Sequence record: MZ443783.1
Length of the DNA stretch: 64,000 nucleotides
Strand: one strand, 5' to 3'
In this document: positions 1 through 64,000 of the stretch, piece by piece
How positions within the stretch are numbered: position 1 is the stretch's first letter
Layout: every line of letters begins with the position of its first letter
Notes under the pieces: generated by a model
Seen by the model: only the letters and a program-made list of their open reading frames with translations
Database searches by the model: none
Told to the model about the DNA's origin: nothing
Made by a program: the position numbers and the translations under genes

Positions 1-84
1 TTTGGTGTCAATGCAGAGGATTCTTAATCCCAGCATGTGGACGTGCAAAGGGAGTGCTCCCGGGATGAATCTACAGGAAAGTGG

Positions 85-744
85 TTATTTTTTGCGCGAA
101 ACGCGCTTACCCAGTTTTACACCGATTTGCGTCATAATGCGCTTCACGGTCTCTCCGTCATGGTCCTCAATGGCGTTTGCGAGTTTTTCGCCCTGCTCGC
201 GTGAAAGCTCAGGCATAATCAGTTTTAGCATCTGCGAACGCATTTTCGCAGACTTTGATTTGCCGCGTGATAGAGATTGTGTGTCCATTTCGTTTGCAAC
301 ACGGCTCATGGTGCGCTGCACACGACGATCTGCGAAGATATCAGCAAAAATATTGCCAAACAGGTCCTGGAACGAACGTCCACCGCCCATAATGTCGTCT
401 TTTGTGAAACGAACAGGCTGTCCGAGCGCATTCTGCTTATTGCAGTGCGTGGATTCCACTTCGTTTTGAGTACGTCCACCAGCACGGAAGTTCTCGTCAG
501 GGCGTGACGCTTTACCCTCTGCACCTGGTTTAGTGTTGCCGTTGCGCAGATCTGCATCGCCTTCAACAGCCTTATCGGGGTCGAACATGTCGTCCGCTGT
601 CTCGCTTTGGTTAGCGTCAAACGGAATCTTGCCCGTCAGCTTATTCGGGTCAGGCCAGCTCTTTGGAATATCAGAAGCAGGTTGCGCTTTGTTCGTCATA
701 TCGCCGTTAGCTTCGCTATTCAGGCTGATCATAATACGTGCCAT
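85..744 (-). CDS. hypothetical protein (219 aa), possibly virion-associated
   Basis: ORF with AGGAG RBS upstream of ATG at 744; co-oriented with 754-1860; no recognised motif. Confidence 0.75.
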   Translation of the reverse strand: MARIMISLNSEANGDMTNKAQPASDIPKSWPDPNKLTGKIPFDANQSETADDMFDPDKAVEGDADLRNGNTKPGAEGKASRPDENFRAGGRTQNEVESTHCNKQNALGQPVRFTKDDIMGGGRSFQDLFGNIFADIFADRRVQRTMSRVANEMDTQSLSRGKSKSAKMRSQMLKLIMPELSREQGEKLANAIEDHDGETVKRIMTQIGVKLGKRVSRKK

Positions 745-753
745 TCGAATCTC

Positions 754-1860
754 CTATCGGATTTTATAGCCTTTGAAAATGTTGTACGCAACTTCTTTGC
801 GCTGTACAGGACGAGTGGTACACACCCATTCCCACTGATCGTTCTTGGCCGTGCGTTTCTTCGGTGCTTCCATTACTTTCAGCACGTAGTTTTTGAAAGG
901 CACAACAAGAATGTCCTCCGGCTCCAGAGGTCCACAACGTGCAGGCAGAACGACTGTAAGGTTGCCGACAGTCAGTTCCTGATCGTAGTTCAACACGTTG
1001 GCCTCTTCGCTGAGGTTACCTTTAACCGCAGGCACACCTAAATCGAAGATGATTGTGGCGTGTGTGAAAGCCTCAACGCCTTTGACGCGCACAATCACAT
1101 GCTTACCACGCCACGGCTCCAGATTCGCAGCAGTCAGCTCCTGTTCTACGCCGTTAACAACCAGTACAGGGCGTGGGAATGCAGGCAGCAACTGTTCATT
1201 CAATCGTACCGAATAAGTCGCCTGCGTAAAGTATTTTGGAATAAGCTGATCGAAATCAACGTGTCCGTCTTTACGTACCTGCCTGAATGTCGCAGGGCTG
1301 GTGGATTGATCGAGCGTATACGCCGTCAGTGTTTTGGCGTGATGGTGCGTCATGACGTTGTAGATAAAGCCTGTGCTGATAAAGCCAGGCACAATGCCCT
1401 GACGGAAGCAGATGCCGCAGTTCGCAACGTTACCTGCATCCCATCCGTTCGACACTTCCTCGTCGCCGTTGCCCATGAGATCGGCAGCGCCCATTACAGC
1501 GTTCATGCCGTCGTCGATATCATCAAGGCTTACTGTTTGGCGTCCACCACCAAACATACCTTTCGATACTGGTGCGATCTTAACGTTCGCGTCCATTACA
1601 GATGATTCGCGGCCAATCGACTTCATGCCGCCCACCTGTTCGTCGAAGATATCGTTGTCCACTTTGTTGCAGCTACAGGTTAGACCCATCTTCGCTTTCT
1701 TGAAGATGACGATATCGGTCGCATCAACCTGTAACGCCTGTTCAACTTTCGACTGCACAACCTTCTGCACCGAGTCGAGGCGTTGCTGGACGCGTTCGGT
1801 TTCGTAGGTCTTATGGCGGTCGTAAGCAGTTCGCGGTCTTCCGCGTTCAATCCAGCTCAT
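754..1860 (-). CDS. hypothetical protein (368 aa), putative virion/neck component
   Basis: GAGGAG RBS; CxC and CxxC motifs; beta-rich C-terminus loosely like head-closure proteins (inference only). Confidence 0.75.
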   Translation of the reverse strand: MSWIERGRPRTAYDRHKTYETERVQQRLDSVQKVVQSKVEQALQVDATDIVIFKKAKMGLTCSCNKVDNDIFDEQVGGMKSIGRESSVMDANVKIAPVSKGMFGGGRQTVSLDDIDDGMNAVMGAADLMGNGDEEVSNGWDAGNVANCGICFRQGIVPGFISTGFIYNVMTHHHAKTLTAYTLDQSTSPATFRQVRKDGHVDFDQLIPKYFTQATYSVRLNEQLLPAFPRPVLVVNGVEQELTAANLEPWRGKHVIVRVKGVEAFTHATIIFDLGVPAVKGNLSEEANVLNYDQELTVGNLTVVLPARCGPLEPEDILVVPFKNYVLKVMEAPKKRTAKNDQWEWVCTTRPVQRKEVAYNIFKGYKIR

Positions 1861-1958
1861 AATCGTTCTCCTCTGTGTGGCTTAAATTAGTGTACAAAAT
1901 TTAGGACCTTGCCCCTAGTAAATACTTATTTAGAGTACGTTAAAACACGGAGCCTTTT

Positions 1959-2507
1959 ATGCGTATTCTTTCAGGCGACCCGGGCAAAGTGAACTTCGCG
2001 TTGGCTGTTCAGGAGTTTAAGGACAAACGCATTACAGTGCTCGGTACGCGGATGTTTCAACATCCTATCCAGAATCTGCACCACGACATGCGACAGCCCA
2101 CCAAGGAGTTTTTGGCAGAGCTGGAACTGATGTGGAAGCTATACGGACCATTCGATGCTATGTGCTTCGAACGCTTTCAATCGCGCGGTCTAGGTGGTAA
2201 CACGATTGAGGCTATCAGTCTCATGCTTGGTGTTATCTCGTTCTTCGCACTCAAAAAGAAATGCCCACTCGATTTGATTACGGCTAGCCAGTGGAAGAAC
2301 GCATTCAACCGCACAATGGACCTCAAAGGTTATTACGCACACTATAACCTGACGTCCAAAAAGAGTCGCAAAGCGATTCACGAATTTGATGCCAGCCTTA
2401 TCGGCGTCTACACCTTCTATCGTCACTCAGGAATCAAACCGTTCGCTGGTTTCAACCGCGTTGTCGATGTGTACGTACCACGATTCCTGGGCGCACCTGT
2501 GTTGTGA
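1959..2507 (+). CDS. RuvC-like Holliday junction resolvase (poxvirus A22-type)
   Basis: N-terminal ILSGDPGKVNFA, FERFQ, ASQWK and C-terminal HEFDA match the RNase H-fold resolvase catalytic layout; GGAG RBS. Confidence 0.75.
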   Translation: MRILSGDPGKVNFALAVQEFKDKRITVLGTRMFQHPIQNLHHDMRQPTKEFLAELELMWKLYGPFDAMCFERFQSRGLGGNTIEAISLMLGVISFFALKKKCPLDLITASQWKNAFNRTMDLKGYYAHYNLTSKKSRKAIHEFDASLIGVYTFYRHSGIKPFAGFNRVVDVYVPRFLGAPVL

Positions 2508-2513
2508 GGACAT

Positions 2514-2879
2514 ATGGAACAAATTGAACTGTTACGCGTAGTGAAAGAGATCCTCAGCGAATACGGCAAAGTTGAGTTTCTGGCGCAAGGTCATGTTGGT
2601 GTGAACACCGAGCACCGTGCGACCTATGAAACGTTAATCACTGTGACCTCTGATATCGACACAACTTTCCCCGAAGCAGATTTCCGCGCTAAGATTGCGG
2701 CGCAGATTGACGAGTATCGTGTGGTTGGATTCAAGCGCACCTACAACGAGCAGACCCGAGAGTTTGTGCTGCAACTGACCGACCCAATATTCACCTACCG
2801 TGACCCATTGGTGTGTCCAGCAAACGGCAAAACTCTGTACTCGGTTTCCGTAGGTTTCCCGTTCGTGTCCACCAATTAA
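2514..2879 (+). CDS. hypothetical protein (121 aa)
   Basis: GAGG RBS, tight operon packing. Confidence 0.75.
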   Translation: MEQIELLRVVKEILSEYGKVEFLAQGHVGVNTEHRATYETLITVTSDIDTTFPEADFRAKIAAQIDEYRVVGFKRTYNEQTREFVLQLTDPIFTYRDPLVCPANGKTLYSVSVGFPFVSTN

Positions 2880-2888
2880 TCTGTAAAT
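2878..2888 (+). promoter_or_regulatory. AATCTGTAAAT motif, candidate phage-sigma promoter
   Basis: Identical 11-mer also at 7418-7428(-), 14311-14321 and 20553-20563; about 38 nt before ATG 2926. Confidence 0.55.
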
Positions 2889-2925
2889 ATCCTTACTTGG
2901 TTAACGCGCGTGTGGGATATTGAAA

Positions 2926-3609
2926 ATGGCGAAGTTGAAGAAAGAACGATCGGTCAAAGTCAGTGCTAAAAAGACTGTTGCCGTAAAAACAAAGAAAGCA
3001 AAAGCTAAGGCTATTCCTGTTCGTGTCGTTCAGGACACACGGCCTATTATCAATTGCCCTGAGATGGAAGAGAAGCCTCAACCATTTCGTTTTCGTGGTC
3101 AGTGCCCGATAGTGACCTGTCAGTATTGCACACGCGAAACTCCGACAGGCTGCATGGCGCTTGACCGCAAAGAATCGGCCGACCGTTCAATCTCTAACAA
3201 GGAGATCGCTTATTATAAACGTGGCCTCTTTCCTGAACTTAAAGACATGGATCAGAAGCAACTGGACAGTACGATTCGACGCGCACAAAATCGTACCCGC
3301 AATGCTATCTGCCTTACTATGTTTATTGCCGGGATTGATGATTCTGATTGCGATAGGTCTTTTCAATATGTAGAAGGCCGCAGTCGTCTGGTCGATCAGG
3401 TACATAACTATCTGGTCCAAACGTTCAATGATTACCGTCCGTGGATGCTCGCATACCTCGACGACGAAAAACGATTCGGCGACATGGTGGGTAAAATAAC
3501 CAATTCCGACTTTAATTTAAAAGACGCATTGCGTTTGACTCCTCGCAAGTATCAAATGTTCTGCCAGTCGCTACAAAATCTTAAACAATCTGGAGACTCT
3601 CATGAGTAA
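2926..3609 (+). CDS. hypothetical protein with basic N-terminus and Cys cluster (CPIVTCQYC...C)
   Basis: ORF track 2920-3609; first ATG at 2926. Confidence 0.75.
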   Translation: MAKLKKERSVKVSAKKTVAVKTKKAKAKAIPVRVVQDTRPIINCPEMEEKPQPFRFRGQCPIVTCQYCTRETPTGCMALDRKESADRSISNKEIAYYKRGLFPELKDMDQKQLDSTIRRAQNRTRNAICLTMFIAGIDDSDCDRSFQYVEGRSRLVDQVHNYLVQTFNDYRPWMLAYLDDEKRFGDMVGKITNSDFNLKDALRLTPRKYQMFCQSLQNLKQSGDSHE

Positions 3610-5374
3610 CTTTATCTCCCTCGATCAGTATCGCGCGATCATTCGTCGCAACGTCCTGAAAGAGCCTCAGATGCTGGTGGTCAATCAGACGCAGCCACTG
3701 GGTCAAATCTTTTTCCAATGCCCCGGCGATAACTTCCAGATGAAGGATATCATTGTCCCGCCATCTCGTAACGCTATCGACCTGACGCAGCAAGCACCGC
3801 TGGAAAATCTGCTGGCCTGTAGCCAACTGAAAGCGCTGCTGCAAACGCAACGTCTGGTGTTGTTGAACCCAGAAGAAATGCCAAACCCCGGTGAAGGCAT
3901 TCAGATGCCTCAGCTTTCTGTTCCACCAGTTGCTGGTGCCGTGTCGGTTGACGGCGTAACTATTCCTAACGCTACCGTGATTGTCGAGCAAAATGGTAAC
4001 GTCTGGACTGGTACTTCAAACGGCAGCGGTGTGTTCACTGTTGACGTATCTGGCCTGCAGGAAGGTGTGTTCTCAATCACCATTACTGCTGATGGTTTCG
4101 TGCCTGCTCGTTACAACTTCAATGCTGGTGCGCAACCTCTGCAACCAATGCCTGCTCCTACAGTACACGCTGTCTTTAAAGAGACAACTGTATCGGGAAC
4201 CACGGTTGCGAATGCTAATATCATCGTATCGGTGCAGAGCAAAGAGTTTACAGGTCAGGCTGATGATCAGGGTGCGTTTAGCATTAACGTTGACCCACTG
4301 CCGTTTGACATTATTCACCTGACGATCACTGCTGCTGGTTATCTGGATAACGTTGTCAATCACATGGTTGACTCTGTTCCTGGTCTGGCTCAGATTAACA
4401 GCGCACCGTTCCTGTCTACTGCGCTGGCAGGTAAGGCAAGTCCAGAAGCTGAAATCGAAATCATCATCACCGGCCAGTCCAATCAGTTCGTTACTGCTGC
4501 TGCAAACGGCGACTGGACTGCTGTTGTTGGTGCTGTTAAAGGTGAAGTCTCTATTCGTGTGCTTGAGAAAGACGGCTACGACGAAGCGACTGCTACCATG
4601 CAGCCTACCAAACTGCCTGCTCCTGTACTGGCTGTCGATAACGCTGATAGCATCGGCGAGAATCAAACTGTCTTCGGTGGACCTATCACTGGTCTGAGTG
4701 CAGAAGCGAATGACGTAGCGGTAACGCTGACTGTTCAGGCTGGTCTGTACGAAGGTACTGTTGACCTGCAATCAAGCCACTGGTCTGTGACTGGTGTTGA
4801 TGCAAAAGCGGGTGTGGGTTCTGTAGGTGTTGTGAATCTGACGTCGGCCTTCTATGAAGATGCCTCAACGTCGTTCAACATTCTGGAAGAGTTCGCGCAG
4901 CCTACTCTGCAACAAGCGCAAGATGGGCAGACTGCGGTAGTTGGTGATACTGTGGCTAGCGCTACAGTTAAGATCACAATGAACGGCGAAACCAAAACTG
5001 CGTCTTCAAACCCGCAGGGTGCGTTCTCTGTTGATGGATTTACTAACGTTGTGCCTGGCCAGATTCGTATCGAACTGTCACGCAACGGTTACCTGCCTGC
5101 GGACTTCAATGTCGCTCTGGCAGTGCAGGCTCTCGGCCAGCTTGATGCAAATCTGGCTGTCGGTGAAGACACAGTTGCTGGACAAGCGACTCCTGGTTCT
5201 ACTGTCACCTTGACGCAGGGTAGCGTTGTTGGTGATGCTGTGGCTGACGCGTCAACGGGTGACTTCATCATCACTCTGTCTGGACCGCTGGTAGAAGGTA
5301 CACCAGTAGAGTTGAAAGTACAACACGCGGGCTATGTTGATTACGTTGAAACGTTAACTGTTTCTGCACCTTAA
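3602..5374 (+). CDS. Ig-like repeat protein (590 aa), putative virion surface/decoration protein
   Basis: Repeated ~80-aa beta-rich units (V.G.A...A.I.V....T..A...G.F.I) typical of bacterial Ig-like domains; N-terminal domain paralogous to 5427-6080. Confidence 0.75.
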   Translation: MSNFISLDQYRAIIRRNVLKEPQMLVVNQTQPLGQIFFQCPGDNFQMKDIIVPPSRNAIDLTQQAPLENLLACSQLKALLQTQRLVLLNPEEMPNPGEGIQMPQLSVPPVAGAVSVDGVTIPNATVIVEQNGNVWTGTSNGSGVFTVDVSGLQEGVFSITITADGFVPARYNFNAGAQPLQPMPAPTVHAVFKETTVSGTTVANANIIVSVQSKEFTGQADDQGAFSINVDPLPFDIIHLTITAAGYLDNVVNHMVDSVPGLAQINSAPFLSTALAGKASPEAEIEIIITGQSNQFVTAAANGDWTAVVGAVKGEVSIRVLEKDGYDEATATMQPTKLPAPVLAVDNADSIGENQTVFGGPITGLSAEANDVAVTLTVQAGLYEGTVDLQSSHWSVTGVDAKAGVGSVGVVNLTSAFYEDASTSFNILEEFAQPTLQQAQDGQTAVVGDTVASATVKITMNGETKTASSNPQGAFSVDGFTNVVPGQIRIELSRNGYLPADFNVALAVQALGQLDANLAVGEDTVAGQATPGSTVTLTQGSVVGDAVADASTGDFIITLSGPLVEGTPVELKVQHAGYVDYVETLTVSAP

Positions 5375-5383
5375 TCTTACCTG

Positions 5384-5400
5384 AGGGGCTTCGGCCCCTT
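5384..5400 (+). terminator. stem-loop with C(UUCG)G loop, probable terminator
   Basis: AGGGG-CTTCGG-CCCCT immediately after the stop; weak U tract. Confidence 0.55.
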
Positions 5401-5426
5401 AATGAAATGCAATTCGGAGATTTACC

Positions 5427-6080
5427 ATGTCAGATAAAGCAAGCACCAAAGTACAACCCATTACGCTCACCACTTACAACGAGCGTTACGGCCAGAACCC
5501 TGTCGCACCTATGTACGTTGCTAACCGTACCGAGCCTCGCGGCAACGTAATGTTCAGCGCACAGGACGACATGGGACAGCCTGTTCCAGTTCTCGTACCT
5601 GCTACCTTCATCCCGATCGACCTGACTCAGCAAGCTACCAAAGAGAGCCTGTTGAAATCTACGCACCTGCGCCGCGCACTGCAACGAAACCAGCTGGTCA
5701 TCATCGACACTGAAAGCGCTGAAAACTATCTGCGTACCAGTTCTCTGGCTAAAGCGGAAATGCGTAACCTGAACAAAATGGGTAGCGCAATCGCTGCTGA
5801 TCTGGGCGAAGAAGGCGGTGAGCTGGCTGCTATCGATCTGGGCGGCGCGTCTAAACGTAACGTGCAGTTTGAAGGCGGTACTCAGTATTCTGAAAACCAG
5901 TTTGTTAACGCATTCATCGTTCGTGCTGCCGAAGACAGCGAAGAATCTGACGACAACCTGCAACGTGAATTCCTGTCTCGCGGTATCAACCTGCCAGTCT
6001 CTGAGCTGAACATTCTGCGTGAGCACATCACTCGCCCAGCAATCGTTGAGCTGATCATGCAGGCTCTGGAAGACGCGTAA
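5427..6080 (+). CDS. hypothetical protein (217 aa), paralog of the Ig-protein N-domain; putative virion protein
   Basis: GGAG RBS; shares VP...IDLTQQA..E.LL...L motif with 3602-5374. Confidence 0.8.
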   Translation: MSDKASTKVQPITLTTYNERYGQNPVAPMYVANRTEPRGNVMFSAQDDMGQPVPVLVPATFIPIDLTQQATKESLLKSTHLRRALQRNQLVIIDTESAENYLRTSSLAKAEMRNLNKMGSAIAADLGEEGGELAAIDLGGASKRNVQFEGGTQYSENQFVNAFIVRAAEDSEESDDNLQREFLSRGINLPVSELNILREHITRPAIVELIMQALEDA

Positions 6081-6096
6081 TTTTAGTGCTACAGAC

Positions 6097-6137
6097 AAAA
6101 AAAAATGGGAGGCCCCGAAAGGAGTCTCCCATTTTTG
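6097..6137. terminator. bidirectional intrinsic terminator
   Basis: A9-TGGGAGGCCCC-GAAA-GGAGTCTCCCA-T5 between convergent genes. Confidence 0.85.
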
Positions 6138-6317
6138 TTACTGCTGCTTTTCCGCTTGCTGTCTTAAACGATCAAGGAATGCCGAACTTTCACCTGGCTT
6201 AATGTGTCTCGGTTCAACTTTGATGCGATTGATCATACGCTGCATACGACGAATGCTTCGGCTACGCAGGTCTTCAATCGAGTGCTGCTTAAACTGCTTT
6301 CTGAATTTCAGAGCCAT
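6138..6317 (-). CDS. small basic protein (59 aa)
   Basis: MALKFRKQFKQHSIEDLRSRSIRRMQRMINRIKV...; starts 1 nt after the primase stop and ends at the terminator; below the ORF-track cutoff. Confidence 0.65.
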   Translation of the reverse strand: MALKFRKQFKQHSIEDLRSRSIRRMQRMINRIKVEPRHIKPGESSAFLDRLRQQAEKQQ

Positions 6318-6318
6318 C

Positions 6319-7377
6319 TTACTTTCCTTTCTGTGTTATCGCTTTAGGTCTATTCCAGCCTAACGCTTTTGCTGGCATGATACACTTCTTACCGTGTATG
6401 TCTTTCAGCGTCATGCGAACTTCTTTGATCAAGTTCATCGGTGCATTGTCTGGGTCGAGCTTAATCAGCTTACCATCTTCATCATACTCACGCGGTAGCT
6501 TGAAGTGTTTGACAGGTACTGGAGAGTTCTTTTCAAACTCCGCCTTTATTTTATTGCGCAGTAGCTTCCCGCCACCATCGTTATCAGTCATCGTGTAGAC
6601 AACACTCACGCCTAACATCTCAAGCGTTCTGCGTTTCGTTTCCCCGAACTGCTCTGCACCGAGTACAGCCAACGCAGGAATCCCATATGACAACAACGCC
6701 AGAGCATCACGAGGACCTTCGACGAGAACAACATAGCGCAACTTGTATTTCTTCAAACACTCTTTAACTAACGGCAGAGGGAACAGGCCTTTCTCTTTCG
6801 CCCAATCACCATTCGAGTTCACATAGCTTGTGCCGTTCATCTGTTTGCGCAGATACGCAGCGATACCACCTATGTATTTCGTACCGTGCTTACATGGAAA
6901 GAAGCAGACGTTACTGCCTGTACGTTGCGCGTTAAGCAAACCCCCAGCAGCCTGAACGAGCGCTCCTGGATATCCACGCCATTCAACATCGAGAGGCCAT
7001 TCCATGTAGCTGTTACGTCCGAGTGCTTTCATCAATAAACCGACAGAAGCATACGTGCCAATCTTATTGCCTATCTGCTCATACGTTTTGAACAACGCAC
7101 TTAGGCTGTTTGTGTTAGCGTCTTTCAGCGCCCAGCCTTTGATCTCTTGCAGCTTCGCGTGTGCTGCTAACTTGTTCCAGCCACCCTTCTCACCGCAACC
7201 GAAGCAGTGAAAGAATCCTAAAGGAATCTCCATCCCAACAGAAGTGTAAATACCACAACTAGGCGTCTTATCACTATGAAACGGACAGCACACCATAACA
7301 GTGTCACCGTTATATTTCTTGTCGCCTGGCAATTTGCCAATCTCGTCAAGTATTATCTGATGAACGTCTTCTGCCAT
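6319..7377 (-). CDS. dnaG: DNA primase (DnaG-type)
   Basis: CHC2 zinc finger CPFHSDKTPSC...HCFGCG plus TOPRIM LVEGPRDA...DNDGGG. Confidence 0.92.
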   Translation of the reverse strand: MAEDVHQIILDEIGKLPGDKKYNGDTVMVCCPFHSDKTPSCGIYTSVGMEIPLGFFHCFGCGEKGGWNKLAAHAKLQEIKGWALKDANTNSLSALFKTYEQIGNKIGTYASVGLLMKALGRNSYMEWPLDVEWRGYPGALVQAAGGLLNAQRTGSNVCFFPCKHGTKYIGGIAAYLRKQMNGTSYVNSNGDWAKEKGLFPLPLVKECLKKYKLRYVVLVEGPRDALALLSYGIPALAVLGAEQFGETKRRTLEMLGVSVVYTMTDNDGGGKLLRNKIKAEFEKNSPVPVKHFKLPREYDEDGKLIKLDPDNAPMNLIKEVRMTLKDIHGKKCIMPAKALGWNRPKAITQKGK

Positions 7378-7417
7378 ACCATCCTCTATTCGTATCGTAA
7401 TTTCAGCATATACGCAT

Positions 7418-7428
7418 ATTTACAGATT
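7418..7428 (-). promoter_or_regulatory. AATCTGTAAAT motif upstream of primase
   Basis: Reverse complement of ATTTACAGATT, about 41 nt before the primase ATG. Confidence 0.55.
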
Positions 7429-7441
7429 AAGGACAGCCAGA

Positions 7442-7777
7442 ATGGGTAATCCACATCGCTATGTGCATACGGCACAGCGCCGCTTCTATGGCAAACACTG
7501 GGTTAGCTTTTGTGATCTGATTCGTGTTGAACCGCAAAAGTACGGCGCATTCAATAGTCAGGATGATATGATCGGTCTGACGCTGCCGAAAGATTTTGAT
7601 GTGGCCGAGGCAACAAAGAGCCTGCGCCAGATTTATGTGACGACTGACGAGAACGTAGAAGTACGCTGCTACCTGTTTGGTACTCGCTACTATAAGTTCG
7701 TATTCTTCGAGCAAACAATTGCCGTGAGCGAGGACACTGATGAGAACGTTAGCAAATATACCCGCCCGAGTGAATGA
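7442..7777 (+). CDS. hypothetical protein (111 aa)
   Basis: AAGGA RBS; divergent from primase. Confidence 0.7.
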   Translation: MGNPHRYVHTAQRRFYGKHWVSFCDLIRVEPQKYGAFNSQDDMIGLTLPKDFDVAEATKSLRQIYVTTDENVEVRCYLFGTRYYKFVFFEQTIAVSEDTDENVSKYTRPSE

Positions 7778-8825
7778 TACTCGCGGCCTGTCTCGCATCG
7801 GAAAAATGATTGATGCGGCTCTTGACGTAAAGAACCAAGAGAAGCGTTGGCCGAAGAAGCGCGTCAGTCCGTCCATGTTTCCTATCTGCCCGATTCAAGA
7901 AACAGCGAAACTGATTTACCAGAAGCACAATAACTGCATGACCGGAGAGTCTGGTACGTTGCTGAACATCTTTGCGAAAGCAGGGACAGGGATGCACGAA
8001 TCATTGCAGAATGCTCTGGGACACAGTGGTCAGATGGTTGGTCACTGGAAATGTACGAATGAAAAATGCGTCGAGTACCCGAAAACCAAAGGCAAGACAG
8101 TCGATGGTGAGTACGTCAAAGGCAAATACACGCGAACTCGAAGCACGAACAATCGTTGTCCGTCGTGCGATCAGCCTATGGCTTATGCAGAACTCAAAGT
8201 CCTGTACAAGTCACTCAAGGGTTACGTCGATGGACTGATTGATAATCTGGACGGCACGTACAGTCTGATAGATTTGAAATCGACTATGGTGACCAAAGCT
8301 GCTGACGGAACCTTCTTCGTTAAGTATCACCGCTTCCAGATCGCGACCTACGCATACCTGCTGAAAAAGCGTTACGGCTATAACATCGTGGACTATACCC
8401 TCGTCTACGTGCCACGCGACAACCCGAAGAAGTTTGTCGAGAAGACCTTTGTGTTTGACGAGGCAGAGTCGAAACGCGCCAAAGACTTTATGATGGAACA
8501 AATACGCGCATGGGATGCTGCGGTAAAATCGGCTCGCACTGGCGACCTGCTGCCTGCTATTAAACGGAAGCCGTGCAAAAGCGCCGAGTATTATTGGGAC
8601 GAGTTCCATGGATATGATACATGCCCTTTTGTTGACTATTGCTTTATTCAATCACACATGATTGACTTCATGAAGAAGTTAGAGCAGCGAATCATGGCCA
8701 ACCCCGATCTTACTTATATGGAAATCGTAAGCACAGGTCGGAAAACTCAACAACAAGGTCTGCTGCCGGACAAGAAGCCAAAGTCTCAACGTCCGAAGCA
8801 TATCGTAAAAACATTTGAGCTATGA
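7770..8825 (+). CDS. PD-(D/E)XK Cas4/RecB-like exonuclease
   Basis: SPS..PICP, GT..H, VDGLID, IDLKS, QIATY motifs and C-terminal C...CPFVDYC; start uncertain (7740/7770/7806). Confidence 0.8.
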   Translation: MNDTRGLSRIGKMIDAALDVKNQEKRWPKKRVSPSMFPICPIQETAKLIYQKHNNCMTGESGTLLNIFAKAGTGMHESLQNALGHSGQMVGHWKCTNEKCVEYPKTKGKTVDGEYVKGKYTRTRSTNNRCPSCDQPMAYAELKVLYKSLKGYVDGLIDNLDGTYSLIDLKSTMVTKAADGTFFVKYHRFQIATYAYLLKKRYGYNIVDYTLVYVPRDNPKKFVEKTFVFDEAESKRAKDFMMEQIRAWDAAVKSARTGDLLPAIKRKPCKSAEYYWDEFHGYDTCPFVDYCFIQSHMIDFMKKLEQRIMANPDLTYMEIVSTGRKTQQQGLLPDKKPKSQRPKHIVKTFEL

Positions 8826-9232
8826 GCATACAAAAAGATTATGAACGTTCAATGCGCCGACTTAAGGAGTCTGTCTATCGCAAAGAAAAACTCGGTTACG
8901 TTGCGCCGAGATGCGTTGATGTTGTTCTCTCAAAAGTGAGACCGCCTGAACAGGTAGCGTCGAGGAAGTATCTGGTCATGCTGATGCTATTCAGTCAGAC
9001 CTGCGAACAACTCGGTGCTACCTTGACGATGCGTGAACAACTCGTGGTCAAGATGGCTATCCTTAGTCGGAAGCACCCAACGCCAGACATTCAGCGCAAA
9101 ATTCGCAGACTGGATGAACTGGTAATAAGTCAGGACAAAAACATTGAGGGTCAGCTTCTGTTGCTTGAGTATCGAGCGCAGATTCTGATTGATATCCTCG
9201 ACGGTAAAGAACCCAACTCCAGATATACTTGA
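8822..9232 (+). CDS. hypothetical protein (136 aa)
   Basis: ATGA overlap with the upstream gene. Confidence 0.7.
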   Translation: MSIQKDYERSMRRLKESVYRKEKLGYVAPRCVDVVLSKVRPPEQVASRKYLVMLMLFSQTCEQLGATLTMREQLVVKMAILSRKHPTPDIQRKIRRLDELVISQDKNIEGQLLLLEYRAQILIDILDGKEPNSRYT

Positions 9233-9239
9233 GGTACTC

Positions 9240-9719
9240 ATGGAAATTTATGTAAGCCTGAGTCAGGATAGCACGGACAAGAACCGTAGCAAAGTCACAA
9301 GCCCAGAATCCACCACTGGTCGTGTTGACGTGTCCGAATATGCTTCGCTTGAAAAGAAGCTGCGCCTGACCGAAGAGGCGAAAGACAAAGAGAAGTTAGC
9401 TCAAAAGGCTGGTGGCGGTGATTCTGTAAAGGGTAAGAAAGGCGCTAAAAAAGATAGCGCAAAGCCCAAGGATGACGACACTGATACGGACGAAGACCCT
9501 ACATTAGATGATGAAGGTGACGCAGATGATTCAGATGACGCTTCCGATACAGATGGAGACGACTCCGATGGAGACTCTAAAGGTAAGAAGTCACGAAAGA
9601 AACCTGACGACTCTGGAGCAGCGGACGATGCGGACGCAGAAGACCCTGACGCAGACGAATCCGAAGGTGATGACGGGGATGCAGATGCTGAAAGCACTGA
9701 TGACGAGGACATCGAATAG
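9240..9719 (+). CDS. low-complexity D/K-rich protein (159 aa)
   Basis: GAGG RBS before ATG 9240; acidic tail with Lys patches. Confidence 0.75.
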   Translation: MEIYVSLSQDSTDKNRSKVTSPESTTGRVDVSEYASLEKKLRLTEEAKDKEKLAQKAGGGDSVKGKKGAKKDSAKPKDDDTDTDEDPTLDDEGDADDSDDASDTDGDDSDGDSKGKKSRKKPDDSGAADDADAEDPDADESEGDDGDADAESTDDEDIE

Positions 9720-10215
9720 CGATCCCGTCGATGTGCCGAAGACGCATGATGCAATGATCGAAGTGCTGATTGCTATTCGGTACATGTGCACCAAGCGCAT
9801 GATCTTCCCTGTCGTGATTGCTAACATTGAACGGCGTAATGATTATCTGGTGATGAACAAACTCACCTTTAGCATGAAGCCTGGTAAATTCCTGACTGCT
9901 ATTCAGGATAGCAACTGCCCTGTAAACGTGTGCTGGCTCATGCGAGCCTTCACACGCACCGCTCTGCATTTCGGTCTGATGCCTGTGATTGCAGACAGAA
10001 GTGGCGACTTTCAACCTTTAGTTAGTCGCTACTTCACGCAGGACGATCCAGATTTTGCTTACCGTCGTCATTACGACATTCGTTACATGAGCCAGCTCAC
10101 TGATATCCGTAAGCCGCGCCTGTATCTGCTTAATGGAGTTAATTATGGCGTACAAGTCACTCGCCAAGAAACCGAAGAAGTCGAAAGCCGCCAAAGAGGC
10201 AGAGACTCGGAATAA
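9700..10215 (+). CDS. hypothetical protein
   Basis: Part of ORF 9508-10215; start estimated at 9700 (uncertain). Confidence 0.6.
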   Translation: MTRTSNSDPVDVPKTHDAMIEVLIAIRYMCTKRMIFPVVIANIERRNDYLVMNKLTFSMKPGKFLTAIQDSNCPVNVCWLMRAFTRTALHFGLMPVIADRSGDFQPLVSRYFTQDDPDFAYRRHYDIRYMSQLTDIRKPRLYLLNGVNYGVQVTRQETEEVESRQRGRDSE

Positions 10216-10801
10216 GGCACACAAGCAAGCGCGTCGTGGTAAACTTGCTCAGGCAGTGAAAACAATCAGCACTGCCCTCAAGAAATCTCGACGCATGACG
10301 AAAGGTGAGAAACGTGCAATTCAGTTGCAGCCGTTCAAACCCCAAGTCGTACCGCAGCCGCCTAAAACTCCGCTCATGGAGAAAGGTCTTTCGTTGAACG
10401 CGCTGATTAAGTCTACGCCGCGTCTGATGAAAGAGAACGCTATGGAATGTTATGTCAATGGCGTGAAGCGCGGCAAGACGAACAAAGGCCTGCCGATGAT
10501 TATGGCAAACGTTCGTCACAAAGATCCACTGCGTCCTAATAAAACAGTGCGCATTCACAAGCCGATGATCATCGGTCTGGATGATCCGTACAAGCCTATT
10601 TCAAAACAAAAGCGTGTGCTGGTCAGTTGTCCCTGCGAGAACTTTGTGTTCATGTGGGAGTATGCGAACACCGAACATGGTTGTGCGCGAATTATTTACG
10701 GTAACGGCGAGCCACCAGACTTCACTAACCCCGGTCACGCACCTGGTCTGTGTAAGCACCTGATGGCCTTAGCTGATCAAGTCAAACGAAACGGAGATTA
10801 A
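10145..10801 (+). CDS. SWIM zinc-finger protein with basic N-terminus
   Basis: VSCPCENF...GLCKHL (CxC-xn-CxH); GGAG RBS before ATG 10145. Confidence 0.75.
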   Translation: MAYKSLAKKPKKSKAAKEAETRNKAHKQARRGKLAQAVKTISTALKKSRRMTKGEKRAIQLQPFKPQVVPQPPKTPLMEKGLSLNALIKSTPRLMKENAMECYVNGVKRGKTNKGLPMIMANVRHKDPLRPNKTVRIHKPMIIGLDDPYKPISKQKRVLVSCPCENFVFMWEYANTEHGCARIIYGNGEPPDFTNPGHAPGLCKHLMALADQVKRNGD

Positions 10802-10806
10802 TCCGA

Positions 10807-11088
10807 ATGTTCTTTAACAATCCGGCACCAGGCGTTATCCCTAACTATCCGATTGTGCATTCAATCAATGAGATGCACCGTCGTGTGGCTGAACTCAACG
10901 GCGAACTGATCGCTGCTGGCTGCACTGTCGTAGAGTCGTGCGGCGAGATGCTGATCGAGGTCCCTAAGGGCGCATCTGCGAAAGTTGACGATATCATCCA
11001 ACGTCATCAGGATATGTTCAAAGGTCCTGTCCTCAGCCGCCCTGGTCGCTTGCAGATTGGAGGCGAAGATGCAGAAGCAGAAGTTTAA
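10807..11088 (+). CDS. hypothetical protein (93 aa)
   Basis: ORF in operon. Confidence 0.65.
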   Translation: MFFNNPAPGVIPNYPIVHSINEMHRRVAELNGELIAAGCTVVESCGEMLIEVPKGASAKVDDIIQRHQDMFKGPVLSRPGRLQIGGEDAEAEV

Positions 11089-11500
11089 CCCAGCGATCAA
11101 TAGCGTGTCGCTTCACTACGGACCGCTCATTGTTCACGGCCATGCGCAAGATAGCGCATTGAATAACGTTGTGCACCGCACGTTGCTGAACGAACTCAAT
11201 CGCACCTGCGAAGATATGTTCAACAAGATGGCATGTGTCCCTGCTGCCGCTCCGACTTTTGAGTGTGAAGTCACTGACGGTAACACCATTCTCCAATCGC
11301 TCAAACAGTGGCAGGCAGTCATCGAAGGGCAGGCGCCTGCGAAAGAGTTTGAACCGTGCTCTATTCCAGACTGGATGCGTCCGAGTCTTTTGGCTAAGGG
11401 CATGACTGACGCGGAGATCGATAGCATCCTTATCACTGGTATCGAACCTTCGTGGGATGAAACGCCTGGCGTTGTCTTCCGTACGGTGACCATTCCTTAA
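11069..11500 (+). CDS. hypothetical protein
   Basis: GGAGG RBS before ATG 11069. Confidence 0.7.
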   Translation: MQKQKFNPAINSVSLHYGPLIVHGHAQDSALNNVVHRTLLNELNRTCEDMFNKMACVPAAAPTFECEVTDGNTILQSLKQWQAVIEGQAPAKEFEPCSIPDWMRPSLLAKGMTDAEIDSILITGIEPSWDETPGVVFRTVTIP

Positions 11501-11715
11501 TGGCCTGTTCGGGTTGTGGCCGTCGTAGCTCTCGCATTAGTTACAACGGCAGTTCTGCTCCTCAGACAGTAATCGAAGAGGACGATACGTTAAGCGCTGC
11601 GCGTTTAACACCTCATGGCTGGGTACGCACCTGCGTTAAGTGTGGTGCCGTTTCCGAGCCTTCACCCTTTGCAGAAAACATTGAAAAACCTTGTGACTGC
11701 AAAACAGACGAGTGA
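11500..11715 (+). CDS. small Cys-rich protein (71 aa)
   Basis: MACSGCG...CVKCG...CDC; TAATG coupling. Confidence 0.7.
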   Translation: MACSGCGRRSSRISYNGSSAPQTVIEEDDTLSAARLTPHGWVRTCVKCGAVSEPSPFAENIEKPCDCKTDE

Positions 11716-12938
11716 TCAAGATGAGCAATCTCGTTGGTACTGCTGTAGCTTTGGACCATTGTCGCTTCTACGTGGAGAACATGGTCAACATTCAATTCGG
11801 TAATGTTCTCGCTCCTGTTCCACCAGAAGTTCCGTACAACAAGCCGATCAACAGTCGTGTGCTGCATGGTATGATCAAACATACCGAACTCATGTTCGAC
11901 AACTTCATTAGTCGCACTGACCTGCAATTCCCATACGCGCCGATTCTGTATCGTTTCCGTTCTATCTACGGCGTGTATGTTGGTCAATACGCCGATGACG
12001 TGCAGCCTGTTCGCGGCATCCGTCCTGTGTTGAAAGAACACCCGCGCAATCCTGTTCCTGTCAAAGCAGGCGGTGAGCCAGACAAAGAGTTTGCTTCGCG
12101 CTTCCTCAAGCATACGTCTGAACAGGTACGTTCGTTCCTGTACATGGTGTGTCTCGATCAGTATGCGCGTGAGCAGACAGACGTATGGCTGCCTGCGCCT
12201 CCGTTTGACTTCGACCAGCCGACGAACATTCATAACGAAAGCCCGATCGCGTTTACGACTACGCATGACGTTTTGGTCAATCACTTGATGGAAGCGATGT
12301 TGCAGACGTATAGCGATACTCTGGACATTCATGTGTCGCTGCGTGACTACGGTCTGACTGTGTTGTTCCCGCTGGTGGCTGAATGCCGCAACGTGATTTA
12401 TGCCGCTTGGCCGATTACGCGCGAATCATTCCGCACTCCTAAGTTTCTGGACGGCGGTGAGCACGTAGCGTTTGAAGATCTACCTGTTGATGACGACAAA
12501 GAGGTGTGGGAACCAATCCCGCCAATGGGACCTACGTTCGAAAATCAGGCGGAGTGGGAAAAGGCTGTGACTGAAATTGCAGAGTCGTTCAAGCTGCAAG
12601 CATTCACGGATGACGGTGATTCATCGTTTATCCTCAAGCCCGCTCTGTATGCTAGTGGTGATGACTTCCTGTTCTGGAACGAAGGTCCACTGACTGACAA
12701 GTCCATTTTCGATATCGCGGTCGTTCCTGTTGTAGGTAAGTCCTACACTGATCTCGAAGTGCTGTTGCGTAGCGTCGGCAAAACCATTCGTGAATACGCA
12801 GTAGCTCGTGAGTGTCACATCGTCGCCCGCTACATCGAACAGGAAGACCAAATCATCGGTGCACTGTTCCGTGTTCGTCGTAACATCGACTTCCCTAATT
12901 CGCCGCAAGAAGTAATGACTCACGTGGGGTTAGCATGA
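11712..12938 (+). CDS. hypothetical protein (408 aa)
   Basis: Long ORF; C-terminal domain paralogous to 12935-13468. Confidence 0.8.
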   Translation: MIKMSNLVGTAVALDHCRFYVENMVNIQFGNVLAPVPPEVPYNKPINSRVLHGMIKHTELMFDNFISRTDLQFPYAPILYRFRSIYGVYVGQYADDVQPVRGIRPVLKEHPRNPVPVKAGGEPDKEFASRFLKHTSEQVRSFLYMVCLDQYAREQTDVWLPAPPFDFDQPTNIHNESPIAFTTTHDVLVNHLMEAMLQTYSDTLDIHVSLRDYGLTVLFPLVAECRNVIYAAWPITRESFRTPKFLDGGEHVAFEDLPVDDDKEVWEPIPPMGPTFENQAEWEKAVTEIAESFKLQAFTDDGDSSFILKPALYASGDDFLFWNEGPLTDKSIFDIAVVPVVGKSYTDLEVLLRSVGKTIREYAVARECHIVARYIEQEDQIIGALFRVRRNIDFPNSPQEVMTHVGLA

Positions 12939-13468
12939 CAGATCAAGTAATCACATTCGAAGACCAGCAAAGCTGGGAAGACTTCGGTGAAGCTGTTCAC
13001 AATGAGTTTTTGCTGAACACGATGACAGGTAGCAGTAGCGCCAGTCAGATCCCGAGTGTTGGTCCTAACGAAGGCGTGAAACATGCGCTGACCTATGCCA
13101 ACATTCTTCGTGGTGAGCAGTCGCCTATCGTTGTGCTCGATTTGCTGATCGAAGAAGTTGCTTTGGCTGAGGGCGAGACTAGTCCTTTCGATGCTGATGG
13201 TCTTGAGCAGGCCGTGCGTAAAGTAGTGGCGTTGTATCAAGCGCGAGCGCGTGACCTCGACTGTCATATCACTGGTCAGTACCTGACAGATGATAACAAG
13301 GTCATCGGCGCATTGCTGCGTGTGTATCGCAATCAGGACTTCCCGTGTACTGGGCATCCTGAAATGCTGCACGGTAAACCAATCGGTATGTTCCACTGCG
13401 ATAAGTGTCATGAGATGCAAGTCGCTGGTACGTTCCATCTTCCCAAAGAGGAAACTCAAAATGGTTAA
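12935..13468 (+). CDS. hypothetical protein (177 aa)
   Basis: ATGA coupling; C-terminal CDKC. Confidence 0.8.
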   Translation: MTDQVITFEDQQSWEDFGEAVHNEFLLNTMTGSSSASQIPSVGPNEGVKHALTYANILRGEQSPIVVLDLLIEEVALAEGETSPFDADGLEQAVRKVVALYQARARDLDCHITGQYLTDDNKVIGALLRVYRNQDFPCTGHPEMLHGKPIGMFHCDKCHEMQVAGTFHLPKEETQNG

Positions 13469-13928
13469 AGGTGGGTTGTGGCGTGTCTTCCCTGACTATG
13501 ACTCGGAAGCATTGCTGATGAAGCTCGGTGCCGCTATCGGTATCGAGCACGACGAAGACGATGTGCCTGGCGAATTGCACGTTACTCTGGCCTACGACGA
13601 ATCGAACCCTGACGTCAAAGCCGAGCAGAACGATGCGGGCGAGTTCTTCGCTACCGTCAAATGTGCCGAGTTGTTTGGCGAAGGTCAAGATAAGATTCTG
13701 GTACTCGTACTCGAATCACCTGACCTGTGTGCAGAACATGATCGCATTCACGCATGTGGTGCGGCTAAGTGGTCACATAATCAGTACCTCCCTCACGTCA
13801 CGCTGTTGAAGTCTGCCAAAGACAGCCAAGCTGAACATCTCAATCAGATCATTCAGCACCCAGGCCGTCCTCCAATCACTCTGCGCTTCATTGAAGAAGA
13901 TCGCAAGGTGCTGGAGAAGCGTAACTAA
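13461..13928 (+). CDS. 2H phosphoesterase, T4 gp57B/Acb1-like (candidate anti-CBASS nuclease)
   Basis: Two HxT motifs (LHVTLAY, PHVTLLK) and a LVLVLES..L...H segment as in Acb1; GAGG RBS before ATG 13461. Confidence 0.8.
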   Translation: MVKGGLWRVFPDYDSEALLMKLGAAIGIEHDEDDVPGELHVTLAYDESNPDVKAEQNDAGEFFATVKCAELFGEGQDKILVLVLESPDLCAEHDRIHACGAAKWSHNQYLPHVTLLKSAKDSQAEHLNQIIQHPGRPPITLRFIEEDRKVLEKRN

Positions 13929-13933
13929 ATCCT

Positions 13934-13959
13934 AGCGGTGGCCATGTGCTGCCGCTTTT
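13934..13959 (+). terminator. intrinsic terminator
   Basis: AGCGGTGGC-CATGT-GCTGCCGCT-TTT. Confidence 0.65.
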
Positions 13960-13979
13960 GTCGTTCTGGAGATATTTCT

Positions 13980-14309
13980 ATGGAAATGATGGTAAGTCTT
14001 AGCCACGAAATTCGCGTGGAGAAACAGGACAACACTGCGAACGAAGCGCAGACTCAAGGTCCTACTGACGCGCAGCAACGCGCTCTTGATCTCGAAGACC
14101 AGCGCCGCATTGCGGAAGAATACGGTATCGACGCTCCCAAGGAAGAGATTGAAGAAAAGGAGAAGGAACGTATCGAGCGTGAGAAAGAAAAAGAAGAGGA
14201 GAATCGCGTTAGACCACCAGCAGACCTTGGGCAGCGCAAGCCTATCGAAGACAAAGATGTTACCGCTACAGATATCCAAAATGAGCACGATAACCTGACG
14301 AAGATCTAG
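13980..14309 (+). CDS. hypothetical charged protein
   Basis: GGAG RBS before ATG 13980; E/K/R-rich helix. Confidence 0.7.
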   Translation: MEMMVSLSHEIRVEKQDNTANEAQTQGPTDAQQRALDLEDQRRIAEEYGIDAPKEEIEEKEKERIEREKEKEEENRVRPPADLGQRKPIEDKDVTATDIQNEHDNLTKI

Positions 14310-14310
14310 G

Positions 14311-14321
14311 AATCTGTAAAT
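14311..14321 (+). promoter_or_regulatory. AATCTGTAAAT motif upstream of the sigma factor gene
   Basis: Exact motif about 34 nt before ATG 14355. Confidence 0.55.
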
Positions 14322-14354
14322 AAGAGTCAAAGCAACTAACAGGTGTATTTGACC

Positions 14355-15392
14355 ATGAACAATAAGTCGAATCTCACGGGCGGTCAGATAGAAAGCGTCA
14401 TGGACACCATGTTGCATGACTGCCTCCGTGAGATTGTTGAGAACACGGATATCTTCGATATCCAATTGACCTACTTGTTGGGTCTGGTTACGTCAAATAA
14501 AAAGCGAAAGCCATACAACGCAGAAACGCGTGAACGAGCTATCAGCCTTCTGATTAAAGCGCTCTCTGTACCGCGTGACCAGAAGATGGTTTTCATTCAG
14601 GAACTTAAAATGGAGCGTAACTTCATTTATGTCTTCCTGGAAAATGTAATTAAGCGGTACTACTCGGTGTATGTCGATTTGTACCGTGCATTCATCACGA
14701 CGCAAGATCCAATCAAGCGCGTGGCGTATTCAAAACGACTGGATGTGTATGTGAAGATGTTTGGTGCTGAGTCTCGCTCCAAGCTGTTTGTGGCGTTGTG
14801 TCGTTTGAATGACCTACTGCCGCAGTTCATGGAATACTTCCACTCGGTAGTTGCTGACTTCTATCGTCTGTGCAGCAAGCAGACCAAATTCTATGTTGAT
14901 ACCAATCGTGGTAAACTCTACGACAGCAAAGACGTGCGCCAGAACTTCCTGCGTAACGTTATCATTGCAATCAACAAGTATGACTCATCGCGTGGTGCGA
15001 TAGTCAGTTATACGAAGTGGTGGATTCTGAACGCTCAAACCTGTAGTAGCAGCGAGCACGAATACGGCATCGCCTACACTATTCCCCAGACTCAACGTAA
15101 GAAACTGGCGACAGGTGAAGATACCACTTCTCTGAATTTCTCGGTAAGTCTCGATACTCCAGCCAATGAATCTGATGAAGGTGCGGACGCGTCCCTACAT
15201 CAAAAGGTGAGTGACCATCATCACCTGGAAGATCACGTTGATAGTGAAAGACGTACCGAAAAACTGAGACTGCTTATCAAGCGCGTTGACCCTCTCGGTG
15301 TTGCTCGACTAACGATGGACGTTGGCGAGGAGTTCGATAAGTTTGAACTCGACCTCATGCGTAAACATATGCAAGCTCAAGGGCTAGCCTAA
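14355..15392 (+). CDS. phage RNA polymerase sigma factor (sigma70 family, region 4 apparently degenerate)
   Basis: Region 2-like DVRQNFLRNVIIAINKYDSSRGAIVSYTKWWILNA and region 3-like SLDTP; no recognisable 4.2 HTH. Confidence 0.75.
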   Translation: MNNKSNLTGGQIESVMDTMLHDCLREIVENTDIFDIQLTYLLGLVTSNKKRKPYNAETRERAISLLIKALSVPRDQKMVFIQELKMERNFIYVFLENVIKRYYSVYVDLYRAFITTQDPIKRVAYSKRLDVYVKMFGAESRSKLFVALCRLNDLLPQFMEYFHSVVADFYRLCSKQTKFYVDTNRGKLYDSKDVRQNFLRNVIIAINKYDSSRGAIVSYTKWWILNAQTCSSSEHEYGIAYTIPQTQRKKLATGEDTTSLNFSVSLDTPANESDEGADASLHQKVSDHHHLEDHVDSERRTEKLRLLIKRVDPLGVARLTMDVGEEFDKFELDLMRKHMQAQGLA

Positions 15393-15402
15393 AACTGTAA
15401 AC
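15392..15402 (+). promoter_or_regulatory. AAACTGTAAAC motif upstream of the SSB gene
   Basis: Variant of the CTGTAAAY motif, about 40 nt before ATG 15442. Confidence 0.5.
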
Positions 15403-15441
15403 AGTGCATATCATAGCACAACTCAATATTGAGGAAATATA

Positions 15442-16701
15442 ATGGCACGTGGATTTGGTGACATTCAGGACAACAGCAAACGTGATAGTCTGCGTGAGTC
15501 CGAAATCTTTGAAATCTTCCCGCTCTCAAAGAAAGCAAACGGCAACTGGGTATCAATCCGCCTGTTAGATCTCGACCTGCTTCCTATCAAGAAGCACTGG
15601 ATCAAGATCATGGGCGGCAAAGACAAAGATAAAGAAATCAAAATCCCGCGCATGTGCGTTAACTTCGATCCGGATAATCAGAACAAACCTCTGAACGGTA
15701 TGAAGTGTCCGTACTGCGGTATTGCACACGGCAACGACGAATCTGGTGCGCCAGCGCAGTACGACTACAAGTGGTATGCGCAAGCGATCATCCGTGACGA
15801 GCAGGCCGCTGCGCCGCGTAAAATGCCGAAGCTCTCTAAGAAAGAGCAGAAGACCGGCAAGAAAGAAATGGGCAGCGAAGCATGGACTCCAGTTCAGTGT
15901 ATTCCGCTGTCTAACTCTCTGGCGCAGAAAATCAAAGAGCTGGGCGAGCGTAACATTCATACCGTGAAAGATAAAAAATCCGGTAAGAAGTCTAAGCAAG
16001 CGTTCCAGGTCAACCATCCGAAGTATGGCTGCGATATTGAAATCAAATACAACGCCAAGAAATCTCCGGCCGAGCGTTACACAATCGAACGTGGTGACCA
16101 TACGCCACTGACCAGCGATGAAAAAGAATATCTGACCTGGGACTTCGACAACTGGCCAGAAATCTACGACATGCTCGGTCGTCTGAACGAAGAAGCCGCT
16201 ATGGCTGACTTCAAAAAGATGGACGTTATCGGCGTTAACACCAACGACTCTGACGATGGTGACGACGATGAAGATGACGACGACATGGCGCTGGGCCGCA
16301 AGAAGAAAGGCGGCAAGGCAGACAAGAAAAAACGTCGCAGCGATGACGATGACGATGACGACGATGACGAAGACGAAGATGAAGATGATCGTCGTAAGTC
16401 TAAAAAGTCCAAGCCGACCAAGTCTCGCAAAATGCTGGACGACGATGAGGATGACGACGACGAAGACGAAGATGAAGATGATCGTCCGTCGAAGTCGAAG
16501 AAGTCTAAGGACAAAAAGTCCAAGTCTTCTAAAAAGTCCAAGCGTTCCAGCGACGATGACGACGACGAAGACGACAAGCCTGCGAAGAAGAAAAAGAAAT
16601 CTTCTGACAAGGTGAAATCATCCGATAAGAAGAAAAAGAAAAAGTCTTCTGATGACGATGACGACGACGCGCCGAAGAAGAAAAAGAAAAAGAAAAAGTA
16701 A
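15442..16701 (+). CDS. putative single-stranded DNA-binding protein (gp32-like) with a long D/K tail
   Basis: Lies directly before recA; aromatic-rich N-domain with CPYC; C-terminal ~150 aa of alternating poly-D and poly-K blocks. Confidence 0.6.
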   Translation: MARGFGDIQDNSKRDSLRESEIFEIFPLSKKANGNWVSIRLLDLDLLPIKKHWIKIMGGKDKDKEIKIPRMCVNFDPDNQNKPLNGMKCPYCGIAHGNDESGAPAQYDYKWYAQAIIRDEQAAAPRKMPKLSKKEQKTGKKEMGSEAWTPVQCIPLSNSLAQKIKELGERNIHTVKDKKSGKKSKQAFQVNHPKYGCDIEIKYNAKKSPAERYTIERGDHTPLTSDEKEYLTWDFDNWPEIYDMLGRLNEEAAMADFKKMDVIGVNTNDSDDGDDDEDDDDMALGRKKKGGKADKKKRRSDDDDDDDDDEDEDEDDRRKSKKSKPTKSRKMLDDDEDDDDEDEDEDDRPSKSKKSKDKKSKSSKKSKRSSDDDDDEDDKPAKKKKKSSDKVKSSDKKKKKKSSDDDDDDAPKKKKKKKK

Positions 16702-16711
16702 TTCGCAACAC

Positions 16712-16740
16712 GGGGTAGCTTAGGCTGCCCCTTCTTTTCT
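16712..16740 (+). terminator. intrinsic terminator
   Basis: GGGGTAGC-TTAG-GCTGCCCC-TTCTTTT. Confidence 0.8.
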
Positions 16741-16759
16741 CAATCTGGACTATCCCACA

Positions 16760-19291
16760 ATGGCGAAAACGAACAACAAGGCTGAGAAGAAGGCCGAGAA
16801 GAAAGCTAAAGTCAAAGCTCTGAAAAGCGGAGAAAAGGCAGTAGCTTCTGATGATATCGGCGGCGTTGAAATTCAAGGCTTCGACCTCGCAAGTTTGATG
16901 GACGATGTGCTTGACGGCATCGAAAAGAAAACGAAAGTAAGTTCGCAGGATGCAGCGCGACACGCACCGCGTATCTCAACAGGCTGTCTGGCGCTTGACA
17001 TGTATTTGTCTGGCGGTATCGTACCTGGCGGTTGGTACACATTCAGCGGCGGTGAGCAGTCATGTAAGTCAACAATGACCATGAGCATTATGGCGAGCCT
17101 GATTCGTCTGAAATACTCTGGCATTAGCGTAGTGTTCGACTACGAAGGTTCAACCGATGCCGAGTACGTTGCTGGTCAGTTGAAAACGTTCGGCGTTAAG
17201 GTCGACCCGAAAACTATCTTCGGTGTGCGTGACGATAAAGACGGTAGCTGGATCGTTAAGCCTAAGATCCGTTACTACGCACCAGACAACGGTGAGCGCT
17301 TCTTCGATTATATGTCGATGCTGCGTCGTCGTCTGCCTGACAAAATCGTTGAGAAAGACGGCACCGCGTATTACATCTTTGAGAACAACAAAGAGAACGC
17401 GAAGAAGCTGGCAGGCAAGTACGATAAGAAATGGTTCAGCCGTAACAACCAGTTCAAAGTACCTGCGCCAGACGGCCACATGCAGGCGATGGTTATCGTT
17501 GACTCCTATCCTGCGATGATGCCAGATCAGGTCGATGACGATGACGGCTCGAAAGCAATGGCGTTGCAAGCGCGTATGTTCTCTGACGGCATCAAACGTT
17601 TCCGTGGTGGTATGCGTCGTAAGATGATGACCATCGTGGGCGTTAACCAGTTGCGTCAGAAGCCTGCTGTGATGTTCGGTAGCCCTGAGTACGAGCCTGG
17701 TGGTGACGCGTTGAAGTTCTACTGCTTCGACCGTGACACTCTGATTCGTACTGACCACGGCGTATTGACTGCACCGCAGATTAAAGCGCTGATGGACGAA
17801 GGCAAAGAAGTTGCCGTTGAGTCGTTCGATGGTTATCAGAAAATCAACGGCGCATGGCTTGTCAATGACGCTCCGTTCCCGTTCGAACTGAATGCTGGTG
17901 GTCATGTGTATGTTGGCTCGGCCGAACATCGCCAGTTCACGTTCATGCACGATCTGACTGCCGAAGGTACTCCAGTTCTGCGTCCTGAATGGAACACGCT
18001 GAATCAACTGGCGCAGTACCCAGAGCAGAAAGGTCAGTACGCTGGTCTGCGTGTACCACCAGTTAAGGAACTGAAAGAGAATGTTCCTGACGCCTTCGAT
18101 GAAGCCTCACAACTGGTAAGCAATCTGCTTGGAAACTGCGACCCTGTTAGCAAGCAACTGCCGCTGGTGACTCACGGTGATACCACCTACGCTGCAAACT
18201 GTCTGTTCATCGACACTGTGGGCGAAGACACCGACACTGGTTCGTTCTCGTTCTGGGTAGAGAAGTTACTGGCCATCGGCGTATTTGCTTACGCTGACGA
18301 AAGCGGTATCTGGATTCCAGGTCTGAACAAACACGAACTGGAAGCGGCTGTAGCGCAGGACGAACTCGGTGCGTTTGCTGGTATCAGTTTTGAAGCGACC
18401 TGTCGTCAACGTCAGACTCAAATGCTGACCGTGATTGTCGATCACTTCCCTGAGCTGGTACGTTACGTTCTGGACTATCAGTTGCAGACGGGCAAAGACA
18501 AAATCTATCTGGCGCCTGAGAACGACTTCGCACAAGCGCTTGACCTGATTCTGCACAAAGAGATCGCTGGTTACGACGACTACTATGACCTGCTGATGTT
18601 CCAGCTGGCGTATGTCGATGACTGGTACAACTTCGATTCCTCAATTCTGCCTGTGCCGTTTACGCTTCGTGCGCTCAACGAACAGCGTGAGTTCTGGGAC
18701 GTGAACGTTGAAGAAACGTCGGTAGTAATCACCAACGGCTTCGTCAGTCACAACAGCGACGTGCGTGTGCGACTGGCTTCTCGTGCGGTACCAGAAGGCT
18801 GGCCGAAACTGAAAGATGCTCCTGGCATCGTCGGTGAGAAGTCGGTAACAGTTGAAGGAGGTACTGACCGCTATCGCTTCATCGCTGCTAAGACCATCAA
18901 GAACAAGATGGGCGGCATCCCTAACCAGCAGACGTGGTTACGTTTGTGGGAAGCTGACGGTAACGGTGAAGCTCGCGGTTTCGACCCAGTGTTCGATACG
19001 TGGCACTACCTGAAAACTCTGGGTCTGGTCAATGGTAGCCGTAAGTCGTTCAAGCTGAAAGCTCCGTGCCCGCTCGCATCTGATGTTAAGATGGATTGGG
19101 ATGACTTCCGTACACTCATCAACGGCAGCAAAGAACAAGTTGTTGGCGTGTGTAAGAAACTGAAAGTCAAACCTGCGGGCCTGCGTCTGTGGTGCTTCAA
19201 GTTCGTTCAGTCCACTAAGGGCAACGAAATGTTGAAGAACGCAATCAGTAAGTCTGCCAAGAAGTCTGATGACGACGACGGCGACGAGTAA
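16760..19291 (+). CDS. recA: RecA/UvsX recombinase precursor containing an intein
   Basis: ISTG..ALD..L.GG, Walker A variant GGEQSCKST, IVDS, LQARMFS, NQLRQK..VMFGSPE..PGG.ALKFY, KNK. Confidence 0.92.
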   Translation: MAKTNNKAEKKAEKKAKVKALKSGEKAVASDDIGGVEIQGFDLASLMDDVLDGIEKKTKVSSQDAARHAPRISTGCLALDMYLSGGIVPGGWYTFSGGEQSCKSTMTMSIMASLIRLKYSGISVVFDYEGSTDAEYVAGQLKTFGVKVDPKTIFGVRDDKDGSWIVKPKIRYYAPDNGERFFDYMSMLRRRLPDKIVEKDGTAYYIFENNKENAKKLAGKYDKKWFSRNNQFKVPAPDGHMQAMVIVDSYPAMMPDQVDDDDGSKAMALQARMFSDGIKRFRGGMRRKMMTIVGVNQLRQKPAVMFGSPEYEPGGDALKFYCFDRDTLIRTDHGVLTAPQIKALMDEGKEVAVESFDGYQKINGAWLVNDAPFPFELNAGGHVYVGSAEHRQFTFMHDLTAEGTPVLRPEWNTLNQLAQYPEQKGQYAGLRVPPVKELKENVPDAFDEASQLVSNLLGNCDPVSKQLPLVTHGDTTYAANCLFIDTVGEDTDTGSFSFWVEKLLAIGVFAYADESGIWIPGLNKHELEAAVAQDELGAFAGISFEATCRQRQTQMLTVIVDHFPELVRYVLDYQLQTGKDKIYLAPENDFAQALDLILHKEIAGYDDYYDLLMFQLAYVDDWYNFDSSILPVPFTLRALNEQREFWDVNVEETSVVITNGFVSHNSDVRVRLASRAVPEGWPKLKDAPGIVGEKSVTVEGGTDRYRFIAAKTIKNKMGGIPNQQTWLRLWEADGNGEARGFDPVFDTWHYLKTLGLVNGSRKSFKLKAPCPLASDVKMDWDDFRTLINGSKEQVVGVCKKLKVKPAGLRLWCFKFVQSTKGNEMLKNAISKSAKKSDDDDGDE
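17723..18754 (+). mobile_element. intein (344 aa) in RecA
   Basis: Starts CFDRDTLI after ALKFY, has a block-B-like GSAEHRQF, ends GFVSHN followed by Ser; excision restores ALKFY-SDVRVRL. Confidence 0.92.
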
Positions 19292-19297
19292 TAAATA

Positions 19298-19323
19298 GGC
19301 GGGCTTCGGCTCGCCCTTTCTTT
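19298..19323 (+). terminator. intrinsic terminator
   Basis: GGCGGGC-TTCG-GCTCGCC-CTTTCTTT. Confidence 0.8.
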
Positions 19324-19333
19324 GGAGAAAGAA

Positions 19334-19762
19334 ATGCGCACTCAAATCTATACGGCTGATATCGTCAATCTGGAAACAGTGGTCGTTGACGAAGAAGGTC
19401 AAGAGACACGCAGTCCGACAATCGTTCCTAATCTCGAAGGCGAACGTGATCTGACTGTTAGCACTCTCGGTACTATCATGGCTACCGTGACCGCTGAACC
19501 AAATCCTGACGCTCGCATGATCGTTCTGGTGTCACGCGCTCTGTTCCCTGCTTTCGCAGACCCTGAAGGTGACCTGTTCGATATCTTCGATCCGATCGAA
19601 CGTGTTGCTGATGTTGTTGCTGGAAACGTCGGCAGCATTCTCGGTATGCAGGTAGTAATCAACGATAAGTCCGACGACAACGTTCTGGCTATCGCTGATG
19701 TTCTTGATACCGAAGCTGGCGTTACTATTCGCACCTTCGGCGCTGCGCTCGTTCGCGCGTAA
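19334..19762 (+). CDS. hypothetical protein
   Basis: GGAG RBS before ATG 19334. Confidence 0.75.
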   Translation: MRTQIYTADIVNLETVVVDEEGQETRSPTIVPNLEGERDLTVSTLGTIMATVTAEPNPDARMIVLVSRALFPAFADPEGDLFDIFDPIERVADVVAGNVGSILGMQVVINDKSDDNVLAIADVLDTEAGVTIRTFGAALVRA

Positions 19763-19768
19763 GTAAAC

Positions 19769-19796
19769 TTGTGCGGGATAATGCTTTCCCGCACAA
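19769..19796. other. perfect 10-bp stem-loop
   Basis: TTGTGCGGGA-TAATGCTT-TCCCGCACAA, no U tract. Confidence 0.7.
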
Positions 19797-19803
19797 TCCC
19801 TCT

Positions 19804-19856
19804 CTCGATAGGCAATACGCCACGAGAAAACAAACCACTCGATAGGCAATACGCCA
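19804..19856 (+). repeat. 19-bp direct repeat x2 (CTCGATAGGCAATACGCCA), period 34
   Basis: Copies at 19804-19822 and 19838-19856; each can fold; the second abuts the SD. Confidence 0.9.
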
Positions 19857-19866
19857 GGAGTAATGT

Positions 19867-20568
19867 ATGAAAAAGATTCAACACGTAACACTTCCGACCG
19901 ATGCACTCAACGGACTCATTCATGGCTATTACCACCATAGCAAAACCACTGATGAATTTTGCAGATCGTTGATCTATATTGACGTTACCGACCGCAGCGC
20001 CTCAGATGCGCTGTATGCTATATTGAAACGTGAGCCGACAAAAGGCATTGTCCCTATGGGATATGATTGCTTACGAGAAGCACGTGGGCACACTGCTCCA
20101 GCACAACTCGCAATCGTATTGTCCAACAACCTGTTGCATATAGATAATACGAAGATGGCTGGAGGCGTACAGGCCATCTTTAACGCTCTGGCCAGAACCA
20201 CGCACACCAACGATACTCAAATAACTGTGTACGGCGAGCCTGGAGTAAGTAAGATTCTCAACATAATGCGCGACATTCAATATAAAGAATATATTAACGC
20301 GCCTGAATCCGACATTGTGCTTGGCGACTTTAACCTTGAGTCGAACATGACTATAGACCATTTCGTTCACATGGCTATCGATCCTAAGTTCGAAGAAGCT
20401 ATCCGCAATTCTCCTGCCACAGAATTTAAACTGGGCAGCAGTTTCATGTTCATGCACCCAGATGAATTGACTAAGGTTGTACGCATGGTCCGCCGTTGCA
20501 GTAAAATCTGCATCATGCACCCTGACATTCATCGCTATTACTTTGAGAACGTAATCTGTAAATACTAA
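19867..20568 (+). CDS. hypothetical protein (233 aa)
   Basis: AGGAG RBS; probable paralog of 21718-22485. Confidence 0.75.
   Translation: MKKIQHVTLPTDALNGLIHGYYHHSKTTDEFCRSLIYIDVTDRSASDALYAILKREPTKGIVPMGYDCLREARGHTAPAQLAIVLSNNLLHIDNTKMAGGVQAIFNALARTTHTNDTQITVYGEPGVSKILNIMRDIQYKEYINAPESDIVLGDFNLESNMTIDHFVHMAIDPKFEEAIRNSPATEFKLGSSFMFMHPDELTKVVRMVRRCSKICIMHPDIHRYYFENVICKY
20553..20563 (+). promoter_or_regulatory. AATCTGTAAAT motif
   Basis: Exact motif at the 3' end of 19867-20568. Confidence 0.5.
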
Positions 20569-20616
20569 TCACCAAACCGAACACATTGCTGTGTGTAGTC
20601 TAGCCCGACTTGGGCA

Positions 20617-20647
20617 GGGGAGAGCCGGATGGCCTCCCCATTTTTTT
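20617..20647 (+). terminator. intrinsic terminator
   Basis: GGGGAGAGCC-GGAT-GGCCTCCCC-A-T7. Confidence 0.85.
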
Positions 20648-20670
20648 ATCTACACGCTGCGGAGAACAGT

Positions 20671-21672
20671 ATGTCTAAAACGAAGTCAACTCCACAGACC
20701 TTCCTCGACCTATTCTTAAAGGATGTTAAGCTCTTTCTGCCAAGGTTCGACAAAGGACTGGACGCGTACTTATTGAAGTGCAAAGGCAAGCCGGGTCCTT
20801 ATGGCGTATCGCTTCATCAATACATGAAGTGGCTAAATCCTGTAGCGCGACTTCCTGCCAACGCAAGCGAAGTGTCTATCATCACATCAGGCTACCTGCA
20901 TTACTTTTGGCAACTCGCTAAACCTAACTTTGTGTTGGAGCCTGTGCTTGTCAATCATTTGGTTGAGTCTGTGTTGCCTGACGAACTCCCGGCTGAGATT
21001 CTTCAACGTCTGCCTTACTGGAGTCAGTGGATTACGTTGCCTCTGCATCTGGTAAGCAAAGACAATATTCTGGATCTGGACTTCGATGGTGCTTTCGTTG
21101 GGTATACATCAATCGACAACAGACCTGCGCTTGTCCTTGCGGCACCGTTTGTTTCCAACAATCAAAACATGCGCTCGAACGACTTCACACCGTTCGTTAC
21201 ATCGCATGTATTTCTTGATGCTCCTGTACGTCCAGAGTTTTTGGTAAGGAACAGCCACATACTCAACGTTGATGCAGACGCAATGAGCAAAGAAGCATAC
21301 ACCGTATTGATAATGAACATTCACCACTTCCTGGTGAAAGTGATCAACTGTGTCATGTATATCTGCTCGCAACAGGAAGCACTGTATCAGGAAGGTCATT
21401 CTCAACCTAAGCCGCAGCGTCTAGGTAAGAGCTATCGCATCACGCCACCGAAAGATGATCGCATGATCACGGTGGGCGCCGAGATGACCAAGATACTCAA
21501 AGACTTCGAAGCAGAAGTCGAATCGTGTGCTCGCGCTTTCAATGGGCGTAAGCCGCATATACGAAAAGCGCACTACCACCACTTCTGGACAGGACCGAAA
21601 GTAGGAGTTCGTACCCTTGTCTGTAAGTGGTTGCCACCAAGTATTGTTCGCGGCACCATCGTAGAGCAATAA
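20671..21672 (+). CDS. hypothetical protein with C-terminal PHIRKAHYHHFW motif
   Basis: GGAG RBS before ATG 20671. Confidence 0.8.
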   Translation: MSKTKSTPQTFLDLFLKDVKLFLPRFDKGLDAYLLKCKGKPGPYGVSLHQYMKWLNPVARLPANASEVSIITSGYLHYFWQLAKPNFVLEPVLVNHLVESVLPDELPAEILQRLPYWSQWITLPLHLVSKDNILDLDFDGAFVGYTSIDNRPALVLAAPFVSNNQNMRSNDFTPFVTSHVFLDAPVRPEFLVRNSHILNVDADAMSKEAYTVLIMNIHHFLVKVINCVMYICSQQEALYQEGHSQPKPQRLGKSYRITPPKDDRMITVGAEMTKILKDFEAEVESCARAFNGRKPHIRKAHYHHFWTGPKVGVRTLVCKWLPPSIVRGTIVEQ

Positions 21673-21717
21673 CTTTTATCTCAACTCCACGTATGGGCGT
21701 TATGCCCGGAGGCTATT

Positions 21718-22485
21718 ATGAAATCTCGTGTACAACATGCGTATATTCCTGATATGGAATCGTTTGACCCTTACGTCCGCTCTCTGTGCCATATGGCGCG
21801 AGCACTGGACACACCGAACTCTAACTACGGTAAGTTGAAACGTGTCGTGATCATCGGTACGTCGAAGCGTGTGGTTGAGGCATACGTTAAGCAGTTACTC
21901 AACACAAACACGCTGCCGCACACTCTCATTTGTTTTGGCGTAGACGAACCGCCTATCAGTCACCGTGATTATACCTACGCTGGCGCCCACGTTGTGCTGA
22001 TGCACGATCTGACCTACGTTGATAGCGGCACAATGGACAAGGTCGCCACGCGTGTGATTGAAATCATCGACAGCCTCAAACAGAAGCCCGGCGAAACAGA
22101 ACTTAAAAATTCCGAGCTGTCTATGGTGTATTCGAATCCTCTGCTGTGGCGATCCATTATCGACTACGGTGCTTCCGTTTCTCTGCGCATGAATGGTAGC
22201 AATATTGAATACCGTAGCGGTCTGGTGTCGTCTATTGGCTTCGATGCGTTGTTACGTTGTGAAAGCAATGCAGACTACCATGAACTTCGCGCTGATAAGA
22301 TTACGATCGGTCTGGAGTTCTTCTGCGTACACACGGACTACCTGCTGTCAAAAGTACACAACCTGCTGTGGTCGCTCGCTTGTGACGACTGCAAATTCAA
22401 AAAGACGCACCGTATTATCTTCCATGAAGACTTCCGACGCTTATTCTTCGAAGAATATCTCTTGAGGGACTTCCAGGGCTTTTAA
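21718..22485 (+). CDS. hypothetical protein (255 aa)
   Basis: GGAGG RBS. Confidence 0.8.
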   Translation: MKSRVQHAYIPDMESFDPYVRSLCHMARALDTPNSNYGKLKRVVIIGTSKRVVEAYVKQLLNTNTLPHTLICFGVDEPPISHRDYTYAGAHVVLMHDLTYVDSGTMDKVATRVIEIIDSLKQKPGETELKNSELSMVYSNPLLWRSIIDYGASVSLRMNGSNIEYRSGLVSSIGFDALLRCESNADYHELRADKITIGLEFFCVHTDYLLSKVHNLLWSLACDDCKFKKTHRIIFHEDFRRLFFEEYLLRDFQGF

Positions 22486-22558
22486 GATTATTCTTAGCCT
22501 GCTCTCTAATTTCAATATGTTGGCAAGTAGTGCTGACATATCGTTATTGGAGAATAAC

Positions 22559-22819
22559 ATGTGCGAACGTAGCCATTTGCGGTTGAAGTACCTCGCACGG
22601 TCATCTGGCTGGTGCAATAATAAAGTAAACGCTTGTAGTGAGCGGAAGGCGAAGAATGTACAATGCGAAGAATTTTTGGCAGCGACCAAAGATTGCCGCA
22701 GCGAACAGAAGTCGTCCAGTGTTGTTTCATTCTTCAAAGGTCATGAGCTGGTTGGTCAGGCTATATGGCATGAGATAGAGGGAGACAGCACACTTCAATT
22801 CCGGTTGCTACTTGCTTAA
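22559..22819 (+). CDS. hypothetical protein (86 aa)
   Basis: GGAG RBS before ATG 22559; ends before a terminator. Confidence 0.45.
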   Translation: MCERSHLRLKYLARSSGWCNNKVNACSERKAKNVQCEEFLAATKDCRSEQKSSSVVSFFKGHELVGQAIWHEIEGDSTLQFRLLLA

Positions 22820-22825
22820 CGACAG

Positions 22826-22868
22826 AGGGCCCATCAGAGTAATATCTGGTGGGCCCTTTCTTCTTTCT
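22826..22868 (+). terminator. intrinsic terminator
   Basis: AGGGCCCATCAGA-GTAATA-TCTGGTGGGCCCT-TTCTTCTTT. Confidence 0.85.
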
Positions 22869-22917
22869 ATGCTAATTTTTAACGTCATTACACACCAACC
22901 GACTTCGGGGTATCACT

Positions 22918-24606
22918 ATGTCTTTGATTAAGATCGAAGGCGTCCAATCATTATCTGCGCCTACCAAAGCCCAGAAAGACGCCGCAATTTATATGTTTGG
23001 TTCTAAGGGCCATTCAATCGTCGCCGTACTCGACAAGTTCAGTCGTGTAAAAGAACTGCGTACTGCCCACATTGACGGTCTGCTCAAGCTGATGAAAGAA
23101 GGTGAAGATGACGAGATCGTCAAGTTCACTGCATCGGCTGCTGGTAAGAAATCTCTGGCTGCGGCCAAGCAATTCGCTACAGCCAAAACTCTGGCTATGT
23201 CCATCAAAGCGCTGAAACTGATTCGCGTTCCGATGAAGTGGATCGCTGGTCACTCTGATGCAGCAGCGGCCCGTATCACCGAGACGAAAGAAATTCGCGC
23301 TCGTAAGACTGCTGGCAACAAGCCAGAGAAGCCAATCAAACTCGATAATCCTCATGCGCCAGAAGCGACAACGGCCGAACAGACCAAGCAGAACTCTGCC
23401 TTGAGCAAAATCTACAAGCTGCCTAAAAACGGCAATGGTTATGACAATAAACTGTCTCCGCAGTGGAACGCCCTGATTAAAACAATCAACACTACCTTCA
23501 AAGGGATGTTCGCTGCCAAGTGGATCAAAGCCGAAGGTGCTATTCGCATCACGCCTAAAGGTCCTGGGTATCGCTCAATCCCTGAAGCCTTCTTGGGTGC
23601 TATCCCTGAAGACAATAGCTGGCAGATGTATACCGTGTCACCGCGCGGGCAGGTTGAAGGCTACGCTATCGGCAATCAACTGACTATGGCTTCTGTTGCT
23701 ATATTCATGCGTGACTTCATGGCGACCAAGAAGACTCCTGATGTTGCAGCCATCAATAAGATGGTTGCTGGCGCTACTGCGTTCAACACAGAAGTCCTGC
23801 ACACCGAAGAGAACAGCCCAGAACTGAAAGAACTGGGTGATGCTCAACGCAAGCTGGACGCAGAAGGTGTAGCAAAAGGCGCCATCAACTCTGTTACCAA
23901 GATCACTTCGGCTAACGTGTCTAAGATTACACGTGGAGCGCAGATTAAGATCGAAGAACAGTTGAACAGCAAGCTGGGGAATGTTCTGTATAACGCAAAC
24001 TTCCGTGAGAAAGGCACCTACCCAGCGCTCGATGGTTACCTGTTTGAAATGACTCAGGCGACTAAGCATAGCGGTTCGGGCAACAAGTACGCAGCGTTCG
24101 CACTGATTCCTCCTCAGAAAGGTACTCAACTTGCAGGTCAGACTTGGCGTGTAGCGGCATTTAACATGGGCCGCCAGACTGCCACTGACCTGATTGATAT
24201 CGGTGCTAAGTTCTCTCTGGCGAAAGTGAAGTCTGCTATCAAACAGATTGACGGCGTTTCTTCTGCAAAGTACACACCGTCAGGTAAGTCGCCTGACTCT
24301 TTGGTGGATGAAATCGCAGAAACCCCTGCTCGTAAAATCGCAGCAATGCCTTTACAGGGACGCGAAGAATACTTCAACGCCCTGAACGCTGTCATTCAGC
24401 GTAACATGCCTCACGCAAACGTGATTGTGTCTTCTGATGGCCTGACGATAACAAAAGGCAGTAAGATGCACACCGTGAGCCTGACTGATAAAGGCTGGTT
24501 CATTAAGACTGGCGCCACAGGCAAACCAAAACGTATCGGCGTAACGTTCGATATTGTTGACCTGCTCGGCATGATCGACAAGAGCATTCTCAAACCTAAA
24601 GCGTAA
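22918..24606 (+). CDS. hypothetical A/K-rich protein (562 aa), possibly virion-internal
   Basis: Long ORF flanked by terminators; no recognised motif. Confidence 0.8.
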   Translation: MSLIKIEGVQSLSAPTKAQKDAAIYMFGSKGHSIVAVLDKFSRVKELRTAHIDGLLKLMKEGEDDEIVKFTASAAGKKSLAAAKQFATAKTLAMSIKALKLIRVPMKWIAGHSDAAAARITETKEIRARKTAGNKPEKPIKLDNPHAPEATTAEQTKQNSALSKIYKLPKNGNGYDNKLSPQWNALIKTINTTFKGMFAAKWIKAEGAIRITPKGPGYRSIPEAFLGAIPEDNSWQMYTVSPRGQVEGYAIGNQLTMASVAIFMRDFMATKKTPDVAAINKMVAGATAFNTEVLHTEENSPELKELGDAQRKLDAEGVAKGAINSVTKITSANVSKITRGAQIKIEEQLNSKLGNVLYNANFREKGTYPALDGYLFEMTQATKHSGSGNKYAAFALIPPQKGTQLAGQTWRVAAFNMGRQTATDLIDIGAKFSLAKVKSAIKQIDGVSSAKYTPSGKSPDSLVDEIAETPARKIAAMPLQGREEYFNALNAVIQRNMPHANVIVSSDGLTITKGSKMHTVSLTDKGWFIKTGATGKPKRIGVTFDIVDLLGMIDKSILKPKA

Positions 24607-24608
24607 TC

Positions 24609-24637
24609 AAAAGGGGTGGCTTCGGCTGCCCCTTTTT
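24609..24637 (+). terminator. intrinsic terminator
   Basis: AAAAGGGGTGGC-TTCG-GCTGCCCCTTTTT. Confidence 0.9.
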
Positions 24638-24670
24638 GCGTCTATATGCGCCACAAATCTGATGAACTCT

Positions 24671-24723
24671 GCACATAATAGGATGAAATCGCCATGTACG
24701 CGCCCGTGCGCCCGTGATACAAT
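24671..24723 (+). promoter_or_regulatory. early promoter cassette 1
   Basis: GCACATAATAGGATGAAATCG, 26 nt, then TACAAT with TG extension. Confidence 0.8.
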
Positions 24724-24776
24724 ACACGTAGACGCTACATGTCGTAGCGCATACAACTACTGCCGAGGGGCACACA

Positions 24777-25151
24777 ATGACTGCTATCAAATTTGATTCT
24801 GTTTACGACATTCTTACCGAGATGGACGAATGCGCCAGAGATGTTGACTTCACCAAGACTCTTGGCTTCGACCCAATCAAAGTAGAAATTCTGCAATGCG
24901 GTCTGCAAGAAGATCTCGGCGTGTACGCGTGTTTGCCGAACGCCACAAACATTCTGATTGCCGATTCGACTGACCTGTTCTCTGAGCACCTTAAAGGTGA
25001 CGGCGAAATCACAGTCTGCCGAATCTTAACGCCTAACGGCGAGATGTTCGATGAGCCAGAAGTCGAAGTCAAACAGCTTGGCACGTTCAATGATTTTGAT
25101 TCAGCTTATGCTGCATGGTTAGCGGCGATTAACGAAGAAATCGACAAATAA
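24777..25151 (+). CDS. hypothetical acidic early protein (124 aa)
   Basis: GAGGGG RBS in a hairpin. Confidence 0.8.
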   Translation: MTAIKFDSVYDILTEMDECARDVDFTKTLGFDPIKVEILQCGLQEDLGVYACLPNATNILIADSTDLFSEHLKGDGEITVCRILTPNGEMFDEPEVEVKQLGTFNDFDSAYAAWLAAINEEIDK

Positions 25152-25196
25152 TAGGTCAAAAGCGCTGTAGCAATGCAGCGCTATTTATCGTACTAT
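25144..25196 (+). promoter_or_regulatory. early promoter cassette 2
   Basis: ACAAATAATAGGTCAAAAGCG, 26 nt, TACTAT. Confidence 0.7.
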
Positions 25197-25248
25197 GTAA
25201 TCTCTGGCGCAATGATGCGCACATACAACACTTGCCGAGGGGCACACA

Positions 25249-25950
25249 ATGAAAGCAGCAAACTTTGACGTAGCATTTAACGCGAAAGACGAAGCAACCT
25301 TAAACGCATACGCAGCGAAAATTCTCGAAGCGCTTAACGCTCTGGGGCGTTATGACCTGAAGATCAATATCATCTTCGGCACTGACCCGTTCGGCGAACG
25401 CCCTGATTTTGTGAATGACCCGAACGGTTTTCGCGTTACACAGAACGGCGAAGAAATTTTTGATATCTACACGCCGACAGAAAAACAGATTGAAGGCGAT
25501 GCGTCAGATGCTTTCATCTACGCTTCATGGGCCGACGGCGAAGCGCCGTGGGGTAAAGACGTGTCAGACAATGACATTGCAGAAATCGCCGAACACCTGA
25601 ACGCTGCAATCCCGCGTGTCGGCCGTGTATTCAACGAATCTGATCGTCAGATGCTGCAAAAACTCGCCGACACTTTGAACGCTCGTATGGATCGTACCGA
25701 TGCGCGAGTGATCGTAACGAACGGCGCCGAAGACGATCTCATTGTTATGGTTGTTGGTTACGACGAAGAAGAAGATGAAGTCAGTGATGAATACGGCTTC
25801 TTCTTGAGCCTGCCGTACACCGATGAAGGCGGCACAGACGAGAAATACAGTCTGCACTACGCTGGCTACCCAGGCGTGAACGACCACTCATATAGCTCTG
25901 CTGACCTCGACGAGATCTCAGAAGAAATCGAAGCGCTCGATCTGCTCTAA
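25249..25950 (+). CDS. hypothetical acidic early protein (233 aa)
   Basis: Leader nearly identical to that of 24777. Confidence 0.8.
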   Translation: MKAANFDVAFNAKDEATLNAYAAKILEALNALGRYDLKINIIFGTDPFGERPDFVNDPNGFRVTQNGEEIFDIYTPTEKQIEGDASDAFIYASWADGEAPWGKDVSDNDIAEIAEHLNAAIPRVGRVFNESDRQMLQKLADTLNARMDRTDARVIVTNGAEDDLIVMVVGYDEEEDEVSDEYGFFLSLPYTDEGGTDEKYSLHYAGYPGVNDHSYSSADLDEISEEIEALDLL

Positions 25951-25963
25951 TCACTAACTAACT

Positions 25964-25987
25964 GCGGGGTTACGGCCCCGCTTACTT
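25964..25987 (+). terminator. probable terminator
   Basis: GCGGGG-TTACGG-CCCCGC-TTACTT. Confidence 0.55.
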
Positions 25988-26012
25988 CACAATCTAATTG
26001 AGAGAACATGCC

Positions 26013-26627
26013 ATGAACCTTATCAATACTTTTTTCGTTAAACGCTCTTACGCTTCTCTGGCCGCAGGTAACTTTGCAATCGACGCCAAGCACGTACAAG
26101 AGCTGGTTGAATGTGAGTGTATGATCGTACACGTAGACACAGGCCACCGTAATGCGTTCGCGTTGAAGAACATCTCTATTACGCCTATCGACGAGCACAA
26201 CGTTCGCATTACGTTCGACCCGCTGACCGATGCACACGCGATGCCTGTGACTGTCATGCCGAAAGATCTGAAAGGCAGCATTGAAGTCTACGGCATGTAT
26301 GTAGAAGACCTGAAAGACGTGCCACGTTTCAGCGTGTCGAATGACGCATCAGGCAACAATCCAAATCTGCTGTCGCTTGACCTCGAAAGCCGTCAGCGTT
26401 TCGTTCAATACTTCGGTGGCATGTGTACGCTGACTGACCTGTGCCTGACTCTGCATGAGAAAGGCATTCACGTTGTCGATATCCACAACAACGTTAAGCA
26501 GCACGATCACGGCGTTGGCGTTTTCACTCAGCGCTATCGCACCGCATTCGAACTCAACAAAGACAATGGCATTAAGCGCCACAACGACGACTATCCTGTT
26601 TTGGCTCGCATGACCGTTTTAATGTAA
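26013..26627 (+). CDS. hypothetical protein
   Basis: In-frame ATG 26013 within ORF 25998-26627. Confidence 0.7.
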   Translation: MNLINTFFVKRSYASLAAGNFAIDAKHVQELVECECMIVHVDTGHRNAFALKNISITPIDEHNVRITFDPLTDAHAMPVTVMPKDLKGSIEVYGMYVEDLKDVPRFSVSNDASGNNPNLLSLDLESRQRFVQYFGGMCTLTDLCLTLHEKGIHVVDIHNNVKQHDHGVGVFTQRYRTAFELNKDNGIKRHNDDYPVLARMTVLM

Positions 26628-26636
26628 ACACACCTT

Positions 26637-26659
26637 GCCTCGCATACCGCGGGGCTTTT
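26637..26659 (+). terminator. intrinsic terminator
   Basis: GCCTCGC-ATACC-GCGGGGC-TTTT. Confidence 0.65.
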
Positions 26660-26675
26660 CTATTTGGAGAATGCT

Positions 26676-26936
26676 ATGCACCACTATACGCGTGAAGAAC
26701 TGGAAGAAATGAACTGCATCGAACTGGACCAGCTTGCAAACGAGCGCGGTCTGCTGGAAGATAAAGACGATGACGACGATCTGGACAATGACCTGCTCAT
26801 CGGCATGATTCTTGACGACCAGAACGATACTCGCGTTGCTGACGAGATGGAAGAAGATCGTCAGCAACATTATCGTCGCCTCGATGAAGAACAGCAGGCG
26901 CGTGAGGGCAAAGACGGTTCAGACGACTATTGCTGA
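26676..26936 (+). CDS. very acidic small protein with a Rho-N/HeH-like module (86 aa)
   Basis: ELEEMNCIELDQLANERGL...NDLLIGMILDDQ; GGAG RBS. Confidence 0.75.
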   Translation: MHHYTREELEEMNCIELDQLANERGLLEDKDDDDDLDNDLLIGMILDDQNDTRVADEMEEDRQQHYRRLDEEQQAREGKDGSDDYC

Positions 26937-26993
26937 TTAAGTAAACCAAGAGGCTGCCAGCGCTGGTGGCCTCACTCACAAGAAGGAGCAATA

Positions 26994-27341
26994 ATGAAGC
27001 GCAAAGTAATATTGATAGACACGGCAGAGTTTCACAACCAACCCATCTCGTTTCCATCGATCATTGATTTTGACGGCATAGACACGGTGGTGTTTGTTGT
27101 GAAGTCAAATGGTGAGCACGGAGGCATTGATTATCTTGGTGCGTACTGTGCAACACAAATGACAGTTGGCTATACGAAAGTGCCTATGGCGCAGACGTTG
27201 AATATCGACGAATATGGCGTTGTGCCACTCGAAGATGATATGAAGGCCAAGCTACTTCACACCAACCAGTACGTTGACGAAGTGCCTGAGCAACATCAAA
27301 GCATCTACAGCGCGAAGACTGAAATCCTCTTCGCAGAGTAA
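26994..27341 (+). CDS. hypothetical protein (115 aa)
   Basis: AGGAG RBS. Confidence 0.75.
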   Translation: MKRKVILIDTAEFHNQPISFPSIIDFDGIDTVVFVVKSNGEHGGIDYLGAYCATQMTVGYTKVPMAQTLNIDEYGVVPLEDDMKAKLLHTNQYVDEVPEQHQSIYSAKTEILFAE

Positions 27342-27345
27342 CCAC

Positions 27346-27374
27346 AAGGGCTGCCATTATTGGTGGCCCTTTTT
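27346..27374 (+). terminator. intrinsic terminator
   Basis: AAGGGCTGCCA-TTAT-TGGTGGCCCTT-TTT. Confidence 0.8.
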
Positions 27375-27376
27375 CA

Positions 27377-27387
27377 TTTCTGTAAAT
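27377..27387 (+). promoter_or_regulatory. TTTCTGTAAAT motif
   Basis: Directly after a terminator, about 32 nt before ATG 27419. Confidence 0.5.
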
Positions 27388-27418
27388 ACCTCGTACATTC
27401 ACTGATGCGAGAAACACA

Positions 27419-27790
27419 ATGCGCCGCTTTCTGACAGTCTTCAATGTCACTCAACAGGAGTTTGACGAACTACGCTTCTATCGCCACAAGCTCAACATCG
27501 TAACCACTTTGCGCCGCACTCACGGCATACTGCTGGTGGTACGTGAGACAGGCCGTGTGTTCAATGCCTCAACCGCCCTGTATCAACAAGCCGAAGAATA
27601 CGACTTGCGCCGCGTAGACTTCACTGGTCCTGTCGAAGTGACCAAAGAGTTAGGCGAACGCTTCTCTGAACTCAAGCAGGCAATCGCAAACAACCTGCAG
27701 GATAAAAGCATCAACTACTTTGGCCGCACTCTCTCGCTCGACGAAACTCAAGAGCGATTGTACGCCACTAAACTGGAGATACTCGTATGA
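27419..27790 (+). CDS. hypothetical protein (123 aa)
   Basis: ORF in operon. Confidence 0.7.
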   Translation: MRRFLTVFNVTQQEFDELRFYRHKLNIVTTLRRTHGILLVVRETGRVFNASTALYQQAEEYDLRRVDFTGPVEVTKELGERFSELKQAIANNLQDKSINYFGRTLSLDETQERLYATKLEILV

Positions 27791-28029
27791 CAACAATCGG
27801 TGCCTCGCTTGGTGCTCGCTTCGCTGCCACATCTTCGGAGCGTTGTTCTTCCCGCAAGAAAGCCAAGCCGCGCAACAAGACGCTGACTGCCGCAACAACT
27901 GCCGACATTCATAGCGCTGTCGAACGCCTGGCAATCAAGCTGGACACAACACGCTCGAACGTAATCGAGATCGCACTCAAAGAACTGTGCGCGAAACATG
28001 GCATAGCGATAGGCGATACCGATGAGTAA
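27787..28029 (+). CDS. ribbon-helix-helix (CopG/Arc-like) DNA-binding protein
   Basis: TLTAATTADIHSAVERLAIKLDTTRSNVIEIALKELC fits the RHH pattern; GGAG RBS. Confidence 0.65.
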   Translation: MTTIGASLGARFAATSSERCSSRKKAKPRNKTLTAATTADIHSAVERLAIKLDTTRSNVIEIALKELCAKHGIAIGDTDE

Positions 28030-28369
28030 CTTTATCTACTGTAGGCTGTACGGCGTTCAACATCGCCTGAATGTAGAGGGCATCGACTTCTCACAACAGA
28101 CCGTATCGTATATGGTGTCTGCCTCTGATATGCTGCGCATGATGCCGCGCATTCAGGTAGGTGCGGCCTATGACACGTACACGCCATACAATGTGCTCAA
28201 GGCAGGACGTGCTGACTTCAAGATCAAAAAGATTGAGAAGATAAGCGCTGACGAGTGGCGCTATTCGTTTGTTGATTATGCTGATACGCCGTTCAACACA
28301 ATTCTTAAACGGAGGTCGTATGTCGATAGGACTAGTGAAAGTAGTAGGCTTAAAAGACAAAGCACCTAA
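28022..28369 (+). CDS. hypothetical protein (115 aa)
   Basis: Overlap coupling. Confidence 0.7.
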   Translation: MSNFIYCRLYGVQHRLNVEGIDFSQQTVSYMVSASDMLRMMPRIQVGAAYDTYTPYNVLKAGRADFKIKKIEKISADEWRYSFVDYADTPFNTILKRRSYVDRTSESSRLKRQST

Positions 28370-28952
28370 GGGATTTGATTTAGATATCTGTCCTGTATCA
28401 CGCGACGACGATTGGTGGTCGCTGAGTCCATTCTATCTCGGGCCTTGTCGTACACCGAGCGGCATTATGTTCCACAACATGGAGAACATGTGGCAGTATA
28501 GCAAGGTGTACGAAGAACACCTAGTCAACTCGAATGATTTGTTTCATGGTGAAGTATCTGCCGAGTGGTGGGAATGGCATTTGAAAGGCAGTACAACCGA
28601 ACAGGCGCATCGCTATCCAGCGGGGAAGGGTCGAAAGGCCCTGTTCTCGAAATGGGGCGACTTGCGCCTTTCGTACATTCCCGCACGAAAACAAATCTAC
28701 GTGCCCGAATATGCGAAGCTGGTAATCCACAAGCCGAAGTTTAAACGCCTGCTTAAGGATTATAAGAAAGGTGCCAAGATAGTCCTCAGAGATTATGACA
28801 CCTACGATATTCAAAAGGCCTATCCAGATTCTCGTAGTCCGTGGCTGTCGGCCATTCAAAACGAGAACGCAAAATTCGGCCATGCGTTTGTCATTGCATT
28901 GGCCTTGATGTTCCACGAACGACCACTATGGTACAATCAATGGGTAATCTGA
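28320..28952 (+). CDS. conserved hypothetical protein, DUF6939-like (possibly NADAR-related)
   Basis: LSPFYLGP...ENMWQYSKVY...ARKQIYVPEY motifs; GGAGG RBS before ATG 28320. Confidence 0.6.
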   Translation: MSIGLVKVVGLKDKAPKGFDLDICPVSRDDDWWSLSPFYLGPCRTPSGIMFHNMENMWQYSKVYEEHLVNSNDLFHGEVSAEWWEWHLKGSTTEQAHRYPAGKGRKALFSKWGDLRLSYIPARKQIYVPEYAKLVIHKPKFKRLLKDYKKGAKIVLRDYDTYDIQKAYPDSRSPWLSAIQNENAKFGHAFVIALALMFHERPLWYNQWVI

Positions 28953-28996
28953 CCAGATACGTAGCCTGCATTGAGTTGTCTACGCGCGAAGGAAAT

Positions 28997-29260
28997 ATGA
29001 ATCTGCCGATTCTACCTCGCTGTGAACTACAAGCATTTGTTCTTGACGGACACACGCAAACTAAAGTGCCTATCAAACTTAATGCCACAAACGTCATCAA
29101 TGTGATGGGCAAAACGTGTGGTAGTCTGCAATGGTTTGATTGTGTGAATCTGCTCATATGGTCATCGTTTGAGCCAGGCAGGTTCACGCTGTATATTGAA
29201 CGTGCTTGCAAAACAGACGAGACTACAGACGACCAGCAATCTGCTGAACTCTGCAAATAA
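28997..29260 (+). CDS. hypothetical protein (87 aa)
   Basis: AAGGA RBS before ATG 28997. Confidence 0.6.
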   Translation: MNLPILPRCELQAFVLDGHTQTKVPIKLNATNVINVMGKTCGSLQWFDCVNLLIWSSFEPGRFTLYIERACKTDETTDDQQSAELCK

Positions 29261-29305
29261 TAGGCTGAAATAGCCATTCAGTCAGATACGCTCCTATGAT
29301 ATACT
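29253..29305 (+). promoter_or_regulatory. early promoter cassette 3
   Basis: GCAAATAATAGGCTGAAATAG, 26 nt, TG-A-TATACT. Confidence 0.85.
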
Positions 29306-29350
29306 ATACGTGAGCGCAGTGCTCATAAAACTAACGCTGAGGAGCGTATC

Positions 29351-29800
29351 ATGACTACTTTATCTATCGTTGATTTGAAGACCCCTGCGGAATTTACTAC
29401 CCACCTGACTTTCGGTCACATGGAAGAACTGCGAGCCAGCCTTGAGCGCGCCTTAAATCGTTCTGATCTCGAGGTGTATGTTGAATGCGATTCGAACTAC
29501 ACACTCGAAGAAGCAAACACCGACGGTCCTGACCAGCTGGTGGGCGATCATGAATGTATTAACGTTCACGTTCGTTATGCGGGAATGTCGTTCGATGAAG
29601 CGACGGCGAAAGGCGTGTGGGATATTTTACTGCAAACCCCGCACGAAGATAATAGCATGTCCGAGTGGTCTAACTCATACATCATGTATGTGGCAGATGA
29701 AAACCTCGACGCGCTGGAAGAAGTGACGATAGAAAACGGGAATCCTCGTATGATGGAAACTCTCGTTGATCGTATTAACTACTGGCTGCCAAAACTCTAA
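29351..29800 (+). CDS. hypothetical acidic protein (149 aa)
   Basis: GAGGAG RBS in a hairpin. Confidence 0.8.
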   Translation: MTTLSIVDLKTPAEFTTHLTFGHMEELRASLERALNRSDLEVYVECDSNYTLEEANTDGPDQLVGDHECINVHVRYAGMSFDEATAKGVWDILLQTPHEDNSMSEWSNSYIMYVADENLDALEEVTIENGNPRMMETLVDRINYWLPKL

Positions 29801-29802
29801 GC

Positions 29803-29841
29803 GATTTGTGAAGGGCATTTGCGAGTGCCCTTTGAAAATCA
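29803..29841 (+). repeat. intergenic long-hairpin repeat, copy 1
   Basis: GATTTGTGAAGGGCATT..GAGTGCCCTTTGAAAATCA, repeated at 30185-30225. Confidence 0.9.
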
Positions 29842-29866
29842 AACACCATAAGCTGAGGAGCTTAAC

Positions 29867-30184
29867 ATGTCATCTTCTACTACTCTGACTTTCATCTTCC
29901 CAGAAATGACCACTCTGGAAGTATCTATCGGTAATGGCATTGTGCCTGCGTATCTGGGTCTCGCAGAAAATAGAGACATAACATTCAGCGACGTTAAGGC
30001 GCTGCGTCTGATGGGTGACTCAAACATCGTGGGTGCCATGTCACGCTTCGACCAGTCGATGTTGAATCTGCTGATCGACCGTCACATGTCACATGAGAAT
30101 GTTCGCTGCCGTGACGCCATCGACGCGGGCACCGAGCACTTCCCGTCTACTTGTCTTTATCTGAAAGTAGCGCACCACCGCTAA
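29867..30184 (+). CDS. hypothetical protein (105 aa)
   Basis: GAGGAG RBS. Confidence 0.8.
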   Translation: MSSSTTLTFIFPEMTTLEVSIGNGIVPAYLGLAENRDITFSDVKALRLMGDSNIVGAMSRFDQSMLNLLIDRHMSHENVRCRDAIDAGTEHFPSTCLYLKVAHHR

Positions 30185-30225
30185 GATTTGTGAAGGGCAT
30201 TCCAACGAGTGCCCTTTGAAAATCA
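30185..30225 (+). repeat. intergenic long-hairpin repeat, copy 2
   Basis: Identical arms, different loop. Confidence 0.9.
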
Positions 30226-30249
30226 CAACCTGTTCTGAGGAGAACAACA

Positions 30250-30603
30250 ATGCCAGCAACTGAACTGCCTATCGACGCTCGCGCTTTTGACGACCTGAGC
30301 AATAACAACTTCCTGCAAGTGTGCAACGCGATCTCTTTCTGCGTGTCTCGCGGTGACCTTGAGTTTCGTCATCATATCAAAGGTCGCCACATCGACGTTG
30401 CGTATCGCGCTGGTGGTAACAACGTTTTTGGTATCAGCCGCTGCCGCATCCTGATGCCGTCCGAAGTTCTGCGTGAAGATATCGTAGAAGACTTCGAGAT
30501 CATTCACGGCGATGCAGTCATTCAGATTGAACGCCAGAAAGATTCGTTCTCGACGTTGCAACGTATCGCAGGTGCAGTCGAAGCGTGTATGCCTAAGAAG
30601 TGA
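30250..30603 (+). CDS. hypothetical protein (117 aa)
   Basis: GAGGAG RBS. Confidence 0.8.
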   Translation: MPATELPIDARAFDDLSNNNFLQVCNAISFCVSRGDLEFRHHIKGRHIDVAYRAGGNNVFGISRCRILMPSEVLREDIVEDFEIIHGDAVIQIERQKDSFSTLQRIAGAVEACMPKK

Positions 30604-30668
30604 TTGTTGCTCGCAGGTTCTTACGAGAGCCTGCTGTCAACATAACCCTATAAGCTGAGGAGCTTAAC

Positions 30669-31076
30669 ATGAAACAATATCCACAACGCGGCCGTGTGTA
30701 CACGCTGAAAGAAATCGAAAACGAACTGGAACTGCGTGACAGCCCGTTTCTGCGCTTCTGCCCGCAGAAAGTTCGTATGGTCGGTGAGAAAGAAGCAGGC
30801 ATTCAGGTAATTCAGCAATCGCATATCGCCAACCTGTCTGACGTTGAAGGTTGGGCAGACACCGAGTGGTCGTATGTGCGCGAGACCGAAGAGTGGATTC
30901 CGCTTTTCCGTGCCGTTAACGACGCTGAGGTTGAAGCGCTCTGCGTTATCGAGCCTGACACGTCTGAGTTTCGTTCGGGTGATGGCATGTTCATCTACCC
31001 GAAAGGCGCTGTATGCAAGCAGTACACGCCTTATGACAAAAAGATTCACGGCGATCTGCTGGTGGCAGTAGAATAA
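30669..31076 (+). CDS. hypothetical protein (135 aa)
   Basis: 22-nt leader ATAAGCTGAGGAGCTTAACATG identical to that of 29867. Confidence 0.8.
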   Translation: MKQYPQRGRVYTLKEIENELELRDSPFLRFCPQKVRMVGEKEAGIQVIQQSHIANLSDVEGWADTEWSYVRETEEWIPLFRAVNDAEVEALCVIEPDTSEFRSGDGMFIYPKGAVCKQYTPYDKKIHGDLLVAVE

Positions 31077-31083
31077 CAAAACA

Positions 31084-31113
31084 GGGATGCTCATGAAGGT
31101 GGGCGTCCCATTT
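31084..31113 (+). terminator. probable terminator
   Basis: GGGATGCTCAT-GAAG-GTGGGCGTCCC-ATTT. Confidence 0.7.
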
Positions 31114-31132
31114 CTCATTTAAGGACAAATCT

Positions 31133-31642
31133 ATGATTCCCGAAGTCACCCACATCTTCAACGTAATGATGACCAGCCTGAAAGACGTTCGCAGTGTTGA
31201 GCGCCTGCACCTCATTAACAAGAGTGCCGTGCGCTTTCATCTCAAAGGCAAACATTTTGACGTGCGTGGTCAGTACCCGCTGTTCTCTGTCCACGAAATC
31301 GAAGGCTCCACTATGGCTTACTCACGGGCAGCCAAAGAGATTGAATCCCAACTCAATGGTGAACCTATCGAAGAAGTCGAAGACAACACGCATGACGCAG
31401 CACTGGACGATGTGCTGATCGCTCATGTTGACAACATGGCCGAAGATCGTGTTCGCGCATACAATGAAGAATGTGGCGGCCCTGACTTAGACCCAATCAA
31501 TATGCAGCGCACTTGGCTAAAGACCCACTTCCTGCATATCGGCCACAACACACCTGACCTGCTAGAGACTGTGCTCTACATGGAAGGAAAAGAAAGGAGA
31601 GAAGAACTGGCGAAAGCCATTAAGGGGGTATTATGTTTTTAG
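31133..31642 (+). CDS. hypothetical protein (169 aa)
   Basis: AAGGA RBS. Confidence 0.75.
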   Translation: MIPEVTHIFNVMMTSLKDVRSVERLHLINKSAVRFHLKGKHFDVRGQYPLFSVHEIEGSTMAYSRAAKEIESQLNGEPIEEVEDNTHDAALDDVLIAHVDNMAEDRVRAYNEECGGPDLDPINMQRTWLKTHFLHIGHNTPDLLETVLYMEGKERREELAKAIKGVLCF

Positions 31643-31914
31643 CGTGGTTTAAATATCGGCGCGCCAAGAAACGTAACGAGTTCATGGCAGAAGTCGTGTC
31701 TGCAATAGCAAAACTGAATCAGCGTGATCGCGACCTGTTGTGTCGTGCAATCAGTCTACCAGCAACTGCTGACGGTCTGTTTGCGTTAACTAACATGCCG
31801 CGTAAAGAGCTGGCTGTACAATGCAATCAGTATTACGCCCATGTGTCGGGCAATAAATGGAACGTGTACGATGCGTTCTGCAAAGTCATTCATACCGCAA
31901 GAAAAGGAAAGTAA
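31633..31914 (+). CDS. hypothetical protein (93 aa)
   Basis: Overlap coupling. Confidence 0.7.
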   Translation: MFLAWFKYRRAKKRNEFMAEVVSAIAKLNQRDRDLLCRAISLPATADGLFALTNMPRKELAVQCNQYYAHVSGNKWNVYDAFCKVIHTARKGK

Positions 31915-31916
31915 CC

Positions 31917-32357
31917 ATGAACGAAATAGATATTCTGATCCGTGAGTTCTCTCGGGCGTATCTGAAAGCAGAAGCATCACCTTTCGGTAACGTCGCATAT
32001 CACGTACAAGACCAAACAGACGGCCTGAAAAACATTGCACTCTATCTGCGTTTTCGTTCTGGTCCGCAAGCTCTTTGGCAGCGACCGTGTTTGGTGCTCG
32101 CCACAATTGATGTTCGTGACTCGGGTAAAGGTACATTCAGTGAGTTGCTTCGTCGCACAAAAGACCTGTGCCGCGAACGTGACTGGATTCTTCAAATTGA
32201 AAACGTCCTGACACCGCAGTTCAGGAAGTTCTTGCAGCGTGGTGGCTTCAAGCCGTTCGGTGTAGACAAAGACGTACCGTTCGGCAGTCTCTATTGGTTC
32301 TACGACGAGACAATCCCGCAGCAATGTGCGATGTACCCAGAGAGGGCACACCCATGA
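31917..32357 (+). CDS. GNAT-fold acetyltransferase-like protein
   Basis: LATIDV..SGKGTFSELL...IENVLTPQFRKFLQRGGF resembles GNAT motifs A/B. Confidence 0.55.
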   Translation: MNEIDILIREFSRAYLKAEASPFGNVAYHVQDQTDGLKNIALYLRFRSGPQALWQRPCLVLATIDVRDSGKGTFSELLRRTKDLCRERDWILQIENVLTPQFRKFLQRGGFKPFGVDKDVPFGSLYWFYDETIPQQCAMYPERAHP

Positions 32358-32794
32358 TTAACTGGCCTGTAGTTCTCTGTGGATTCTTTCCACTGATCGC
32401 TTGCTATATAACAATTCCGTGGTTCCGTGCTGCTGTTAACCGTAGACTGACGTTCAAGCCGTTCGACTATGATGCGCTTGACGAGATACTGACTGACGGC
32501 ATGCCTGAGAAGTTGACGATCTCCTGTCTACAGGCTACGTACCGCGTCAACTCACCTGCGCATTCGCATATTGATATTTACGCACACAAGGACAATGTTG
32601 CTGTTGTTCGAATGTTGGTGGACCCTAACTTCCCGATAGCACGTTGTTTCCATGACGTGTTGAACGCGAACATAAACGCATTCGCTGTGAAGTCACATAG
32701 ACCACCGACACTCATAATCAATCAGTGTCTCTATCCTGTCGTTGAATATGAGTACGACGACACGTACCTGTTGATTTACCTTAAACATAAATAA
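32354..32794 (+). CDS. hypothetical protein with an N-terminal TM segment
   Basis: MINWPVVLCGFFPLIACYITIPW; ATGA-type coupling. Confidence 0.7.
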   Translation: MINWPVVLCGFFPLIACYITIPWFRAAVNRRLTFKPFDYDALDEILTDGMPEKLTISCLQATYRVNSPAHSHIDIYAHKDNVAVVRMLVDPNFPIARCFHDVLNANINAFAVKSHRPPTLIINQCLYPVVEYEYDDTYLLIYLKHK

Positions 32795-32803
32795 GGGACT
32801 ATC

Positions 32804-33103
32804 ATGGTCACCCAACAACAACTATCGGAGTTTGCGCGGCTGCCTACACTGCACCGTAAAGTGATACTTCGCAGTATGCAGGTTGAGATGTTGGGTGCCT
32901 TGCCTGAGCTTACTGACATTGTGCGTGAAATGCTTTATCGTGCAATTGTCGTTGATGTAGCTCAAGCTGAATTGGCACTCCTTGCTGCTCGCCAAATGTG
33001 TGAGAATAAGGACGTTCGTAAAAGCATTGATGACCTACTTCAATTCGCTGCGCGTCTGCATGACGTTGCAACTGATAACTTTCTTTCTGGAGATTTACTA
33101 TGA
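32804..33103 (+). CDS. hypothetical protein (99 aa)
   Basis: AAGGG RBS. Confidence 0.7.
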   Translation: MVTQQQLSEFARLPTLHRKVILRSMQVEMLGALPELTDIVREMLYRAIVVDVAQAELALLAARQMCENKDVRKSIDDLLQFAARLHDVATDNFLSGDLL

Positions 33104-34164
33104 ATAAGACCGTTGGCCTGATGATTGATGAAGACGTAATGAACTGGCTGGACATGCTGCTTGCGGGTGAACTGAGCAATGTCTTAGGTGCGTTGAACAA
33201 TATCGTGTACGCCCGCCGGCAGGAACTGTCTGTCGAACGTCTGACCGAAGACGAAGATATTGGTGCGCTCTCTCATAAAGAGCTGGAGATCATTCTGCGT
33301 TACGCTGCTCCTAATCATGAGTACGATACGACGGTGCTGTCGAATGAACAACTGCTTCGTCTGGCGATGGATGCACAGGGCATCATCTCCTACACATTGC
33401 CGAGTCATAGTTCGCCTATCATGGTTAAACGTGCTTTCGCTAACGGCAACGTGTGCTCACTGCTTGGCAGTTTTTCGAATCGTGCTGATATCGTCATGGC
33501 TGTACATCACTGGGAATGTGGTCTGTCCAACATCTCGCTCGACGGTGTGACTGGTAACGACGAACGCCCAGACGAACAAGGCATGTACCTGTGCTACGAT
33601 GAGCACAAGCAAGTTCGTTATGGCCGACTGTTCAAGAATGCCAACGACGGCTGGACATTCAGCGAGTATTATTCTGCTGGTGGATCTACTACGTGGCTTG
33701 AAGCGAGTCCAAACAATGCGCTTGATGGTGACGACCTGCCGATCAGCCTGCTGACTAACTGGGTATTCGTTGTTCCAGATCGTTCGCCGTCTATTCTCAA
33801 ACCTGCTGAGGGATTCAAGCGTCTGTCCGACACACAACGCATCTTCCTGTATCTGCGTAGCCTGAGTCCTCACGTTAAAGCTGAGATCGTCGCACACTTC
33901 GACGGCGTTCTGGACAATCGATCATTCACCTCTGTCGATCAGATTGGTCGCCTGACTGAAAAAGACTGGCGCGATGCTGCGATTGCTATCGGTGAAGAAG
34001 AAAGTGGCCAAGAAGGTCCTCACTACTGGGATGATCGTAGTGCGTGGGCTTGCTTCGTCGCTGTGCTCAACTCTCTGTGCTTCGACATGGACACACGCGA
34101 CTTCCAACCGCAGTATGAGTACCAGGCCAACGACGACACTATGGAAGAAGACAACAATGGCTAA
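33100..34164 (+). CDS. hypothetical protein (354 aa)
   Basis: GGAG RBS; long ORF. Confidence 0.8.
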   Translation: MNKTVGLMIDEDVMNWLDMLLAGELSNVLGALNNIVYARRQELSVERLTEDEDIGALSHKELEIILRYAAPNHEYDTTVLSNEQLLRLAMDAQGIISYTLPSHSSPIMVKRAFANGNVCSLLGSFSNRADIVMAVHHWECGLSNISLDGVTGNDERPDEQGMYLCYDEHKQVRYGRLFKNANDGWTFSEYYSAGGSTTWLEASPNNALDGDDLPISLLTNWVFVVPDRSPSILKPAEGFKRLSDTQRIFLYLRSLSPHVKAEIVAHFDGVLDNRSFTSVDQIGRLTEKDWRDAAIAIGEEESGQEGPHYWDDRSAWACFVAVLNSLCFDMDTRDFQPQYEYQANDDTMEEDNNG

Positions 34165-34690
34165 ATCACTCGGCGTATACATGACTTACATTCTGCGTCA
34201 CAAGCCGCAGGATATCGGAATCGCAATGGACACCCAGGGTTGGGTGTCTGTTCTGGACTTCTTGCAGAAAGCAAAGTATGTCAAACAGGTCACTCTCGAA
34301 ATGCTGATTGCAGAAGTTGAGGCGGACGAGAAAGGCCGTTTCGAGTTCAACTCTAACCGCTCCAAGATTCGTTGTGTGCAAGGCCATTCGGTTGAGAACG
34401 TTATTCTGCATCTTGAACCGTTCACTGACCTTGCGCCTTTGTATCACGGTACGGCAGATAAGAACGTGGCATCAATCATGCACGAAGGTATCACGAAGCG
34501 GAAACGCAAACACGTCCACATCAGCCGTGAAATCGAAACAGCCGAGAACGTTGGTCGTCGTCACGGTGCACCTGTTGTGTTTCAGATTGATACACAGGCA
34601 ATGATCACTCACGGCTATAAGTTTTACCGAGCCGAGAATGGAGTCATCCTGACCGATCACGTACCGTCCAGATATATCAAGTTGGTGTGA
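34157..34690 (+). CDS. kptA: RNA 2'-phosphotransferase (Tpt1/KptA family)
   Basis: YILRH, DTQGWV, RFE, IRCVQGHS, LYHGT, RKHVHIS, GRRHG, NGVILTDHVP. Confidence 0.93.
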   Translation: MAKSLGVYMTYILRHKPQDIGIAMDTQGWVSVLDFLQKAKYVKQVTLEMLIAEVEADEKGRFEFNSNRSKIRCVQGHSVENVILHLEPFTDLAPLYHGTADKNVASIMHEGITKRKRKHVHISREIETAENVGRRHGAPVVFQIDTQAMITHGYKFYRAENGVILTDHVPSRYIKLV

Positions 34691-34691
34691 T

Positions 34692-35093
34692 ATGGAAAAG
34701 ACGTACATGACACATTGGGGATCGCGCTACGTGCGGTCCTCCTCCGGCAAGTGGTATTCAGTTCATGGACGTGAAGGTACTTGGGTAACTAACCGCTACG
34801 GTACCTCATTCTATCGTAGCGGTTCAGAGGTATGGCGGGACATAACTCTTGCCGACCGAGAGTCATTAGAACGCGAATTACTCAAACGCACCCGCAATGA
34901 CTTCAAGGAAAATAAGCTCAAGTATAACCACTGGGGCAAAGTGGTGTTGACCATAGCTCGCCAGTCAGAAGATGAAAAGAATGAGCACACGGCAGAACTT
35001 GCTGTGATGCTTGAAGCGCTTAGACAGACTTTCTATGGACAGAAGGTACAGCAACTAAGCACAATTCTGGATGAAATAGCCGTTAAAGACTAA
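34692..35093 (+). CDS. hypothetical protein (133 aa)
   Basis: ORF in operon. Confidence 0.7.
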   Translation: MEKTYMTHWGSRYVRSSSGKWYSVHGREGTWVTNRYGTSFYRSGSEVWRDITLADRESLERELLKRTRNDFKENKLKYNHWGKVVLTIARQSEDEKNEHTAELAVMLEALRQTFYGQKVQQLSTILDEIAVKD

Positions 35094-35111
35094 GCTCGTT
35101 TGTGATATAAT
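35059..35111 (+). promoter_or_regulatory. early promoter cassette 4
   Basis: GCACAATTCTGGATGAAATAG, 26 nt, TG-A-TATAAT; found by predicting its position from the -10. Confidence 0.8.
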
Positions 35112-35154
35112 AGAGATCAACGCTAGACACTCGTTTAGCTACTTACATGAGGAT

Positions 35155-35496
35155 ATGTATATGAAAAAGTCAAAAGTTAAAGCAGAAGTTGTTGCACCTA
35201 CTATCGAAGGTCGTTCATTCACGTTATATAACGCCTCGCCTGTTCCCGAATTGTCCGTAACACCGTTTGCAGGCCGTGATGCGTTTTTACCTCTACTGCG
35301 TAAAGTTCAGGATGCTGCTCAACTGGAGCGTATTCGTGGTATGTCCTGTTGTCCGTACTGCCGTGAAACAATGATGTTAGGCGAGTACACCAAAGACAAC
35401 TGGCTGTGGTCATATTCATATCAGCACATGATCGAACACCACAACGTAACGCCGTCCGCAGAATTTATTGCATACGTCGAAGCCGCTTCTAAATAA
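35155..35496 (+). CDS. hypothetical protein with CPYC and YQHMIEHH motifs
   Basis: GAGGA RBS. Confidence 0.75.
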   Translation: MYMKKSKVKAEVVAPTIEGRSFTLYNASPVPELSVTPFAGRDAFLPLLRKVQDAAQLERIRGMSCCPYCRETMMLGEYTKDNWLWSYSYQHMIEHHNVTPSAEFIAYVEAASK

Positions 35497-35516
35497 TCCG
35501 AACTGCACCAGAGGAC

Positions 35517-37043
35517 ATGAACATGAAAAAGATTAAACACACTTTCCGCCTGACCGATTTGGTACACATCGCAAAACTTCCTGCAGGTATGTCCAAATTC
35601 CACGAAGGCTCGGATGCTATTGTTGTCGGCCGCAACGAAGATAGCGACCAATATATTCTGCACGTTAAAAACGTTGGTGAGCTTTCGTGGTACGAAGGTA
35701 AATCACTGACGTTGATCAGTCACAACAACGGCGAACTGCTTGACCAGTGGGAAGCAGGTGACTACGGTCGTGATAAGAAAAAGAAACGCAAGATCCCAAA
35801 AGAACTGCGTAACTTCACGGCTATCTTGCCTGTGACCTGCAACGCCGATTGTTCGTTCTGCCCTGAGAAAGAAATGGAGCAGAAAGCCAACCAGAAAGAA
35901 TGGCAAGATGGTTTGATTGCAGAGATCAAACGCATGTACAAGAAAACGAAGTTCGACCACGTATCAATCAGCGGCGGCGAACCGACGTTGCGTACAAAGT
36001 TCCTGTTCGAAACGATCGACCGTATTCAGAAAGAAACGCCGATCAAGAAAGTCGGTCTGACTTCTAACGGTCAGTTCCTTGAGAAACCAAACAGTACGTT
36101 CGACTTCTTAGACCGTAACACTACGCCTGAGATGACCAGCAAGCTGTCGCATCTGAATATCAGTATGCACTCGTTCAACCGCGACCTTGCGAACAAGATC
36201 ATGGGCGTGAACTACAAACAGACTCTGGAAGATTTAGTTCGCTTCCGCCGTCAGCTCGGCCGTGACGTTAGCTTCCACATTAACTTCGTGATCAATGACC
36301 AGACTGGTTCGATTACGGAAGAGTTCAAGAGGGCCGCAAACTTCATGCGCGCCAATCCATTTATCGACGTTGTGTTCCGTGTTGATTACAACGACGTTGA
36401 ACTGTCGAAAGCTCTGCGTGACTACGCTATGGAATATGAAGCGTGGCAGGAAGCAAGTCGCATCGCTGTGGCTACTCGCAAGAAGTGCAAAGTGAAAGAG
36501 CCTCGCGCACCTCACATTGTTCAGAAGTTTGATCGCTTCTTCGGCGGCCAGAATCTCGATGACGTTGAAAGCGCTTGGACTACAGGTTGCCCGTCGTGCT
36601 TCACTCATGCGTCGAACGTTGTCAATAACAGTCGCGCATATTTGAAAGCGTCTTCCTACGAACCTAATGAAGACGAAGCGGAGTACACTGAGCTGGTGTA
36701 TCACATGGACGGCGCTCTGTATTGGGACTGGACTCGTAATGACCCTGTACCAGCTCCGCGTAGCAAGCGTTTTGACTTCGAGATGAAAGAAGAAGAAGAC
36801 AAGGCGTGGGAACATGGTTCTGTGGCCGAAGCGATTAACGCCAATCGTTGTTCATTTGGACCTGCTGCACCGCATCACTGCTCTTACGATTCTACTGGCA
36901 CAACGGTCGCACCGAAAGCTGCGAAGAAACCTAAGAAAGTGACACCCGCCAAGAAAACGAAGAAGGTGGGTGGAAAAGTTTCGAGCGTTCCTGGTGCTGC
37001 TCCTGGTGTTTGCGGCTACGGCAATAGTCGTTGTGGTTATTAA
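35517..37043 (+). CDS. radical SAM protein (508 aa) with extra N- and C-terminal regions
   Basis: CNADCSFC (CxxxCxxC), SGGEPT, TSNG, NISMHS. Confidence 0.88.
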   Translation: MNMKKIKHTFRLTDLVHIAKLPAGMSKFHEGSDAIVVGRNEDSDQYILHVKNVGELSWYEGKSLTLISHNNGELLDQWEAGDYGRDKKKKRKIPKELRNFTAILPVTCNADCSFCPEKEMEQKANQKEWQDGLIAEIKRMYKKTKFDHVSISGGEPTLRTKFLFETIDRIQKETPIKKVGLTSNGQFLEKPNSTFDFLDRNTTPEMTSKLSHLNISMHSFNRDLANKIMGVNYKQTLEDLVRFRRQLGRDVSFHINFVINDQTGSITEEFKRAANFMRANPFIDVVFRVDYNDVELSKALRDYAMEYEAWQEASRIAVATRKKCKVKEPRAPHIVQKFDRFFGGQNLDDVESAWTTGCPSCFTHASNVVNNSRAYLKASSYEPNEDEAEYTELVYHMDGALYWDWTRNDPVPAPRSKRFDFEMKEEEDKAWEHGSVAEAINANRCSFGPAAPHHCSYDSTGTTVAPKAAKKPKKVTPAKKTKKVGGKVSSVPGAAPGVCGYGNSRCGY

Positions 37044-37055
37044 GAGGAAAATGAA

Positions 37056-37418
37056 ATGAATGAACGTCGCAACTATTACTACGACAGTCCGTTCTACTAC
37101 GGACTGATCACTTGGCGCAAACGCCTATTCATCGTCGTGGCCTTCTTTGTCTTCATCGTAATGTTTCATGCAGACAAACCTCCAGTCGTACACAATCAGT
37201 GGACGATAACTGCCATTATCTTTGGCCTGATGTTTGCTTTCTGTTATATAAGAATGCGTTTCTATGAAACGTATCTACTGGAGGCGATGGGTCCATTAGA
37301 CAACAACACGGTTATCGGTAGTCTATCCTTCGAAGGACTTGAGCGCCGTCACGAACTCTGGTACGAAAAGAAGTTCGGACACAAACCACCTAAGACTAAC
37401 ACACGGAGCATCGACTAA
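37056..37418 (+). CDS. membrane protein (2 TM)
   Basis: Two hydrophobic segments. Confidence 0.75.
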   Translation: MNERRNYYYDSPFYYGLITWRKRLFIVVAFFVFIVMFHADKPPVVHNQWTITAIIFGLMFAFCYIRMRFYETYLLEAMGPLDNNTVIGSLSFEGLERRHELWYEKKFGHKPPKTNTRSID

Positions 37419-37795
37419 TGGCACTCATGTTTACTGAGAAGCATCGCAAACAATTCGGACGTGACAGCAAAGACCCGCAGTATCATGGAGATGCGTGTGA
37501 GGCAGTCTACACTCACGGCATGGAGTTGTTGCGTGAGTACAAACGTCTGGCGTTGCTCATCGGCGCGAAGCGTAGGACGCGCATTGATAAAGGTGCGCCT
37601 ATAACCAAGTGCTTCCGCAAGCAGTGGATTGAAGACAAGAAGTTGGCGAACGAAGACACGCGACCTATCGCCGTGTTGATTGTTCGCTTTAAAGAAGTAG
37701 CTGTGTTATTGAAACTGGCGCGTATGAACTATACCGACCTACATACTCGTCGTCACGGCTTTACTCGTCCTAGCTACTTCCACTGGAGAGACTAA
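37418..37795 (+). CDS. hypothetical basic protein (125 aa)
   Basis: TAATG coupling. Confidence 0.7.
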   Translation: MALMFTEKHRKQFGRDSKDPQYHGDACEAVYTHGMELLREYKRLALLIGAKRRTRIDKGAPITKCFRKQWIEDKKLANEDTRPIAVLIVRFKEVAVLLKLARMNYTDLHTRRHGFTRPSYFHWRD

Positions 37796-37796
37796 C

Positions 37797-38369
37797 ATGG
37801 AAAAGAAGTTCTGCAAACTGGCACACATCGGTGCTGACGTGATTATGCCTGCTATCCTGTACGCATTGAACGAAAAGATGCAGGCAGGCGTCAAAGTAGA
37901 TCTGGCCGAAGCGTATACGTTGTTGAACGACACACAGGCTGTGTATCTTACTCAGGCAAGCGGTCAGCCTGATCGCTATTACGATCAACTCACGCCAACC
38001 ATTCGAGCGCTTCTGGCGAAGTATGAAATAGAGTGGGCACTCGACCACGTTGCGCTTACTAAATACTGTCAATCGTATATGGAGAGCAAAGGCTTCACTC
38101 CTGTTGAAGACGGTGTGTACTCATATCCAGAAGTTGTTGCGTATAACAATTACGACCGCGTGTTCCTACGTTCGTTGATTGGTGTTGCAGACTACAATCT
38201 GCTGGAAGCTGCAATCCAGGAAGAGATGGACGTTGTGGCCGAGATGGACGAGATTGATAAGAAACTCGACCGTGTAGAAGATGGCTGTTGTTCTGAATGC
38301 GGCAAAGAACTTGAACCCGATATTGAAGGTCCGTTCATGTGCCTAGAATGTGACGATGACGGAGAATAA
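37797..38369 (+). CDS. hypothetical protein with a C-terminal zinc ribbon
   Basis: CSECG...CLEC; GGAG RBS. Confidence 0.75.
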   Translation: MEKKFCKLAHIGADVIMPAILYALNEKMQAGVKVDLAEAYTLLNDTQAVYLTQASGQPDRYYDQLTPTIRALLAKYEIEWALDHVALTKYCQSYMESKGFTPVEDGVYSYPEVVAYNNYDRVFLRSLIGVADYNLLEAAIQEEMDVVAEMDEIDKKLDRVEDGCCSECGKELEPDIEGPFMCLECDDDGE

Positions 38370-38371
38370 AA

Positions 38372-38635
38372 ATGGCTGTAGGCTTTGTAAAAGATGATGG
38401 CGTTAATGACACCATCGAAGCTAACCTGAATAACGAGATTGATCGCGCCCGTGCTGAACTGCTAGGCAAAGGCACCACACACTGCATCAACCCTGACTGT
38501 GGCGCAGAGATTCCGTTGATGCGCCGTGTCGCTATGCCGAATGCTCGTTACTGTGTGGCCTGTCAATCAAGCCACGATGGTTCGGCTGTTAGCCACTACA
38601 ATCGTCGCGGCTCAAAAGATTCTCAACTGAGGTAG
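38372..38635 (+). CDS. ybiI: DksA/TraR-family C4 zinc-finger protein, YbiI-like
   Basis: CINPDCGAEIP..RR.A.P....CVACQ and C-terminal YNRRGSKDSQLR, matching E. coli YbiI as recalled. Confidence 0.88.
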   Translation: MAVGFVKDDGVNDTIEANLNNEIDRARAELLGKGTTHCINPDCGAEIPLMRRVAMPNARYCVACQSSHDGSAVSHYNRRGSKDSQLR

Positions 38636-38637
38636 TT

Positions 38638-38862
38638 ATGAATATTAAAGCTAACCCTGAAGTGACATACATGCTTGAAGGCTTCTTCCCTGATAGAAAC
38701 ATCTGGGTGATCATTCATTCAGATCTTAAAGAAAAGGTTGATATCTCTGAGTTGTTAGATCAGTTGAAGATTGACCCGAAGTGTCCACGTAGTCCTGCCA
38801 CTGCGTTTCGTATGGTGCAGGTAACACGCGACGTTGTTCAATTCATGGAGGTTGTTAAATGA
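38638..38862 (+). CDS. hypothetical protein (74 aa)
   Basis: GAGG RBS. Confidence 0.7.
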   Translation: MNIKANPEVTYMLEGFFPDRNIWVIIHSDLKEKVDISELLDQLKIDPKCPRSPATAFRMVQVTRDVVQFMEVVK

Positions 38863-39002
38863 ATGATGAAGAACGTAAAGAACCATACTCACGCTGTACT
38901 GACTGCCGTACGCCTCTAGCAGAGGATGAAGTGTACGGCGAGTGGGATGACCTGTGCGAGAATTGCTGTGCTGACCGTGAAGATGAAGGGGAGTCTACAT
39001 AA
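38859..39002 (+). CDS. zinc-ribbon microprotein (47 aa)
   Basis: MNDEERKEPYSRCTDCRTPL...DDLCENCCAD...; GGAGG RBS; ATGA and TAATG coupling; below the track cutoff. Confidence 0.75.
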   Translation: MNDEERKEPYSRCTDCRTPLAEDEVYGEWDDLCENCCADREDEGEST

Positions 39003-39319
39003 TGCTGCGTAAACTTTGGGTAGCTTTGGGATTCAAATTCCCTACTGTGGCCGACGCCATGCGTAAGCGTCAGGCCTGCACACGCGTTGGCTATAAGAGC
39101 TACTGCGTTATGAATCGTGCTGGATTCGCAGAAGCATTTACTCACCACCTGCATGAGTATCGTGATTCCAGCCCTTCGCTGGCTGTGCTCAATAAACACA
39201 AGCATGAAGAAGTAGCGGCCAAGGCACAGCGTATGGACTATCCGTGCGTTGTTGTTTTTGCTGACGATGGCTTCTCTGCAATTGCAATTGATGCGCCTAC
39301 CATGGAGCGCCACGTATGA
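39002..39319 (+). CDS. hypothetical protein (105 aa)
   Basis: Coupled to the previous gene. Confidence 0.7.
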   Translation: MLRKLWVALGFKFPTVADAMRKRQACTRVGYKSYCVMNRAGFAEAFTHHLHEYRDSSPSLAVLNKHKHEEVAAKAQRMDYPCVVVFADDGFSAIAIDAPTMERHV

Positions 39320-39669
39320 AACTCAAAAACACACCACGCTGGCTGTGGCTGTACGTTAAACAACTCTACTTAATGTGTCTGTTGCTTAAGGATGAATATG
39401 ACCTTATCCGACTGGAGCATGAGTCAGAAGTTCTTGACGCTCTGCAAAGATTGACCGAACGGGACATGGCTAATAGCACAGATATAGGTGTACGCGTTCT
39501 GTTGTTCTTTAAGGAACACAAGAAACCACGTAGCGCAAAATATAACCTGCCTTACTTGTGGCCTAAGCGCGACCTAATTCGTTTGCTCAACCAGAATGGT
39601 GTTGCAGTAGGCCCCGTGCCGAACTACTTTGTAGCACTCCATCAACTCGTCGATAAGGGTTTCAAGTGA
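39316..39669 (+). CDS. hypothetical protein (117 aa)
   Basis: GGAG RBS. Confidence 0.7.
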   Translation: MKLKNTPRWLWLYVKQLYLMCLLLKDEYDLIRLEHESEVLDALQRLTERDMANSTDIGVRVLLFFKEHKKPRSAKYNLPYLWPKRDLIRLLNQNGVAVGPVPNYFVALHQLVDKGFK

Positions 39670-40004
39670 TGAAGACAGTAATCTGTTCTGTAAATGCTGT
39701 ACACGGTAAGCGTGTGCTGCCAATCTTCTTTCAAGAGGAAGAAGAAAAGTTTTATATAGGCAGTGACTTCTGGAAAAGTCTGAACCTGCGCGACGACCTG
39801 TTCATTGAACCCCAAACAGAGCAAGTCATCCACAACGACGAGCGCATGAATCGCACCGAGTTCATTCGTGTCTCTACCGTGCGTGATGTTATTCATGCAC
39901 TGCATCGTTGTCGCAATTATATCCGCTACTTTGAGTATATCTCCGACGAGGAAATTGATAGCCTCGCCGAAGCACTCGAACATTGGGAAAAACCAGAGGA
40001 CTAA
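39666..40004 (+). CDS. hypothetical protein (112 aa)
   Basis: GTGA coupling. Confidence 0.7.
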   Translation: MMKTVICSVNAVHGKRVLPIFFQEEEEKFYIGSDFWKSLNLRDDLFIEPQTEQVIHNDERMNRTEFIRVSTVRDVIHALHRCRNYIRYFEYISDEEIDSLAEALEHWEKPED

Positions 40005-40006
40005 TC

Positions 40007-40630
40007 ATGAACACCACAATTCAATTTCTCATGGATGAGAACGAGATAGAAGATGCACTCACTGCCTATCACACTGACCCTACCGATGAAAACAAACGTC
40101 GTGTGATTGAAACGATTTTGAGTGAGTCTAAACACGCACCAAAACCAGACATTGAACCTGAGGCGCATCGCATTATATTTGTGCCGTCCGTAACTACACT
40201 TAGAAGTGAGCCTGCTGTTACGCAATATGCTTCTTTCAGCGGTGAGATTGACAAGATGCTTATGGCCACTGCTAAATTGGCTAAGCGCGTTGTAGACAAA
40301 ATTCATGAAGCAGGTAGTTCCGCTGTGTTTGTTCGCTTCGATCCAGAAGAATGGTATTCTTATCGCATTCCTATTCTTTGGGGATTCTACGATCTGGCGT
40401 TAGAAGCGAAAACGCTGGACGGGATTGATTCCTCCATGCGCGACCTCATGCGCAAGGTAGGCAATCTGCCTTTCGATGAAGATGTTGAAGCCTTCTACGG
40501 AAGAATAAATCGTTATGTGACTGAGGGAGAGCATGAAGGCTGTTTGCGCTCCATCACTCAAATGGTGGACACTAAGTTCACGCGCAACTTACCTCAAACC
40601 GAAACCGAAGAAGAAGGTGAAGAAGAATGA
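40007..40630 (+). CDS. hypothetical protein
   Basis: GAGGA RBS before ATG 40007. Confidence 0.75.
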   Translation: MNTTIQFLMDENEIEDALTAYHTDPTDENKRRVIETILSESKHAPKPDIEPEAHRIIFVPSVTTLRSEPAVTQYASFSGEIDKMLMATAKLAKRVVDKIHEAGSSAVFVRFDPEEWYSYRIPILWGFYDLALEAKTLDGIDSSMRDLMRKVGNLPFDEDVEAFYGRINRYVTEGEHEGCLRSITQMVDTKFTRNLPQTETEEEGEEE

Positions 40631-40998
40631 TTAGACAAATGCCAAGACAGATCTCGACCAAAGACTTTAGCTACTCTATTGATGGCTTTGCGGCAAAAGT
40701 CAATCTCGAAAACTACACGGCAATCGTTCGTGGTAATTGGCGTTTGCTTCGTGGTACAGACACAAGCGGTAACTTCACGACCGTACTCATCGGTCCGTAT
40801 GCAGTGTCGCCTGACCTGACGGGTTATCAGATTCTCGTTGCTGCTGGTTATCAGCCTGTTGACGCAATGCAAGCGCTTGGTCTTGACCACAATCACCTGC
40901 GCACCATGCAGAAAGAACACCGTAAGCGCGTAGCTCAATCGAAAGCAGCACCGCGCCGTGGCAACACTAATTCACTCGACGATCTCCAGGGGAAGTAA
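40627..40998 (+). CDS. hypothetical protein (123 aa)
   Basis: ATGA coupling. Confidence 0.7.
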   Translation: MIRQMPRQISTKDFSYSIDGFAAKVNLENYTAIVRGNWRLLRGTDTSGNFTTVLIGPYAVSPDLTGYQILVAAGYQPVDAMQALGLDHNHLRTMQKEHRKRVAQSKAAPRRGNTNSLDDLQGK

Positions 40999-40999
40999 C

Positions 41000-41743
41000 A
41001 TGAAACAGTTATTCGTAGGCAGTCACCCAAACACCGTTCGCTTTTCTGACCTCGACGGTCGTGACCGTATCTGTGAGATTCGTGCCATGATCGCTGACGC
41101 GTATCGCATGTTGCGTGATTCTATTGGTGAACAGGCGAAGAACGAAACGAATACTTTCCACGGTCCGTGGCTTGTGTTTCGTAATCTCATGAACGATCAC
41201 CCTGCTGCCTGTCTGGAAGAGTTCCGCCACGCCTCTATCTACTTCGATGCAGATACCGAAGGTAAGGTGACTGAGATTGCTGACCTGATTGAACAGCACA
41301 TCGAACTGACTCGCCAATCGATCTGTTTGAAAGGCGCTAATCAACATCAGGCCGATGCAATGATTGGCATTGCAAGCACTGGTGGACGAATCGAAACGAC
41401 TGTTATGCAGGGTCTGGGCAAAACACGCCAGAACAACCCGCACCGCACTTTAGCAGAAGACCTGCGTAAGTACCTCAACACGTTCAAAGATCATGATGGT
41501 ACCTTTGAATTGTGTACGTTGTTGACTAAGCTCTACGGTAAACCGTCGTTCGACACGTATGCTGATAGTACGGTAGATGAGATGTTTGACGAAACGTGTC
41601 AGGCAATTCAAAGTGCGAATGAGCCTATCGACCAGGTATATGATATGGTGTGTCGTGCAATCCTTTCGTTCGGTCTGCCTGCTATGCCCGCAGACAGTGA
41701 TGACCAGGCGGCTGATGATGAAAACTTTGCTCTCCGCGGTTAA
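41000..41743 (+). CDS. hypothetical protein
   Basis: AGGGGA RBS before ATG 41000. Confidence 0.75.
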   Translation: MKQLFVGSHPNTVRFSDLDGRDRICEIRAMIADAYRMLRDSIGEQAKNETNTFHGPWLVFRNLMNDHPAACLEEFRHASIYFDADTEGKVTEIADLIEQHIELTRQSICLKGANQHQADAMIGIASTGGRIETTVMQGLGKTRQNNPHRTLAEDLRKYLNTFKDHDGTFELCTLLTKLYGKPSFDTYADSTVDEMFDETCQAIQSANEPIDQVYDMVCRAILSFGLPAMPADSDDQAADDENFALRG

Positions 41744-41921
41744 AATCTATTGGCGTGAAGCGATGATACTGGCTGTGCTTGTGGTCATCGCTGTCGCTCT
41801 CCCTTTCTTAGAAGTGCGCAACCCAGTTCTGGTGATGCTTGTTGCTGTCATCGTTGCTGCGTACTTCATTGCTACTTGGGCATGTAAGCCTGTATACGGA
41901 TCAGACGATGAAAAAGAATGA
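41715..41921 (+). CDS. small membrane protein (2 TM)
   Basis: AMILAVLVVIAVALPF / VLVMLVAVIVAAYFIATW. Confidence 0.65.
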   Translation: MMKTLLSAVKIYWREAMILAVLVVIAVALPFLEVRNPVLVMLVAVIVAAYFIATWACKPVYGSDDEKE

Positions 41922-42459
41922 AATCAAACTGAGTGCCGCAGACATTGCAGCAGGTATCATCTGCATTAACGAAGCTCTGGCCAAACACGGCCTGTCATGT
42001 GCAGAAGGTGATGTTGGTTACGAAACAGTGTACACCGACGATCACGGTGAAACACAGGGAGGCTGGTACGCCGAGTTCGATAAGAAGTCCCGCGACAAGC
42101 TGCGTGAATCAAAACAGGTGTCATGGCGTAATTGCGGTATGCTTAGTGGCGACACGATTGATAGCATTCTACGCACAATCGACAGTCTCAAGTTCCGCAA
42201 CCATGCTAAAGAGCCTACGCCGTTGCAGTTGAAAATGGCGGAGAATGTTAAGAGCAAGGTCGAAGCAACTAAGGCAGCGCTTGAAGTGTACAACTCGGCA
42301 GCGCCTCTTTCTGACTCTGACCTGCGTTTGTGTATCGAGCACTTCCGTACTCTGGATAAAGCTGCGCAGGCAGACCCGATGCTTGCTCTGTGTAAGCTAC
42401 ATGTAACACTCAATCTCGAAACACTCTTAGGCTACAAAGAAGCACGTAAGCGTAAGTAA
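41908..42459 (+). CDS. hypothetical protein
   Basis: In-frame ATG 41908. Confidence 0.75.
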   Translation: MKKNEIKLSAADIAAGIICINEALAKHGLSCAEGDVGYETVYTDDHGETQGGWYAEFDKKSRDKLRESKQVSWRNCGMLSGDTIDSILRTIDSLKFRNHAKEPTPLQLKMAENVKSKVEATKAALEVYNSAAPLSDSDLRLCIEHFRTLDKAAQADPMLALCKLHVTLNLETLLGYKEARKRK

Positions 42460-42465
42460 CCAATC

Positions 42466-42491
42466 AGGGAGGTCCTTAGCGGGATCTCCCT
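42466..42491 (+). terminator. stem-loop, probable terminator
   Basis: AGGGAGGTCC-loop-GGATCTCCCT. Confidence 0.6.
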
Positions 42492-42514
42492 ATGTCATTT
42501 CTGGAGCATTTCTC

Positions 42515-43495
42515 ATGCGTTTTGGTTTCGCCTGCAAATTGCTTGACGCAAACAACAAACAACCATTCACGAATAAGAGCCTTAGCTATAAACATTTCTC
42601 TGCGCTGTCTGCTACTGACCAACATGCAAAACTTCTGGACGTTGTTACGCACAACCTGACTTCGTTGCTCAACATGATTAAACACGTTGGCCGACTGCGT
42701 ACAGACCTACGTATGTTTCGAATCACCAGTGAGTTGCTTCCACTCTACACTCACCCTAAAGTGTTTCACATGTACATGCGCCATGACGTTGTTACTCTTA
42801 CTGAGTCGCTACTCGCCTTGTGTGGTGAAGCGGCTCGACGCCATGACGTGCGATTATCATTTCACCCAGGTCAGTTCACGGTACTCGCATCTGACCGACC
42901 TGATGTTGTCCAGAACTCAATAGCCGAACTTGAGTACCATGCGTACTGTGCATATCACATGGGATATGGTCGCCGCTTCCAAGACTTCAAAATCAATATT
43001 CACCTTAGCGGTAGACTTGGTGCTTCTGGTTTCAGACAAGCGCATTCGAAACTTTCTGATCGCTGCCGAAACATGTTGACCGTAGAGAACGACGAAATCA
43101 CTTCCAGCCTCGAAGATGTTTTGTGTCTGGCAGACATATGCCCGATTGTCCTCGACATTCATCATCACTGGGTAATGACCAACGAATACATACAACCGAC
43201 CGACGATCGTGTTCAGCGTGTCATTGATTCTTGGCGCGGCGTAAGACCAGTAGCGCATTACTCTGTGTCGAAGCCTGAGTTCGTACCGTCGCGCGGACTC
43301 CCTGATCAGAACAAGCTGTCCGCTAATCGAATGCAGTTACGTGCTCATGCTGATTACTACCACAACGAAGACGTAAACGAGTGGGCCACTAGTTTCACTG
43401 ATTTTGACCTTATGTGTGAGTCAAAAGCGAAAAATAGGGCTAGACTGAAACTGGCGTGTTTTAGCGTCAACTCTGCAAATAATTGGACAAAATGA
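42515..43495 (+). CDS. uvsE: UV damage endonuclease UvsE/UvdE
   Basis: MRFGFAC, HNL, FRITSELLP, RLSFHPGQF.VL.S, INIH, LTVENDE, LDIHHH, H.S, AHAD, MCESKAK. Confidence 0.93.
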   Translation: MRFGFACKLLDANNKQPFTNKSLSYKHFSALSATDQHAKLLDVVTHNLTSLLNMIKHVGRLRTDLRMFRITSELLPLYTHPKVFHMYMRHDVVTLTESLLALCGEAARRHDVRLSFHPGQFTVLASDRPDVVQNSIAELEYHAYCAYHMGYGRRFQDFKINIHLSGRLGASGFRQAHSKLSDRCRNMLTVENDEITSSLEDVLCLADICPIVLDIHHHWVMTNEYIQPTDDRVQRVIDSWRGVRPVAHYSVSKPEFVPSRGLPDQNKLSANRMQLRAHADYYHNEDVNEWATSFTDFDLMCESKAKNRARLKLACFSVNSANNWTK

Positions 43496-43528
43496 GGCTT
43501 GTTTACGAAGGTAGCCCTGTGATACACT
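43475..43528 (+). promoter_or_regulatory. early promoter cassette 5
   Basis: GCAAATAATTGGACAAAATGA, 27 nt, TG-A-TACACT. Confidence 0.8.
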
Positions 43529-43580
43529 AGATATGAGCGTTATCGCTCGTATAACTAGACTGACACAAGGAAATAAGACA

Positions 43581-43883
43581 ATGTTCAATACTACTACCAT
43601 CGTAAAGAAATCTGGTGCTGCAAACGCTACCAATCATTCGTTCGGTATTACAGGTATCACGCCAACCAATCGCATCTCCTGCATCTGGCCTGGCGCTCTG
43701 GAAGTTCCGGCTGACATTAAACGTTGGTGCCGTGCTAACGAAATCATGAATGACCTTGACGCTTACATGCGTGTTCGTTTTAAAGGTCGTCGTGCTGATA
43801 TCCTGAACTTGGTTGCTCGTCATCTGGCGCCAAACAATCCTGAACTGGCTGTGCGTATTCTTGCAACTATCACTGAGGCCTAA
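43581..43883 (+). CDS. hypothetical protein
   Basis: AAGGA RBS before ATG 43581. Confidence 0.75.
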   Translation: MFNTTTIVKKSGAANATNHSFGITGITPTNRISCIWPGALEVPADIKRWCRANEIMNDLDAYMRVRFKGRRADILNLVARHLAPNNPELAVRILATITEA

Positions 43884-43884
43884 A

Positions 43885-44148
43885 ATGAAAGTCCAATCTA
43901 TGGAAGCTGTTTACGGTGCTACAAACACCAACACTCCGCTTGTGGAGAAACGCGGCTTTCGTTCTGTCGAATCGAAGTATGTCGATGGAACGGAGGTTAG
44001 ATTACAACGGTTGTCGCATGACATACATGAACGTCAGGTGGTGGGCTACGATCAATTTGGTCGGGCAGTGTACGGAACATATGTACCACCATCTACGTTC
44101 GAAGTGCGTGACAGCAAGGAAAGCGAACCGAATAAGACGGCGCCCTAG
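43885..44148 (+). CDS. hypothetical protein
   Basis: GAGG RBS before ATG 43885. Confidence 0.65.
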   Translation: MKVQSMEAVYGATNTNTPLVEKRGFRSVESKYVDGTEVRLQRLSHDIHERQVVGYDQFGRAVYGTYVPPSTFEVRDSKESEPNKTAP

Positions 44149-44221
44149 CAAGCTCACAACCAGAAGCCATAGAATAACAAACAATAAATTCATGCGCTGA
44201 CCTATCGTGGGGTGTCTTAAA

Positions 44222-44599
44222 ATGATCGTTATATGTAATAGCTCGAAAGAATTTTCAGCCGACCGTTTGGCTCATGGCGACGCATTTGTTTTTGGGAAGA
44301 CTCGCATGTTGTTACGTGCGGACTTCATCGTCCTGACAGACAAAAACAATGCGGTATTCGTAATACGCAAATCTGATGTTGTTTGGTCTCCCGAGCTTAC
44401 GGGCGCAACGCATGTGATTAAAATCCGGGCGTATGCCCAGGTTAAGCCGTTTGAACTCAACGCAGCATGTCCGCAGTTTAACAGTCGTGTGTTCGGAACA
44501 ATCGCGTTTCGTAACCCACACTTTGAGCACCGTCTTGGTAGCTTGAAATATGTAGAGACAATCTTCGGAGGTTTACATGGCACGGTATCATGTGTTTAG
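44222..44599 (+). CDS. hypothetical protein
   Basis: GGGG RBS-like before ATG 44222. Confidence 0.6.
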   Translation: MIVICNSSKEFSADRLAHGDAFVFGKTRMLLRADFIVLTDKNNAVFVIRKSDVVWSPELTGATHVIKIRAYAQVKPFELNAACPQFNSRVFGTIAFRNPHFEHRLGSLKYVETIFGGLHGTVSCV

Positions 44600-44828
44600 T
44601 GCGACTCATAAATACTACGGTGAAGCATACGAAGGAACTTGGCTCAAAGAGATAACTCTCAACGGGCACCAAGTCCTCAACGCAGAGTTCCCTAACTTCG
44701 AGGCCGCGAAAGAATGCGCCGACAAGTTGCATGAGGTTTGCGATATTGGGTGGATCGTGTATAACGCTTTTTCTGAACGCGCTATGTACGATACCCGCAC
44801 GGTACAAGGCGAGTCTGTAAAGAACTAA
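44577..44828 (+). CDS. hypothetical protein (83 aa)
   Basis: GGAGG RBS. Confidence 0.7.
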   Translation: MARYHVFSATHKYYGEAYEGTWLKEITLNGHQVLNAEFPNFEAAKECADKLHEVCDIGWIVYNAFSERAMYDTRTVQGESVKN

Positions 44829-44900
44829 CAGGCCCGCCAGTTATCCCTAAACGTGATGCTCACGGGCGTCACACAAATTTTCACAATACGAGGCTATAAA

Positions 44901-45410
44901 ATGAAATTCACCGCAATCGCTATCGCACTGGTTATGTCTGCTTCCGCTTCCGCTGCAAACTATGTGGCACCAGCTCCTGCTGCTGGCATGAAATCTTCTG
45001 GCATGACTATCAGCGACAAGCTGGACGATAGCTGCCAGAAGAAACTTAATCAGGCGATCGACCTGCGTCATTCAGTGATTGACTTCGCTGTGTCGAAAGA
45101 TGCAATCGACACTGTAGCCGCTTGGCCGCTTGTGTGTTCACCGACTGTTGAGTCTGCGTCGGTTACTGTTGAACGTATCGGCAGTGACATTACGATCACC
45201 TACGTCAATAACGACAAGTCGCTGGCGAATCTTAGCCTCGTGTTGCAGCGCGTAGAGTCCACTACAGAAGACGATGCACCTGCGTATCAGATCGTTCAGA
45301 TTGGTGACCTGAATGCTATGGGCTATCAGGAACAAACTGACGTGAAAGAGTGGCTGCTTGATTGTTATGCGGCTACTGTGCAGGACTACATGGCTGTAGT
45401 GAGGAACTGA
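44901..45410 (+). CDS. exported/periplasmic protein with a signal peptide
   Basis: MKFTAIAIALVMSASASA-A signal with an AxA cleavage site; GAGG RBS. Confidence 0.8.
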   Translation: MKFTAIAIALVMSASASAANYVAPAPAAGMKSSGMTISDKLDDSCQKKLNQAIDLRHSVIDFAVSKDAIDTVAAWPLVCSPTVESASVTVERIGSDITITYVNNDKSLANLSLVLQRVESTTEDDAPAYQIVQIGDLNAMGYQEQTDVKEWLLDCYAATVQDYMAVVRN

Positions 45411-45715
45411 TGAAAGGAAAGAAGTTAGACGTATTTTTGCAGCAACGCACGGCAATGAACAAAATCGCGTCCAGCCCGCAAGACTGGGAGACGTACAAAG
45501 AAATGCTGTTGAACATACGGCTTGCCGTTGCTGTTGACCCTCGACCTGATGCTGCTGTACGCCACTTAGCACGTACATGGCACGCCGAAAAGAAATATGC
45601 GCTCCCTGTCTGTCAGGCTACGCTTCTGAAACTGATGACGTTGAAGAAAGCAAACCAAACGCTTGAAGAAATGATCGCGCTTTACATTGACCTTGAGGAA
45701 GGACCGAAGAAATGA
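45410..45715 (+). CDS. hypothetical protein
   Basis: GAGGA RBS, TGATG coupling. Confidence 0.7.
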   Translation: MKGKKLDVFLQQRTAMNKIASSPQDWETYKEMLLNIRLAVAVDPRPDAAVRHLARTWHAEKKYALPVCQATLLKLMTLKKANQTLEEMIALYIDLEEGPKK

Positions 45716-46905
45716 CCGAAGCTGAAATGAACATCGACCACATTCGCAACGCCACGAAATCTATCTTCACTTCTGGCACCGTTCAGCAACGTGACGCTCT
45801 GCGTTCAATCGCTAACACTGTACTTGCACCTAACGCCATGTTTGCGTGTGAAGTCGAGGCGCCTGATGTGGAAACCGCGTATCGTCTGCTGGAAGAAATC
45901 AAATTCACTGGTGACGGCACTAACATGCTTCCTGCCGATGAAGTGTATGCGCTCGATTCCATTCTGAGTAAGAAGTGGAAGAAAGACTTCTTTGAAGCAG
46001 TGCGTAATATCGCGCTGACAATGTACTGCACCGACCCGGCTACTTCGGGTAAAGGCTTTTGGCCACGCAATCAAGGCGAGTTCAATCAGTTGATCACTCG
46101 CGCTTTCGTCTGGGTGTTGGCTCAAGAAGGTCTGAAAAACGTATTGAAAGATCCGACTGTCGTTAGCCATACACGTCTGGCTCAATTTATGATCGCAACG
46201 CAACTCGTAGGCAAAGACGAACCTAATCTGCGCCACTTCACAACGTACCGTCCGTATCAGGACACTGGTGGTGTGAACTGCGACAACATTCTGCCTGAGT
46301 CTTATCTCGAACAAATTCGCGCAGAACGCCGTGCAGGCCAGCCGCCAGAATATGAAGCTGCCAAGAACATGTCGTTCTCTGACCTGGCTGATTTGTGTGA
46401 GCGCTTGAACGTCATTGGTCCGGGTTCGACTAAACCCGTAACCTGTAATTGTGCTGTCGGTGAGCTTTGCGGATGCGAAGAAGACGAATACCAGACGCGT
46501 GATGATTTTGACGAAGACCAGGAGGAGTTGCTGGAAGAGTTCTATCGTAAATTCGGCTTCCCTCACGATGAAGATGAAGACGAGCCCGAAGAAGAAATCT
46601 GGCGTGAAGGTATCTCGCTCATGGAAGTTGAGGTCGACCTGCCTACTGTGCGTCTGACTCTTCCAGAAGCCGGTGTCCGCAAAGACTCACGCATGAAAAA
46701 GCCGATGCAGAAATCTCGCCGTAACAAGATTCTGCTTACGGCTGAACAACAAATCTGGCACAAGGTTGACACTGACCCTGTGTCCGCAGATCGTCGCTTC
46801 GCTATCAGCCTCGTATCTCGTCATACGTGCGGTGTTAGTCGCCCTGTAGCCACGCAGCGTGAAGCACTGGCAATTGCTGCCGCTCTCGCTGAACTCTGCA
46901 AGTAA
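45712..46905 (+). CDS. hypothetical protein (397 aa) with a Cys cluster and an acidic stretch
   Basis: GAGGAAGGA RBS; CNCAVGELCGC. Confidence 0.8.
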   Translation: MTEAEMNIDHIRNATKSIFTSGTVQQRDALRSIANTVLAPNAMFACEVEAPDVETAYRLLEEIKFTGDGTNMLPADEVYALDSILSKKWKKDFFEAVRNIALTMYCTDPATSGKGFWPRNQGEFNQLITRAFVWVLAQEGLKNVLKDPTVVSHTRLAQFMIATQLVGKDEPNLRHFTTYRPYQDTGGVNCDNILPESYLEQIRAERRAGQPPEYEAAKNMSFSDLADLCERLNVIGPGSTKPVTCNCAVGELCGCEEDEYQTRDDFDEDQEELLEEFYRKFGFPHDEDEDEPEEEIWREGISLMEVEVDLPTVRLTLPEAGVRKDSRMKKPMQKSRRNKILLTAEQQIWHKVDTDPVSADRRFAISLVSRHTCGVSRPVATQREALAIAAALAELCK

Positions 46906-46950
46906 CTGGTCAGAATAGCGCTTCTTCGTGGGGCGCTTCTATGATATAAT
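46898..46950 (+). promoter_or_regulatory. early promoter cassette 6
   Basis: GCAAGTAACTGGTCAGAATAG, 26 nt, TG-A-TATAAT. Confidence 0.85.
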
Positions 46951-47016
46951 CATAGATAGAGCAATATCGCTCTCAACGTTTTATCAACCATACGTTTAAA
47001 CACGGGATTGTCATTT

Positions 47017-47319
47017 ATGTCACGCACTATTTCACGCAAGAAAGCCTTAGAGTTAATGTCCAAAACTTATAACGCCAAGCACCCTGAATATCTTCCACGC
47101 CTGATGGCCGAAGATATGGATTCGAAAGACCTATTCGAATTCCGTGAAGATGTTGTCGCCCAGATTCGTGCTGGGAAAGATCCCGTTAAGGTTGTTGATG
47201 ATATGATCGACAACGCAATTCGTGTGACTCTGGTTCGTCGTCGTTCGAGCAATGATTATAATCCGAAGATTGCCGACGTACTGACTGATGAAATTCGTGA
47301 CCTGCTTCGTAACCTGTAA
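47017..47319 (+). CDS. hypothetical protein
   Basis: In-frame ATG 47017 downstream of a promoter. Confidence 0.75.
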   Translation: MSRTISRKKALELMSKTYNAKHPEYLPRLMAEDMDSKDLFEFREDVVAQIRAGKDPVKVVDDMIDNAIRVTLVRRRSSNDYNPKIADVLTDEIRDLLRNL

Positions 47320-47327
47320 GGAATAAA

Positions 47328-47879
47328 ATGAAAAGCTACGGTTACTTCTACATGTTGAACCATATCGCAATGGCCGTAGACGCACCCAACAAGGAAGTTG
47401 GGTTTAAATCAATGGTTGAACTGGATATGTTTAATCGCGCGTCTATTTTTACTCGACCTGATGCAGAGCCTCGTGCCGCGCAACTCGTCAAAGACCTGAC
47501 TGCTGCTATCTACCCTGTCGGTGACTGTCACCCGACCGTAGAGCAACGCATGATGCTGGTGCAAGCGTTGCATGACCAAGAGCTGGAAAAGATTCTTGGT
47601 TCGATTCGTTTCTTCGTGCCGTTCGCATACACGAAAGAAGAACTGTGCGACACGTTCGGCTTCTTCGACAACGGTGATACGTTGAGCATTCCGTATTTTC
47701 TGCGTCACCACTTCATGGACGACCAAGCAGTCTTCTATGACGGCAAGCTGACCAGCTTCGCGTATTCGTGTACGCACGGCGAAGTGTCGCAGACTGCCAG
47801 ACAGTATGGCCTGTTCCCTGCATACGCTTACGGTAAGAACGACATACCTGAGCAATTCAAACATCTGCCTCTATTCTAG
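47328..47879 (+). CDS. hypothetical protein (183 aa)
   Basis: AAGGA RBS. Confidence 0.75.
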   Translation: MKSYGYFYMLNHIAMAVDAPNKEVGFKSMVELDMFNRASIFTRPDAEPRAAQLVKDLTAAIYPVGDCHPTVEQRMMLVQALHDQELEKILGSIRFFVPFAYTKEELCDTFGFFDNGDTLSIPYFLRHHFMDDQAVFYDGKLTSFAYSCTHGEVSQTARQYGLFPAYAYGKNDIPEQFKHLPLF

Positions 47880-47887
47880 GAGACACT

Positions 47888-48352
47888 ATGGGAGTAGTTA
47901 AAGGCATAACCGCTACCACGTTCCCTGCACGTGGGCGTGACGAGGGCCAGAAGATTGCTCTCAAGACTCGCTGGGGAATCTACCCAGCTGTTATCGTGCG
48001 TCAAGACAACGACAATCCGTACAACGAGATTTGGAAGATCGATGCAAAGAATCTTCCTCGTCGTTACTTTACTGAGGTCGATGACCTGTTCGTGTCTCGC
48101 AAGTTCATTGAGAACTATCCGAAGCTCTCGCCTATCTGCGAGAAAAGCGAGTACGAAGGCAAGTTCGTTGACGTTGTGTTTGACCATGACGTCCAGAACA
48201 AATGTGAAGGGATTGTCGTCACACATCGCAATGCTCTGCTGGTCATTCTGATAACGACAGGTCCGCATGAAGGTCGTTATGTCACAGGCAAAGAATGTCA
48301 GTACGCCGTGAAGCCGCGCACGGTTAAGGACCTGATCGATGAAAACGAATAA
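47888..48352 (+). CDS. hypothetical protein (154 aa)
   Basis: AGGAG RBS. Confidence 0.75.
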   Translation: MGVVKGITATTFPARGRDEGQKIALKTRWGIYPAVIVRQDNDNPYNEIWKIDAKNLPRRYFTEVDDLFVSRKFIENYPKLSPICEKSEYEGKFVDVVFDHDVQNKCEGIVVTHRNALLVILITTGPHEGRYVTGKECQYAVKPRTVKDLIDENE

Positions 48353-48620
48353 AGGTAATTTCCTTGAGCGCTTGAAGTCCGGCGAAACTTTTTACATGCA
48401 CATTAGCGGTAAGAAGAAGGGCCAACCACGTCAAGGTGTTTCGTTAGGCCATGACGCTCGATACAAAGACCTGATGATGGCTATAGGTGGTGTGGCATTC
48501 ACTCACGGGTATAAGAACGTTCAGGTATCATTTAGTCGCAACATCATGGCAGACGCTGATGGTGTTGTGGTGTTTCGTGTTAAACAATCAATCACTGTTA
48601 AAGAAGAAAGGACGTACTAA
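48339..48620 (+). CDS. hypothetical protein (93 aa)
   Basis: AAGGA RBS. Confidence 0.7.
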   Translation: MKTNKGNFLERLKSGETFYMHISGKKKGQPRQGVSLGHDARYKDLMMAIGGVAFTHGYKNVQVSFSRNIMADADGVVVFRVKQSITVKEERTY

Positions 48621-49147
48621 TGCAATTCTTAATCAAGCCAGAAGATCGTTTCCCGAATTTCATCCCGCCTAAACGCGCTACAGCAAAAGCTGCGGGCTTC
48701 GACCTGTTCGCGCAGGAAGATATGATCATCACGGGCGACACCGTGCTGTTCGATCTGGGCTTCCGCACTAAAGTGCCAAAAGACCACGTTGCTATCATCT
48801 TCCCACGTAGCGGCCTAGGCGCTAAGTTCCAGGTGCAGTTGGCAAACACGAACGGTGTTATCGACGCAGACTACACTGGCATCTGGATGGCTGCTCTGCA
48901 TCTCGGCGGTAAAGGTACGCAGGTGCAACAACTCGACTGGCTGAGTGCTGCATACGAGCAATCCAGCTTCACCGAAATCCCTGACATTGACGACGACGAA
49001 GATCAGAAAGCGTTGTTGATTAAACGCGGTGATGCGTTTGCGCAGGTGTTGTTCTTCCCTGTGCCAGAAGTCGAAGTGGTTATCACGCACGAACCTCTGC
49101 CTGAAACAGATCGTGGTGACGGCGGCTTCGGTTCCACAACGAAGTGA
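48620..49147 (+). CDS. dut: trimeric dUTPase
   Basis: Motifs AAGFDL, PRSGLG, GVIDADYTG, GDAFAQ, RGDGGFGST. Confidence 0.95.
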   Translation: MQFLIKPEDRFPNFIPPKRATAKAAGFDLFAQEDMIITGDTVLFDLGFRTKVPKDHVAIIFPRSGLGAKFQVQLANTNGVIDADYTGIWMAALHLGGKGTQVQQLDWLSAAYEQSSFTEIPDIDDDEDQKALLIKRGDAFAQVLFFPVPEVEVVITHEPLPETDRGDGGFGSTTK

Positions 49148-49359
49148 TTTACTTCTGGCTGATCTTCGCAGCGTACTACGTTGTCGGCATTGTCGTGTTT
49201 GTCCGTGACCTAAAAGAAACGTCCGACGATGTGATGCTGATGCGCCAGTTCAATGAAGAACTGAACCACATGACCAATCTTGAACTAGTTTGGGATGCGG
49301 TAAAACTTTTGCTATTCGTGGTGTTCATCCACATTCCTTGTTGGATTCTCCGCGTATAG
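49144..49359 (+). CDS. small membrane protein (71 aa)
   Basis: Hydrophobic N- and C-terminal segments; GTGA coupling. Confidence 0.65.
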   Translation: MIYFWLIFAAYYVVGIVVFVRDLKETSDDVMLMRQFNEELNHMTNLELVWDAVKLLLFVVFIHIPCWILRV

Positions 49360-49374
49360 TGACGTTACTCACAC

Positions 49375-49400
49375 GAGGAGCCTTACGTGGGCTCCTCATT
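49375..49400 (+). terminator. stem-loop, probable terminator
   Basis: GAGGAGCC-TTACGTG-GGCTCCTC-ATT. Confidence 0.6.
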
Positions 49401-49417
49401 ATCGTAATATAAATGCT

Positions 49418-49732
49418 ATGGGAAAGAAAACTTATCTGCTGCCCCGCGAGCGCCCTAGCCCTCTGCCGAACTTACGTGCCTATCTCGCGTATCTCGCCCG
49501 GAAGCCTAACGCTAACCGCGAAGTATTAGAAACGTATTGCAATCAGAGTCTGGCCCAAATGCGCCGTGAGCGGTTCTTTGTTGGTAAGCTCTTTGCCTAT
49601 AAAGTGTATACGAAGTCGAACAAGCTCGCATACACGGTCGTATGGATTGACCCATACAACTATGACTGCCTTGTTCTGAATCACCAAAGGAGATGCGTAG
49701 AGTTTAAAAATTTATACGGCCTGCTTTTATAG
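49418..49732 (+). CDS. hypothetical basic protein (104 aa)
   Basis: ORF fills the gap; no clear RBS. Confidence 0.55.
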   Translation: MGKKTYLLPRERPSPLPNLRAYLAYLARKPNANREVLETYCNQSLAQMRRERFFVGKLFAYKVYTKSNKLAYTVVWIDPYNYDCLVLNHQRRCVEFKNLYGLLL

Positions 49733-49769
49733 TTAGGTCCTAGCGCCTTCACACTAGGAGATTCTTCCA

Positions 49770-50450
49770 ATGATAACTGTTCTTAACAATCGTACCGACG
49801 AGGTAATGAAACGCCTAAACGTAGCAGTATGGGTTTGTGTTGCTTTCGCATTTGCTGTTTTAATCGCAGTGTTGAATACGCCCGCTAACGCCAGCATGTC
49901 TACAGGCCCTGACAACGCCATTGATATGTCTTCAACCGTGTCACTCGATCCCTCCAATCGTGTGGCGACTAAATACAAGGAGATCGAAAAGGCAGTAGCA
50001 GTAAAAGACGAACGAAGGCCAAAACGCTATGTAACACGCGAGCGCCTCCGACAACTCTATGCGCACTTGCCTCATCCAACAGACCTTGGCAAGCAAATTG
50101 ATTTGGCCGCAGAGAAGTACGGAGTAGACGCAAAACTCGTTCTCTCCATCTGCGTTTCCGAGTCGCATCTTCGTGCAAAGGTCAGAAACAAGTCTGGCGC
50201 AACTGGCTTATGTCAGATTATGCCAGACATGCACGGCCGTTCTGTTAAAGAACTTCTGGACTACCGAGTCAATGTTGATCAGGCAGCCCAAATCGTAGCG
50301 CTACTAAACAAGCAGTGTAAGGGGCGACGCGCTTGCGTCATTCAGGCTTACAACACTGGTTGGGGAGCATATTTAAAAGGTGTACGTTCACCACAATACT
50401 TAGCTAAAGTTCAGACCGAGTATCGCCGCAAGCATACTCCTTCTTCCTAA
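49770..50450 (+). CDS. SLT-family lytic transglycosylase with an N-terminal TM/signal segment
   Basis: SICVSESH (catalytic E), SGATGLCQIMP, AYNTG. Confidence 0.88.
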   Translation: MITVLNNRTDEVMKRLNVAVWVCVAFAFAVLIAVLNTPANASMSTGPDNAIDMSSTVSLDPSNRVATKYKEIEKAVAVKDERRPKRYVTRERLRQLYAHLPHPTDLGKQIDLAAEKYGVDAKLVLSICVSESHLRAKVRNKSGATGLCQIMPDMHGRSVKELLDYRVNVDQAAQIVALLNKQCKGRRACVIQAYNTGWGAYLKGVRSPQYLAKVQTEYRRKHTPSS

Positions 50451-50462
50451 GAGGATATAATA

Positions 50463-51113
50463 ATGAGCATCAATATCGCCGCGCTGTACAAAATGCAATT
50501 CCAGTTGTTGAAGCCGCTGTCTCCACGTCAAGAGTTTGCTCTCGTTGTGCTGCTCTCCGATGACCTGCGTGACGGTGATGTTAAAGCACTGGCAGAAGTA
50601 ATCATCCGCGACTACCCGCATGTAGGCCGTCTGTATGACGCGTTCGCTGCGGCTAATCAGTTTGAGAATGCGGTACCGTTCATCGTACCTGTGCTGAACT
50701 CCGAAGAAGTGACAGAAGAAATCTTCTGCATTCGTGACCACGCGCTTGTCGTTGCACCTGAACTGCGTGACCTTCTGAGTCAGGCTCTGGACCGTGTCGA
50801 ACAGATGCGTGAAAGTCCTGATGAACTGCGTTTCTGCGAAGGCGCCAAGCCACTTCAACTTGGCTGGTTCATTGATTGTATGCTCGACGCATATAACTGC
50901 GGTGTGTTGCCTATGATCGTGCGCCCTACGAAAGACCAGCAAGCGATGCGTGATGACCGTCTGCTGTCTTTTGAAATGCTGCGTGATAGCAACATGTTCT
51001 CTGGAAGTCTTGACTTTACCAAGGCGCTACAGCCGAGCGAACGTGCTCGTGTTATCGCCCAGCAGTTGTTAGCACGTTTGCGCCATAACTCGCTGCGTGT
51101 GGTGACACAATAA
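50463..51113 (+). CDS. hypothetical protein (216 aa)
   Basis: GAGGA RBS. Confidence 0.78.
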   Translation: MSINIAALYKMQFQLLKPLSPRQEFALVVLLSDDLRDGDVKALAEVIIRDYPHVGRLYDAFAAANQFENAVPFIVPVLNSEEVTEEIFCIRDHALVVAPELRDLLSQALDRVEQMRESPDELRFCEGAKPLQLGWFIDCMLDAYNCGVLPMIVRPTKDQQAMRDDRLLSFEMLRDSNMFSGSLDFTKALQPSERARVIAQQLLARLRHNSLRVVTQ

Positions 51114-51118
51114 AACCC

Positions 51119-51149
51119 AACGGGAGACCTTAACTGGTTTCCCGTTTTT
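51119..51149 (+). terminator. intrinsic terminator
   Basis: AACGGGAGACC-TTAACT-GGTTTCCCGTT-TTT. Confidence 0.85.
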
Positions 51150-51182
51150 CATTTCTGCGCAAATTTTCTAAGGACTACCACA

Positions 51183-52124
51183 ATGACTAAAATGATCAAC
51201 ATGCCGTTCGCCACATCTTCAATTCGTAGCTCTTTCTTCTCTGCGAAAGTTCGTGAACTCGATCTCCAGAACGTCTGGAGTCACGTTGTATCAAACAACA
51301 ATCCACAATGGCACGGCGACCCGTTGCTGCACCACATGCACTATCATTCTACCGAGCACATGAAGCAAGTAACTGCTCTCGCTCTGTGGCTGCTGAACGA
51401 AGAAGCTGAACAGCCGTGGCAGTATGACTTGGGTGCGCTGCCGCTGGCTGTCGCGTGTATGTTCCACGATATGCACCATTCTCTCGGCCGCTTGAGCGAT
51501 GCAGTCAACGTGCGTAATGCACAAGACGCTTTCAAACAATATGTGGCTGTATGTGAAGACCAACGCATTATCGACCAGCAGGAAATCATTCTCGAACTGA
51601 TAGGCGTTACGGAATTCCCGTACATGAAGAACCGCCAGCCGAAGAATCTGGTTGAGCGTTGCATTCGTGATGCGGATATTCTTTACGGTATGCAGGACGA
51701 TGCGCTGGACGTTGTGATGTTCGCACTACGTCGTGAGGTGAATCGTGCTGTGAACAAGCCAACACACTTCACGTCAGAACAATGGGCGGCAGGTCGTGTT
51801 GACTTCCTCATGTCTGTGGAGATGTATACGCCTACAGCAAACGCGATCATGGACTGGCTGTTGGCACAAGACAACGATCACAATCATCAGTCTAAGATTG
51901 ATAGCTGGATGCGGGACAACGTTATCTTCCGCGATACGTCAGCACACAAGCTCCAGGCCAATGACGTGTTGTTCATCGACACTGAGGCAGATAGTGCGCC
52001 GAAGCGCCGTTTGATCGAGCGTGTTGAGTCAGTACATCCGTACATCAACTTCTACTTCCATGACGGTGAAGCTATCTCGCTGCGTGACGGCGAGAGCTGT
52101 GTCGTTTGCGAAAGACGCAAATAA
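51183..52124 (+). CDS. HD-domain metal-dependent phosphohydrolase
   Basis: YHSTEH, ACMFHDMHH, CIRDADIL. Confidence 0.85.
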   Translation: MTKMINMPFATSSIRSSFFSAKVRELDLQNVWSHVVSNNNPQWHGDPLLHHMHYHSTEHMKQVTALALWLLNEEAEQPWQYDLGALPLAVACMFHDMHHSLGRLSDAVNVRNAQDAFKQYVAVCEDQRIIDQQEIILELIGVTEFPYMKNRQPKNLVERCIRDADILYGMQDDALDVVMFALRREVNRAVNKPTHFTSEQWAAGRVDFLMSVEMYTPTANAIMDWLLAQDNDHNHQSKIDSWMRDNVIFRDTSAHKLQANDVLFIDTEADSAPKRRLIERVESVHPYINFYFHDGEAISLRDGESCVVCERRK

Positions 52125-52168
52125 TAGGCTGAAATAGACGTATACGAACCACGTGCCTATGATATACT
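52117..52168 (+). promoter_or_regulatory. early promoter cassette 7
   Basis: GCAAATAATAGGCTGAAATAG (identical to cassette 3), 25 nt, TG-A-TATACT. Confidence 0.85.
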
Positions 52169-52200
52169 ACGCATAGGCACACATAATAGAGAGAACTCGA

Positions 52201-52905
52201 ATGAAATACTTGAAGCGCATTCATCCAGGTGTGGACGCAAGTCTGTTTGCAATTAACGGAATCGTAATACCGATGGCTTTCTTCTACATGGACGTCACTG
52301 TCCATGATCAGGAGCGCGGTGACAAAGAAATAAAGCTCGGTGTGCGTATGAATCCACACGTTCCTGTAGAATCCTATCTGCCTGGCGTGGACTACAGAAC
52401 GTATATTCCAGTGTTGGCCTGCGACCCATCTGATGACGAAGGGTTCCATACGGAGCTGGGGTTCATTGACATTAACAGTCGCTATGTTGATCTGCATCAC
52501 CAGAAGCGAACGTATCTTGCTTATCTAGGTTCGTTGCCTGATGTTGCGGAGTCCGATGTGCGCGACAAACGATATGTATGTCCGATAGACATACGCCAAA
52601 TACCGCCACATCCTGACATGCCTCAACGTTTCCGCAACACACCACGTTACGGCGCAACGATTCGCACTGATTACCTGCGTACCTCTGCCATCGATCAGAT
52701 CGACGATGAAACGTGGGAAGCGCTGCGCACCATCGACCACGCTAAAGGTACTACGTGGTCACAGTTTTTAGACGCCGCAACGTCAGGGCGCTTCACGCCA
52801 CACGATGATCTGTCAGACTGTTTGGAGAACATCGACCACGAGTACATGCCTGAGCATATCTTCAAGCGTATTCGTATTGCTCAATTCGAGAAAAGAAGGA
52901 ACTGA
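52201..52905 (+). CDS. hypothetical protein (234 aa)
   Basis: Follows a promoter; GAGAG RBS-like. Confidence 0.75.
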   Translation: MKYLKRIHPGVDASLFAINGIVIPMAFFYMDVTVHDQERGDKEIKLGVRMNPHVPVESYLPGVDYRTYIPVLACDPSDDEGFHTELGFIDINSRYVDLHHQKRTYLAYLGSLPDVAESDVRDKRYVCPIDIRQIPPHPDMPQRFRNTPRYGATIRTDYLRTSAIDQIDDETWEALRTIDHAKGTTWSQFLDAATSGRFTPHDDLSDCLENIDHEYMPEHIFKRIRIAQFEKRRN

Positions 52906-52907
52906 TC

Positions 52908-53138
52908 ATGATGCACGATTTGTATAAGGTGAGTGCTATCCTGTTCTACACGCTAGGCGCTATGGCTTTCCTTGCACATATCGTAGGCTTCATGAAGAAC
53001 TGGATGAAAATTCAGGAGATGCGCCAGAAGGCAAAAGCGAAAGCCGCTAAGGTGCGCTCTCCGCTGCAAGACATTAAACGCCGTCTGCGTAAAGCAGAAG
53101 AACGCGCACGGCATCGCCCACGTAAACTGAGAGATTGA
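52908..53138 (+). CDS. small membrane-anchored basic protein
   Basis: N-terminal TM, K/R-rich tail. Confidence 0.7.
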   Translation: MMHDLYKVSAILFYTLGAMAFLAHIVGFMKNWMKIQEMRQKAKAKAAKVRSPLQDIKRRLRKAEERARHRPRKLRD

Positions 53139-53140
53139 TT

Positions 53141-53449
53141 ATGCCTACTATTAACCGCAACGATGATCTGGAAAAGAAAGTACAACGCGCCCTTGAAATC
53201 TGCTGGAATGAAACGGCAAAGAACAACGAAGGTCCAACCACCTACGCGTTTCTCGCTTCTTCATTTGCTGCTGATGGTAAGAACTTGTTCGAAGGCGAGT
53301 TGAAGATGATCAACGTGATGCTGCGTGATGCAGTGAACATCAACATGTATGGTCGCCACGTTGCTACTGTGTACACAAGCAATAAAGGCTTCATGGTAGC
53401 ATTCCAGCCTGTTGCTGACCTCGAAGATATTGTTGAACTGGAGTTATGA
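53141..53449 (+). CDS. hypothetical protein
   Basis: In-frame ATG 53141. Confidence 0.7.
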   Translation: MPTINRNDDLEKKVQRALEICWNETAKNNEGPTTYAFLASSFAADGKNLFEGELKMINVMLRDAVNINMYGRHVATVYTSNKGFMVAFQPVADLEDIVELEL

Positions 53450-54024
53450 TGGAACAGATTGATATGTTCGATACGCAGGGTGCGCATGAAATTTCTGAGT
53501 ACGCAGAACTTGATCAAGACCGTTTGCATCCATCTGTGGTTACACGCAATGATCGCCGTGTGTTTGCTGCGTTTGGCGATCCTGTACTCAGTGAAGAATA
53601 TCTCACTAAGTGGCCTAGTATGCGGCCAGGCAAATTGAAGTTTCGCAAGAAGCTGGTTATGGTCCAGGAGTTTGTGCTCGTCACGCACGACAAGCTCAAG
53701 GCGAGCCTGCTCAAGAAACAGGGCAACGTTCGACAGACAGGTAATATCGACCCGCAGTACCTGATCAATGTGTACAATCACACCGAGAAGGTAGCGTTGT
53801 TCATGCGTGACTTTGAAGACTTCATGGAACACTTCATGAATGCCGTTCACCTGTTTACGGTCGCAACTGTGTATGACGGTCGTCTGTTAATCTTTGCGGA
53901 GAACGGCGCTCCTGTTATTACCTCAGAAGAAACGTTGGCGATGCTCACCGAAATCGAGCACTTCATCAACCGTAGTAAAGTGTATCGCGTACATTCACAA
54001 AACGCCATCTACCGTACAATCTAA
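53446..54024 (+). CDS. hypothetical protein (192 aa)
   Basis: GGAG RBS. Confidence 0.75.
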   Translation: MMEQIDMFDTQGAHEISEYAELDQDRLHPSVVTRNDRRVFAAFGDPVLSEEYLTKWPSMRPGKLKFRKKLVMVQEFVLVTHDKLKASLLKKQGNVRQTGNIDPQYLINVYNHTEKVALFMRDFEDFMEHFMNAVHLFTVATVYDGRLLIFAENGAPVITSEETLAMLTEIEHFINRSKVYRVHSQNAIYRTI

Positions 54025-54060
54025 CCTGAGCGCTTACGGGCGCTCTACTGGAGAAACATT

Positions 54061-55497
54061 ATGTCATTCGATCTTCGTCAAAACTTACTGCTTGTTCGTG
54101 ACGCTGCCTTGACAGGTAAGCCGCTGTTCTATTTCTACAACGCCATGGGACGTGAGATGGTTCTTACTGGCGATGTGTTGCGTGAAATCATTGATCGTCA
54201 GAAAGAAGGTACGCTCTGCACTAACACTTACTGGGGTTTCGCTTCTGACCCTACGCTGGAAGTTTGGTCGTTCGACGATAACAATGACCTAATGCTTCAC
54301 CATCACGTAGGCAAGTCCTGCAAAACGTTCCTGCCGTATGAGATGATTGAGAGTGCGCATGAAGGCTTCAAGCCAATCAATGGTCTGTTCATCGAAGACA
54401 GCCTGCGCCGTATCATCCGTATTCATCTCAAGGCAACGTGCCGTGAAGAACAAAAGATCACTTGGTTCGCCGATCTGCCTGAGCCTGAAATGCGTAGTAT
54501 GTTGTTGTCTCTCGGTGTTGGTCCTATGCGTGTGTCGCGTGAAGACAAAGAAGGTTTGATCAAACTTCATGACCGCTGGCTCGAAGACTTCGACGACAAA
54601 TACAAGTACACGCACAACGCAATCGGCTTGGACGACAACGAAAAAATTCCTGCTGACTATCGCCCTGAACGCATTCGTGATCTTACGAAGCGTATGATGG
54701 CTAACGGTAAGACTCAGGAAATGATGGACCAAACTCTGAATGACCTGCTGCGTCAGTGTCGTATCAGAGGCGATATCCCACATCCTGGTCGTAACTTCAA
54801 TCGTTACCAATTGACCTGCTACTATGCAACGCATTTGATCTTTGCGCAAGATGCGAAAGAGAAAATGGTTGAACTGATCGATAATCCGCAATTCGTGGTC
54901 AACTTTATTTATGGTTGGTACCCGGACTACACATGGATTACGATCAACGAAGAAACGTTCGAGTATCAGCGGTCTCTGGTACGTGCCGCGCTGATCAGTT
55001 TGCAGAGTCATGTGCAAAATGAAGTTGGCGTATACAAGATCGATCATGGTATGGTTACGTTCGCAGATAACTTTGACCCACACGCAGACGAAGAACCAGA
55101 AGATGACGGTCTGGTGGATGACGAAGAAGACGAGATTGAAAATGAACCTGAGCAGGAACGTGTGCCGCTGCCACGTAAATTCCCGGTGATGTTGCATCAT
55201 AACCGCATCAACCACGATGTTATTCGTCGCTCTTTGGTTCAGATGAAGATCATTGCGAGCCAGAGCGCTCTCAATAAACTGTTTAAGAAAGACGGTTTGA
55301 CCGTTGCCCAGCAACACGCAGCATATCGTACAATGCTGAAAAATGTTGTTCTGGACCCAGCACGGGACGTACTGAGCAAGCTGTCTGATTCGTCTTTATG
55401 TGCGCTGGCCATGAGCCTGACTAAGCTGAAAGACGGTGATGGCTATCCTCGTGACAATGCGTACCTGAAAGAACTAATTAAACACGCGGTCAAGTGA
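54061..55497 (+). CDS. hypothetical protein (478 aa)
   Basis: GGAG RBS after a hairpin at 54028-54045. Confidence 0.82.
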   Translation: MSFDLRQNLLLVRDAALTGKPLFYFYNAMGREMVLTGDVLREIIDRQKEGTLCTNTYWGFASDPTLEVWSFDDNNDLMLHHHVGKSCKTFLPYEMIESAHEGFKPINGLFIEDSLRRIIRIHLKATCREEQKITWFADLPEPEMRSMLLSLGVGPMRVSREDKEGLIKLHDRWLEDFDDKYKYTHNAIGLDDNEKIPADYRPERIRDLTKRMMANGKTQEMMDQTLNDLLRQCRIRGDIPHPGRNFNRYQLTCYYATHLIFAQDAKEKMVELIDNPQFVVNFIYGWYPDYTWITINEETFEYQRSLVRAALISLQSHVQNEVGVYKIDHGMVTFADNFDPHADEEPEDDGLVDDEEDEIENEPEQERVPLPRKFPVMLHHNRINHDVIRRSLVQMKIIASQSALNKLFKKDGLTVAQQHAAYRTMLKNVVLDPARDVLSKLSDSSLCALAMSLTKLKDGDGYPRDNAYLKELIKHAVK

Positions 55498-55531
55498 ATC
55501 GTAAACATACCTATCATTGAAGGGAAACAAA

Positions 55532-55954
55532 ATGCAATTCGAACAAAACATTCTGGTAGTTAATCGTGTGGCTCTTATCATGGGCGATGACCTCGTAGCT
55601 AAATGGGGTGAGGCTGCAAACGCCAATCGCGATCAGGCTGCGTATGCGACCATCGTTATTCTGTCTCGTCTTCAACAAAAGGTTATTGCTGCCCTTGCTG
55701 CGGAAAACCCAGAAGCCTGCTGCCGTCCTGATTTGCTTTGGACCGACTACGGTTCAATCTCAACCTCAGGCCTGTTTGTCATTGCTTCCTCTGCGGACCG
55801 TGAAGTGTTGAATCACTTCGAAGACCATGACTACCTGAATCATCTGCACACAATCAAACGTGTTGCTGAGGAGAATGGATTCACGTTAACCGTTACGCCA
55901 GTGAAGCACTTATTCCCATTCGCTAACACTGAAATTCCAGCTAACATGAAATGA
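55532..55954 (+). CDS. hypothetical protein
   Basis: AAGGGA RBS before ATG 55532. Confidence 0.75.
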   Translation: MQFEQNILVVNRVALIMGDDLVAKWGEAANANRDQAAYATIVILSRLQQKVIAALAAENPEACCRPDLLWTDYGSISTSGLFVIASSADREVLNHFEDHDYLNHLHTIKRVAEENGFTLTVTPVKHLFPFANTEIPANMK

Positions 55955-55962
55955 GGTGACCT

Positions 55963-56262
55963 ATGCCACGCGAACAAATTCTGATGAATGACGTTGCTAT
56001 CGTCCTGACCATGAGCGAACGTCGTGCGTTCTTGGGACCTAAAGCTGATGGCTTCGTGTACTTGCCGTCGAAAGAAGCTCTCACGAAGTTTGAGGCTCAT
56101 ATCAAACGTTATGGTAGTCGTGATGAGTATGCGTTCATTGAACACCGCGAACTGCACTCTTTGAACTCTGCTGGGATTGTGGCTATCGCTCACGCTGTCG
56201 AATCTGACTCCGAGCGCCCGTGGTTGTGGACGAAAGAAGACTTCCGCGTTAAGCTCTGGTAA
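55963..56262 (+). CDS. hypothetical protein (99 aa)
   Basis: GAGGTG RBS. Confidence 0.75.
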   Translation: MPREQILMNDVAIVLTMSERRAFLGPKADGFVYLPSKEALTKFEAHIKRYGSRDEYAFIEHRELHSLNSAGIVAIAHAVESDSERPWLWTKEDFRVKLW

Positions 56263-56315
56263 GCATAAAACTGGCTAAAATCGTGGTATCAATTTAAGCC
56301 CGACTGTGATATACT
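56263..56315 (+). promoter_or_regulatory. early promoter cassette 8
   Basis: GCATAAAACTGGCTAAAATCG, 26 nt, TG-A-TATACT. Confidence 0.85.
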
Positions 56316-56365
56316 AAAAGCGTAGCGATGCTGCGCTTTTTCACTTATGTCTGAGGAGACAACAA

Positions 56366-56830
56366 ATGATTGAAGAAATCAAACCCACCATGTCGGATAT
56401 TGAATTGCAGGACCAGATGATCGATGCGGCTGCCCAGAAGCTGATTGAACTGAAACCTGAATGGGTGGACGTTTGTGCGGCTGCACTTCGTTTATATCTG
56501 ACCGTGTGTGAAGAAATTGGCGGTCCTATTCCAGAACTGCGGTTCGTCCACAACTCCAAGCCGTGCCGTCTTCAATTCAATTTGAAAGAGTCGGTGGAAG
56601 GTGCCGAGTTCGTGGCGAACGAAATCGACAAAGACAAGCAGATGGCTATTGTCGATGAAATGTTGAAAACTGCCGAAGCGTGTCCGAACGGCCACTCGAT
56701 GTTGGACTTCGCTATTTGCTCTGGACGCCTGTTCATGATTGGTTATGATGGCCTTGCTGGTACGCTCGATAAGATTTGCTTCTGTGCCAACAAGAAAAAC
56801 TATTCCATGACTCTGGTTAAAGGTGAATAA
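56366..56830 (+). CDS. hypothetical protein (154 aa)
   Basis: GAGGAG RBS in a hairpin. Confidence 0.8.
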   Translation: MIEEIKPTMSDIELQDQMIDAAAQKLIELKPEWVDVCAAALRLYLTVCEEIGGPIPELRFVHNSKPCRLQFNLKESVEGAEFVANEIDKDKQMAIVDEMLKTAEACPNGHSMLDFAICSGRLFMIGYDGLAGTLDKICFCANKKNYSMTLVKGE

Positions 56831-56831
56831 C

Positions 56832-57515
56832 ATGAAACCTGACTACACTCTGCTTAAACGTAGTAAGACGCACGAAGATGTTTTCGCTTTCGTGTTTGAC
56901 GGCGAGTTGCTTGTTCAATTCAAAGCTGTCCAGTTGCATAAAGCTCTGACCGAAACGCTCAAAGCAAACTGCATCAATGAAGTCGATATCCTGTGGCGTG
57001 ACGGTACGCGTACGGTCCAACAACTGGTTGTGCATCATACGCGTGAGTTCGTACAGTTCGACACTATCGTCCACAACTACAGCGTGTGCCTGATGCTTCG
57101 CGCACAAGGCGTTGGTCATTCGCTTGCTGTGCCTGTCGATGTTCGTTCTATGTATGATGCCGACGGCCTGATGATCAGTGAGATTCGCATTGATAGTGAA
57201 ACAGTCGCTGATCTGATGCGTCACATTAAAACCACGCCATACATTGATCCAGAAGAAGATGACGATGTTGGCGATATGGACGAAGATGATGATTGGGATG
57301 ACGATGATCTCGATCCGACCGAGTTCCACGATATCGAAACAGAATCTATTGCCGATAACAAATTGCAGATTGGCGACTGGGGATATCGCGCCCACGACTG
57401 GGCGATCACTCTGACCGACGAACAGGTAGACCGCATTCACTTCCTCGAAGTCGGCATTGACCCTGACATTGAACTGCCTATTGCAGATGATGCTAAGAAG
57501 GACGCATTCTTCTAA
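56832..57515 (+). CDS. hypothetical protein with an acidic C-terminal half
   Basis: AGGTG RBS before ATG 56832. Confidence 0.78.
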   Translation: MKPDYTLLKRSKTHEDVFAFVFDGELLVQFKAVQLHKALTETLKANCINEVDILWRDGTRTVQQLVVHHTREFVQFDTIVHNYSVCLMLRAQGVGHSLAVPVDVRSMYDADGLMISEIRIDSETVADLMRHIKTTPYIDPEEDDDVGDMDEDDDWDDDDLDPTEFHDIETESIADNKLQIGDWGYRAHDWAITLTDEQVDRIHFLEVGIDPDIELPIADDAKKDAFF

Positions 57516-57706
57516 TGAAAACGATCAACGAACAAGTCAACGAATTGAAACAGCGCGGCGTGCTTATCATCGAAGAACACCAGAAGCATACGCTGCCAGA
57601 TTTGACCTTCACGCTCGACTGTATGTGTCTGCCTCATACGAAGCGTGAAGTAGAGACAACCACGCGCGGCCGCGTTGTTAAAATTCGCCTGACAAACATT
57701 CACTAA
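57515..57706 (+). CDS. hypothetical protein (63 aa)
   Basis: TAATG coupling. Confidence 0.65.
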   Translation: MKTINEQVNELKQRGVLIIEEHQKHTLPDLTFTLDCMCLPHTKREVETTTRGRVVKIRLTNIH

Positions 57707-57719
57707 CTTTTGTGGTCTT

Positions 57720-57794
57720 GGCCCGCCCGTCCAGAAATGCTCACCCCCAATGAGGTGTCTCGCGCAGGGGCATGACGGTCACCGGGTCCTTTTT
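57720..57794 (+). ncRNA. candidate structured RNA or long terminator
   Basis: Nested stems 57720-25/57783-88, 57727-31/57774-78 and 57737-42/57768-73, then TTTTT. Confidence 0.35.
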
Positions 57795-57850
57795 AGAGCG
57801 CACTACAGAGTACGCTGTACAAAGTAAACAACAAAACAGGAGGCTGTTAT

Positions 57851-58195
57851 ATGCGTTTCACCGAAGTATCAAAAGACGCACAGGTTGCGTTAATGTCTAG
57901 CGCACTTGCGGGAGTAATTGAGGCATTCACCCGCGAAGAAGATGATGAAGGCCGCAAGATTCTAGTTCTGGCCCTCAAGCAAGTCGGTCTGACGGTAGAT
58001 GAGTTCAGCGCACTTATCTCTGACTTGTCGCCAGAAGTTGAGCTTGAGATCGTTCGCGTTATGGAAGCTGCTGATGCCGAAGCGGATGAAGAAGACGCAG
58101 ACAGCGAACTCGACACGATGGAAGAGCGCCCAGGCAACCTGAACGATGCGCCGAACATTAATGCAGACGGCTGGGAGAATCTCAAAGATGAGTAG
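57851..58195 (+). CDS. hypothetical acidic protein (114 aa)
   Basis: AGGAGG RBS. Confidence 0.8.
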   Translation: MRFTEVSKDAQVALMSSALAGVIEAFTREEDDEGRKILVLALKQVGLTVDEFSALISDLSPEVELEIVRVMEAADAEADEEDADSELDTMEERPGNLNDAPNINADGWENLKDE

Positions 58196-58391
58196 TCAAG
58201 ATGATGTGAATGGTAGAATTGCTGCGGCCGACGAGCAACGTCAGAAAGAGCGTGAATCACGCTATGATGATTGGTCGATTGACGACCTGCGTGATGCTCT
58301 GCTTGAGAATGGTCTTGTATTTGACGGTGAAGACGTAGACGACTACAGCCGCGCAGACTGTATCAGACTGCTACTGGCTGATGGCTTCTAA
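58188..58391 (+). CDS. small acidic protein with a HeH-like module (67 aa)
   Basis: YDDWSIDDLRDALLENGL...SRADCIRLLL; GGGAG RBS. Confidence 0.7.
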   Translation: MSSQDDVNGRIAAADEQRQKERESRYDDWSIDDLRDALLENGLVFDGEDVDDYSRADCIRLLLADGF

Positions 58392-58444
58392 GCACAAAAC
58401 TGGACAAAATCGTGGTTGTCTCAAATAGCTGCCTGAACTATACT
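58392..58444 (+). promoter_or_regulatory. early promoter cassette 9
   Basis: GCACAAAACTGGACAAAATCG, 26 nt, TATACT. Confidence 0.85.
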
Positions 58445-58450
58445 ATATAG

Positions 58451-58648
58451 ACAGCGAGACAACTATCTCTCTGTATGCCTTTGTTATTGCTTGACCGTGT
58501 GTTTTTCGATTTTCCCGGACGCACGGTCCTTTTTAAAGTGGACTTCGCTGAGGTTCCTTTAAAAAGGGTTCGATACCCTTTGAGCGCGTCGGGCTTTACG
58601 CGGTTTCCGCCTTACGTGCTCTCATGCTAAACCGCAAAGGAAATTGAA
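58451..58648 (+). promoter_or_regulatory. ~200-nt structured 5' leader or attenuator candidate
   Basis: Several hairpins, one followed by T5; alternative pairing near the SD. Confidence 0.4.
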
Positions 58649-59407
58649 ATGCCTACTACTTCACGTCCTAAGACAGAAGACAAGTTTTCCCGTGCTCGCG
58701 CCGCCAAAAACTCACCTGAGCGTCAGGCCGCGGCCACCAAGAAAACGCCACGAGGTCCTTCCTCGGTTCGTCCTAAATCAACGGCAGATCGTGAGCCTAA
58801 GATTCGTGACGAGGAGCGTGTGTACAATCTCGTACATGCAATTCTGAGCGCGTGGAAAGCTGATGTGGGTCATGCCGAACACACGGCAGCCTCTGCTGGT
58901 ATCATCAAAGTGTCTCGCCGTAAGATTGAAGGTGCCTTGCGTGACCTCAAGAATACGCGCTTCACTAAGATCCCGACGCTCATTAATGACGTCCTCGTGT
59001 ATAACGAAGTCTGCAATGAGTTCGGGCAGTGGGTATATGTCGAGCATGACAGTCCTGATTGGATTTTCGTGCGCTTGCCTGAAAACAGCACACCTGTGAT
59101 TCGTGCTGATATCAGCTACGACAAGACAGGCAAAACGTCTGCGTCTGTTTCGACTTCCAGCGAAGTGTTGCTGGAGGACTTTGACGAAGACGAAGAAGAT
59201 GAAATCCCTGAGAACGTCGAATATGACGACGAGGATGATTCTGATGTGAACGAAGAAGAGGACGACGAGGAGGAGTACCAGTCCTGGTCCCTCAGCCAAC
59301 TTCAAAACTTTGCTAAGGCCGAAGGTTACATCTGCATCAAAGATGAAGGTTGGAACGACCGCCAGACGCTTCTTGCTCGCATCCTGAATAAGGGAGCAAT
59401 CAAATGA
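58649..59407 (+). CDS. hypothetical protein (252 aa): basic N-terminus, acidic linker, C-terminal HeH-like module
   Basis: AAGGA RBS, TTG start. Confidence 0.78.
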   Translation: MPTTSRPKTEDKFSRARAAKNSPERQAAATKKTPRGPSSVRPKSTADREPKIRDEERVYNLVHAILSAWKADVGHAEHTAASAGIIKVSRRKIEGALRDLKNTRFTKIPTLINDVLVYNEVCNEFGQWVYVEHDSPDWIFVRLPENSTPVIRADISYDKTGKTSASVSTSSEVLLEDFDEDEEDEIPENVEYDDEDDSDVNEEEDDEEEYQSWSLSQLQNFAKAEGYICIKDEGWNDRQTLLARILNKGAIK

Positions 59408-59853
59408 GTCTGACTATTCGCTCTGCTGCCGAAACTGCTGCAATGATCATTGAAAACGTCACTCTCTACTCTCAAGAGAAGGGGCACGAATATCCGCTGC
59501 CGCGCTTTAAGATGCCCGACAATGCGATACGTCGAATCTCTGGTCATGCTCGCGTTCTGCCTGAAAGCTATATTGAGCAACTGTCTATCGAGCTGCAACA
59601 AATCGACTGGATGATGCTGCGGTATAACGCCGGCGAGTTCTTGTTCATGCACTACGATATCCCAAAGAACTGGACGCGACTGAGTGCGAAGCGTGTGGTC
59701 CCTAATGACGACCCTGCCGCTGAGTACGATACGTGGACGCTTCCTGAACTTCAGGGCTTCGCTCAACGTAACGACTTTTTGCAGCCTGACGAAGAGGGCT
59801 TCAACGATAGAGCGTCACTGATTCGCGCTATCATGCTAGGCGAGACCCATTGA
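59404..59853 (+). CDS. hypothetical protein (149 aa) with a C-terminal HeH-like module
   Basis: C-terminal ~40 aa clearly similar to that of 58649-59407. Confidence 0.8.
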   Translation: MSLTIRSAAETAAMIIENVTLYSQEKGHEYPLPRFKMPDNAIRRISGHARVLPESYIEQLSIELQQIDWMMLRYNAGEFLFMHYDIPKNWTRLSAKRVVPNDDPAAEYDTWTLPELQGFAQRNDFLQPDEEGFNDRASLIRAIMLGETH

Positions 59854-59872
59854 GTAGGGGGAAGATAATCGA

Positions 59873-60019
59873 ATGAACAAATCTAAGCGGGACGCAGAAG
59901 ACCCCGACATTGCTAAAATGCGCAAGCGTCTGGTAGATGCGAAAATCATCAAGCCAGAAGCTGCTGTGAAGCTGTCAAGCAATGACATTGTGAAGCTGTA
60001 CACTTACTACAGCGTATAA
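59873..60019 (+). CDS. small protein (48 aa)
   Basis: MNKSKRDAEDPDIAKMRKRLVDAKIIKPEAAVKLSSNDIVKLYTYYSV; GGGGGA upstream; below the track cutoff. Confidence 0.6.
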   Translation: MNKSKRDAEDPDIAKMRKRLVDAKIIKPEAAVKLSSNDIVKLYTYYSV

Positions 60020-60067
60020 GCAATAATGAGCAGGCAGTGAACGTGCTGCCTGCTATCTGCGAAGTAT

Positions 60068-60121
60068 GCAGAAAACTGGACAAAATCGTGGTTGTTATCT
60101 GAAAGCAACCTATGCTATACT
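60068..60121 (+). promoter_or_regulatory. early promoter cassette 10
   Basis: GCAGAAAACTGGACAAAATCG, 27 nt, TG-C-TATACT. Confidence 0.85.
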
Positions 60122-60184
60122 TAATGCAGACGCAATATCGCGTCGGCAAGCAAATCAAACAACAAATACTGAGGAGTATTAATC

Positions 60185-61792
60185 ATGGCACGTCTGGAAA
60201 CTAACACTAACCTGGTTGGCAAAACTATCATCCTGCTGAACGGCACCAAATCTAAAATCGAAGATGCAATCGCGTCTGGCTATAAAGTGAAGGGCCAGTC
60301 AAAACGTATCGCCACCCGCTGCGTCATCAAAGAAGGTTCTCACTTCCGCGAAATTGAGCGCATGAACATGAGCCAGCTGGAAGATACTGGTGAAGGTTAC
60401 GTTAAACTGAAAGATGCGAAAGCGTCTGGTAAGAAAGCTGGCGCGAAAGAGAAAGAGCCGAAAGCGTCTGGCAAGAAGACTGGCGGCAAAGCTACGGCCA
60501 AAGAGAAAGAGCCGAAAGTTCGCCGTAAGTCTTCTAAAGAGCAAGGCGATGAGTATCAGGCTCTGGCGAAAGAAATCATCAAAGGCGGCAAACGTGCTGC
60601 GCCAGTTGAAATCGACGAGATCGATGGCGACCTGACTGATACCGTTGCTCAACGTCTGGTAGACGTACTGAACAATACCGAAATCGCCAAGCTGTGCGCT
60701 GACAACAAAACGCCGATCGCTAACGCCATCGAAGTTGCTTACGGCGCTGAGTTCGCACCTGAAACAAACGTCATGCAGATCACGCTGAGCCTGCAATACG
60801 CGAAGCCTGTTAAAATGCAGTCATCTTCTACGCTGGAAAACGCCGATGCAATCGCGGCCCGTGCTAAGAAAATGATCGCGCCGAAGCTGTCTAAGAAAAT
60901 CGCTAAGGCGATTCGTGAAGCGTTCGGCCTGGAAGACGCCGCCGAGCTTGAAGCTGGTACCGTGTTGTTGTCTGACGGCGCTGAGTTCGTCTTCTGCGGC
61001 GAGAGCGCGAAGCACCTCGGCAAAGCGCTGCTGTATGTTGTAGAGACCGACAAGTTCAAATCTGTTGTAGGCTCTGCGCTGGCTGATTACGAAATTGATC
61101 AGGAAGAAGAAGAGGAAGAAGAGGAAGACCTCGAGGAAGAGGAGTCTGAGGAGGAAGAAGAAGAGGAGGAGGAGGAAGAAGAGGAGGAGGAAGAAGAAGA
61201 CGGCGAAGAAGAAGACGGCGAAGAAGACGACGGTGAGTCTGACGATACTGAATACCAGTATGTGGCCGTGACCAAAGATCATACCAACATGATCAACAAG
61301 AAAGTCACCGCTAAGTATCACGCCGCGCTGGCTGAGCGCTTCAACACAACCGAAGAAGCTCTGGTCCCTGGCCTCGTGTTGACTGACGGCGAAACAACGT
61401 TCGCTTACCTGGGCTGTGATAGCAAAGGTGGTCTGCTGGTCATCGACGTTGAAGCTGAGGAGAACGAAGAAGACGTTCTGCTGTATAGCAAAGCCGATAT
61501 CAAAGAACTGACCGACTTCAATCCTGTGCTGGATGACGTAGAAGGCGCTGCCGATGATGAAGGCGAAGAAGAAGACGGTGAAGAAGAAGACGGTGAAGAA
61601 GAAGACGGTGAAGAAGAAGACGGTGAAGAGGAAGAAGACGACGAAGACTTCGACTTCGATGATGTTCCTGCCGTTGACCTGAAAGATCTGTCCGAAGACG
61701 AACTGCGTGACCGTGTCGTTGAAGCCGGCCTGACCACCGTGCGTAAAGCTGACAAAATGAACGCGGCTCAACTGCGCAAGCTCCTGAAATAA
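60185..61792 (+). CDS. highly acidic multidomain protein (535 aa) with poly-E tracts
   Basis: GAGGAG RBS; two internal repeat domains; paralog of 61876-63126. Confidence 0.85.
   Translation: MARLETNTNLVGKTIILLNGTKSKIEDAIASGYKVKGQSKRIATRCVIKEGSHFREIERMNMSQLEDTGEGYVKLKDAKASGKKAGAKEKEPKASGKKTGGKATAKEKEPKVRRKSSKEQGDEYQALAKEIIKGGKRAAPVEIDEIDGDLTDTVAQRLVDVLNNTEIAKLCADNKTPIANAIEVAYGAEFAPETNVMQITLSLQYAKPVKMQSSSTLENADAIAARAKKMIAPKLSKKIAKAIREAFGLEDAAELEAGTVLLSDGAEFVFCGESAKHLGKALLYVVETDKFKSVVGSALADYEIDQEEEEEEEEDLEEEESEEEEEEEEEEEEEEEEEDGEEEDGEEDDGESDDTEYQYVAVTKDHTNMINKKVTAKYHAALAERFNTTEEALVPGLVLTDGETTFAYLGCDSKGGLLVIDVEAEENEEDVLLYSKADIKELTDFNPVLDDVEGAADDEGEEEDGEEEDGEEEDGEEEDGEEEEDDEDFDFDDVPAVDLKDLSEDELRDRVVEAGLTTVRKADKMNAAQLRKLLK
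61565..61624 (+). repeat. coding tandem repeat (GAAGAAGAAGACGGT)x4 = (EEEDG)4
   Basis: Four perfect 15-bp units; related units at 61190-61234. Confidence 0.9.
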
Positions 61793-61875
61793 ACCTGTAG
61801 TATCGCAACACTGAATAATGTACGCCTCAGACAGGGGCGTACATCTGACAACTAAGCTGATTGAGGAATCACACT

Positions 61876-63126
61876 ATGTCAAACGCAAACAAAATTCTGC
61901 TTAACGCCCGTGTTCGTCGTACTGATGGCACCATCACTTACATCAACAAAGTAAACGCTAACGGTTATAGCACCGACGCGAAAGGCCCGCAGATTCCTGT
62001 GAAGCGCATTGTGTTCGCAGGCAAAACGCTGAAAGAGATTGAACAGCCATTCGCAAAAGGCGAGTACGTGATTGTGCAGGGTGTCGCTGTGAAGTTGAAC
62101 AAGCGCCAGCAACGTGAACTGGCTGATGGTACTCTCGACGAGAAAGCGCTGCGTCCTGAGTTTGGCCGTTTGGTTACCATCGACCCTGAAACAGGCAAAG
62201 CAACTGACGGCAAGAAAGTGAAGCCGAAAGCTGACAAGAAAGACGGTGGCCTGAAAGCTACGCGCAAGCATAGCGGCGATACCAGCACGAAGAAAGAGCG
62301 CAAAGCTGAGAAGGCGAATCTGAAAGACGACCTTGACTTCATTCAGTCTGACAAGATTGACCGTAAAGCCGAACTCGTCAAGCTCCTCGATGGCTCTATC
62401 GCTGACGCGAATACGAAAGAGCGCCGTAAGCAATTGTCCGAAGCGTTTGACATGGACTGGAAAGATCTTAAAAAGCACGGCGGTAAAGGTGTTGTCAAAC
62501 ATCTCGGCCGCAAGGCAGCACAAAGCGCCGTTGACCGTCTGTCTGCTACGCTGACGCAAGACGCATTCATCAAACAAATGCCGACTGAGTTGAAGCGCCT
62601 GATTCAAGACCGTCGTCTGGTTCTGAATAAGCGTCAGATTGAAGCTGTACTCTCTGCATTGGGTCTGGACGTTAAGTTCTACGCCATCGCAATGCAAACG
62701 CTGCTGGGTAACCTGTCGCTCGCTGTAGACGACACGGCCGTGAATCCCAAAGCAGGTAAGAAAGCAAAGAAGCGCAAACCAGCAAAGCCTGAGTATGCGT
62801 CTGATAAAGAAATAAAGCGCCGTATCAAAAAGATGAAAGTCAGTTTGATCATGCCTCCTAAGAGCGAAATCAAAACGGCTAAAGCTCACCTGAAACAAGC
62901 GAAAGCCATTCTCGCCGACAAGCTGGGTATCTCGGCGAAAGATATCAAGCGCGGTCTGATCGTGCATCATAAGAACGGCGTTGACTACATGTTCGTTGCG
63001 TGTGACCTGCGCGGACCAATCTTCATCGACAAAGATGGTGATCCGTCTGTGTATACCTACGCCAACCTCGAATCGACTTTCGACTTCACGCTGGCGAAAT
63101 CTTCTGAGCTGGATGAGGCTGTATGA
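61876..63126 (+). CDS. basic Lys-rich protein, paralog of 60185-61792
   Basis: GAGG RBS hairpin before ATG 61876; shared N- and C-terminal domains. Confidence 0.85.
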   Translation: MSNANKILLNARVRRTDGTITYINKVNANGYSTDAKGPQIPVKRIVFAGKTLKEIEQPFAKGEYVIVQGVAVKLNKRQQRELADGTLDEKALRPEFGRLVTIDPETGKATDGKKVKPKADKKDGGLKATRKHSGDTSTKKERKAEKANLKDDLDFIQSDKIDRKAELVKLLDGSIADANTKERRKQLSEAFDMDWKDLKKHGGKGVVKHLGRKAAQSAVDRLSATLTQDAFIKQMPTELKRLIQDRRLVLNKRQIEAVLSALGLDVKFYAIAMQTLLGNLSLAVDDTAVNPKAGKKAKKRKPAKPEYASDKEIKRRIKKMKVSLIMPPKSEIKTAKAHLKQAKAILADKLGISAKDIKRGLIVHHKNGVDYMFVACDLRGPIFIDKDGDPSVYTYANLESTFDFTLAKSSELDEAV

Positions 63127-63506
63127 CAAATAACGAAATACTCCTGTCTGGTATGTTTGCTCAACTGTATGCGCGGCTGGTAACGGCCGCAATACTGAAA
63201 ACGCATGTGTTCTATTCTGACTTGGCCCCGATAGTATTCGGCATCCAACTGTCCGAAGTGAGCACTGCGCAATATGACGCTCTGTGGAGTTTAGTAGCGA
63301 CTTCTATGAGCGTCGATATCTCGCATGGAAGAGCACCGCTTGCTGCGCTCTATGTGTCGCGGTCAACTGATGATAAGAAGCCGAGCCGCAAGTTCTTCCG
63401 TGAGTATCACAAGATTACAGGCAAGCATCTGTCGGACAAAGAGTGGCAAGCACTCGTCCAGCAGGTGTACACTCAATACGAATCAAATCTCCGAGAGCCA
63501 TCATGA
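63123..63506 (+). CDS. hypothetical protein (127 aa)
   Basis: GAGG RBS, ATGA coupling. Confidence 0.7.
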   Translation: MTNNEILLSGMFAQLYARLVTAAILKTHVFYSDLAPIVFGIQLSEVSTAQYDALWSLVATSMSVDISHGRAPLAALYVSRSTDDKKPSRKFFREYHKITGKHLSDKEWQALVQQVYTQYESNLREPS

Positions 63507-63964
63507 AAAAAGCAAAGGTAGTAATTAGTCGTGGTGGATATCGACCGGCCTCCCACGAAGAAGCACAAAAGCTGGTGGTCGAAATGTTGTTAGCTTCAAT
63601 CGGCGTTGACCCTACTATACTGAGCCAGCAAATGCTGTTGAACGTTGCGAACTATAACTTCCTGACGTCAATCGCAGATACAGGCAAAGCAAATAACGCG
63701 AACCAGACAACTCTGCATAAAACTGTAAAAGAACTTAATGCGTTTTGTAGATTGCACAAGATTCCGCTGGGCTTGCTAATTATGCCCCATACATCGGCTA
63801 GTGATTATGCTGGTGATGAGGTTGTAGCGATTCCGTGGGAGCATGTGCGTAAAAACACATTAAGCCAGAACGCTGTCAATTCCCTGTTCCAAACAGTCGA
63901 AGCTGATGGCTATCCGCAGTTTGTGACTGACGCGAAAACAGTAGAGGAATACAATGTTTTATGA
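63503..63964 (+). CDS. hypothetical protein
   Basis: In-frame ATG 63503, ATGA coupling. Confidence 0.7.
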   Translation: MKKAKVVISRGGYRPASHEEAQKLVVEMLLASIGVDPTILSQQMLLNVANYNFLTSIADTGKANNANQTTLHKTVKELNAFCRLHKIPLGLLIMPHTSASDYAGDEVVAIPWEHVRKNTLSQNAVNSLFQTVEADGYPQFVTDAKTVEEYNVL

Positions 63965-64000
63965 TCACGTATTCAACCACGACGAAAAGCTAACGCTCTT
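63954..64000 (+). CDS. 5' fragment of a gene running off the window
   Basis: GAGGA RBS, ATG 63954 (MFYDHVFNHDEKLTL...). Confidence 0.55.
   Translation, partial: MFYDHVFNHDEKLTL

Follow-up and report, generated by a model that had tools for sequence, protein, structure and literature searches.

In phage T4 the late promoters carry the box TATAAATA, which is read by gp55 together with gp33 and the gp45 clamp, and the gene for this late sigma is a middle gene. The Bacillus phage SPO1 uses a sigma relay, in which gp28 is followed by gp33/34. The extended -10 sigma70 promoter has the form TGnTATAAT. Most jumbo phages are without an RNA polymerase of their own and, to our knowledge, the timing of their genes is largely unstudied.

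The DNA considered here comes from Erwinia phage pEa_SNUABM_28 (Alexandravirus), which we take to be a fire-blight phage used in biocontrol cocktails; the window, 64,000 nt in all, corresponds to bases 186001-250000 of the phage. The word AATCTGTAAATA, which is repeated in this DNA, is real and most likely forms the core of a promoter for the DNA-replication genes and the sigma gene, in this phage and in its distant relatives. Its extended form, aAATCTGTAAATA (M1), is predicted from sequence, with a probability of about 80%, to be the -10-type core of a middle promoter class, between an early and a late class. This class would drive genes of DNA metabolism (primase, SSB, NAD ligase, polymerase, clamp loader, and others) as well as the sigma gene, and would be read by the host core RNA polymerase carrying a specificity factor made by the phage.

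For counting, M1 was treated as a 13-nt matrix with a strong match set at 15 bits or more, and genome-wide counts used the GenBank record identical to the window's phage. The bare 8-mer CTGTAAAY is weakly enriched in the window (9 copies versus 3.8 expected, a number reached in 3 of 100 shuffles). The matrix gives 9 strong matches in the window, where 0.57 are expected, and 43 genome-wide, where 2.4 are expected; raising the threshold to 18 bits leaves 26 in the genome, with an expectation of 0.37. Because the matrix was trained on this same genome, the exact word CTGTAAATA was also counted, giving 29 copies, while the reversed control word gave none. All 43 strong matches lie on the gene-sense strand (p 2e-13). 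A comparison of intergenic with coding DNA, proposed as a check when the motif was first noticed, placed 24 of the 43 (56%) in non-coding DNA versus 8% expected (p 1e-15), with the labels taken from our own heuristic gene calls (322 genes versus 346 annotated) and so subject to some labelling error. A start codon follows 10-70 nt downstream of 26 of the 43, compared with 7.8% of random sense positions, and the median distance from M1 to the start codon is 36 nt; the other 17 are inside genes, with no start codon nearby.

The strong copies named in the sequence-only reading are all present, with CTGTAAAY at 2881, 7418 (minus strand), 14314, 15395, 20556, 27380, and 39688, and the copies reported inside genes were found at 9420, 39684, and 63719. 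Two weak copies were rejected: the one proposed before RuvC (about 1912-1913; CCCCTAGTAAATA) scores -14.8 bits as M1, and the best M1 score near 55532 is at most -6.5 bits. At 2877-2889 on the plus strand, TAATCTGTAAATA (20.6 bits) stands 36 nt upstream of the gene at 2926-3609, and the orthologous site in Yoloswag and JA29 likewise carries CTGTAAAT. The same TAATCTGTAAATA, again at 20.6 bits, occupies 7417-7429 on the minus strand, 39 nt upstream of the primase gene (6319-7377, minus strand; Pfam Zn_ribbon_DnaG and Toprim), which is also preceded by M1 in Yoloswag, JA29, Lu11, PhiXhv-12, and Peetri. This primase box lies in a divergent intergenic region of 64 nt, so primase transcription must start there. 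The sigma gene has GAATCTGTAAATA at 14310-14322 (plus strand, 21.0 bits), 32 nt upstream, a box that is kept in Yoloswag and JA29 although the flanks have diverged. Next to it, AAAACTGTAAACA at 15391-15403 (plus strand, 18.6 bits) is 38 nt upstream of the SSB gene (15442-16701), whose orthologue is preceded by an M1-type box in Yoloswag, JA29, Lu11, PaBG, GR7B, PhiXhv-12, Peetri, and HRDY3.

A third copy of TAATCTGTAAATA, at 20552-20564 (plus strand, 20.6 bits), overlaps the 3' end of the gene at 19867-20568 and is followed by a structured leader, a terminator, and then the gene at 20671-21672; the leader (20572-20652; -31.1 kcal/mol, z -3.5) has a terminal hairpin and a run of seven U. At 27376-27388 on the plus strand, ATTTCTGTAAATA (17.1 bits) is 30 nt upstream of the gene at 27419-27790. 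It had been described as lying right after a terminator, and the box indeed begins 5 nt past a strong terminator stem at 27346-27371, which leaves no room for another promoter. This site and three others outside the window, at record positions 146078, 162807, and 179035, are adjacent to terminators, the box beginning within 0-5 nt of the T-run. A weaker, putative M1-like box, GAGTCTGTAAAGA (GTCTGTAAAG), at 44811-44823 on the plus strand (15.7 bits), falls at the end of the gene at 44577-44828 and 77 nt upstream of the gene at 44901-45410.

The structure of the box is consistent with a -10 element. In the seed set the TA of TAAATA is invariant (T at -12, A at -11), as is the G of the box, and position -7 is A in 84% of M1 sites, the T found at -7 in the sigma70 family being absent; the late box TAATTT, unlike M1, has T at -7. 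Placing TAAATA at -12 to -7 would put the transcription start at a purine 6-7 nt past the box, about 25-30 nt before the start codon, and a purine occupies the predicted +1 in 22 of 25 M1 sites (88%). That the copies have no accompanying -35 was also borne out, with no conserved -35 upstream and no column beyond -19 above 0.3 bits. The claim that M1 is the promoter of the phage sigma factor stands in part: M1 has the behavior of a phage-specific promoter box made up of a -10 alone, while gp247 as its reader is not supported. In pEa_SNUABM_28, M1 precedes the genes for primase, sigma, SSB, ligase, polymerase, and clamp loader, and the placement of M1 before replication and recombination genes and the sigma gene holds genome-wide and in eight relatives. 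A search of sequencing runs for RNA yielded DNA metagenomes and one wastewater metatranscriptome only (6% of words, in contigs) and no RNA from infected cultures; contigs cannot show start sites. Among the papers searched, none mentions the M1 box and none gives transcript data.

M1 is one of three promoter classes, together with an early class of extended -10 sigma70 type (TGATATAAT) and a late class, gCTAATTT (M2). The early class, as TGATATAAT or TGATATACT, fits the extended -10 type exactly at 24715, 29297, 35103, 43520, 46942, 52160, 56307, and 60113, and is found only at 210-262 kb of the record. Directly upstream of two of these early-class promoters is AACTCTGCAAATA (29247 and 43469; 14.4 bits), which is doubtful as M1 and may instead be part of their distal element. 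M2 precedes structural and lysis genes. The genes for the major head protein, sheath, portal, and protease are without M1, and across the genomes examined the M1 genes are replication genes. Canonical sigma70 promoters with both hexamers, searched for genome-wide in sense, intergenic positions, were absent, and full two-hexamer promoters are depleted in positions 1-20000 (9 versus 19 expected), so that even the early genes of the phage must rely on non-canonical signals.

Comparison with related phages extends these observations. In Yoloswag and JA29, M1 stands at the matching orthologous positions. The word CTGTAAATA is present 33 times in Lu11, 29 times in Yoloswag, and 19 times in JA29 (reversed control word: 2, 5, and 3), and CTGTAAAT is present 14, 18, 10, and 31 times in GR7B, PhiXhv-12, Peetri, and HRDY3 (control: 3, 4, 1, and 7). 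M1 is the top or a near-top upstream word found de novo in Lu11, PaBG (as GTGTAAAC), GR7B, PhiXhv-12, and Peetri, and is also the top upstream motif in HRDY3. The hosts of these relatives include Vibrio (GR7B), Xanthomonas (PhiXhv-12), and Pseudomonas (Peetri and Lu11). Among orthologue pairs with boxes in both genomes, the class of box is identical in 9 of 9 pairs between pEa_SNUABM_28 and Lu11 and in 7 of 8 between pEa_SNUABM_28 and PaBG (p 6e-4); when a gene has M1 in pEa_SNUABM_28 and any box in Lu11, the Lu11 box is M1 in all six pairs. For SSB, primase, the clamp loader, and a 1055-aa protein, M1 is found in GR7B, PhiXhv-12, and Peetri as well. As judged from these sequences, the M1 class is predicted to control one shared set of genes throughout the 'Lupandier' clade of jumbo phages, which use the host RNA polymerase, and beyond it.

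One of these relatives already carries an annotation of this kind. The GenBank record of Lu11 (JQ768459.1) includes 16-nt features, AAAACTGTAAATAC, labeled 'putative middle/late promoter', of which the 9-nt core, CTGTAAATA, is identical to that of M1; the core (A)AACTGTAAATA(C) of the Lu11-type promoter is likewise matched by the M1 consensus aAATCTGTAAATA. One annotated Lu11 promoter stands before the SSB orthologue adjoining the sigma gene, as in pEa_SNUABM_28. The Lu11 annotators recognized a single middle/late class, and the late TAATTT class is unannotated there; no such promoter is annotated in any Alexandravirus GenBank record. Both the Lu11 feature and M1 are putative promoters predicted from sequence, and no experimental work on either was found.

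The product of the sigma gene (14355-15392, plus strand), gp247, is a true sigma70 relative that is matched over regions 1.2-2.4 only and is followed by a C-terminal stretch of about 100 aa. It belongs to PHROG 17569, and its family profile matches RpoD over regions 1.2-2.4 with E 8e-5. The AF2 model has a pLDDT of 81, its top Foldseek matches are all sigma70, and residues 3-231 align with sigma70 domain 2 with a VIA-align Z of 15.4 over 222 residues. With Pfam Sigma70_r2 the orthologues in Lu11 and PaBG pass the cut-off, while gp247 itself scores 16 bits versus a cut-off of 24. A Pfam search gave no Sigma70_r4_2 match, and no region 4 was detected; the best structural matches leave residues 237-345 unaligned with sigma3 or sigma4, and pLDDT falls below 50 across residues 256-286. 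A second, ECF-like sigma candidate, proposed from fold comparison, is encoded outside the window at record positions 265604-266746. It aligns with ECF sigma2 domains at Z 9.5, and searches for a Pfam match, a PDB sequence-profile match, and a profile-profile match to the gp247 family were negative. Its operon has an early-type box and M1 in pEa_SNUABM_28, Yoloswag, and PaBG, while in Lu11 and HRDY3 it is led by an M2 box, not an early box. When sigma families were compared with boxes across genomes, both families and both boxes proved widespread, although GR7B yielded no gp345 relative and PhiXhv-12 showed no enrichment of the late box.

Which factor reads M1 is a separate question from whether M1 is a promoter. 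It had been suggested that gp247 reads M1 itself, so that the M1 regulon would be the sigma regulon, with positive autoregulation, and M2 would be left to another factor. M1 is present in every examined genome with a gp247-family sigma, down to 24-26% identity, and TGTAAATA is one base off the sigma-read T4 late box TATAAATA; both observations fit that view, as does a sigma2-type module with no detectable region 4 at a promoter consisting of a -10 only. Co-occurrence does not discriminate here, however, because M2 and the second sigma-like family are broadly conserved as well. Moreover, M1 is the only promoter class before the sigma gene; since neither an early-type promoter nor one of any other class precedes that gene, autoregulation lacks a source for the first gp247 molecules. 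M2 also needs a reader, and a second sigma candidate is available. The predicted -10-reading helix also argues against gp247 as the M1 reader. Its sequence reads WWILNAQTC in the Erwinia group but FWTKNAMRS in Lu11, and 6 of its 9 residues distinguish the Erwinia group from Lu11/HRDY3. Between these groups M1 shows no change across 12 nt (p 0.12-0.15), whereas the base before TAATTT changes from C in the Erwinia group to G in Lu11 (p 5e-6); the comparison covers few lineages, and shared ancestry confounds it. PaBG combines an Erwinia-type helix with a mixture of C and G before TAATTT. Autoregulation by gp247 is therefore considered unlikely.

The preferred reading is a relay in which the early class would lead to the M1 class, including the sigma gene, and gp247 would in turn read M2. 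It is favored because M1 is the sole box preceding the sigma gene and the gp247 helix varies with M2 rather than with M1; gp247 would then belong to the products of the M1 regulon and would more probably read the late M2 boxes. The ECF-like candidate, whose operon has an early-type promoter, is the likeliest reader of M1, a tentative assignment made at somewhat under even odds. A clade-wide version of this relay, free of -35 elements, is possible but less likely than not: a highly divergent ECF-like sigma, extended by 140 aa at its N terminus, would read CTGTAAATA and turn on an RpoD-like sigma lacking region 4, which would read CTAATTT, in phages whose hosts include Erwinia, Dickeya, Pseudomonas, Xanthomonas, and Vibrio. 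The host sigma70 holoenzyme might instead read M1, alone or remodeled by an early phage protein in the manner of T4 AsiA/MotA, since M1 retains T-12, A-11, and a TG just upstream, and the depletion of full sigma70 promoters indicates that even early genes use non-canonical signals. M1 lacks a -35, however, carries A in place of T at -7, and has a TG that abuts the hexamer instead of standing one base from it, and alone it would be a very poor sigma70 promoter. The same box serves phages of Erwinia, Pseudomonas, Xanthomonas, and Vibrio, and a non-systematic look identified no AsiA- or MotA-like protein; this possibility is rated as rather improbable. An element acting in RNA, such as a 5'-UTR processing site or a translational-regulator binding site common to the replication genes, could likewise explain why the boxes are strand-specific and keep to a set position 17-45 nt ahead of the start codons. 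Boxes 0-5 nt from a terminator T-run, however, leave no room for a promoter that would transcribe them into RNA, the primase copy sits within its short divergent intergenic region, and purine is enriched 6-7 nt downstream of M1 as at start sites, making an RNA role highly improbable.

Taken together, the data provide a testable wiring plan derived from sequence, with three classes and their coordinates, two candidate sigmas, and the genes of each class. As the same boxes occur in relatives whose sigma is 24-37% identical, a single series of experiments would serve to annotate gene control throughout a large phage clade. The type of control itself, with phage-specific -10-only promoters and sigma relays, is classical. 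In comparison to the extended -10 sigma70 promoter, M1 does not fit: there is no gap between its TG and the hexamer, which reads TAAATA and has A at -7. The T4 late promoter agrees with M1 at 7 of 8 bases (TATAAATA versus TGTAAATA), and both are -10-only, without a -35, phage-specific, strand-specific, and close to the start site. Unlike T4 late promoters, which serve virion and lysis genes, M1 would drive replication genes rather than structural genes, and gp247 is a long RpoD-like protein, not gp55-like as is the T4 sigma. The proposed relay would resemble that of SPO1, or T4 with its late-sigma gene expressed as a middle gene. As in SPO1, there are successive classes, with the sigma gene in the class before the one it would activate, here with two sigma-like proteins and three classes; in contrast to SPO1, the relay is deduced from gene order and motif comparison, and the second sigma is a candidate.

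The octamer CTGTAAAY, which the sequence-only reading had taken for a promoter of the phage sigma factor, was confirmed and proved stronger and more widespread than that reading had noted. The window is the same sequence as bases 186001–250000 of Erwinia phage pEa_SNUABM_28 (MZ443783.1, 267,143 bp, Alexandravirus). Blind word counting in 134 upstream regions, each oriented with its downstream gene, gave TCTGTAAA, TGTAAATA, and ATCTGTAA as the leading sense-strand words, and these align to the consensus aAATCTGTAAATA, a 13-nt box presumed to be the core of a middle promoter and here called M1. The bare octamer is mildly enriched in the window (9 copies, 3.8 expected); the real functional unit is longer than these 8 nt. 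A matrix trained on the pEa_SNUABM_28 genome itself and applied at a threshold of at least 15 bits found 43 matches genome-wide and 9 in the window, against 2.4 and 0.57 expected from Markov-simulated genomes. As a check independent of the trained matrix, exact copies of CTGTAAATA were counted: the genome has 29, and none of the reversed control word. All strong copies listed earlier were present on re-scanning, while the weak ones near 1913 and 55532 failed to score with the matrix. Every one of the 43 matches lies on the sense strand, and the proposed comparison of intergenic with coding DNA placed 24 of them in the non-coding DNA, which is yet only 8% of the genome. A start codon follows 10–70 nt downstream of 26 of the 43 (7.8% for random positions), at a median distance of 36 nt.

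Every window gene is annotated "hypothetical protein"; some gene names were taken from the near-identical pEa_SNUABM_16 RefSeq record, and genome-wide genes came from a simple codon-usage caller (322 genes, 346 annotated), which is adequate for statistics but inexact. The genes behind M1 include primase, sigma, SSB, NAD ligase, a polymerase part, clamp loader, a 1055-aa protein, and a TV-Pol-like enzyme, so the association with replication and recombination genes holds genome-wide. Four M1 boxes form a tandem array within 750 nt (record 255131, 255156, 255809, and 255865; region 255131–255877), and the M1 at record 262609 is followed by a 326-nt untranslated stretch that could hold non-coding RNAs or small genes.

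Several observations indicate that M1 is a promoter rather than an RNA signal. A strong terminator stem occupies 27346–27371 and the M1 box at 27376 starts 5 nt beyond it; other boxes in the genome likewise adjoin terminator T-runs, which leaves no space for a promoter ahead of them. In the 64-nt divergent intergenic region 7378–7441, a minus-strand M1 ahead of primase and a plus-strand TAATTT box ahead of gene 7442–7777 stand back to back, 13 nt apart, a pair kept in Yoloswag and JA29; transcription of primase must therefore begin within this region. With TAAATA aligned to −12 through −7, 22 of 25 non-coding M1 sites have a purine at the +1 so predicted. No −35 element is conserved upstream of the aligned M1 sites, as had been remarked earlier. 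The proposal that a phage-specific promoter precedes the replication genes and the sigma gene finds support on sequence grounds. Within 20552–20652 (+), the M1 box at 20552 runs into a leader of 80 nt that forms three hairpins (−31.1 kcal/mol, z −3.5); the final hairpin is an intrinsic terminator with a seven-U run ahead of gene 20671–21672. The leader may act as an attenuator or yield a small RNA; the M1/leader/terminator arrangement is not kept in Yoloswag.

Orthologous M1 sites at the sigma, SSB, and primase genes and at the gene at 2926 are kept in Yoloswag (sigma 75% identical) and JA29 (71%), and their flanks have diverged. CTGTAAATA occurs 33 times in Lu11, 29 in Yoloswag, and 19 in JA29 (reversed control 2, 5, and 3, respectively). 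It is absent from PaBG by word count; de novo words there include the variant aaGTGTAAAC as well as TAATTTAC, and those of Lu11 are AACTGTAAATA and gTAATTTAA. In phages whose sigma is only 24–40% identical, CTGTAAAT is enriched (HRDY3 31, PhiXhv-12 18, GR7B 14, and Peetri 10, against 7, 4, 3, and 1 for the reversed control), and M1-type words topped the blind counts in all three genomes so counted (GR7B, PhiXhv-12, and Peetri). In the distant phages these words lie 28–48 nt ahead of the genes orthologous to SSB, primase, clamp loader, ligase, and the 1055-aa protein; head, sheath, portal, and protease genes have none in front of them.

Sequence evidence indicates that M1 is one of three promoter classes. 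The second sense-strand word of the same blind count, gCTAATTTnA, defines M2 (box acGCTAATTTnA), a probable late promoter. CTAATTT occurs 22 times in the genome, always on the sense strand, and 17 of these copies lie in non-coding DNA. M2 sits for the most part in the minus-strand block of record 65–188 kb, 21–46 nt before structural and lysis genes, among them those for a 561-aa sheath-like protein, an ATPase, endolysin, and the PAAR/tail operon; within the window it is found at 1882–1893 (−), 7398–7403 (+), 22503–22514 (+), and 22869–22880 (+). It is conserved as TAATTT in Lu11, PaBG, HRDY3, Yoloswag, and JA29, and as CTAATTA in GR7B and Peetri. Upstream regions with neither M1 nor M2 yielded the third, early class, TGATATAAT or TGATATACT, an exact extended −10 signal of sigma70. 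Upstream of the TG by about 30 nt, every copy has a conserved distal element (cTGGAcaAAAT), which lies too far off for a −35 and might instead be an UP element or bind a regulator. The eleven intergenic sense copies occur only at record 210–262 kb, before small genes of unassigned function; those in the window, all on the plus strand, are at 24715–24723, 29297–29305, 35103–35111, 43520–43528, 46942–46950, 52160–52168, 56307–56315, and 60113–60121. Full two-hexamer sigma70 promoters (at least 10 of 12 matches) are nowhere sense-oriented in intergenic DNA of the genome, and such matches in window 1–20000 are rarer than chance (9 against 19.0, sd 5.1). From this distribution, the window would hold an early module of host sigma70 type and an M1-driven replication and recombination module. 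Where both members of an orthologue pair have a box, its class agrees in 9/9 pairs with Lu11 and 7/8 with PaBG (p = 6e-4).

The 843-aa RecA/UvsX-like gene (16760–19291; spacers 16702–16759 and 19292–19333) is preceded only by a strong terminator (16712–16731). No box of any class lies ahead of it here or in Yoloswag, JA29, PaBG, and Lu11, so it would need read-through of the SSB transcript or an unrecognised signal. Elsewhere, near-identical spacers at 29801–29866, 30185–30249, and 30604–30668 (+), before small genes at 29867, 30250, and 30669, each contain a GC hairpin, then TTTGAAAATCA, then CTGAGGAG ahead of the start, which suggests an intergenic cassette that recurs between small paralogous genes.

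Two proteins come into question as readers of these boxes. The sigma70-family protein gp247 (14355–15392, +) is a member of PHROG 17569 and had no match in Pfam at the usual threshold. A profile of its family matches RpoD regions 1.2–2.4 (E 8e-5), with Tyr and Trp-Trp retained in the helix that reads the −10. Over residues 3–231, its model (pLDDT 81) aligns with sigma70 domain 2 and the non-conserved region within it (Z 15.4). Neither profile nor structure comparison revealed a region 4, which fits promoters without a −35 but leaves unspecified the box that gp247 reads. A homologue of PaBG gene 112, encoded outside the window (record MZ443783.1 265604–266746, +; 380 aa, PHROG 19229), gave no result by sequence methods. 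Residues 145–237 of its model (pLDDT 83.5) match ECF sigma2 domains, sigma factors fill nine of the best ten rows of the fold search (sigma H: Z 9.5, rmsd 2.2 Å, 77 residues), and there are looser matches to full-length sigma28, sigma32, and sigma B, all of which is suggestive of a second phage sigma. Its family extends to Yoloswag, JA29, Lu11, HRDY3, and PaBG and, faintly, to PhiXhv-12 and Peetri. Its operon lies behind M1 (record 262609) and an early-type box (record 262672); the same two classes precede it in Yoloswag, all three in PaBG, while M2 leads in Lu11 and HRDY3.

The favoured reading is a relay in which gp247 would be made from M1 and would then read M2. An M1 box does stand before the sigma gene, as the sequence-only reading held, but its suggestion of autoregulation is not supported: M1 is the only box there, with a terminator upstream at 13934–13956, so a gp247 that read M1 would have no source for its first molecules. 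The late class, for its part, needs a phage-specific reader, which a middle-class sigma would supply; SPO1, and T4 with its gene 55, are the classical examples of a middle-made sigma for late genes. In the helix predicted to read the −10, the Erwinia/Dickeya group has WWILNAQTC, and Lu11/HRDY3 have FWTKNAM(R/K)(S/A). Between these groups M1 is the same (p = 0.12–0.15). The position preceding TAATTT, by contrast, is mostly C in the former (43 C, 14 G) and mostly G in the latter (6 C, 21 G; p = 5e-6), and the 3′ flank also differs. A D-A-K-T helix and the late variant CTAATTA are common to GR7B and Peetri, but their M1 boxes differ from each other. Against the relay, few lineages were compared, shared ancestry confounds the helix/box comparison, and PaBG combines an Erwinia-type helix with mixed C/G before TAATTT.

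As to M1 itself, the second sigma candidate is tentatively placed first as its reader, at a probability of about 0.4. That gp247 reads M1 draws on the single base separating M1 from the T4 late box and on the co-occurrence of the gp247 family and M1 in all genomes examined; given the helix/M2 covariation and the M1-only sigma gene, such autoregulation is the lesser option and appears unlikely. Host sigma70 acting with a cofactor is similarly doubtful, and some other reader would be a distinctly improbable choice.

A literature search found neither a paper naming the M1 box nor transcript data from any phage of this group. The PaBG paper, which names the "Lupandier group", reports, besides an RpoD-like sigma, gene 112 as a possible second one (PMC7412058), and such phages have been described as encoding two types of sigma factor (Iyer et al., PMC7824862). 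The Lu11 GenBank record annotates the same box (AAAACTGTAAATAC) as a "putative middle/late promoter", a prediction, and sigma70-like sites as early promoters; unlike M2 here, the TAATTT class is not separated or annotated in it. M1 is therefore already predicted in Lu11 and the control is of classical phage type, to which the present analysis adds a complete map of the three promoter classes and a proposed relay of two sigmas that can be tested.

What the first reader, a model, noticed from the sequence alone, without database searches (positions are those of the whole stretch)
13461..13928. Acb1-like 2H phosphoesterase: candidate anti-CBASS nuclease in the core region
Seen: a 155-aa single-domain protein with LHVTLAY and PHVTLLK motifs and a GL(W)...KILVLVLESPDLCAEH...ACGA...YLPHVTL layout. 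Established: T4 gp57B (Acb1) is a 2H phosphodiesterase that cleaves CBASS cyclic di- and trinucleotides. As I recall it, its GLY...IHSTICY...VLVLVLDSEYL...ALGA...YTPHITL layout matches closely. Inference: an immune-evasion nuclease; a divergent substrate range is possible.
Basis: partly seen in the sequence, partly recalled or inferred. Interest (0 to 1): 0.72.

Follow-up and report, generated by a model that had tools for sequence, protein, structure and literature searches.

The report
Lid-less Acb1-family phosphodiesterase, jumbo phage
The gene is a real, conserved member of the phage Acb1 family of small enzymes that cut bacterial cyclic-nucleotide alarm signals; databases already name its close relatives this way, so it is largely ordinary, though it lacks the flexible lid seen in both studied forms.

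Summary
Window 13461-13928 (+) encodes a 155-aa protein with two H-x-T motifs (H40/T42, H112/T114). The window is Erwinia phage pEa_SNUABM_28, a 267-kb jumbo phage of genus Alexandravirus.

The Acb1 reading is supported:
- Pfam Acb1 scores 49 bits (cut-off 27), while the LigT/ThpR models fall below their cut-offs.
- The only solved structures found by sequence are Acb1-type.
- A confident AlphaFold model (pLDDT 90) matches Burkholderia phage BCSR5 phosphodiesterase (PDE-9) and phage FBB1 Acb1 best, well ahead of plant CPDase, Usb1 and E. coli LigT.

UniProt already names close homologues "Anti-CBASS protein Acb1", and a 2026 survey found acb1 in 61 of 227 Erwinia phages. This is a new member of a known kind.

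What differs is the anatomy. It has neither the C-terminal tryptophan lid of T4/FBB1 Acb1 nor the N-terminal lid of PDE-9. Two base-contact positions are changed in its clade (T4 Y12 to L6, T4 E141 to K149).

The gene is syntenic across five jumbo-phage lineages, is under purifying selection, and ends an operon at a conserved terminator hairpin. Its substrate range is untested. CBASS is reported as rare in E. amylovora.

The parts
13461..13928 (+). acb1-like gene: a 155-aa single-domain 2H phosphodiesterase (stop codon included). It corresponds to MZ443783.1 199461-199928.
   Evidence: ORF and translation. Pfam PF23474 49 bits. PHROG 755. AF2 model with pLDDT 90.2. Foldseek top hits 9q2y/9q2g/7t27/7t26. 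Genome identity.
13578..13586 (+). First catalytic H-x-T motif (H40, V41, T42).
   Evidence: Translation. H40 and T42 are invariant in the 56-sequence alignment A2. They align with T4-numbering H44/T46.
13794..13802 (+). Second catalytic H-x-T motif (H112, V113, T114).
   Evidence: Translation. H112 is invariant in A2. The motif aligns with T4-numbering H113/T115.
13445..13454 (+). Shine-Dalgarno-like stretch (GAGG core at 13448-13451) ahead of the ATG at 13461.
   Evidence: Read from the sequence. The same stretch precedes the start in SNUABM_22 and Y3.
13934..13966 (+). Terminator-like hairpin (9-bp stem with 6 G-C pairs, then a T-rich tail) 6 nt after the stop codon. It marks the end of the transcription unit.
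   Evidence: Pattern scan. A hairpin plus T-run sits at the same place after the stop in Y3, Yoloswag and fHe-Yen9-02, with different stem letters. The overall number of terminator-like sites in the region is no higher than in shuffles, so the support comes from conserved position, not from the scan.
11721..13468 (+). Two upstream genes of unknown function (11721-12938 and 12935-13468), translationally coupled to each other and to acb1 by overlaps of 4 and 8 nt. They are paralogues of each other.
   Evidence: ORFs and annotation of relatives. BLASTP 31% identity over 143 aa, E 5e-13. No Pfam family. PHROG 29033, unknown function, for the second gene only.

Best explanation
The gene encodes a small Acb1-family 2H phosphodiesterase of a jumbo Erwinia phage.

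By analogy with the studied members (inference), its two histidines, H40 and H112, each held in an H-x-T motif, act as general acid and base. No metal is needed. The 2'-OH of a nucleotide in a cyclic di- or trinucleotide attacks its own 3'-5' phosphodiester. The ring opens through a 2',3'-cyclic phosphate intermediate to a linear product that no longer activates the host's effector protein. Made from an operon in the replication and recombination gene block, it would drain CBASS-type alarm signals so the infected cell does not kill itself before the phage completes its cycle.

Shown here: family membership, the fold, intact catalytic residues, conservation, synteny and operon structure.

Inferred: the chemistry, the substrates and the counter-defence role.

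The form is unusual. It is a bare core, without the C-terminal tryptophan lid of T4/FBB1 Acb1 or the N-terminal lid of BCSR5 PDE-9. Two base-contact positions are changed. Its substrate preference probably differs from that of T4 Acb1.
For: - **Family models.** Pfam Acb1 scores 49 bits against a cut-off of 27, E 6.7e-13. All 56 aligned relatives hit Pfam Acb1.
- **Solved structures by sequence.** Only Acb1-type chains come back: 7t26, 9q2g and 9q2y. With the family profile the E-values are 4.5e-6 and 2.8e-5.
- **Structure model.** pLDDT 90.2, pTM 0.85.
- **Foldseek against PDB.** Ranks 1-5 are BCSR5 PDE and FBB1 Acb1 (E 2.7e-9 to 7.6e-7, TM 0.64-0.78). E. coli LigT comes at E 1.4e-3 and TM about 0.5.
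- **Foldseek against BFVD.** The top hits are phage proteins that UniProt names Anti-CBASS protein Acb1, led by Dickeya phage JA29 at TM 0.87-0.90.
- **Catalytic residues.** The tetrad is intact and invariant.
- **Selection and synteny.** Purifying selection and synteny across five jumbo-phage lineages.
- **Existing names.** UniRef names the 88%-identical pEa_SNUABM_2 protein Acb1.
- **Published activity of relatives.** T4 Acb1 and nine further homologues cleave 3'3'-cGAMP and cAAA (PMC9117128). BCSR5 PDE-9 cleaves 3'3'-cGAMP (bioRxiv 10.1101/2025.08.21.671373).
Against: - No activity was measured for this protein or for any member of its jumbo-phage clade. None of the 16 enzymes purified by Doherty et al. 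comes from this clade.
- The protein lacks both known lid types. T4 Acb1 without its lid no longer triggered Panoptes, which the authors read as the lid being needed for catalysis. PDE-9 without its lid kept 3'3'-cGAMP cleavage but lost most activity on its poorer substrate.
- Base-contact positions differ. T4 Y12 aligns with L6 in the family alignment, or with W7 in a pairwise BLASTP. T4 E141 aligns with K149. T4 W147 has no counterpart.
- CBASS_I appears only among the low-prevalence systems in 317 E. amylovora genomes (PMC13480210). Constant selection by CBASS in the known host is therefore not evident.
- The same genome carries a Tpt1/KptA gene, which keeps RNA- or Appr>p-related roles open.
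Confidence: 0.65

Rival explanations
1. It is a member of the Acb1 family, but its natural target is not a CBASS signal. The bare core and changed base-contact residues would suit another small phosphodiester-linked messenger. Candidates are cyclic tri-adenylate from type III CRISPR, a non-adenine cyclic dinucleotide, or a housekeeping cyclic dinucleotide. Alternatively, they narrow the range so that decoy signals such as 2'3'-c-di-AMP (Panoptes) are spared.
For: Doherty et al. found that viral 2H PDE groups differ sharply in substrate range, that the core rather than the lid sets the preference, and that two groups cleaved nothing in an 18-compound panel. In the window's clade T4 E141, the adenine N6 contact, is K149 and T4 Y12 is L6, while the sister clade keeps Y and E. 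CBASS is rare in E. amylovora.
Against: PDE-9 also lacks the E141 equivalent and still cleaves 3'3'-cGAMP well, so this residue is not decisive. All ten Acb1 homologues tested by Hobbs et al. cleaved 3'3'-cGAMP and cAAA. The L6-versus-W7 register is unresolved.
Confidence: 0.17
2. It is an RNA 2',3'-cyclic phosphodiesterase (LigT/ThpR-like) that heals cleaved RNA ends, for example tRNAs cut by host anticodon nucleases, as part of an RNA-repair route that also uses the phage's Tpt1.
For: It has a 2H fold with two H-x-T motifs, as in LigT/ThpR. RefSeq and PHROG label the family 'RNA ligase', and some records say 'cyclic phosphodiesterase'. There is a weak sub-threshold hit to TIGR02258. Tpt1/KptA lies at window 34157-34690 (152 bits) and is present across the same jumbo-phage clade.
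Against: All LigT/ThpR models are below their cut-offs. LigT structures rank far below the Acb1 types. No RNA ligase or polynucleotide kinase is annotated anywhere in the relative NC_061441.1, which is 99.2% identical to the window over 11500-16800. Tpt1 is 20 kb away in another gene block. Phage Tpt1 genes elsewhere are not next to 2H or ligase genes.
Confidence: 0.09
3. It hydrolyses ADP-ribose 1''-2'' cyclic phosphate (Appr>p), the by-product of the Tpt1 reaction, as plant and yeast CPDases do.
For: The Arabidopsis Appr>p cyclic phosphodiesterase (1fsi, 1jh6) is the next structural match after the Acb1 types (E 1e-5, TM 0.58-0.64). The phage encodes a Tpt1, and both genes are core to the clade.
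Against: The match to the plant CPDase is clearly weaker than to the Acb1 types, and no sequence model supports it. The two genes are not linked (20 kb apart). T4-type phages carry Acb1 with no Tpt1 hit among the 98 phage records. Co-occurrence inside one monophyletic phage group is not independent evidence.
Confidence: 0.05

Closest known systems
2H PDE-9 of Burkholderia phage BCSR5 (PDB 9Q2G/9Q2Y; QRE00328.1 in MW460245.1; Doherty et al. 2025 preprint)
   Same: It is the best structural match (E 2.7e-9, TM 0.78). BLASTP identity is 30% over 145 aa, covering nearly the whole core. Both are about 160-aa single-domain proteins of jumbo phages with both H-x-T motifs. Both have His at the T4 F107 position and lack the T4 E141 glutamate and the C-terminal tryptophan lid.
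   Different: PDE-9 carries an N-terminal lid of about 15 residues that folds over the active site. The window protein has only 3 residues before its first strand. PDE-9 has Tyr at the T4 Y12 column and Trp at the W74 column; the window protein has L6 (with W7 next to it) and F72.
Acb1 of phages T4 (gp57B) and FBB1 (PDB 7T26/7T27; Hobbs et al. 2022)
   Same: Same Pfam family (PF23474). It is the best PDB match by sequence and ranks 4-5 by fold. The H-x-T/H-x-T tetrad is the same, an aromatic residue sits at the W74 column (F72), and the size is similar.
   Different: There is no C-terminal lid and no W147 equivalent: the tail after K149 is 6 residues with no aromatic. E141 is replaced by K149 and Y12 by L6 in the family alignment. 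An extra helix (121-131) lies between the second H-x-T and the last strand, where the T4-type proteins are shorter. The gene context also differs: a replication and recombination block rather than the T4 gene 1 / 57A / ipI neighbourhood.
Sister-clade homologues in Yoloswagvirus, Salmondvirus and Yersinia phage fHe-Yen9-02 (UniProt 'Anti-CBASS protein Acb1', e.g. Dickeya phage JA29)
   Same: Same syntenic slot, 38-47% identity, and BFVD TM 0.87-0.90. They share the invariant G-G-x-W-x-V-x-P stretch at the N-terminus.
   Different: The sister clade keeps Tyr at the Y12 column and Glu at the E141 column. Some members have an N-terminal extension of 11-16 residues resembling the PDE-9 lid.
LigT/ThpR RNA 2',3'-cyclic phosphodiesterases (E. 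coli LigT 5LDM, TIGR02258)
   Same: Same 2H superfamily, two H-x-T/S motifs, metal-independent chemistry.
   Different: The scores are below all curated cut-offs. TM is about 0.5 with rmsd 7-8 Å. The window protein is about 20-30 residues shorter.

Membership tests
Acb1 (Pfam PF23474; T4 gp57B / FBB1 type) | Score above the curated family threshold | tested here: met
   49 bits against a cut-off of 27, E 6.7e-13, covering aa 36-129. All 56 relatives in A2 also hit the model.
Acb1 (Pfam PF23474; T4 gp57B / FBB1 type) | Catalytic H-x-T / H-x-T tetrad (T4 H44, T46, H113, T115) | tested here: met
   H40, T42, H112 and T114 align with the tetrad. H40, T42 and H112 are invariant in A2.
Acb1 (Pfam PF23474; T4 gp57B / FBB1 type) | Compact 2H fold whose nearest solved structures are Acb1-type enzymes | tested here: met
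   AF2 pLDDT 90.2. Foldseek ranks 1-5 are 9q2y, 9q2g, 7t27 and 7t26.
Acb1 (Pfam PF23474; T4 gp57B / FBB1 type) | Aromatic residues stacking on the bases (T4 Y12, W74, F107, W147) | tested here: inconclusive
   W74 aligns with F72, so the aromatic is kept. F107 aligns with H106, with W104 two residues earlier. Y12 aligns with L6 in the 72-sequence alignment but with W7 in a pairwise BLASTP against PDE-9. W147 has no counterpart. Model coordinates are not exposed, so geometry could not be checked.
Acb1 (Pfam PF23474; T4 gp57B / FBB1 type) | C-terminal lid (T4 residues 145-152) that closes over the ligand | tested here: not met
   Only 6 residues follow K149, with no aromatic, and the last strand runs to residue 151. 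In the sample of 72 relatives only 6 have a Trp in the tail, so this feature defines the T4-type subgroup rather than the Pfam family.
Acb1 (Pfam PF23474; T4 gp57B / FBB1 type) | Glutamate contacting adenine N6 (T4 E141) | tested here: not met
   It is K149 in the window and in 12 of 13 close homologues. It is Glu in the sister clade and Thr in PDE-9.
Acb1 (Pfam PF23474; T4 gp57B / FBB1 type) | [quoted passage not shown] | not testable with these tools
   Known for T4 Acb1 and nine homologues (PMC9117128) and for PDE-9. No member of this jumbo-phage clade is among the tested enzymes.
PDE-9 type (BCSR5, N-terminal-lid Acb1 relatives) | N-terminal lid of about 15 residues ahead of the first strand | tested here: not met
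   Three residues precede the G-G motif. The Shine-Dalgarno stretch and start codon are conserved. The JA33 homologue has only 8 open codons upstream.
LigT/ThpR RNA 2',3'-cyclic phosphodiesterase | Score above the curated thresholds (TIGR02258, PF02834, PF13563) | tested here: not met
   21.7 against 65.7, 16.4 against 23.3, and 22.6 against 27.
LigT/ThpR RNA 2',3'-cyclic phosphodiesterase | RNA-repair partners (RNA ligase, polynucleotide kinase) in the genome | tested here: not met
   None is annotated in the whole of NC_061441.1, which is 99.2% identical to the window over 11500-16800; the only 'RNA ligase' label is the 2H gene itself. This is weak evidence, because most genes there are 'hypothetical'.
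Appr>p cyclic phosphodiesterase (plant/yeast CPDase, partner of Tpt1) | Closest structural relatives are CPDases, and the gene is linked to Tpt1 | tested here: inconclusive
   1fsi and 1jh6 rank 6-7 (TM 0.58-0.64), behind the Acb1 types. Tpt1 is in the same genome but 20 kb away.

The most novel reading that the evidence does not exclude
The Alexandravirus/Sasquatchvirus enzyme is a naturally lid-less Acb1 core. Its clade-specific changes at two base-contact positions (Tyr to Leu, Glu to Lys) would have re-tuned its substrate range. It might take a non-adenine or otherwise different messenger, or spare decoy signals such as 2'3'-c-di-AMP. That would explain why it stays a conserved core gene in phages whose usual host rarely carries CBASS.
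Probability: 0.2. Interest if true: 0.6.

Novelty: new member of a known kind. Interest (0 to 1): 0.3.

Why it matters
It corrects a misleading label. RefSeq calls this gene family 'RNA ligase', and GenBank calls the window's gene 'hypothetical'. It places an Acb1-family enzyme as a syntenic core gene of a whole group of jumbo phages that infect plant-associated Enterobacterales.

A 2026 review still lists Tad1 as the only anti-defence protein described in jumbo phages (PMC13282480). A conserved Acb1 relative in this group, beside the PDE-9 of BCSR5, therefore adds to a thin record.

The lid-less anatomy bears on an open question from Doherty et al. They asked how far the core alone, without a lid, sets activity and specificity. 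Here nature offers a lid-free example, with a sister clade that keeps the canonical residues and, in part, an N-terminal extension.

Beyond that the finding is ordinary. The family, the fold and the likely chemistry are all known.

Tried and rejected
- **Upstream operon partner (12935-13468).** Its homologues are restricted to the clade. The AF2 model is moderate (pLDDT 73.5). Foldseek against PDB gave no match with E <= 0.001. Function is still unknown.
- **The two neighbours and the small downstream gene.** No Pfam or NCBIfam family; only PHROG families of unknown function.
- **PADLOC.** No hit for the 2H protein.
- **Antisense ORFs and the upstream in-frame extension.** No PHROG hit for 13305-13688 (-), 13935-14465 (-) or 13290-13460 (+). 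I treat them as shadow ORFs.
- **Rfam, window 10000-18000.** Nothing at gathering score. No tRNA in the window.
- **Link between Tpt1 and 2H genes.** I looked at Tpt1 neighbourhoods in three unrelated phages (phiCD211, Afa-NA1, Special G). None has a 2H or RNA ligase gene nearby.
- **Literature on these phages.** Day et al. 2018 do not mention the phosphodiesterase, an RNA ligase or the phosphotransferase. The supplements of Hobbs et al. held here do not list Erwinia jumbo phages. The supplements of PMC13480210 are not held, so I could not confirm that pEa_SNUABM_28 is among its 61 acb1-positive phages.
- **Promoter scan.** Fewer sigma-70-like sites than in shuffles (3 against 9.3), so nothing usable.
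- **Tool errors.** Three paper look-ups failed on a term that was too short.
- **Residue geometry.** I could not tell whether L6 or W7 faces the pocket, or where K149 points, because model coordinates are not returned.
Full report
**1. The observation**

Window 13461-13928 (+) is an open reading frame of 155 codons plus a stop.
- GLW at residues 5-7
- LHVTLAY at 39-45
- KILVLVLESPDLCAEH at 78-93
- ACGA at 98-101
- YLPHVTL at 109-115
- PHVTLLK at 111-117

The frame stays open for 58 codons upstream, but that stretch overlaps the preceding gene in another frame. It is not conserved between the window and phage Y3 and matches no PHROG family. The ATG at 13461 is preceded by a GAGG Shine-Dalgarno stretch that Y3 also keeps, and it overlaps the upstream stop by 8 nt. 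The Dickeya phage JA33 homologue has only 8 open codons upstream of its start. The short N-terminus is therefore real.

**2. Where the window comes from**

Megablast places the window in Erwinia phage pEa_SNUABM_28 (MZ443783.1, 267,143 bp; 100% identity). Window base 1 corresponds to about record base 186,001, and the gene is record 199461-199928. This is a jumbo phage of genus Alexandravirus that infects Erwinia amylovora. GenBank calls the gene 'hypothetical protein'. RefSeq records of sister phages call it 'RNA ligase', which is the PHROG 755 label. Some Dickeya and Erwinia phage records say 'putative cyclic phosphodiesterase'.

**3. What family it belongs to**

*By sequence models.* Pfam Acb1 (PF23474) scores 49 bits against a gathering cut-off of 27 (E 6.7e-13). 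The general 2H models stay below their cut-offs: 2_5_RNA_ligase2 at 22.6 (cut-off 27) and LigT_PEase at 16.4 (cut-off 23.3). The NCBIfam equivalog for ThpR/LigT (TIGR02258) scores 21.7 against 65.7.

*By sequence against solved structures.* Only Acb1-type chains come back: FBB1 Acb1 (7t26/7t27) and 9q2g/9q2y. With a profile of 17 close relatives the E-values improve to 4.5e-6 and 2.8e-5.

*By exhaustive search.* A search of 1.84 billion representative proteins found only 66 relatives at E <= 0.001. All 56 single-domain ones that I aligned match Pfam Acb1.

*By fold.* An AlphaFold2 model built on that alignment is confident (mean pLDDT 90.2, pTM 0.85). It has six strands and three helices. Foldseek against the PDB ranks as follows:

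| Rank | Match | E-value | TM |
|---|---|---|---|
| 1-3 | Burkholderia phage BCSR5 phosphodiesterase (9q2y, 9q2g) | 2.7e-9 (best) | 0.78 |
| 4-5 | FBB1 Acb1 | 4e-7 | 0.64-0.76 |
| 6-7 | Arabidopsis Appr>p phosphodiesterase | 1e-5 | 0.58-0.64 |
| 9 and below | Usb1 | 9e-5 and weaker | about 0.5 |
| 18 and below | Penguinpox cGAMP phosphodiesterase | 7e-4 | about 0.55 |
| 21 and below | E. coli LigT | 1.4e-3 | about 0.5 |

Against predicted viral structures, the top hits are phage proteins that UniProt already names 'Anti-CBASS protein Acb1', led by Dickeya phage JA29 (TM 0.87-0.90). UniRef gives the same name to the 88%-identical protein of pEa_SNUABM_2.

**4. Anatomy compared with the studied enzymes**

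Hobbs et al. (PMC9117128) describe these features of Acb1:
- an H-x-T/H-x-T tetrad (T4 numbering H44, T46, H113, T115)
- four aromatic residues that stack on the bases (Y12, W74, F107, W147)
- a glutamate (E141) that reads adenine N6
- a C-terminal lid (residues 145-152)

Doherty et al. (bioRxiv 10.1101/2025.08.21.671373) solved '2H PDE-9'. Their supplement and the PDB titles identify it as BCSR5 QRE00328.1 (9Q2G/9Q2Y). They showed that its lid is N-terminal (residues 1-15), that the core sets substrate preference, and that PDE-9 spares 2'3'-c-di-AMP and so does not trigger Panoptes.

As comparators I fetched three natural sequences:
- a Tequatrovirus Acb1 orthologue in the conserved gene-1 / 57A / 57B slot (L004)
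- a Roskildevirus one that aligns over 142 residues to chain 7t26 (E 3e-76; L003)
- the BCSR5 gene (L014)

I aligned them with 72-75 family members. The mapping is:

| T4 feature | Window protein |
|---|---|
| Tetrad H44/T46/H113/T115 | H40/T42/H112/T114, all kept |
| W74 | F72 |
| F107 | H106, with W104 two residues before |
| Y12 | L6 in the family alignment; a pairwise BLASTP with PDE-9 instead pairs its Tyr with W7 |
| E141 | K149 |
| W147 | No counterpart; six non-aromatic residues follow K149 |

W7 is invariant in the jumbo clade. Before the first strand there are three residues, against about 13-15 in PDE-9. The protein is therefore a bare core with neither lid.

The Leu and Lys states are specific to the Alexandravirus/Sasquatchvirus clade (12 of 13 close homologues have K149). 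The sister clade (Yoloswag, JA phages, fHe-Yen9-02 and metagenomic relatives) keeps Tyr and Glu. Some sister-clade members have an N-terminal extension of 11-16 residues.

Two cautions apply. PDE-9 itself lacks the E141 glutamate and still cleaves 3'3'-cGAMP. And only 6 of the 72 sampled relatives have a Trp in the C-terminal tail. These two features therefore mark the T4-type subgroup rather than the whole family.

**5. Context**

The gene is the last of three translationally coupled genes (11721-12938, 12935-13468, 13461-13928), with overlaps of 4 and 8 nt. The first two are paralogues of each other (31% identity over 143 aa, E 5e-13) with no known family or fold.

Six bases after the stop lies a hairpin with a 9-bp stem and a T-rich tail (13934-13956). 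A hairpin plus T-run sits at the same place in Y3, Yoloswag and fHe-Yen9-02, with different stem letters. This suggests a real terminator.

Downstream follow a small unknown gene, a sigma-factor-like gene (PHROG 17569), an SSB (PHROG 15004) and an 843-aa RecA/UvsX-like gene. This order is kept in five phage lineages. The gene evolves under purifying selection: dN/dS is 0.20-0.23 against close relatives and 0.06 against Y3, with dS saturated.

**6. Rival readings**

*RNA-end healing.* This reading draws on the 'RNA ligase' label and on a Tpt1/KptA gene at 34157-34690 (Pfam 152 bits) that is present across the same clade. Against it:
- The LigT/ThpR models fail their cut-offs.
- No RNA ligase or polynucleotide kinase is annotated anywhere in the relative NC_061441.1, which is 99.2% identical to the window over 11500-16800.
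- Tpt1 lies 20 kb away.
- Tpt1 genes of three unrelated phages have no 2H or ligase neighbour.

*Appr>p processing.* This related idea, hydrolysis of the Tpt1 by-product, draws on the Arabidopsis CPDase being the next structural match. That match is clearly weaker than the Acb1 types.

*A different target within the Acb1 family.* This is the more serious rival: the enzyme is an Acb1-family member whose natural target differs from canonical CBASS signals. The missing lids, the changed contact residues and the low prevalence of CBASS in 317 E. amylovora genomes (PMC13480210) all leave room for it.

**7. Comparison with what is known, and novelty**

The family, fold and likely chemistry are established. 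UniProt names close homologues Acb1. A 2026 DefenseFinder survey reports acb1 as the commonest anti-defence gene in Erwinia phages, in 61 of 227 genomes. I could not confirm from the held text that this phage is among the 61.

I therefore file it as a new member of a known kind. The modest new points are:
- the bare-core anatomy
- the clade-specific Leu and Lys states
- its status as a syntenic core gene in a group of jumbo phages

A 2026 review still names Tad1 as the only described jumbo-phage anti-defence protein.

**8. Verdict**

My confidence that this is an Acb1-family 2H phosphodiesterase with intact catalytic residues is about 0.9. My confidence that its role is to cut cyclic-oligonucleotide immune signals of the CBASS kind is about 0.65. 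Interest is 0.3.

No genes in the region are broken. I built no repaired, consensus or ancestral sequence. All comparator sequences came from tool outputs or from accessions shown by a paper.

Noticed in passing
window 34157-34690 (+): A Tpt1/KptA-family RNA 2'-phosphotransferase (Pfam PF01885, 152 bits; below the NCBIfam equivalog cut-offs). It is present across the same jumbo-phage clade and also in Agricanvirus, large Klebsiella/Serratia phages, C. difficile phages and Bacillus phage G (98 phage records in all). Its role in phages is unknown.
   Followed up: partly
window 35517-37043 (+): A 508-aa radical SAM protein (Pfam Radical_SAM 52 bits, Fer4_12). It has only weak, generic matches to prokaryotic viperin models in PADLOC (E 1.6e-11) and to QueE-like and RNR-activase PHROGs. 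It lies close to the Tpt1 gene.
   Followed up: no
window 7740-8825 (+): A 361-aa PD-(D/E)XK nuclease with Cas4-like matches (Pfam PDDEXK_1; PADLOC Cas4 E 1.8e-8; PHROG 1706 'CRISPR/Cas system associated'). It is probably a recombination exonuclease rather than a CRISPR component.
   Followed up: no
window 15442-16701 (+): The SSB-like protein (PHROG 15004) ends in a low-complexity tail of about 150 residues, made of alternating runs of Asp/Glu and Lys/Ser. That is unusually long for an SSB tail.
   Followed up: no
window 11721-12938 and 12935-13468 (+): The two genes co-transcribed with the 2H gene are paralogues (31% identity over 143 aa). The second has an invariant Cys/His cluster near its C-terminus (C138, H141, H154, C155, C158, H168 in alignment A3), which may bind metal. 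It has no family, and no structural match at E <= 0.001.
   Followed up: yes
outside the window: PDB 8hds_A residues 499-593; P0062 residues 632-722; BFVD entries of 883-1134 aa: The Acb1-like 2H domain also occurs fused to large virion proteins. Examples are the C-terminus of the Pam3 portal protein (profile E 0.0057), a 740-aa representative, and Gordonia phage structural proteins. This hints that some phages carry the domain in the particle.
   Followed up: no
L006 (Erwinia phage Yoloswag) 3462-3950: An in-frame ATG 18 nt upstream of the annotated start would give this homologue an N-terminal extension. The extension resembles those of metagenomic sister-clade proteins and the N-terminal lid region of BCSR5 PDE-9, so the annotated start may be too short.
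   Followed up: partly
NC_061441.1 133713-134795 (outside the window): The sister phage is annotated with a 'DHH phosphoesterase' in its replication gene block. It is probably RecJ-like, but DHH enzymes can also degrade small nucleotide messengers.
   Followed up: no
window 1-64000: No tRNA or tmRNA gene was found in the whole 64-kb window. Nearly all genes from about 7400 onward lie on the + strand, in tightly packed and often overlapping arrays.
   Followed up: no

Follow-up and report, generated by a model that had tools for sequence, protein, structure and literature searches.

The upstream element of Erwinia phage pEa_SNUABM_28 (Alexandravirus; genome of 267,143 bp, ~49% G+C) marks one genuine conserved class of promoters with sigma70-type core elements. 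These are probably early promoters that are served by the host RNAP and carry an upstream recruiting element. The window analyzed is a stretch of 64,000 nucleotides (genome positions 186,001-250,000), in which the ten promoter sites all lie on the + strand within one 35-kb block of small, mostly unknown (ORFan) genes. The initial annotation had reported ten copies of the motif, and all (10/10) were found in place on the + strand. Six matches were exact and ten had ≤3 mismatches, where shuffles expect 0.5. In the whole 267,143-bp genome, 12 sites were detected at ≤3 mismatches, and only the ten of the window are strong copies and precede a -10; we add to the earlier description two degenerate copies that lie beyond the window (genome positions ~258,548 and ~262,622). 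Each of the ten is followed 25-27 nt later by a TAnnnT hexamer (10/10), usually preceded by TGn (8/10), and the central GG is invariant, as had been described. The sequence AACTCT does stand directly upstream of four copies (24671, 29253, 43475, 46898), and three further copies keep AA at the same two positions.

The geometry of these promoters differs in two respects from what had been proposed. The comparison of 68 orthologous promoter sites in seven species showed that C-58, A-57, G-49, G-48, A-43, T-35, T-12, A-11 and T-7 never vary, and that T-15 (62/68) and G-14 (60/68) are nearly constant, while the spacer and the upstream coding DNA are diverging (orthologue identity only 0.35-0.7), so that the conserved positions are under purifying selection. 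The -35 region, said to be unconserved, has a T as the fourth base after the motif, i.e. 3 nt past the element, at all ten sites of the window and all 68 orthologous ones (T-35), and frequently reads TTG or TAG (T-34 in 45/68, G-33 in 30/68). Also, the distance that is fixed is not the one to the -10: the element is fixed relative to the -35, because its offset to T-35 is constant and the -35/-10 spacer varies from 16 to 18 bp. Such a spacer is the sigma70 norm. In each cassette, the conserved block (AAsTmw-GCAnAwAAywGGnyrAAAtmG, about -66 to -39) is separated by three G/C-rich bases from a vestigial -35, in which the invariant T often begins a TTG. The spacer of 16-18 bp then leads to an extended -10 (TGnTAyAmT), and a short hairpin follows at the predicted 5' end of the transcript. 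The block contains A-tracts at -57..-52 and -45..-42, a further AA at -65/-64, and two AAYWGS units spaced exactly 10 bp.

All ten cassettes are on the + strand. Cassette P1 (24665..24754) has its upstream block at 24665-24691 (AACTCT followed by GCACATAATAGGATGAAATCG), -35 TGTACG (24695-24700), a 17-bp spacer, TGa+TACAAT (24718-24723), a predicted start at ~24730 and a 5' hairpin at 24728-24754, and is followed by an ORF from 24777. P2 (25138..25223; element 25144-25164, -35 TAGCAA 25168-25173, -10 TACTAT 25191-25196 without TG) combines a terminator-like spacer hairpin (25161-25182; z about -4.9), with compensatory changes in relatives, and a 5' hairpin (25205-25223) ahead of an ORF from 25249; it is absent from pEa_SNUABM_17 and pEa_SNUABM_30. 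P3 (29247..29326) shows AACTCT plus the element (29253-29273), in which the preceding ORF has its stop codon, -35 TTCAGT, TGa+TATACT (29300-29305), a 5' hairpin (29310-29326) and an ORF from 29351. P4 (35053..35139) has its element at 35059-35079, -35 TTAAAG, TGa+TATAAT (35106-35111), a 5' hairpin (35122-35139) and an ORF from 35155. P5 (43469..43552), whose orthologous promoter was found in Y3, pEa_SNUABM_5 and Yoloswag, comprises AACTCT plus the element (43475-43495), overlapping the end of the UvdE gene, -35 TTGTTT, an 18-bp spacer, TGa+TACACT (43523-43528), a 5' hairpin (43531-43552) and an ORF from 43581.

P6 (46892..46973) has AACTCT plus the element (46898-46918), a spacer hairpin with a T-rich tail (z about -3.7), TGa+TATAAT (46945-46950), a 5' hairpin (46958-46973) and an ORF from about 47008-47017. 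P7 (52111..52175), with its element (52117-52137) overlapping the end of a phosphohydrolase gene, -35 TATACG, a 16-bp spacer, TGa+TATACT (52163-52168) and an ORF from 52201, is the only one of the ten that lacks a 5' hairpin. P8 (56257..56345; element 56263-56283, -35 TATCAA, TGa+TATACT 56310-56315, ORF from 56366) carries a hairpin of 9-11 bp plus a T-run (56316-56345) that begins ahead of the predicted start site; it is predicted to act as a terminator for read-through and, truncated in the cassette's own transcript, as a 5' hairpin. P9 (58386..58536; element 58392-58412, -35 TTGTCT, 17 bp, TATACT 58439-58444 without TG) has a 5' hairpin (58451-58474) and a conserved second hairpin with a U-run (58493-58536), a candidate small RNA or attenuator, before the next ORF from 58649. 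P10 (60062..60148; element 60068-60088, -35 TTGTTA, 18 bp, TGc+TATACT 60116-60121) presents a spacer hairpin (z about -2.9) with no evident T-tail and a 5' hairpin (60125-60148), and precedes an ORF from 60185 whose product of 535 aa is conserved in five genera.

Thus, 9/10 cassettes have a 5'-terminal hairpin, and terminator-like hairpins are present too. The mean MFE over the 34 nt past the -10 was -8.97 at the ten window sites versus -4.76 at random TAnnnT hexamers (P about 1e-4). The stems are compensated between species; for example, phage Alexandra has a different, fully compensated stem at P4. These hairpins would most likely protect the transcripts against 5'-end-dependent decay. The T-tailed spacer hairpins of P2 and P6 and the T-run hairpin just past the P8 -10 may stop upstream read-through, and because they would terminate transcription arriving from upstream, the units can be read as composite terminator-promoter cassettes resembling PeSLs.

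We propose that the ten sites form one early promoter class, at which the host sigma70 RNAP would start transcription of the block of small genes. Canonical -35/-10 promoters showed no excess in the early block or in the whole genome, and no member of the RNAP family was found among the eight large phage proteins scanned. Only a sigma70-like factor has been reported for this phage group (PMC7412058), and jumbo phages devoid of an RNAP are transcribed by the host RNAP (PMC13282480). A second, distinct promoter class, AATCTGTAAATA (28 sites), precedes replication genes, structural genes and the gene of the phage sigma factor. The designation as early, made in the initial annotation, fits this context (ORFan block, no other sigma70-type class, distinct second class), from which the timing itself is deduced.

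The upstream block may serve as a UP-type recruiting element, in which alpha contacts would make up for the weak -35. As had been noted, it lies in the alpha-CTD/UP window (-59 to -39) and departs from the E. coli UP consensus by GG in place of the T-tract. Its A-tracts sit where two alpha-subunit C-terminal domains would dock beside sigma region 4. Over the 14 specified positions of the UP consensus, the phage element scored 7-9, rrnB P1 (reference sequence verified in 5,426 E. coli genomes) 10 and the background 4.4 +/- 1.6. The rrnB P1 UP element (-59 to -38) is positioned alike, just ahead of a -35 that resembles TTGTCA (compare TTGTTA in P10 and TTGTCT in P9), and likewise has A-tracts around -55 and -43; the P10 element starts with CAGAAAA as rrnB P1 does, at an offset of 1 nt. 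However, rrnB P1 has a T-tract at -52..-46 where the phage element has the invariant GG (-49/-48), besides GC at -59/-58, and the A+T content is 55-68% in the phage element versus 82% in rrnB P1. UP elements are rich in A/T and are recognized via the minor groove (PMC2613000), whereas the most invariant positions here are G/C and YWGG stands in place of the distal T-tract. We tentatively regard alpha-CTD as the principal reader of the element, a reading that may well be correct without being the probable one. The initial annotation, which proposed a UP-like element or an activator site, had named the right two alternatives, between which sequence analysis cannot choose.

The other of these, somewhat doubtful and yet a real possibility, is that the promoters are of sigma70 type and that a co-evolving, sequence-specific phage protein is the main ligand of the block, with alpha-CTD at most a helper. 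Such a protein could be an activator made very early or delivered with the DNA, a virion-delivered activator being possible, or a later booster or shut-off regulator. At the G/C positions the 68 sites show no variation, and the block reaches -66, past the UP window. Among the matches listed, bacterial genomes gave no sign of employing the composite element themselves. Four sister genera keep a modified element, in variants that are specific to the genus and do not differ within a genome: Yoloswag and Rivsvirus have TGGTC, and five genomes of the Salmondvirus type have TGTCC. All Salmondvirus promoters, the orthologues of P9 and P10 among them, have TGTCC in place of TGG(A/T)C, although JA29 (TGTCC-type) and AD1 (TGG-type) share the host strain D. 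solani MK10; a reader supplied by the host alone would not predict this change. Also, in Salmondvirus a weak core (TAAACT in most cases, seldom with TGn) stands beside a 27-bp upstream block that is almost invariant, which looks like the profile of an activator-dependent promoter. P2 Ogr (about -55), Mu Mor at Pm (-51 to -33) and MarA/SoxS-type boxes are activator sites just upstream of the -35, likewise asymmetric or bipartite, at a fixed distance from a weak -35 and with known alpha-CTD interplay; the weak core is shared by the Salmondvirus versions. Ogr is a phage activator acting in this position, and so is Mor (PMC4287176). However, the Mor and Ogr sites are dyads, the marbox differs in spacing, and these systems serve middle or late genes through known activator genes, whereas no activator gene was found here. 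Pfam and PHROGs revealed no DNA-binding domain among 59 early-block proteins. To our knowledge, activation of host RNAP by an injected DNA-binding protein has no precedent. Moreover, the Alexandravirus promoters should fire unaided because their extended -10 is near consensus, and the concerted variants could come from cassette replacement by recombination, as proposed for PeSLs (PMC2839356).

The lineage-specific variants on one host strain also make it quite improbable that a host DNA-binding protein, nucleoid-associated or a transcription factor common to Erwinia and Dickeya, activates or bends the promoter. The presence of the element in phages of two host genera would suit such a shared protein, and its phased A-tracts a bending protein, but by eye there is no fit to the IHF, Fis, CRP or marbox consensus, the spacing of the marbox-like GCAC...YAAA being 2 bp off. 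Among the matches listed, the composite pattern gave only scattered single bacterial hits, with no Erwinia or Dickeya. Genus-specific variants could follow a phage factor, and a divergent sigma70-family gene is encoded (window 14343-15392, phrog_17569; HHpred result in PMC7412058). RNAP carrying this factor, or otherwise phage-modified, would make the promoters middle rather than immediate-early. This is improbable: the block stops at -39, which leaves about 27 bp to the -10 and puts it out of reach of sigma region 4, both the -10 and the TGn are of housekeeping sigma type, the sigma gene itself lies behind the second promoter class, and the genome would offer unmodified host RNAP no other plausible entry point. 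Least credible is a block that is mainly a recombination or RNA-processing signal (PeSL-like exchange or an endoribonuclease site) with a secondary link to the promoter. The block is A/U-rich and adjoins hairpins, and the surrounding region is hyperplastic (111 gene clusters, 34 common to all seven phages), the first gene past P1, P3, P4, P5 and P9 being often swapped; yet 68/68 sites keep the block at exactly the same offset from the -35 T, the orientation always matches the promoter, and gene-content breakpoints show no clear concentration at the cassettes.

The cassettes resemble the PeSLs of T4-type phages (Arbiol 2010, PMC2839356; Comeau 2014, PMC4122927), repeated intergenic units of ~100 bp in which an early promoter of sigma70 type has an A-rich region upstream and a stem-loop between the -35 and -10 or adjoining the -10, and which are concentrated in hyperplastic ORFan regions where adjoining gene content varies among relatives. 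PeSLs differ by a consensus or near-consensus -35 (TTGACA, TTTACW or TTGYVH) and by having no sequence-specific upstream block; most stem-loops of the phage cassettes described here, unlike theirs, are at the predicted +1 and without a T-run, and breakpoint enrichment at the cassettes is not demonstrable. T4 early promoters, of the 'UP/-35/TGn/-10' type with an extra unexplained consensus (Hinton 2010, PMC2988021), provide a precedent for the proposed host-RNAP early class; they belong to an unrelated lineage and have a strong GTTTAC-like -35 and an A/T-only upstream region, in contrast to the vestigial -35 and the invariant GCA and GG of Alexandravirus. Nevertheless, in both cases a large lytic phage without its own RNAP would use the host sigma70 holoenzyme for an immediate-early class, with an extended -10, upstream alpha-CTD-type A-tracts and extra conserved positions unexplained by known elements, clustered ahead of small non-essential genes.

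The window is identical to positions 186,001-250,000 (+ strand) of Erwinia phage pEa_SNUABM_28 (MZ443783.1, 267,143 bp, genus Alexandravirus), and the remaining genome of this phage was included for judging the motif against the whole phage. The ten motif copies listed in the initial annotation, from 24671 (promoter P1) to 60068 (P10), are real: GCANAWAAYWGGNYRAAATMG is exact at six of these coordinates and, when up to 3 mismatches are allowed, present at all ten, each time on the + strand; dinucleotide shuffles give a chance expectation of 0.5 matches. Each copy is followed 25-27 nt downstream by a TAnnnT hexamer, and the TG extension described as usual was found at -15/-14 (relative to the predicted start) in eight of the ten sites. 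The complete genome holds 12 sites with at most 3 mismatches. Only ten of them are followed by a -10, the same ten as in the window, and these promoters, hereafter class A, are confined to genome positions 210,671-246,068. A scan with TGnTAYAMT also detected two degenerate class-A copies outside the window, at genome ~258,548 (L005 ~8548 in our sequence set; AACTCT-GCATATTTCTGGACAGAACCT...TGATATAAT) and ~262,622 (L005 ~12622; AACTAA-GCATATTCTAGGACGAAACGC...TGTTACAAT).

Constraint was evaluated on 68 orthologous sites, forming ten orthologous groups in seven Alexandravirus species (the window phage, pEa_SNUABM_35, Alexandra, Dickeya phage AD1, pEa_SNUABM_3, _17 and _30). C-58, A-57, G-49, G-48, A-43, T-35, T-12, A-11 and T-7 are invariant in 68/68 sites, so that the invariance of the central GG (G-49 and G-48), first noticed in the window, extends to all seven species. 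G-59, A-55, A-53, A-44 (64/68), A-42 (66/68), T-41, T-15 (62/68), G-14 (60/68) and A-9 are nearly invariant, and a purine occupies -39 in all 68. The conserved block continues upstream as A-65, A-64 and T-62, in agreement with the AACTCT extension reported previously. On average, orthologues are only 0.5-0.7 identical in the spacer and 0.35-0.7 identical upstream of -66, where much of the sequence belongs to genes. As these flanks diverge while the element positions stay fixed, the element is more constrained than its surroundings.

The core promoter is of sigma70 type. TAnnnT with T-12, A-11 and T-7 was present in 10/10 window sites and in 68/68 orthologous sites, and an extended -10 (TGn at -15/-14) in 8/10 window sites. 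The fourth base 3′ of the motif is T in 68/68 sites, followed by T-34 in 45/68 and G-33 in 30/68, the rest of the -35 hexamer being free; compared with the TTGACA of sigma70 promoters, 17 +/- 1 bp from the -10, T-35 with a frequent TTG looks like a vestigial -35. It lies at a constant offset of 3 nt from the element, and the -35/-10 spacer measures 16, 17 or 18 bp, a length usual for sigma70 promoters. Two earlier statements are therefore only partly right: the -35 does contain one conserved base, T-35, and the fixed distance is that from the element to T-35, not to the -10. Of the ten promoters, the standard -35/-10 scan picked up only P9 and P10.

Most jumbo phages lack an RNA polymerase (RNAP), and little work has addressed how they take over host transcription during the first minutes; according to a 2026 review, RNAP-less jumbo phages rely on host RNAP and phage sigma homologues (PMC13282480). 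The eight large proteins that were scanned gave no RNAP-like family. A divergent sigma factor (phrog_17569) is encoded by the phage, and HHpred evidence for it has been published (PMC7412058). It has a PHROG name and no Pfam, NCBIfam or PDB sequence match, so that its domain make-up rests on that HHpred result. Canonical -35/-10 promoters are not in excess in the early block (16 against 22.6 in shuffles, and 19 against 19.8), and over the whole genome canonical sigma70 matches are about half as frequent as in shuffles (27 against 45-55, ~50), a depletion which suggests selection against accidental host-type promoters. A second motif, class B (AATCTGTAAATA), is over-represented, with 14 exact copies and 28 with the CTGTAAATA core genome-wide. 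Read as (A)ATCTGTAAATA, it is always in the sense of the next gene and often 3′ of a terminator hairpin. Its copies in the window are at 2878-2889 (+), 7417-7428 (-), 14311-14322 (+), 20553-20564 (+) and 27377-27388 (+). Class B is spread all around the genome, where it precedes replication genes, structural genes and the phage sigma gene, in the last case by 20 nt. It is clearly distinct from class A, it resembles the T4 late motif TATAAATA, and it probably corresponds to middle or late promoters; it is undescribed in the literature searched on these phages. The degenerate class-A copy at genome ~262,622 directly adjoins a class-B motif.

Almost all genes behind the ten promoters are without family, the exceptions being a Tpt1-like enzyme, a radical-SAM protein, UvdE, a dUTPase, an SLT transglycosylase and a DksA/TraR zinc-finger protein. 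With no excess of canonical promoters, class B in front of replication and structural genes, no RNAP family in the large proteins scanned and ORFan genes downstream, P1-P10 fit an early, host-sigma70 class, whose timing and start sites we infer. Class A is a defined and testable handle on the early takeover of host transcription by jumbo phages.

Three other promoter types were rejected. In T4 MotA-dependent middle promoters, a MotA box (TGCTT) centred at -30 stands in for the -35; here, -33 to -26 is unconserved (<0.5 bit). A sigma54 promoter carries, at -24/-12 from the start, a GG and a GC that are 10 bp apart, whereas the GG of class A is at -49/-48, with no conserved GC 12 nt downstream and a conserved sigma70 -10 36 nt downstream. 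N4-type promoters depend on a giant virion RNAP that recognizes a conserved hairpin located upstream of the start; class-A hairpins are 3′ of the -10, their sequences vary, and the eight large proteins scanned gave no RNAP family.

That P1-P10 are early promoters of host RNAP with an upstream recruiting element appears to us likely. Within this reading, the RNAP alpha subunit's C-terminal domain (alpha-CTD) is a possible principal reader of the block, at somewhat less than even confidence. As the initial annotation had recognized, the block (-59 to -39, extension to -66) occupies the UP-element window (~-60 to -38) and adjoins the -35. Estrem and co-workers are said to have placed, in 1998/1999, the proximal UP subsite at ~-46 to -38 with the consensus AAAAAARNR, and a proximal A-tract is found here (A-44 64/68, A-43 68/68, A-42 66/68, R-39 68/68). 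The block matches the UP consensus at 7-9 of 14 specified positions, for a background of 4.4 +/- 1.6 and a score of 10 for rrnB P1, whose sequence was confirmed in all 5,426 E. coli genomes and was the sole check on the consensus. A-tracts lie at -57 to -52 and -45 to -42, and the block contains two AAYWGS units 10 bp apart. T4 early promoters, with UP, -35, TGn and -10 plus an extra unexplained consensus, provide a precedent (PMC2988021). UP elements, however, are rich in A/T and are contacted via the minor groove (PMC2613000), and reading by alpha-CTD alone is opposed by G/C as the most invariant bases of the block and by the missing distal T-tract. Where the UP consensus has this tract (-51 to -47, A/T-rich, no specific G/C), class A has G-49/G-48 in 68/68 sites, as initially remarked, together with C-58 in 68/68, and block A+T is 55-68% against 82% in rrnB P1. 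Sites for IHF, Fis, CRP and marbox were rejected on geometry or sequence.

Sister genera bear on the same question. Sasquatchvirus Y3 has the Alexandravirus consensus, Rivsvirus and Yoloswagvirus have GCAAAw-nnn-TGGTCAAAAyAG, and in Salmondvirus, represented by JA29, JA11 and three uncultivated contigs of 111-257 kb, every promoter carries AACTCT-GCAAAT-nnG-TGTCCAAAATAC and the core is weak (TAAACT in most cases, TGn rare). P5, P6, P9 and P10 are positionally orthologous across genera, their downstream proteins being 33-59% identical, and the Salmondvirus form, TGTCC in place of TGG(A/T)C, is found at orthologous P9 and P10. The 27-34-bp element is more strongly selected than neighbouring genes and persists where downstream proteins are ~34% identical. 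Such uniformity within genomes combined with differences between genomes is not predicted by a reader supplied by the host only; it is predicted by a co-evolving phage protein, but also by cassettes replacing one another through recombination. No DNA-binding domain was detected among 59 early-block proteins (Pfam, PHROGs). A phage-encoded reader of the block seems to us somewhat less probable than alpha-CTD. In that tentative model, the -66 to -39 block would be the docking site of a phage protein, possibly delivered with the DNA, which would recruit host sigma70 RNAP and co-evolve with its site in five or more genera of RNAP-less jumbo phages (TGG(A/T)C versus TGTCC); this would be a new route to the capture of host transcription at the start of infection. 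Recognition by alpha-CTD alone would extend the range of sequences known for UP elements. The rest of the probability is shared by a host factor, the phage's sigma and a role in RNA or recombination. JA29 (TGTCC) and AD1 (TGG type) were isolated on the same host strain, and such lineage variants offer a clean swap contrast between direct alpha-CTD recognition and a phage factor.

The strict composite pattern was found in IMG/VR only on 261-268-kb contigs of this phage group, and the cross-genus core gave multiple matches only on 110-270-kb relatives. Bacterial genomes gave at least 120 scattered single matches to the composite core, consistent with chance; among the matches listed there was no sign that bacterial genomes use the element, and the real ones were only phage contigs mis-binned in a MAG. 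These are three contigs of 46-48% G+C in the actinobacterial MAG 'Raoultibacter sp. CGS1Y3-bin67' (JAVWLC010000385/023/226), with Alexandravirus-type promoters at L051:1561-1613, L055:740-792 and L063:4196-4248, and are mis-binned jumbo-phage DNA. The promoters are undescribed in the papers found that mention these phages. Among known systems they come closest to early promoters of phages that have UP-like elements and cassettes of PeSL type, and they do not constitute a new kind of system. Their consensus lets annotators mark early operons in ~50 Erwinia and Dickeya biocontrol phages, and the cassettes offer strong promoters of small size that bring their own 5′ hairpins and terminators.

The likeness to the PeSL cassettes of T4-type phages, whose anatomy is published, includes the hairpins (PMC2839356, PMC4122927). 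In the window, the 34 nt after the -10 of the ten sites have a mean MFE of -8.97 kcal/mol, compared with -4.76 for stretches that follow random TAnnnT hexamers (P ~1e-4); over all 68 sites the mean is -8.46, compared with -3.34 in shuffles. A 5′ hairpin begins within a few bases of the predicted start in 9/10 groups; stems are retained or compensated between species while loops drift, as for the P4 stem GCTAGAC/GTTTAGC, which becomes GCTGTACA/TGTACAGC in phage Alexandra. Conserved spacer hairpins were found at P2, P6 and P10 (z -2.9 to -4.9), with T-rich tails and compensatory changes at P2 and P6. The P8 hairpin (9-11 bp and a T-run) begins upstream of the predicted start, and should thus stop read-through but be cut short in the transcript of P8 itself. 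Most 5′ hairpins have no T-run, which leaves P2, P6 and P8 as the only likely terminators. Class A shares with PeSL a repeated, conserved intergenic unit with a sigma70-type early promoter and an A-rich upstream region (PMC2839356), a stem-loop in or beside the promoter as potential terminator or attenuator, and a preference for hyperplastic ORFan regions, all ten sites lying at genome 210.6-246.1 kb. In this early block, 34 of 111 gene clusters are common to all seven phages and most proteins are without family. PeSL cassettes are also associated with indels and exchanges, with breakpoints at the cassettes and mini-circles; here the first gene varies after P1, P3, P4, P5 and P9, but so do many other junctions, and breakpoints are not clearly concentrated at the cassettes, the whole block being plastic.

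Comparison of window 24671-25950 with relatives (L008, L009, L010) revealed a 233-aa gene located behind P2 in pEa_SNUABM_28 and _35, and behind P1 in Alexandra, AD1, pEa_SNUABM_3, _17 and _30. The P1 and P2 leaders of pEa_SNUABM_28 are nearly the same (catacaac..gccgaggggcacacaATG). This arrangement looks like a cassette-flanked insertion of the 124-aa gene. The P9 leader (58451-58648, ~200 nt, no conserved ORF) stands alone between P9 and P10 in pEa_SNUABM_30. Its hairpin with U-run (58493-58536; z -3.8, 12 bp, three of the pairs compensated) makes it a candidate for a small RNA of ~85 nt or for an attenuator. The leader has no Rfam match, and Rfam and tRNA scans of the window gave none.

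Among the early genes, 38372-38635 (+) encodes a DksA/TraR-family C4 zinc-finger protein (Pfam PF01258, 4.9e-12), also annotated in the Alexandravirus AD1 and in each of the four phages of sister genera that were examined, which may be an RNAP secondary-channel effector redirecting the host polymerase. Interspersed with the early ORFans are a Tpt1/KptA RNA 2′-phosphotransferase (33974-34690), a radical-SAM protein (35517-37043) and a UvdE UV-damage endonuclease (42515-43495). Together with an RNA ligase, these suggest an RNA-repair counter-defence module; the ligase is annotated at ~13.5 kb in the near-identical relative pEa_SNUABM_16.
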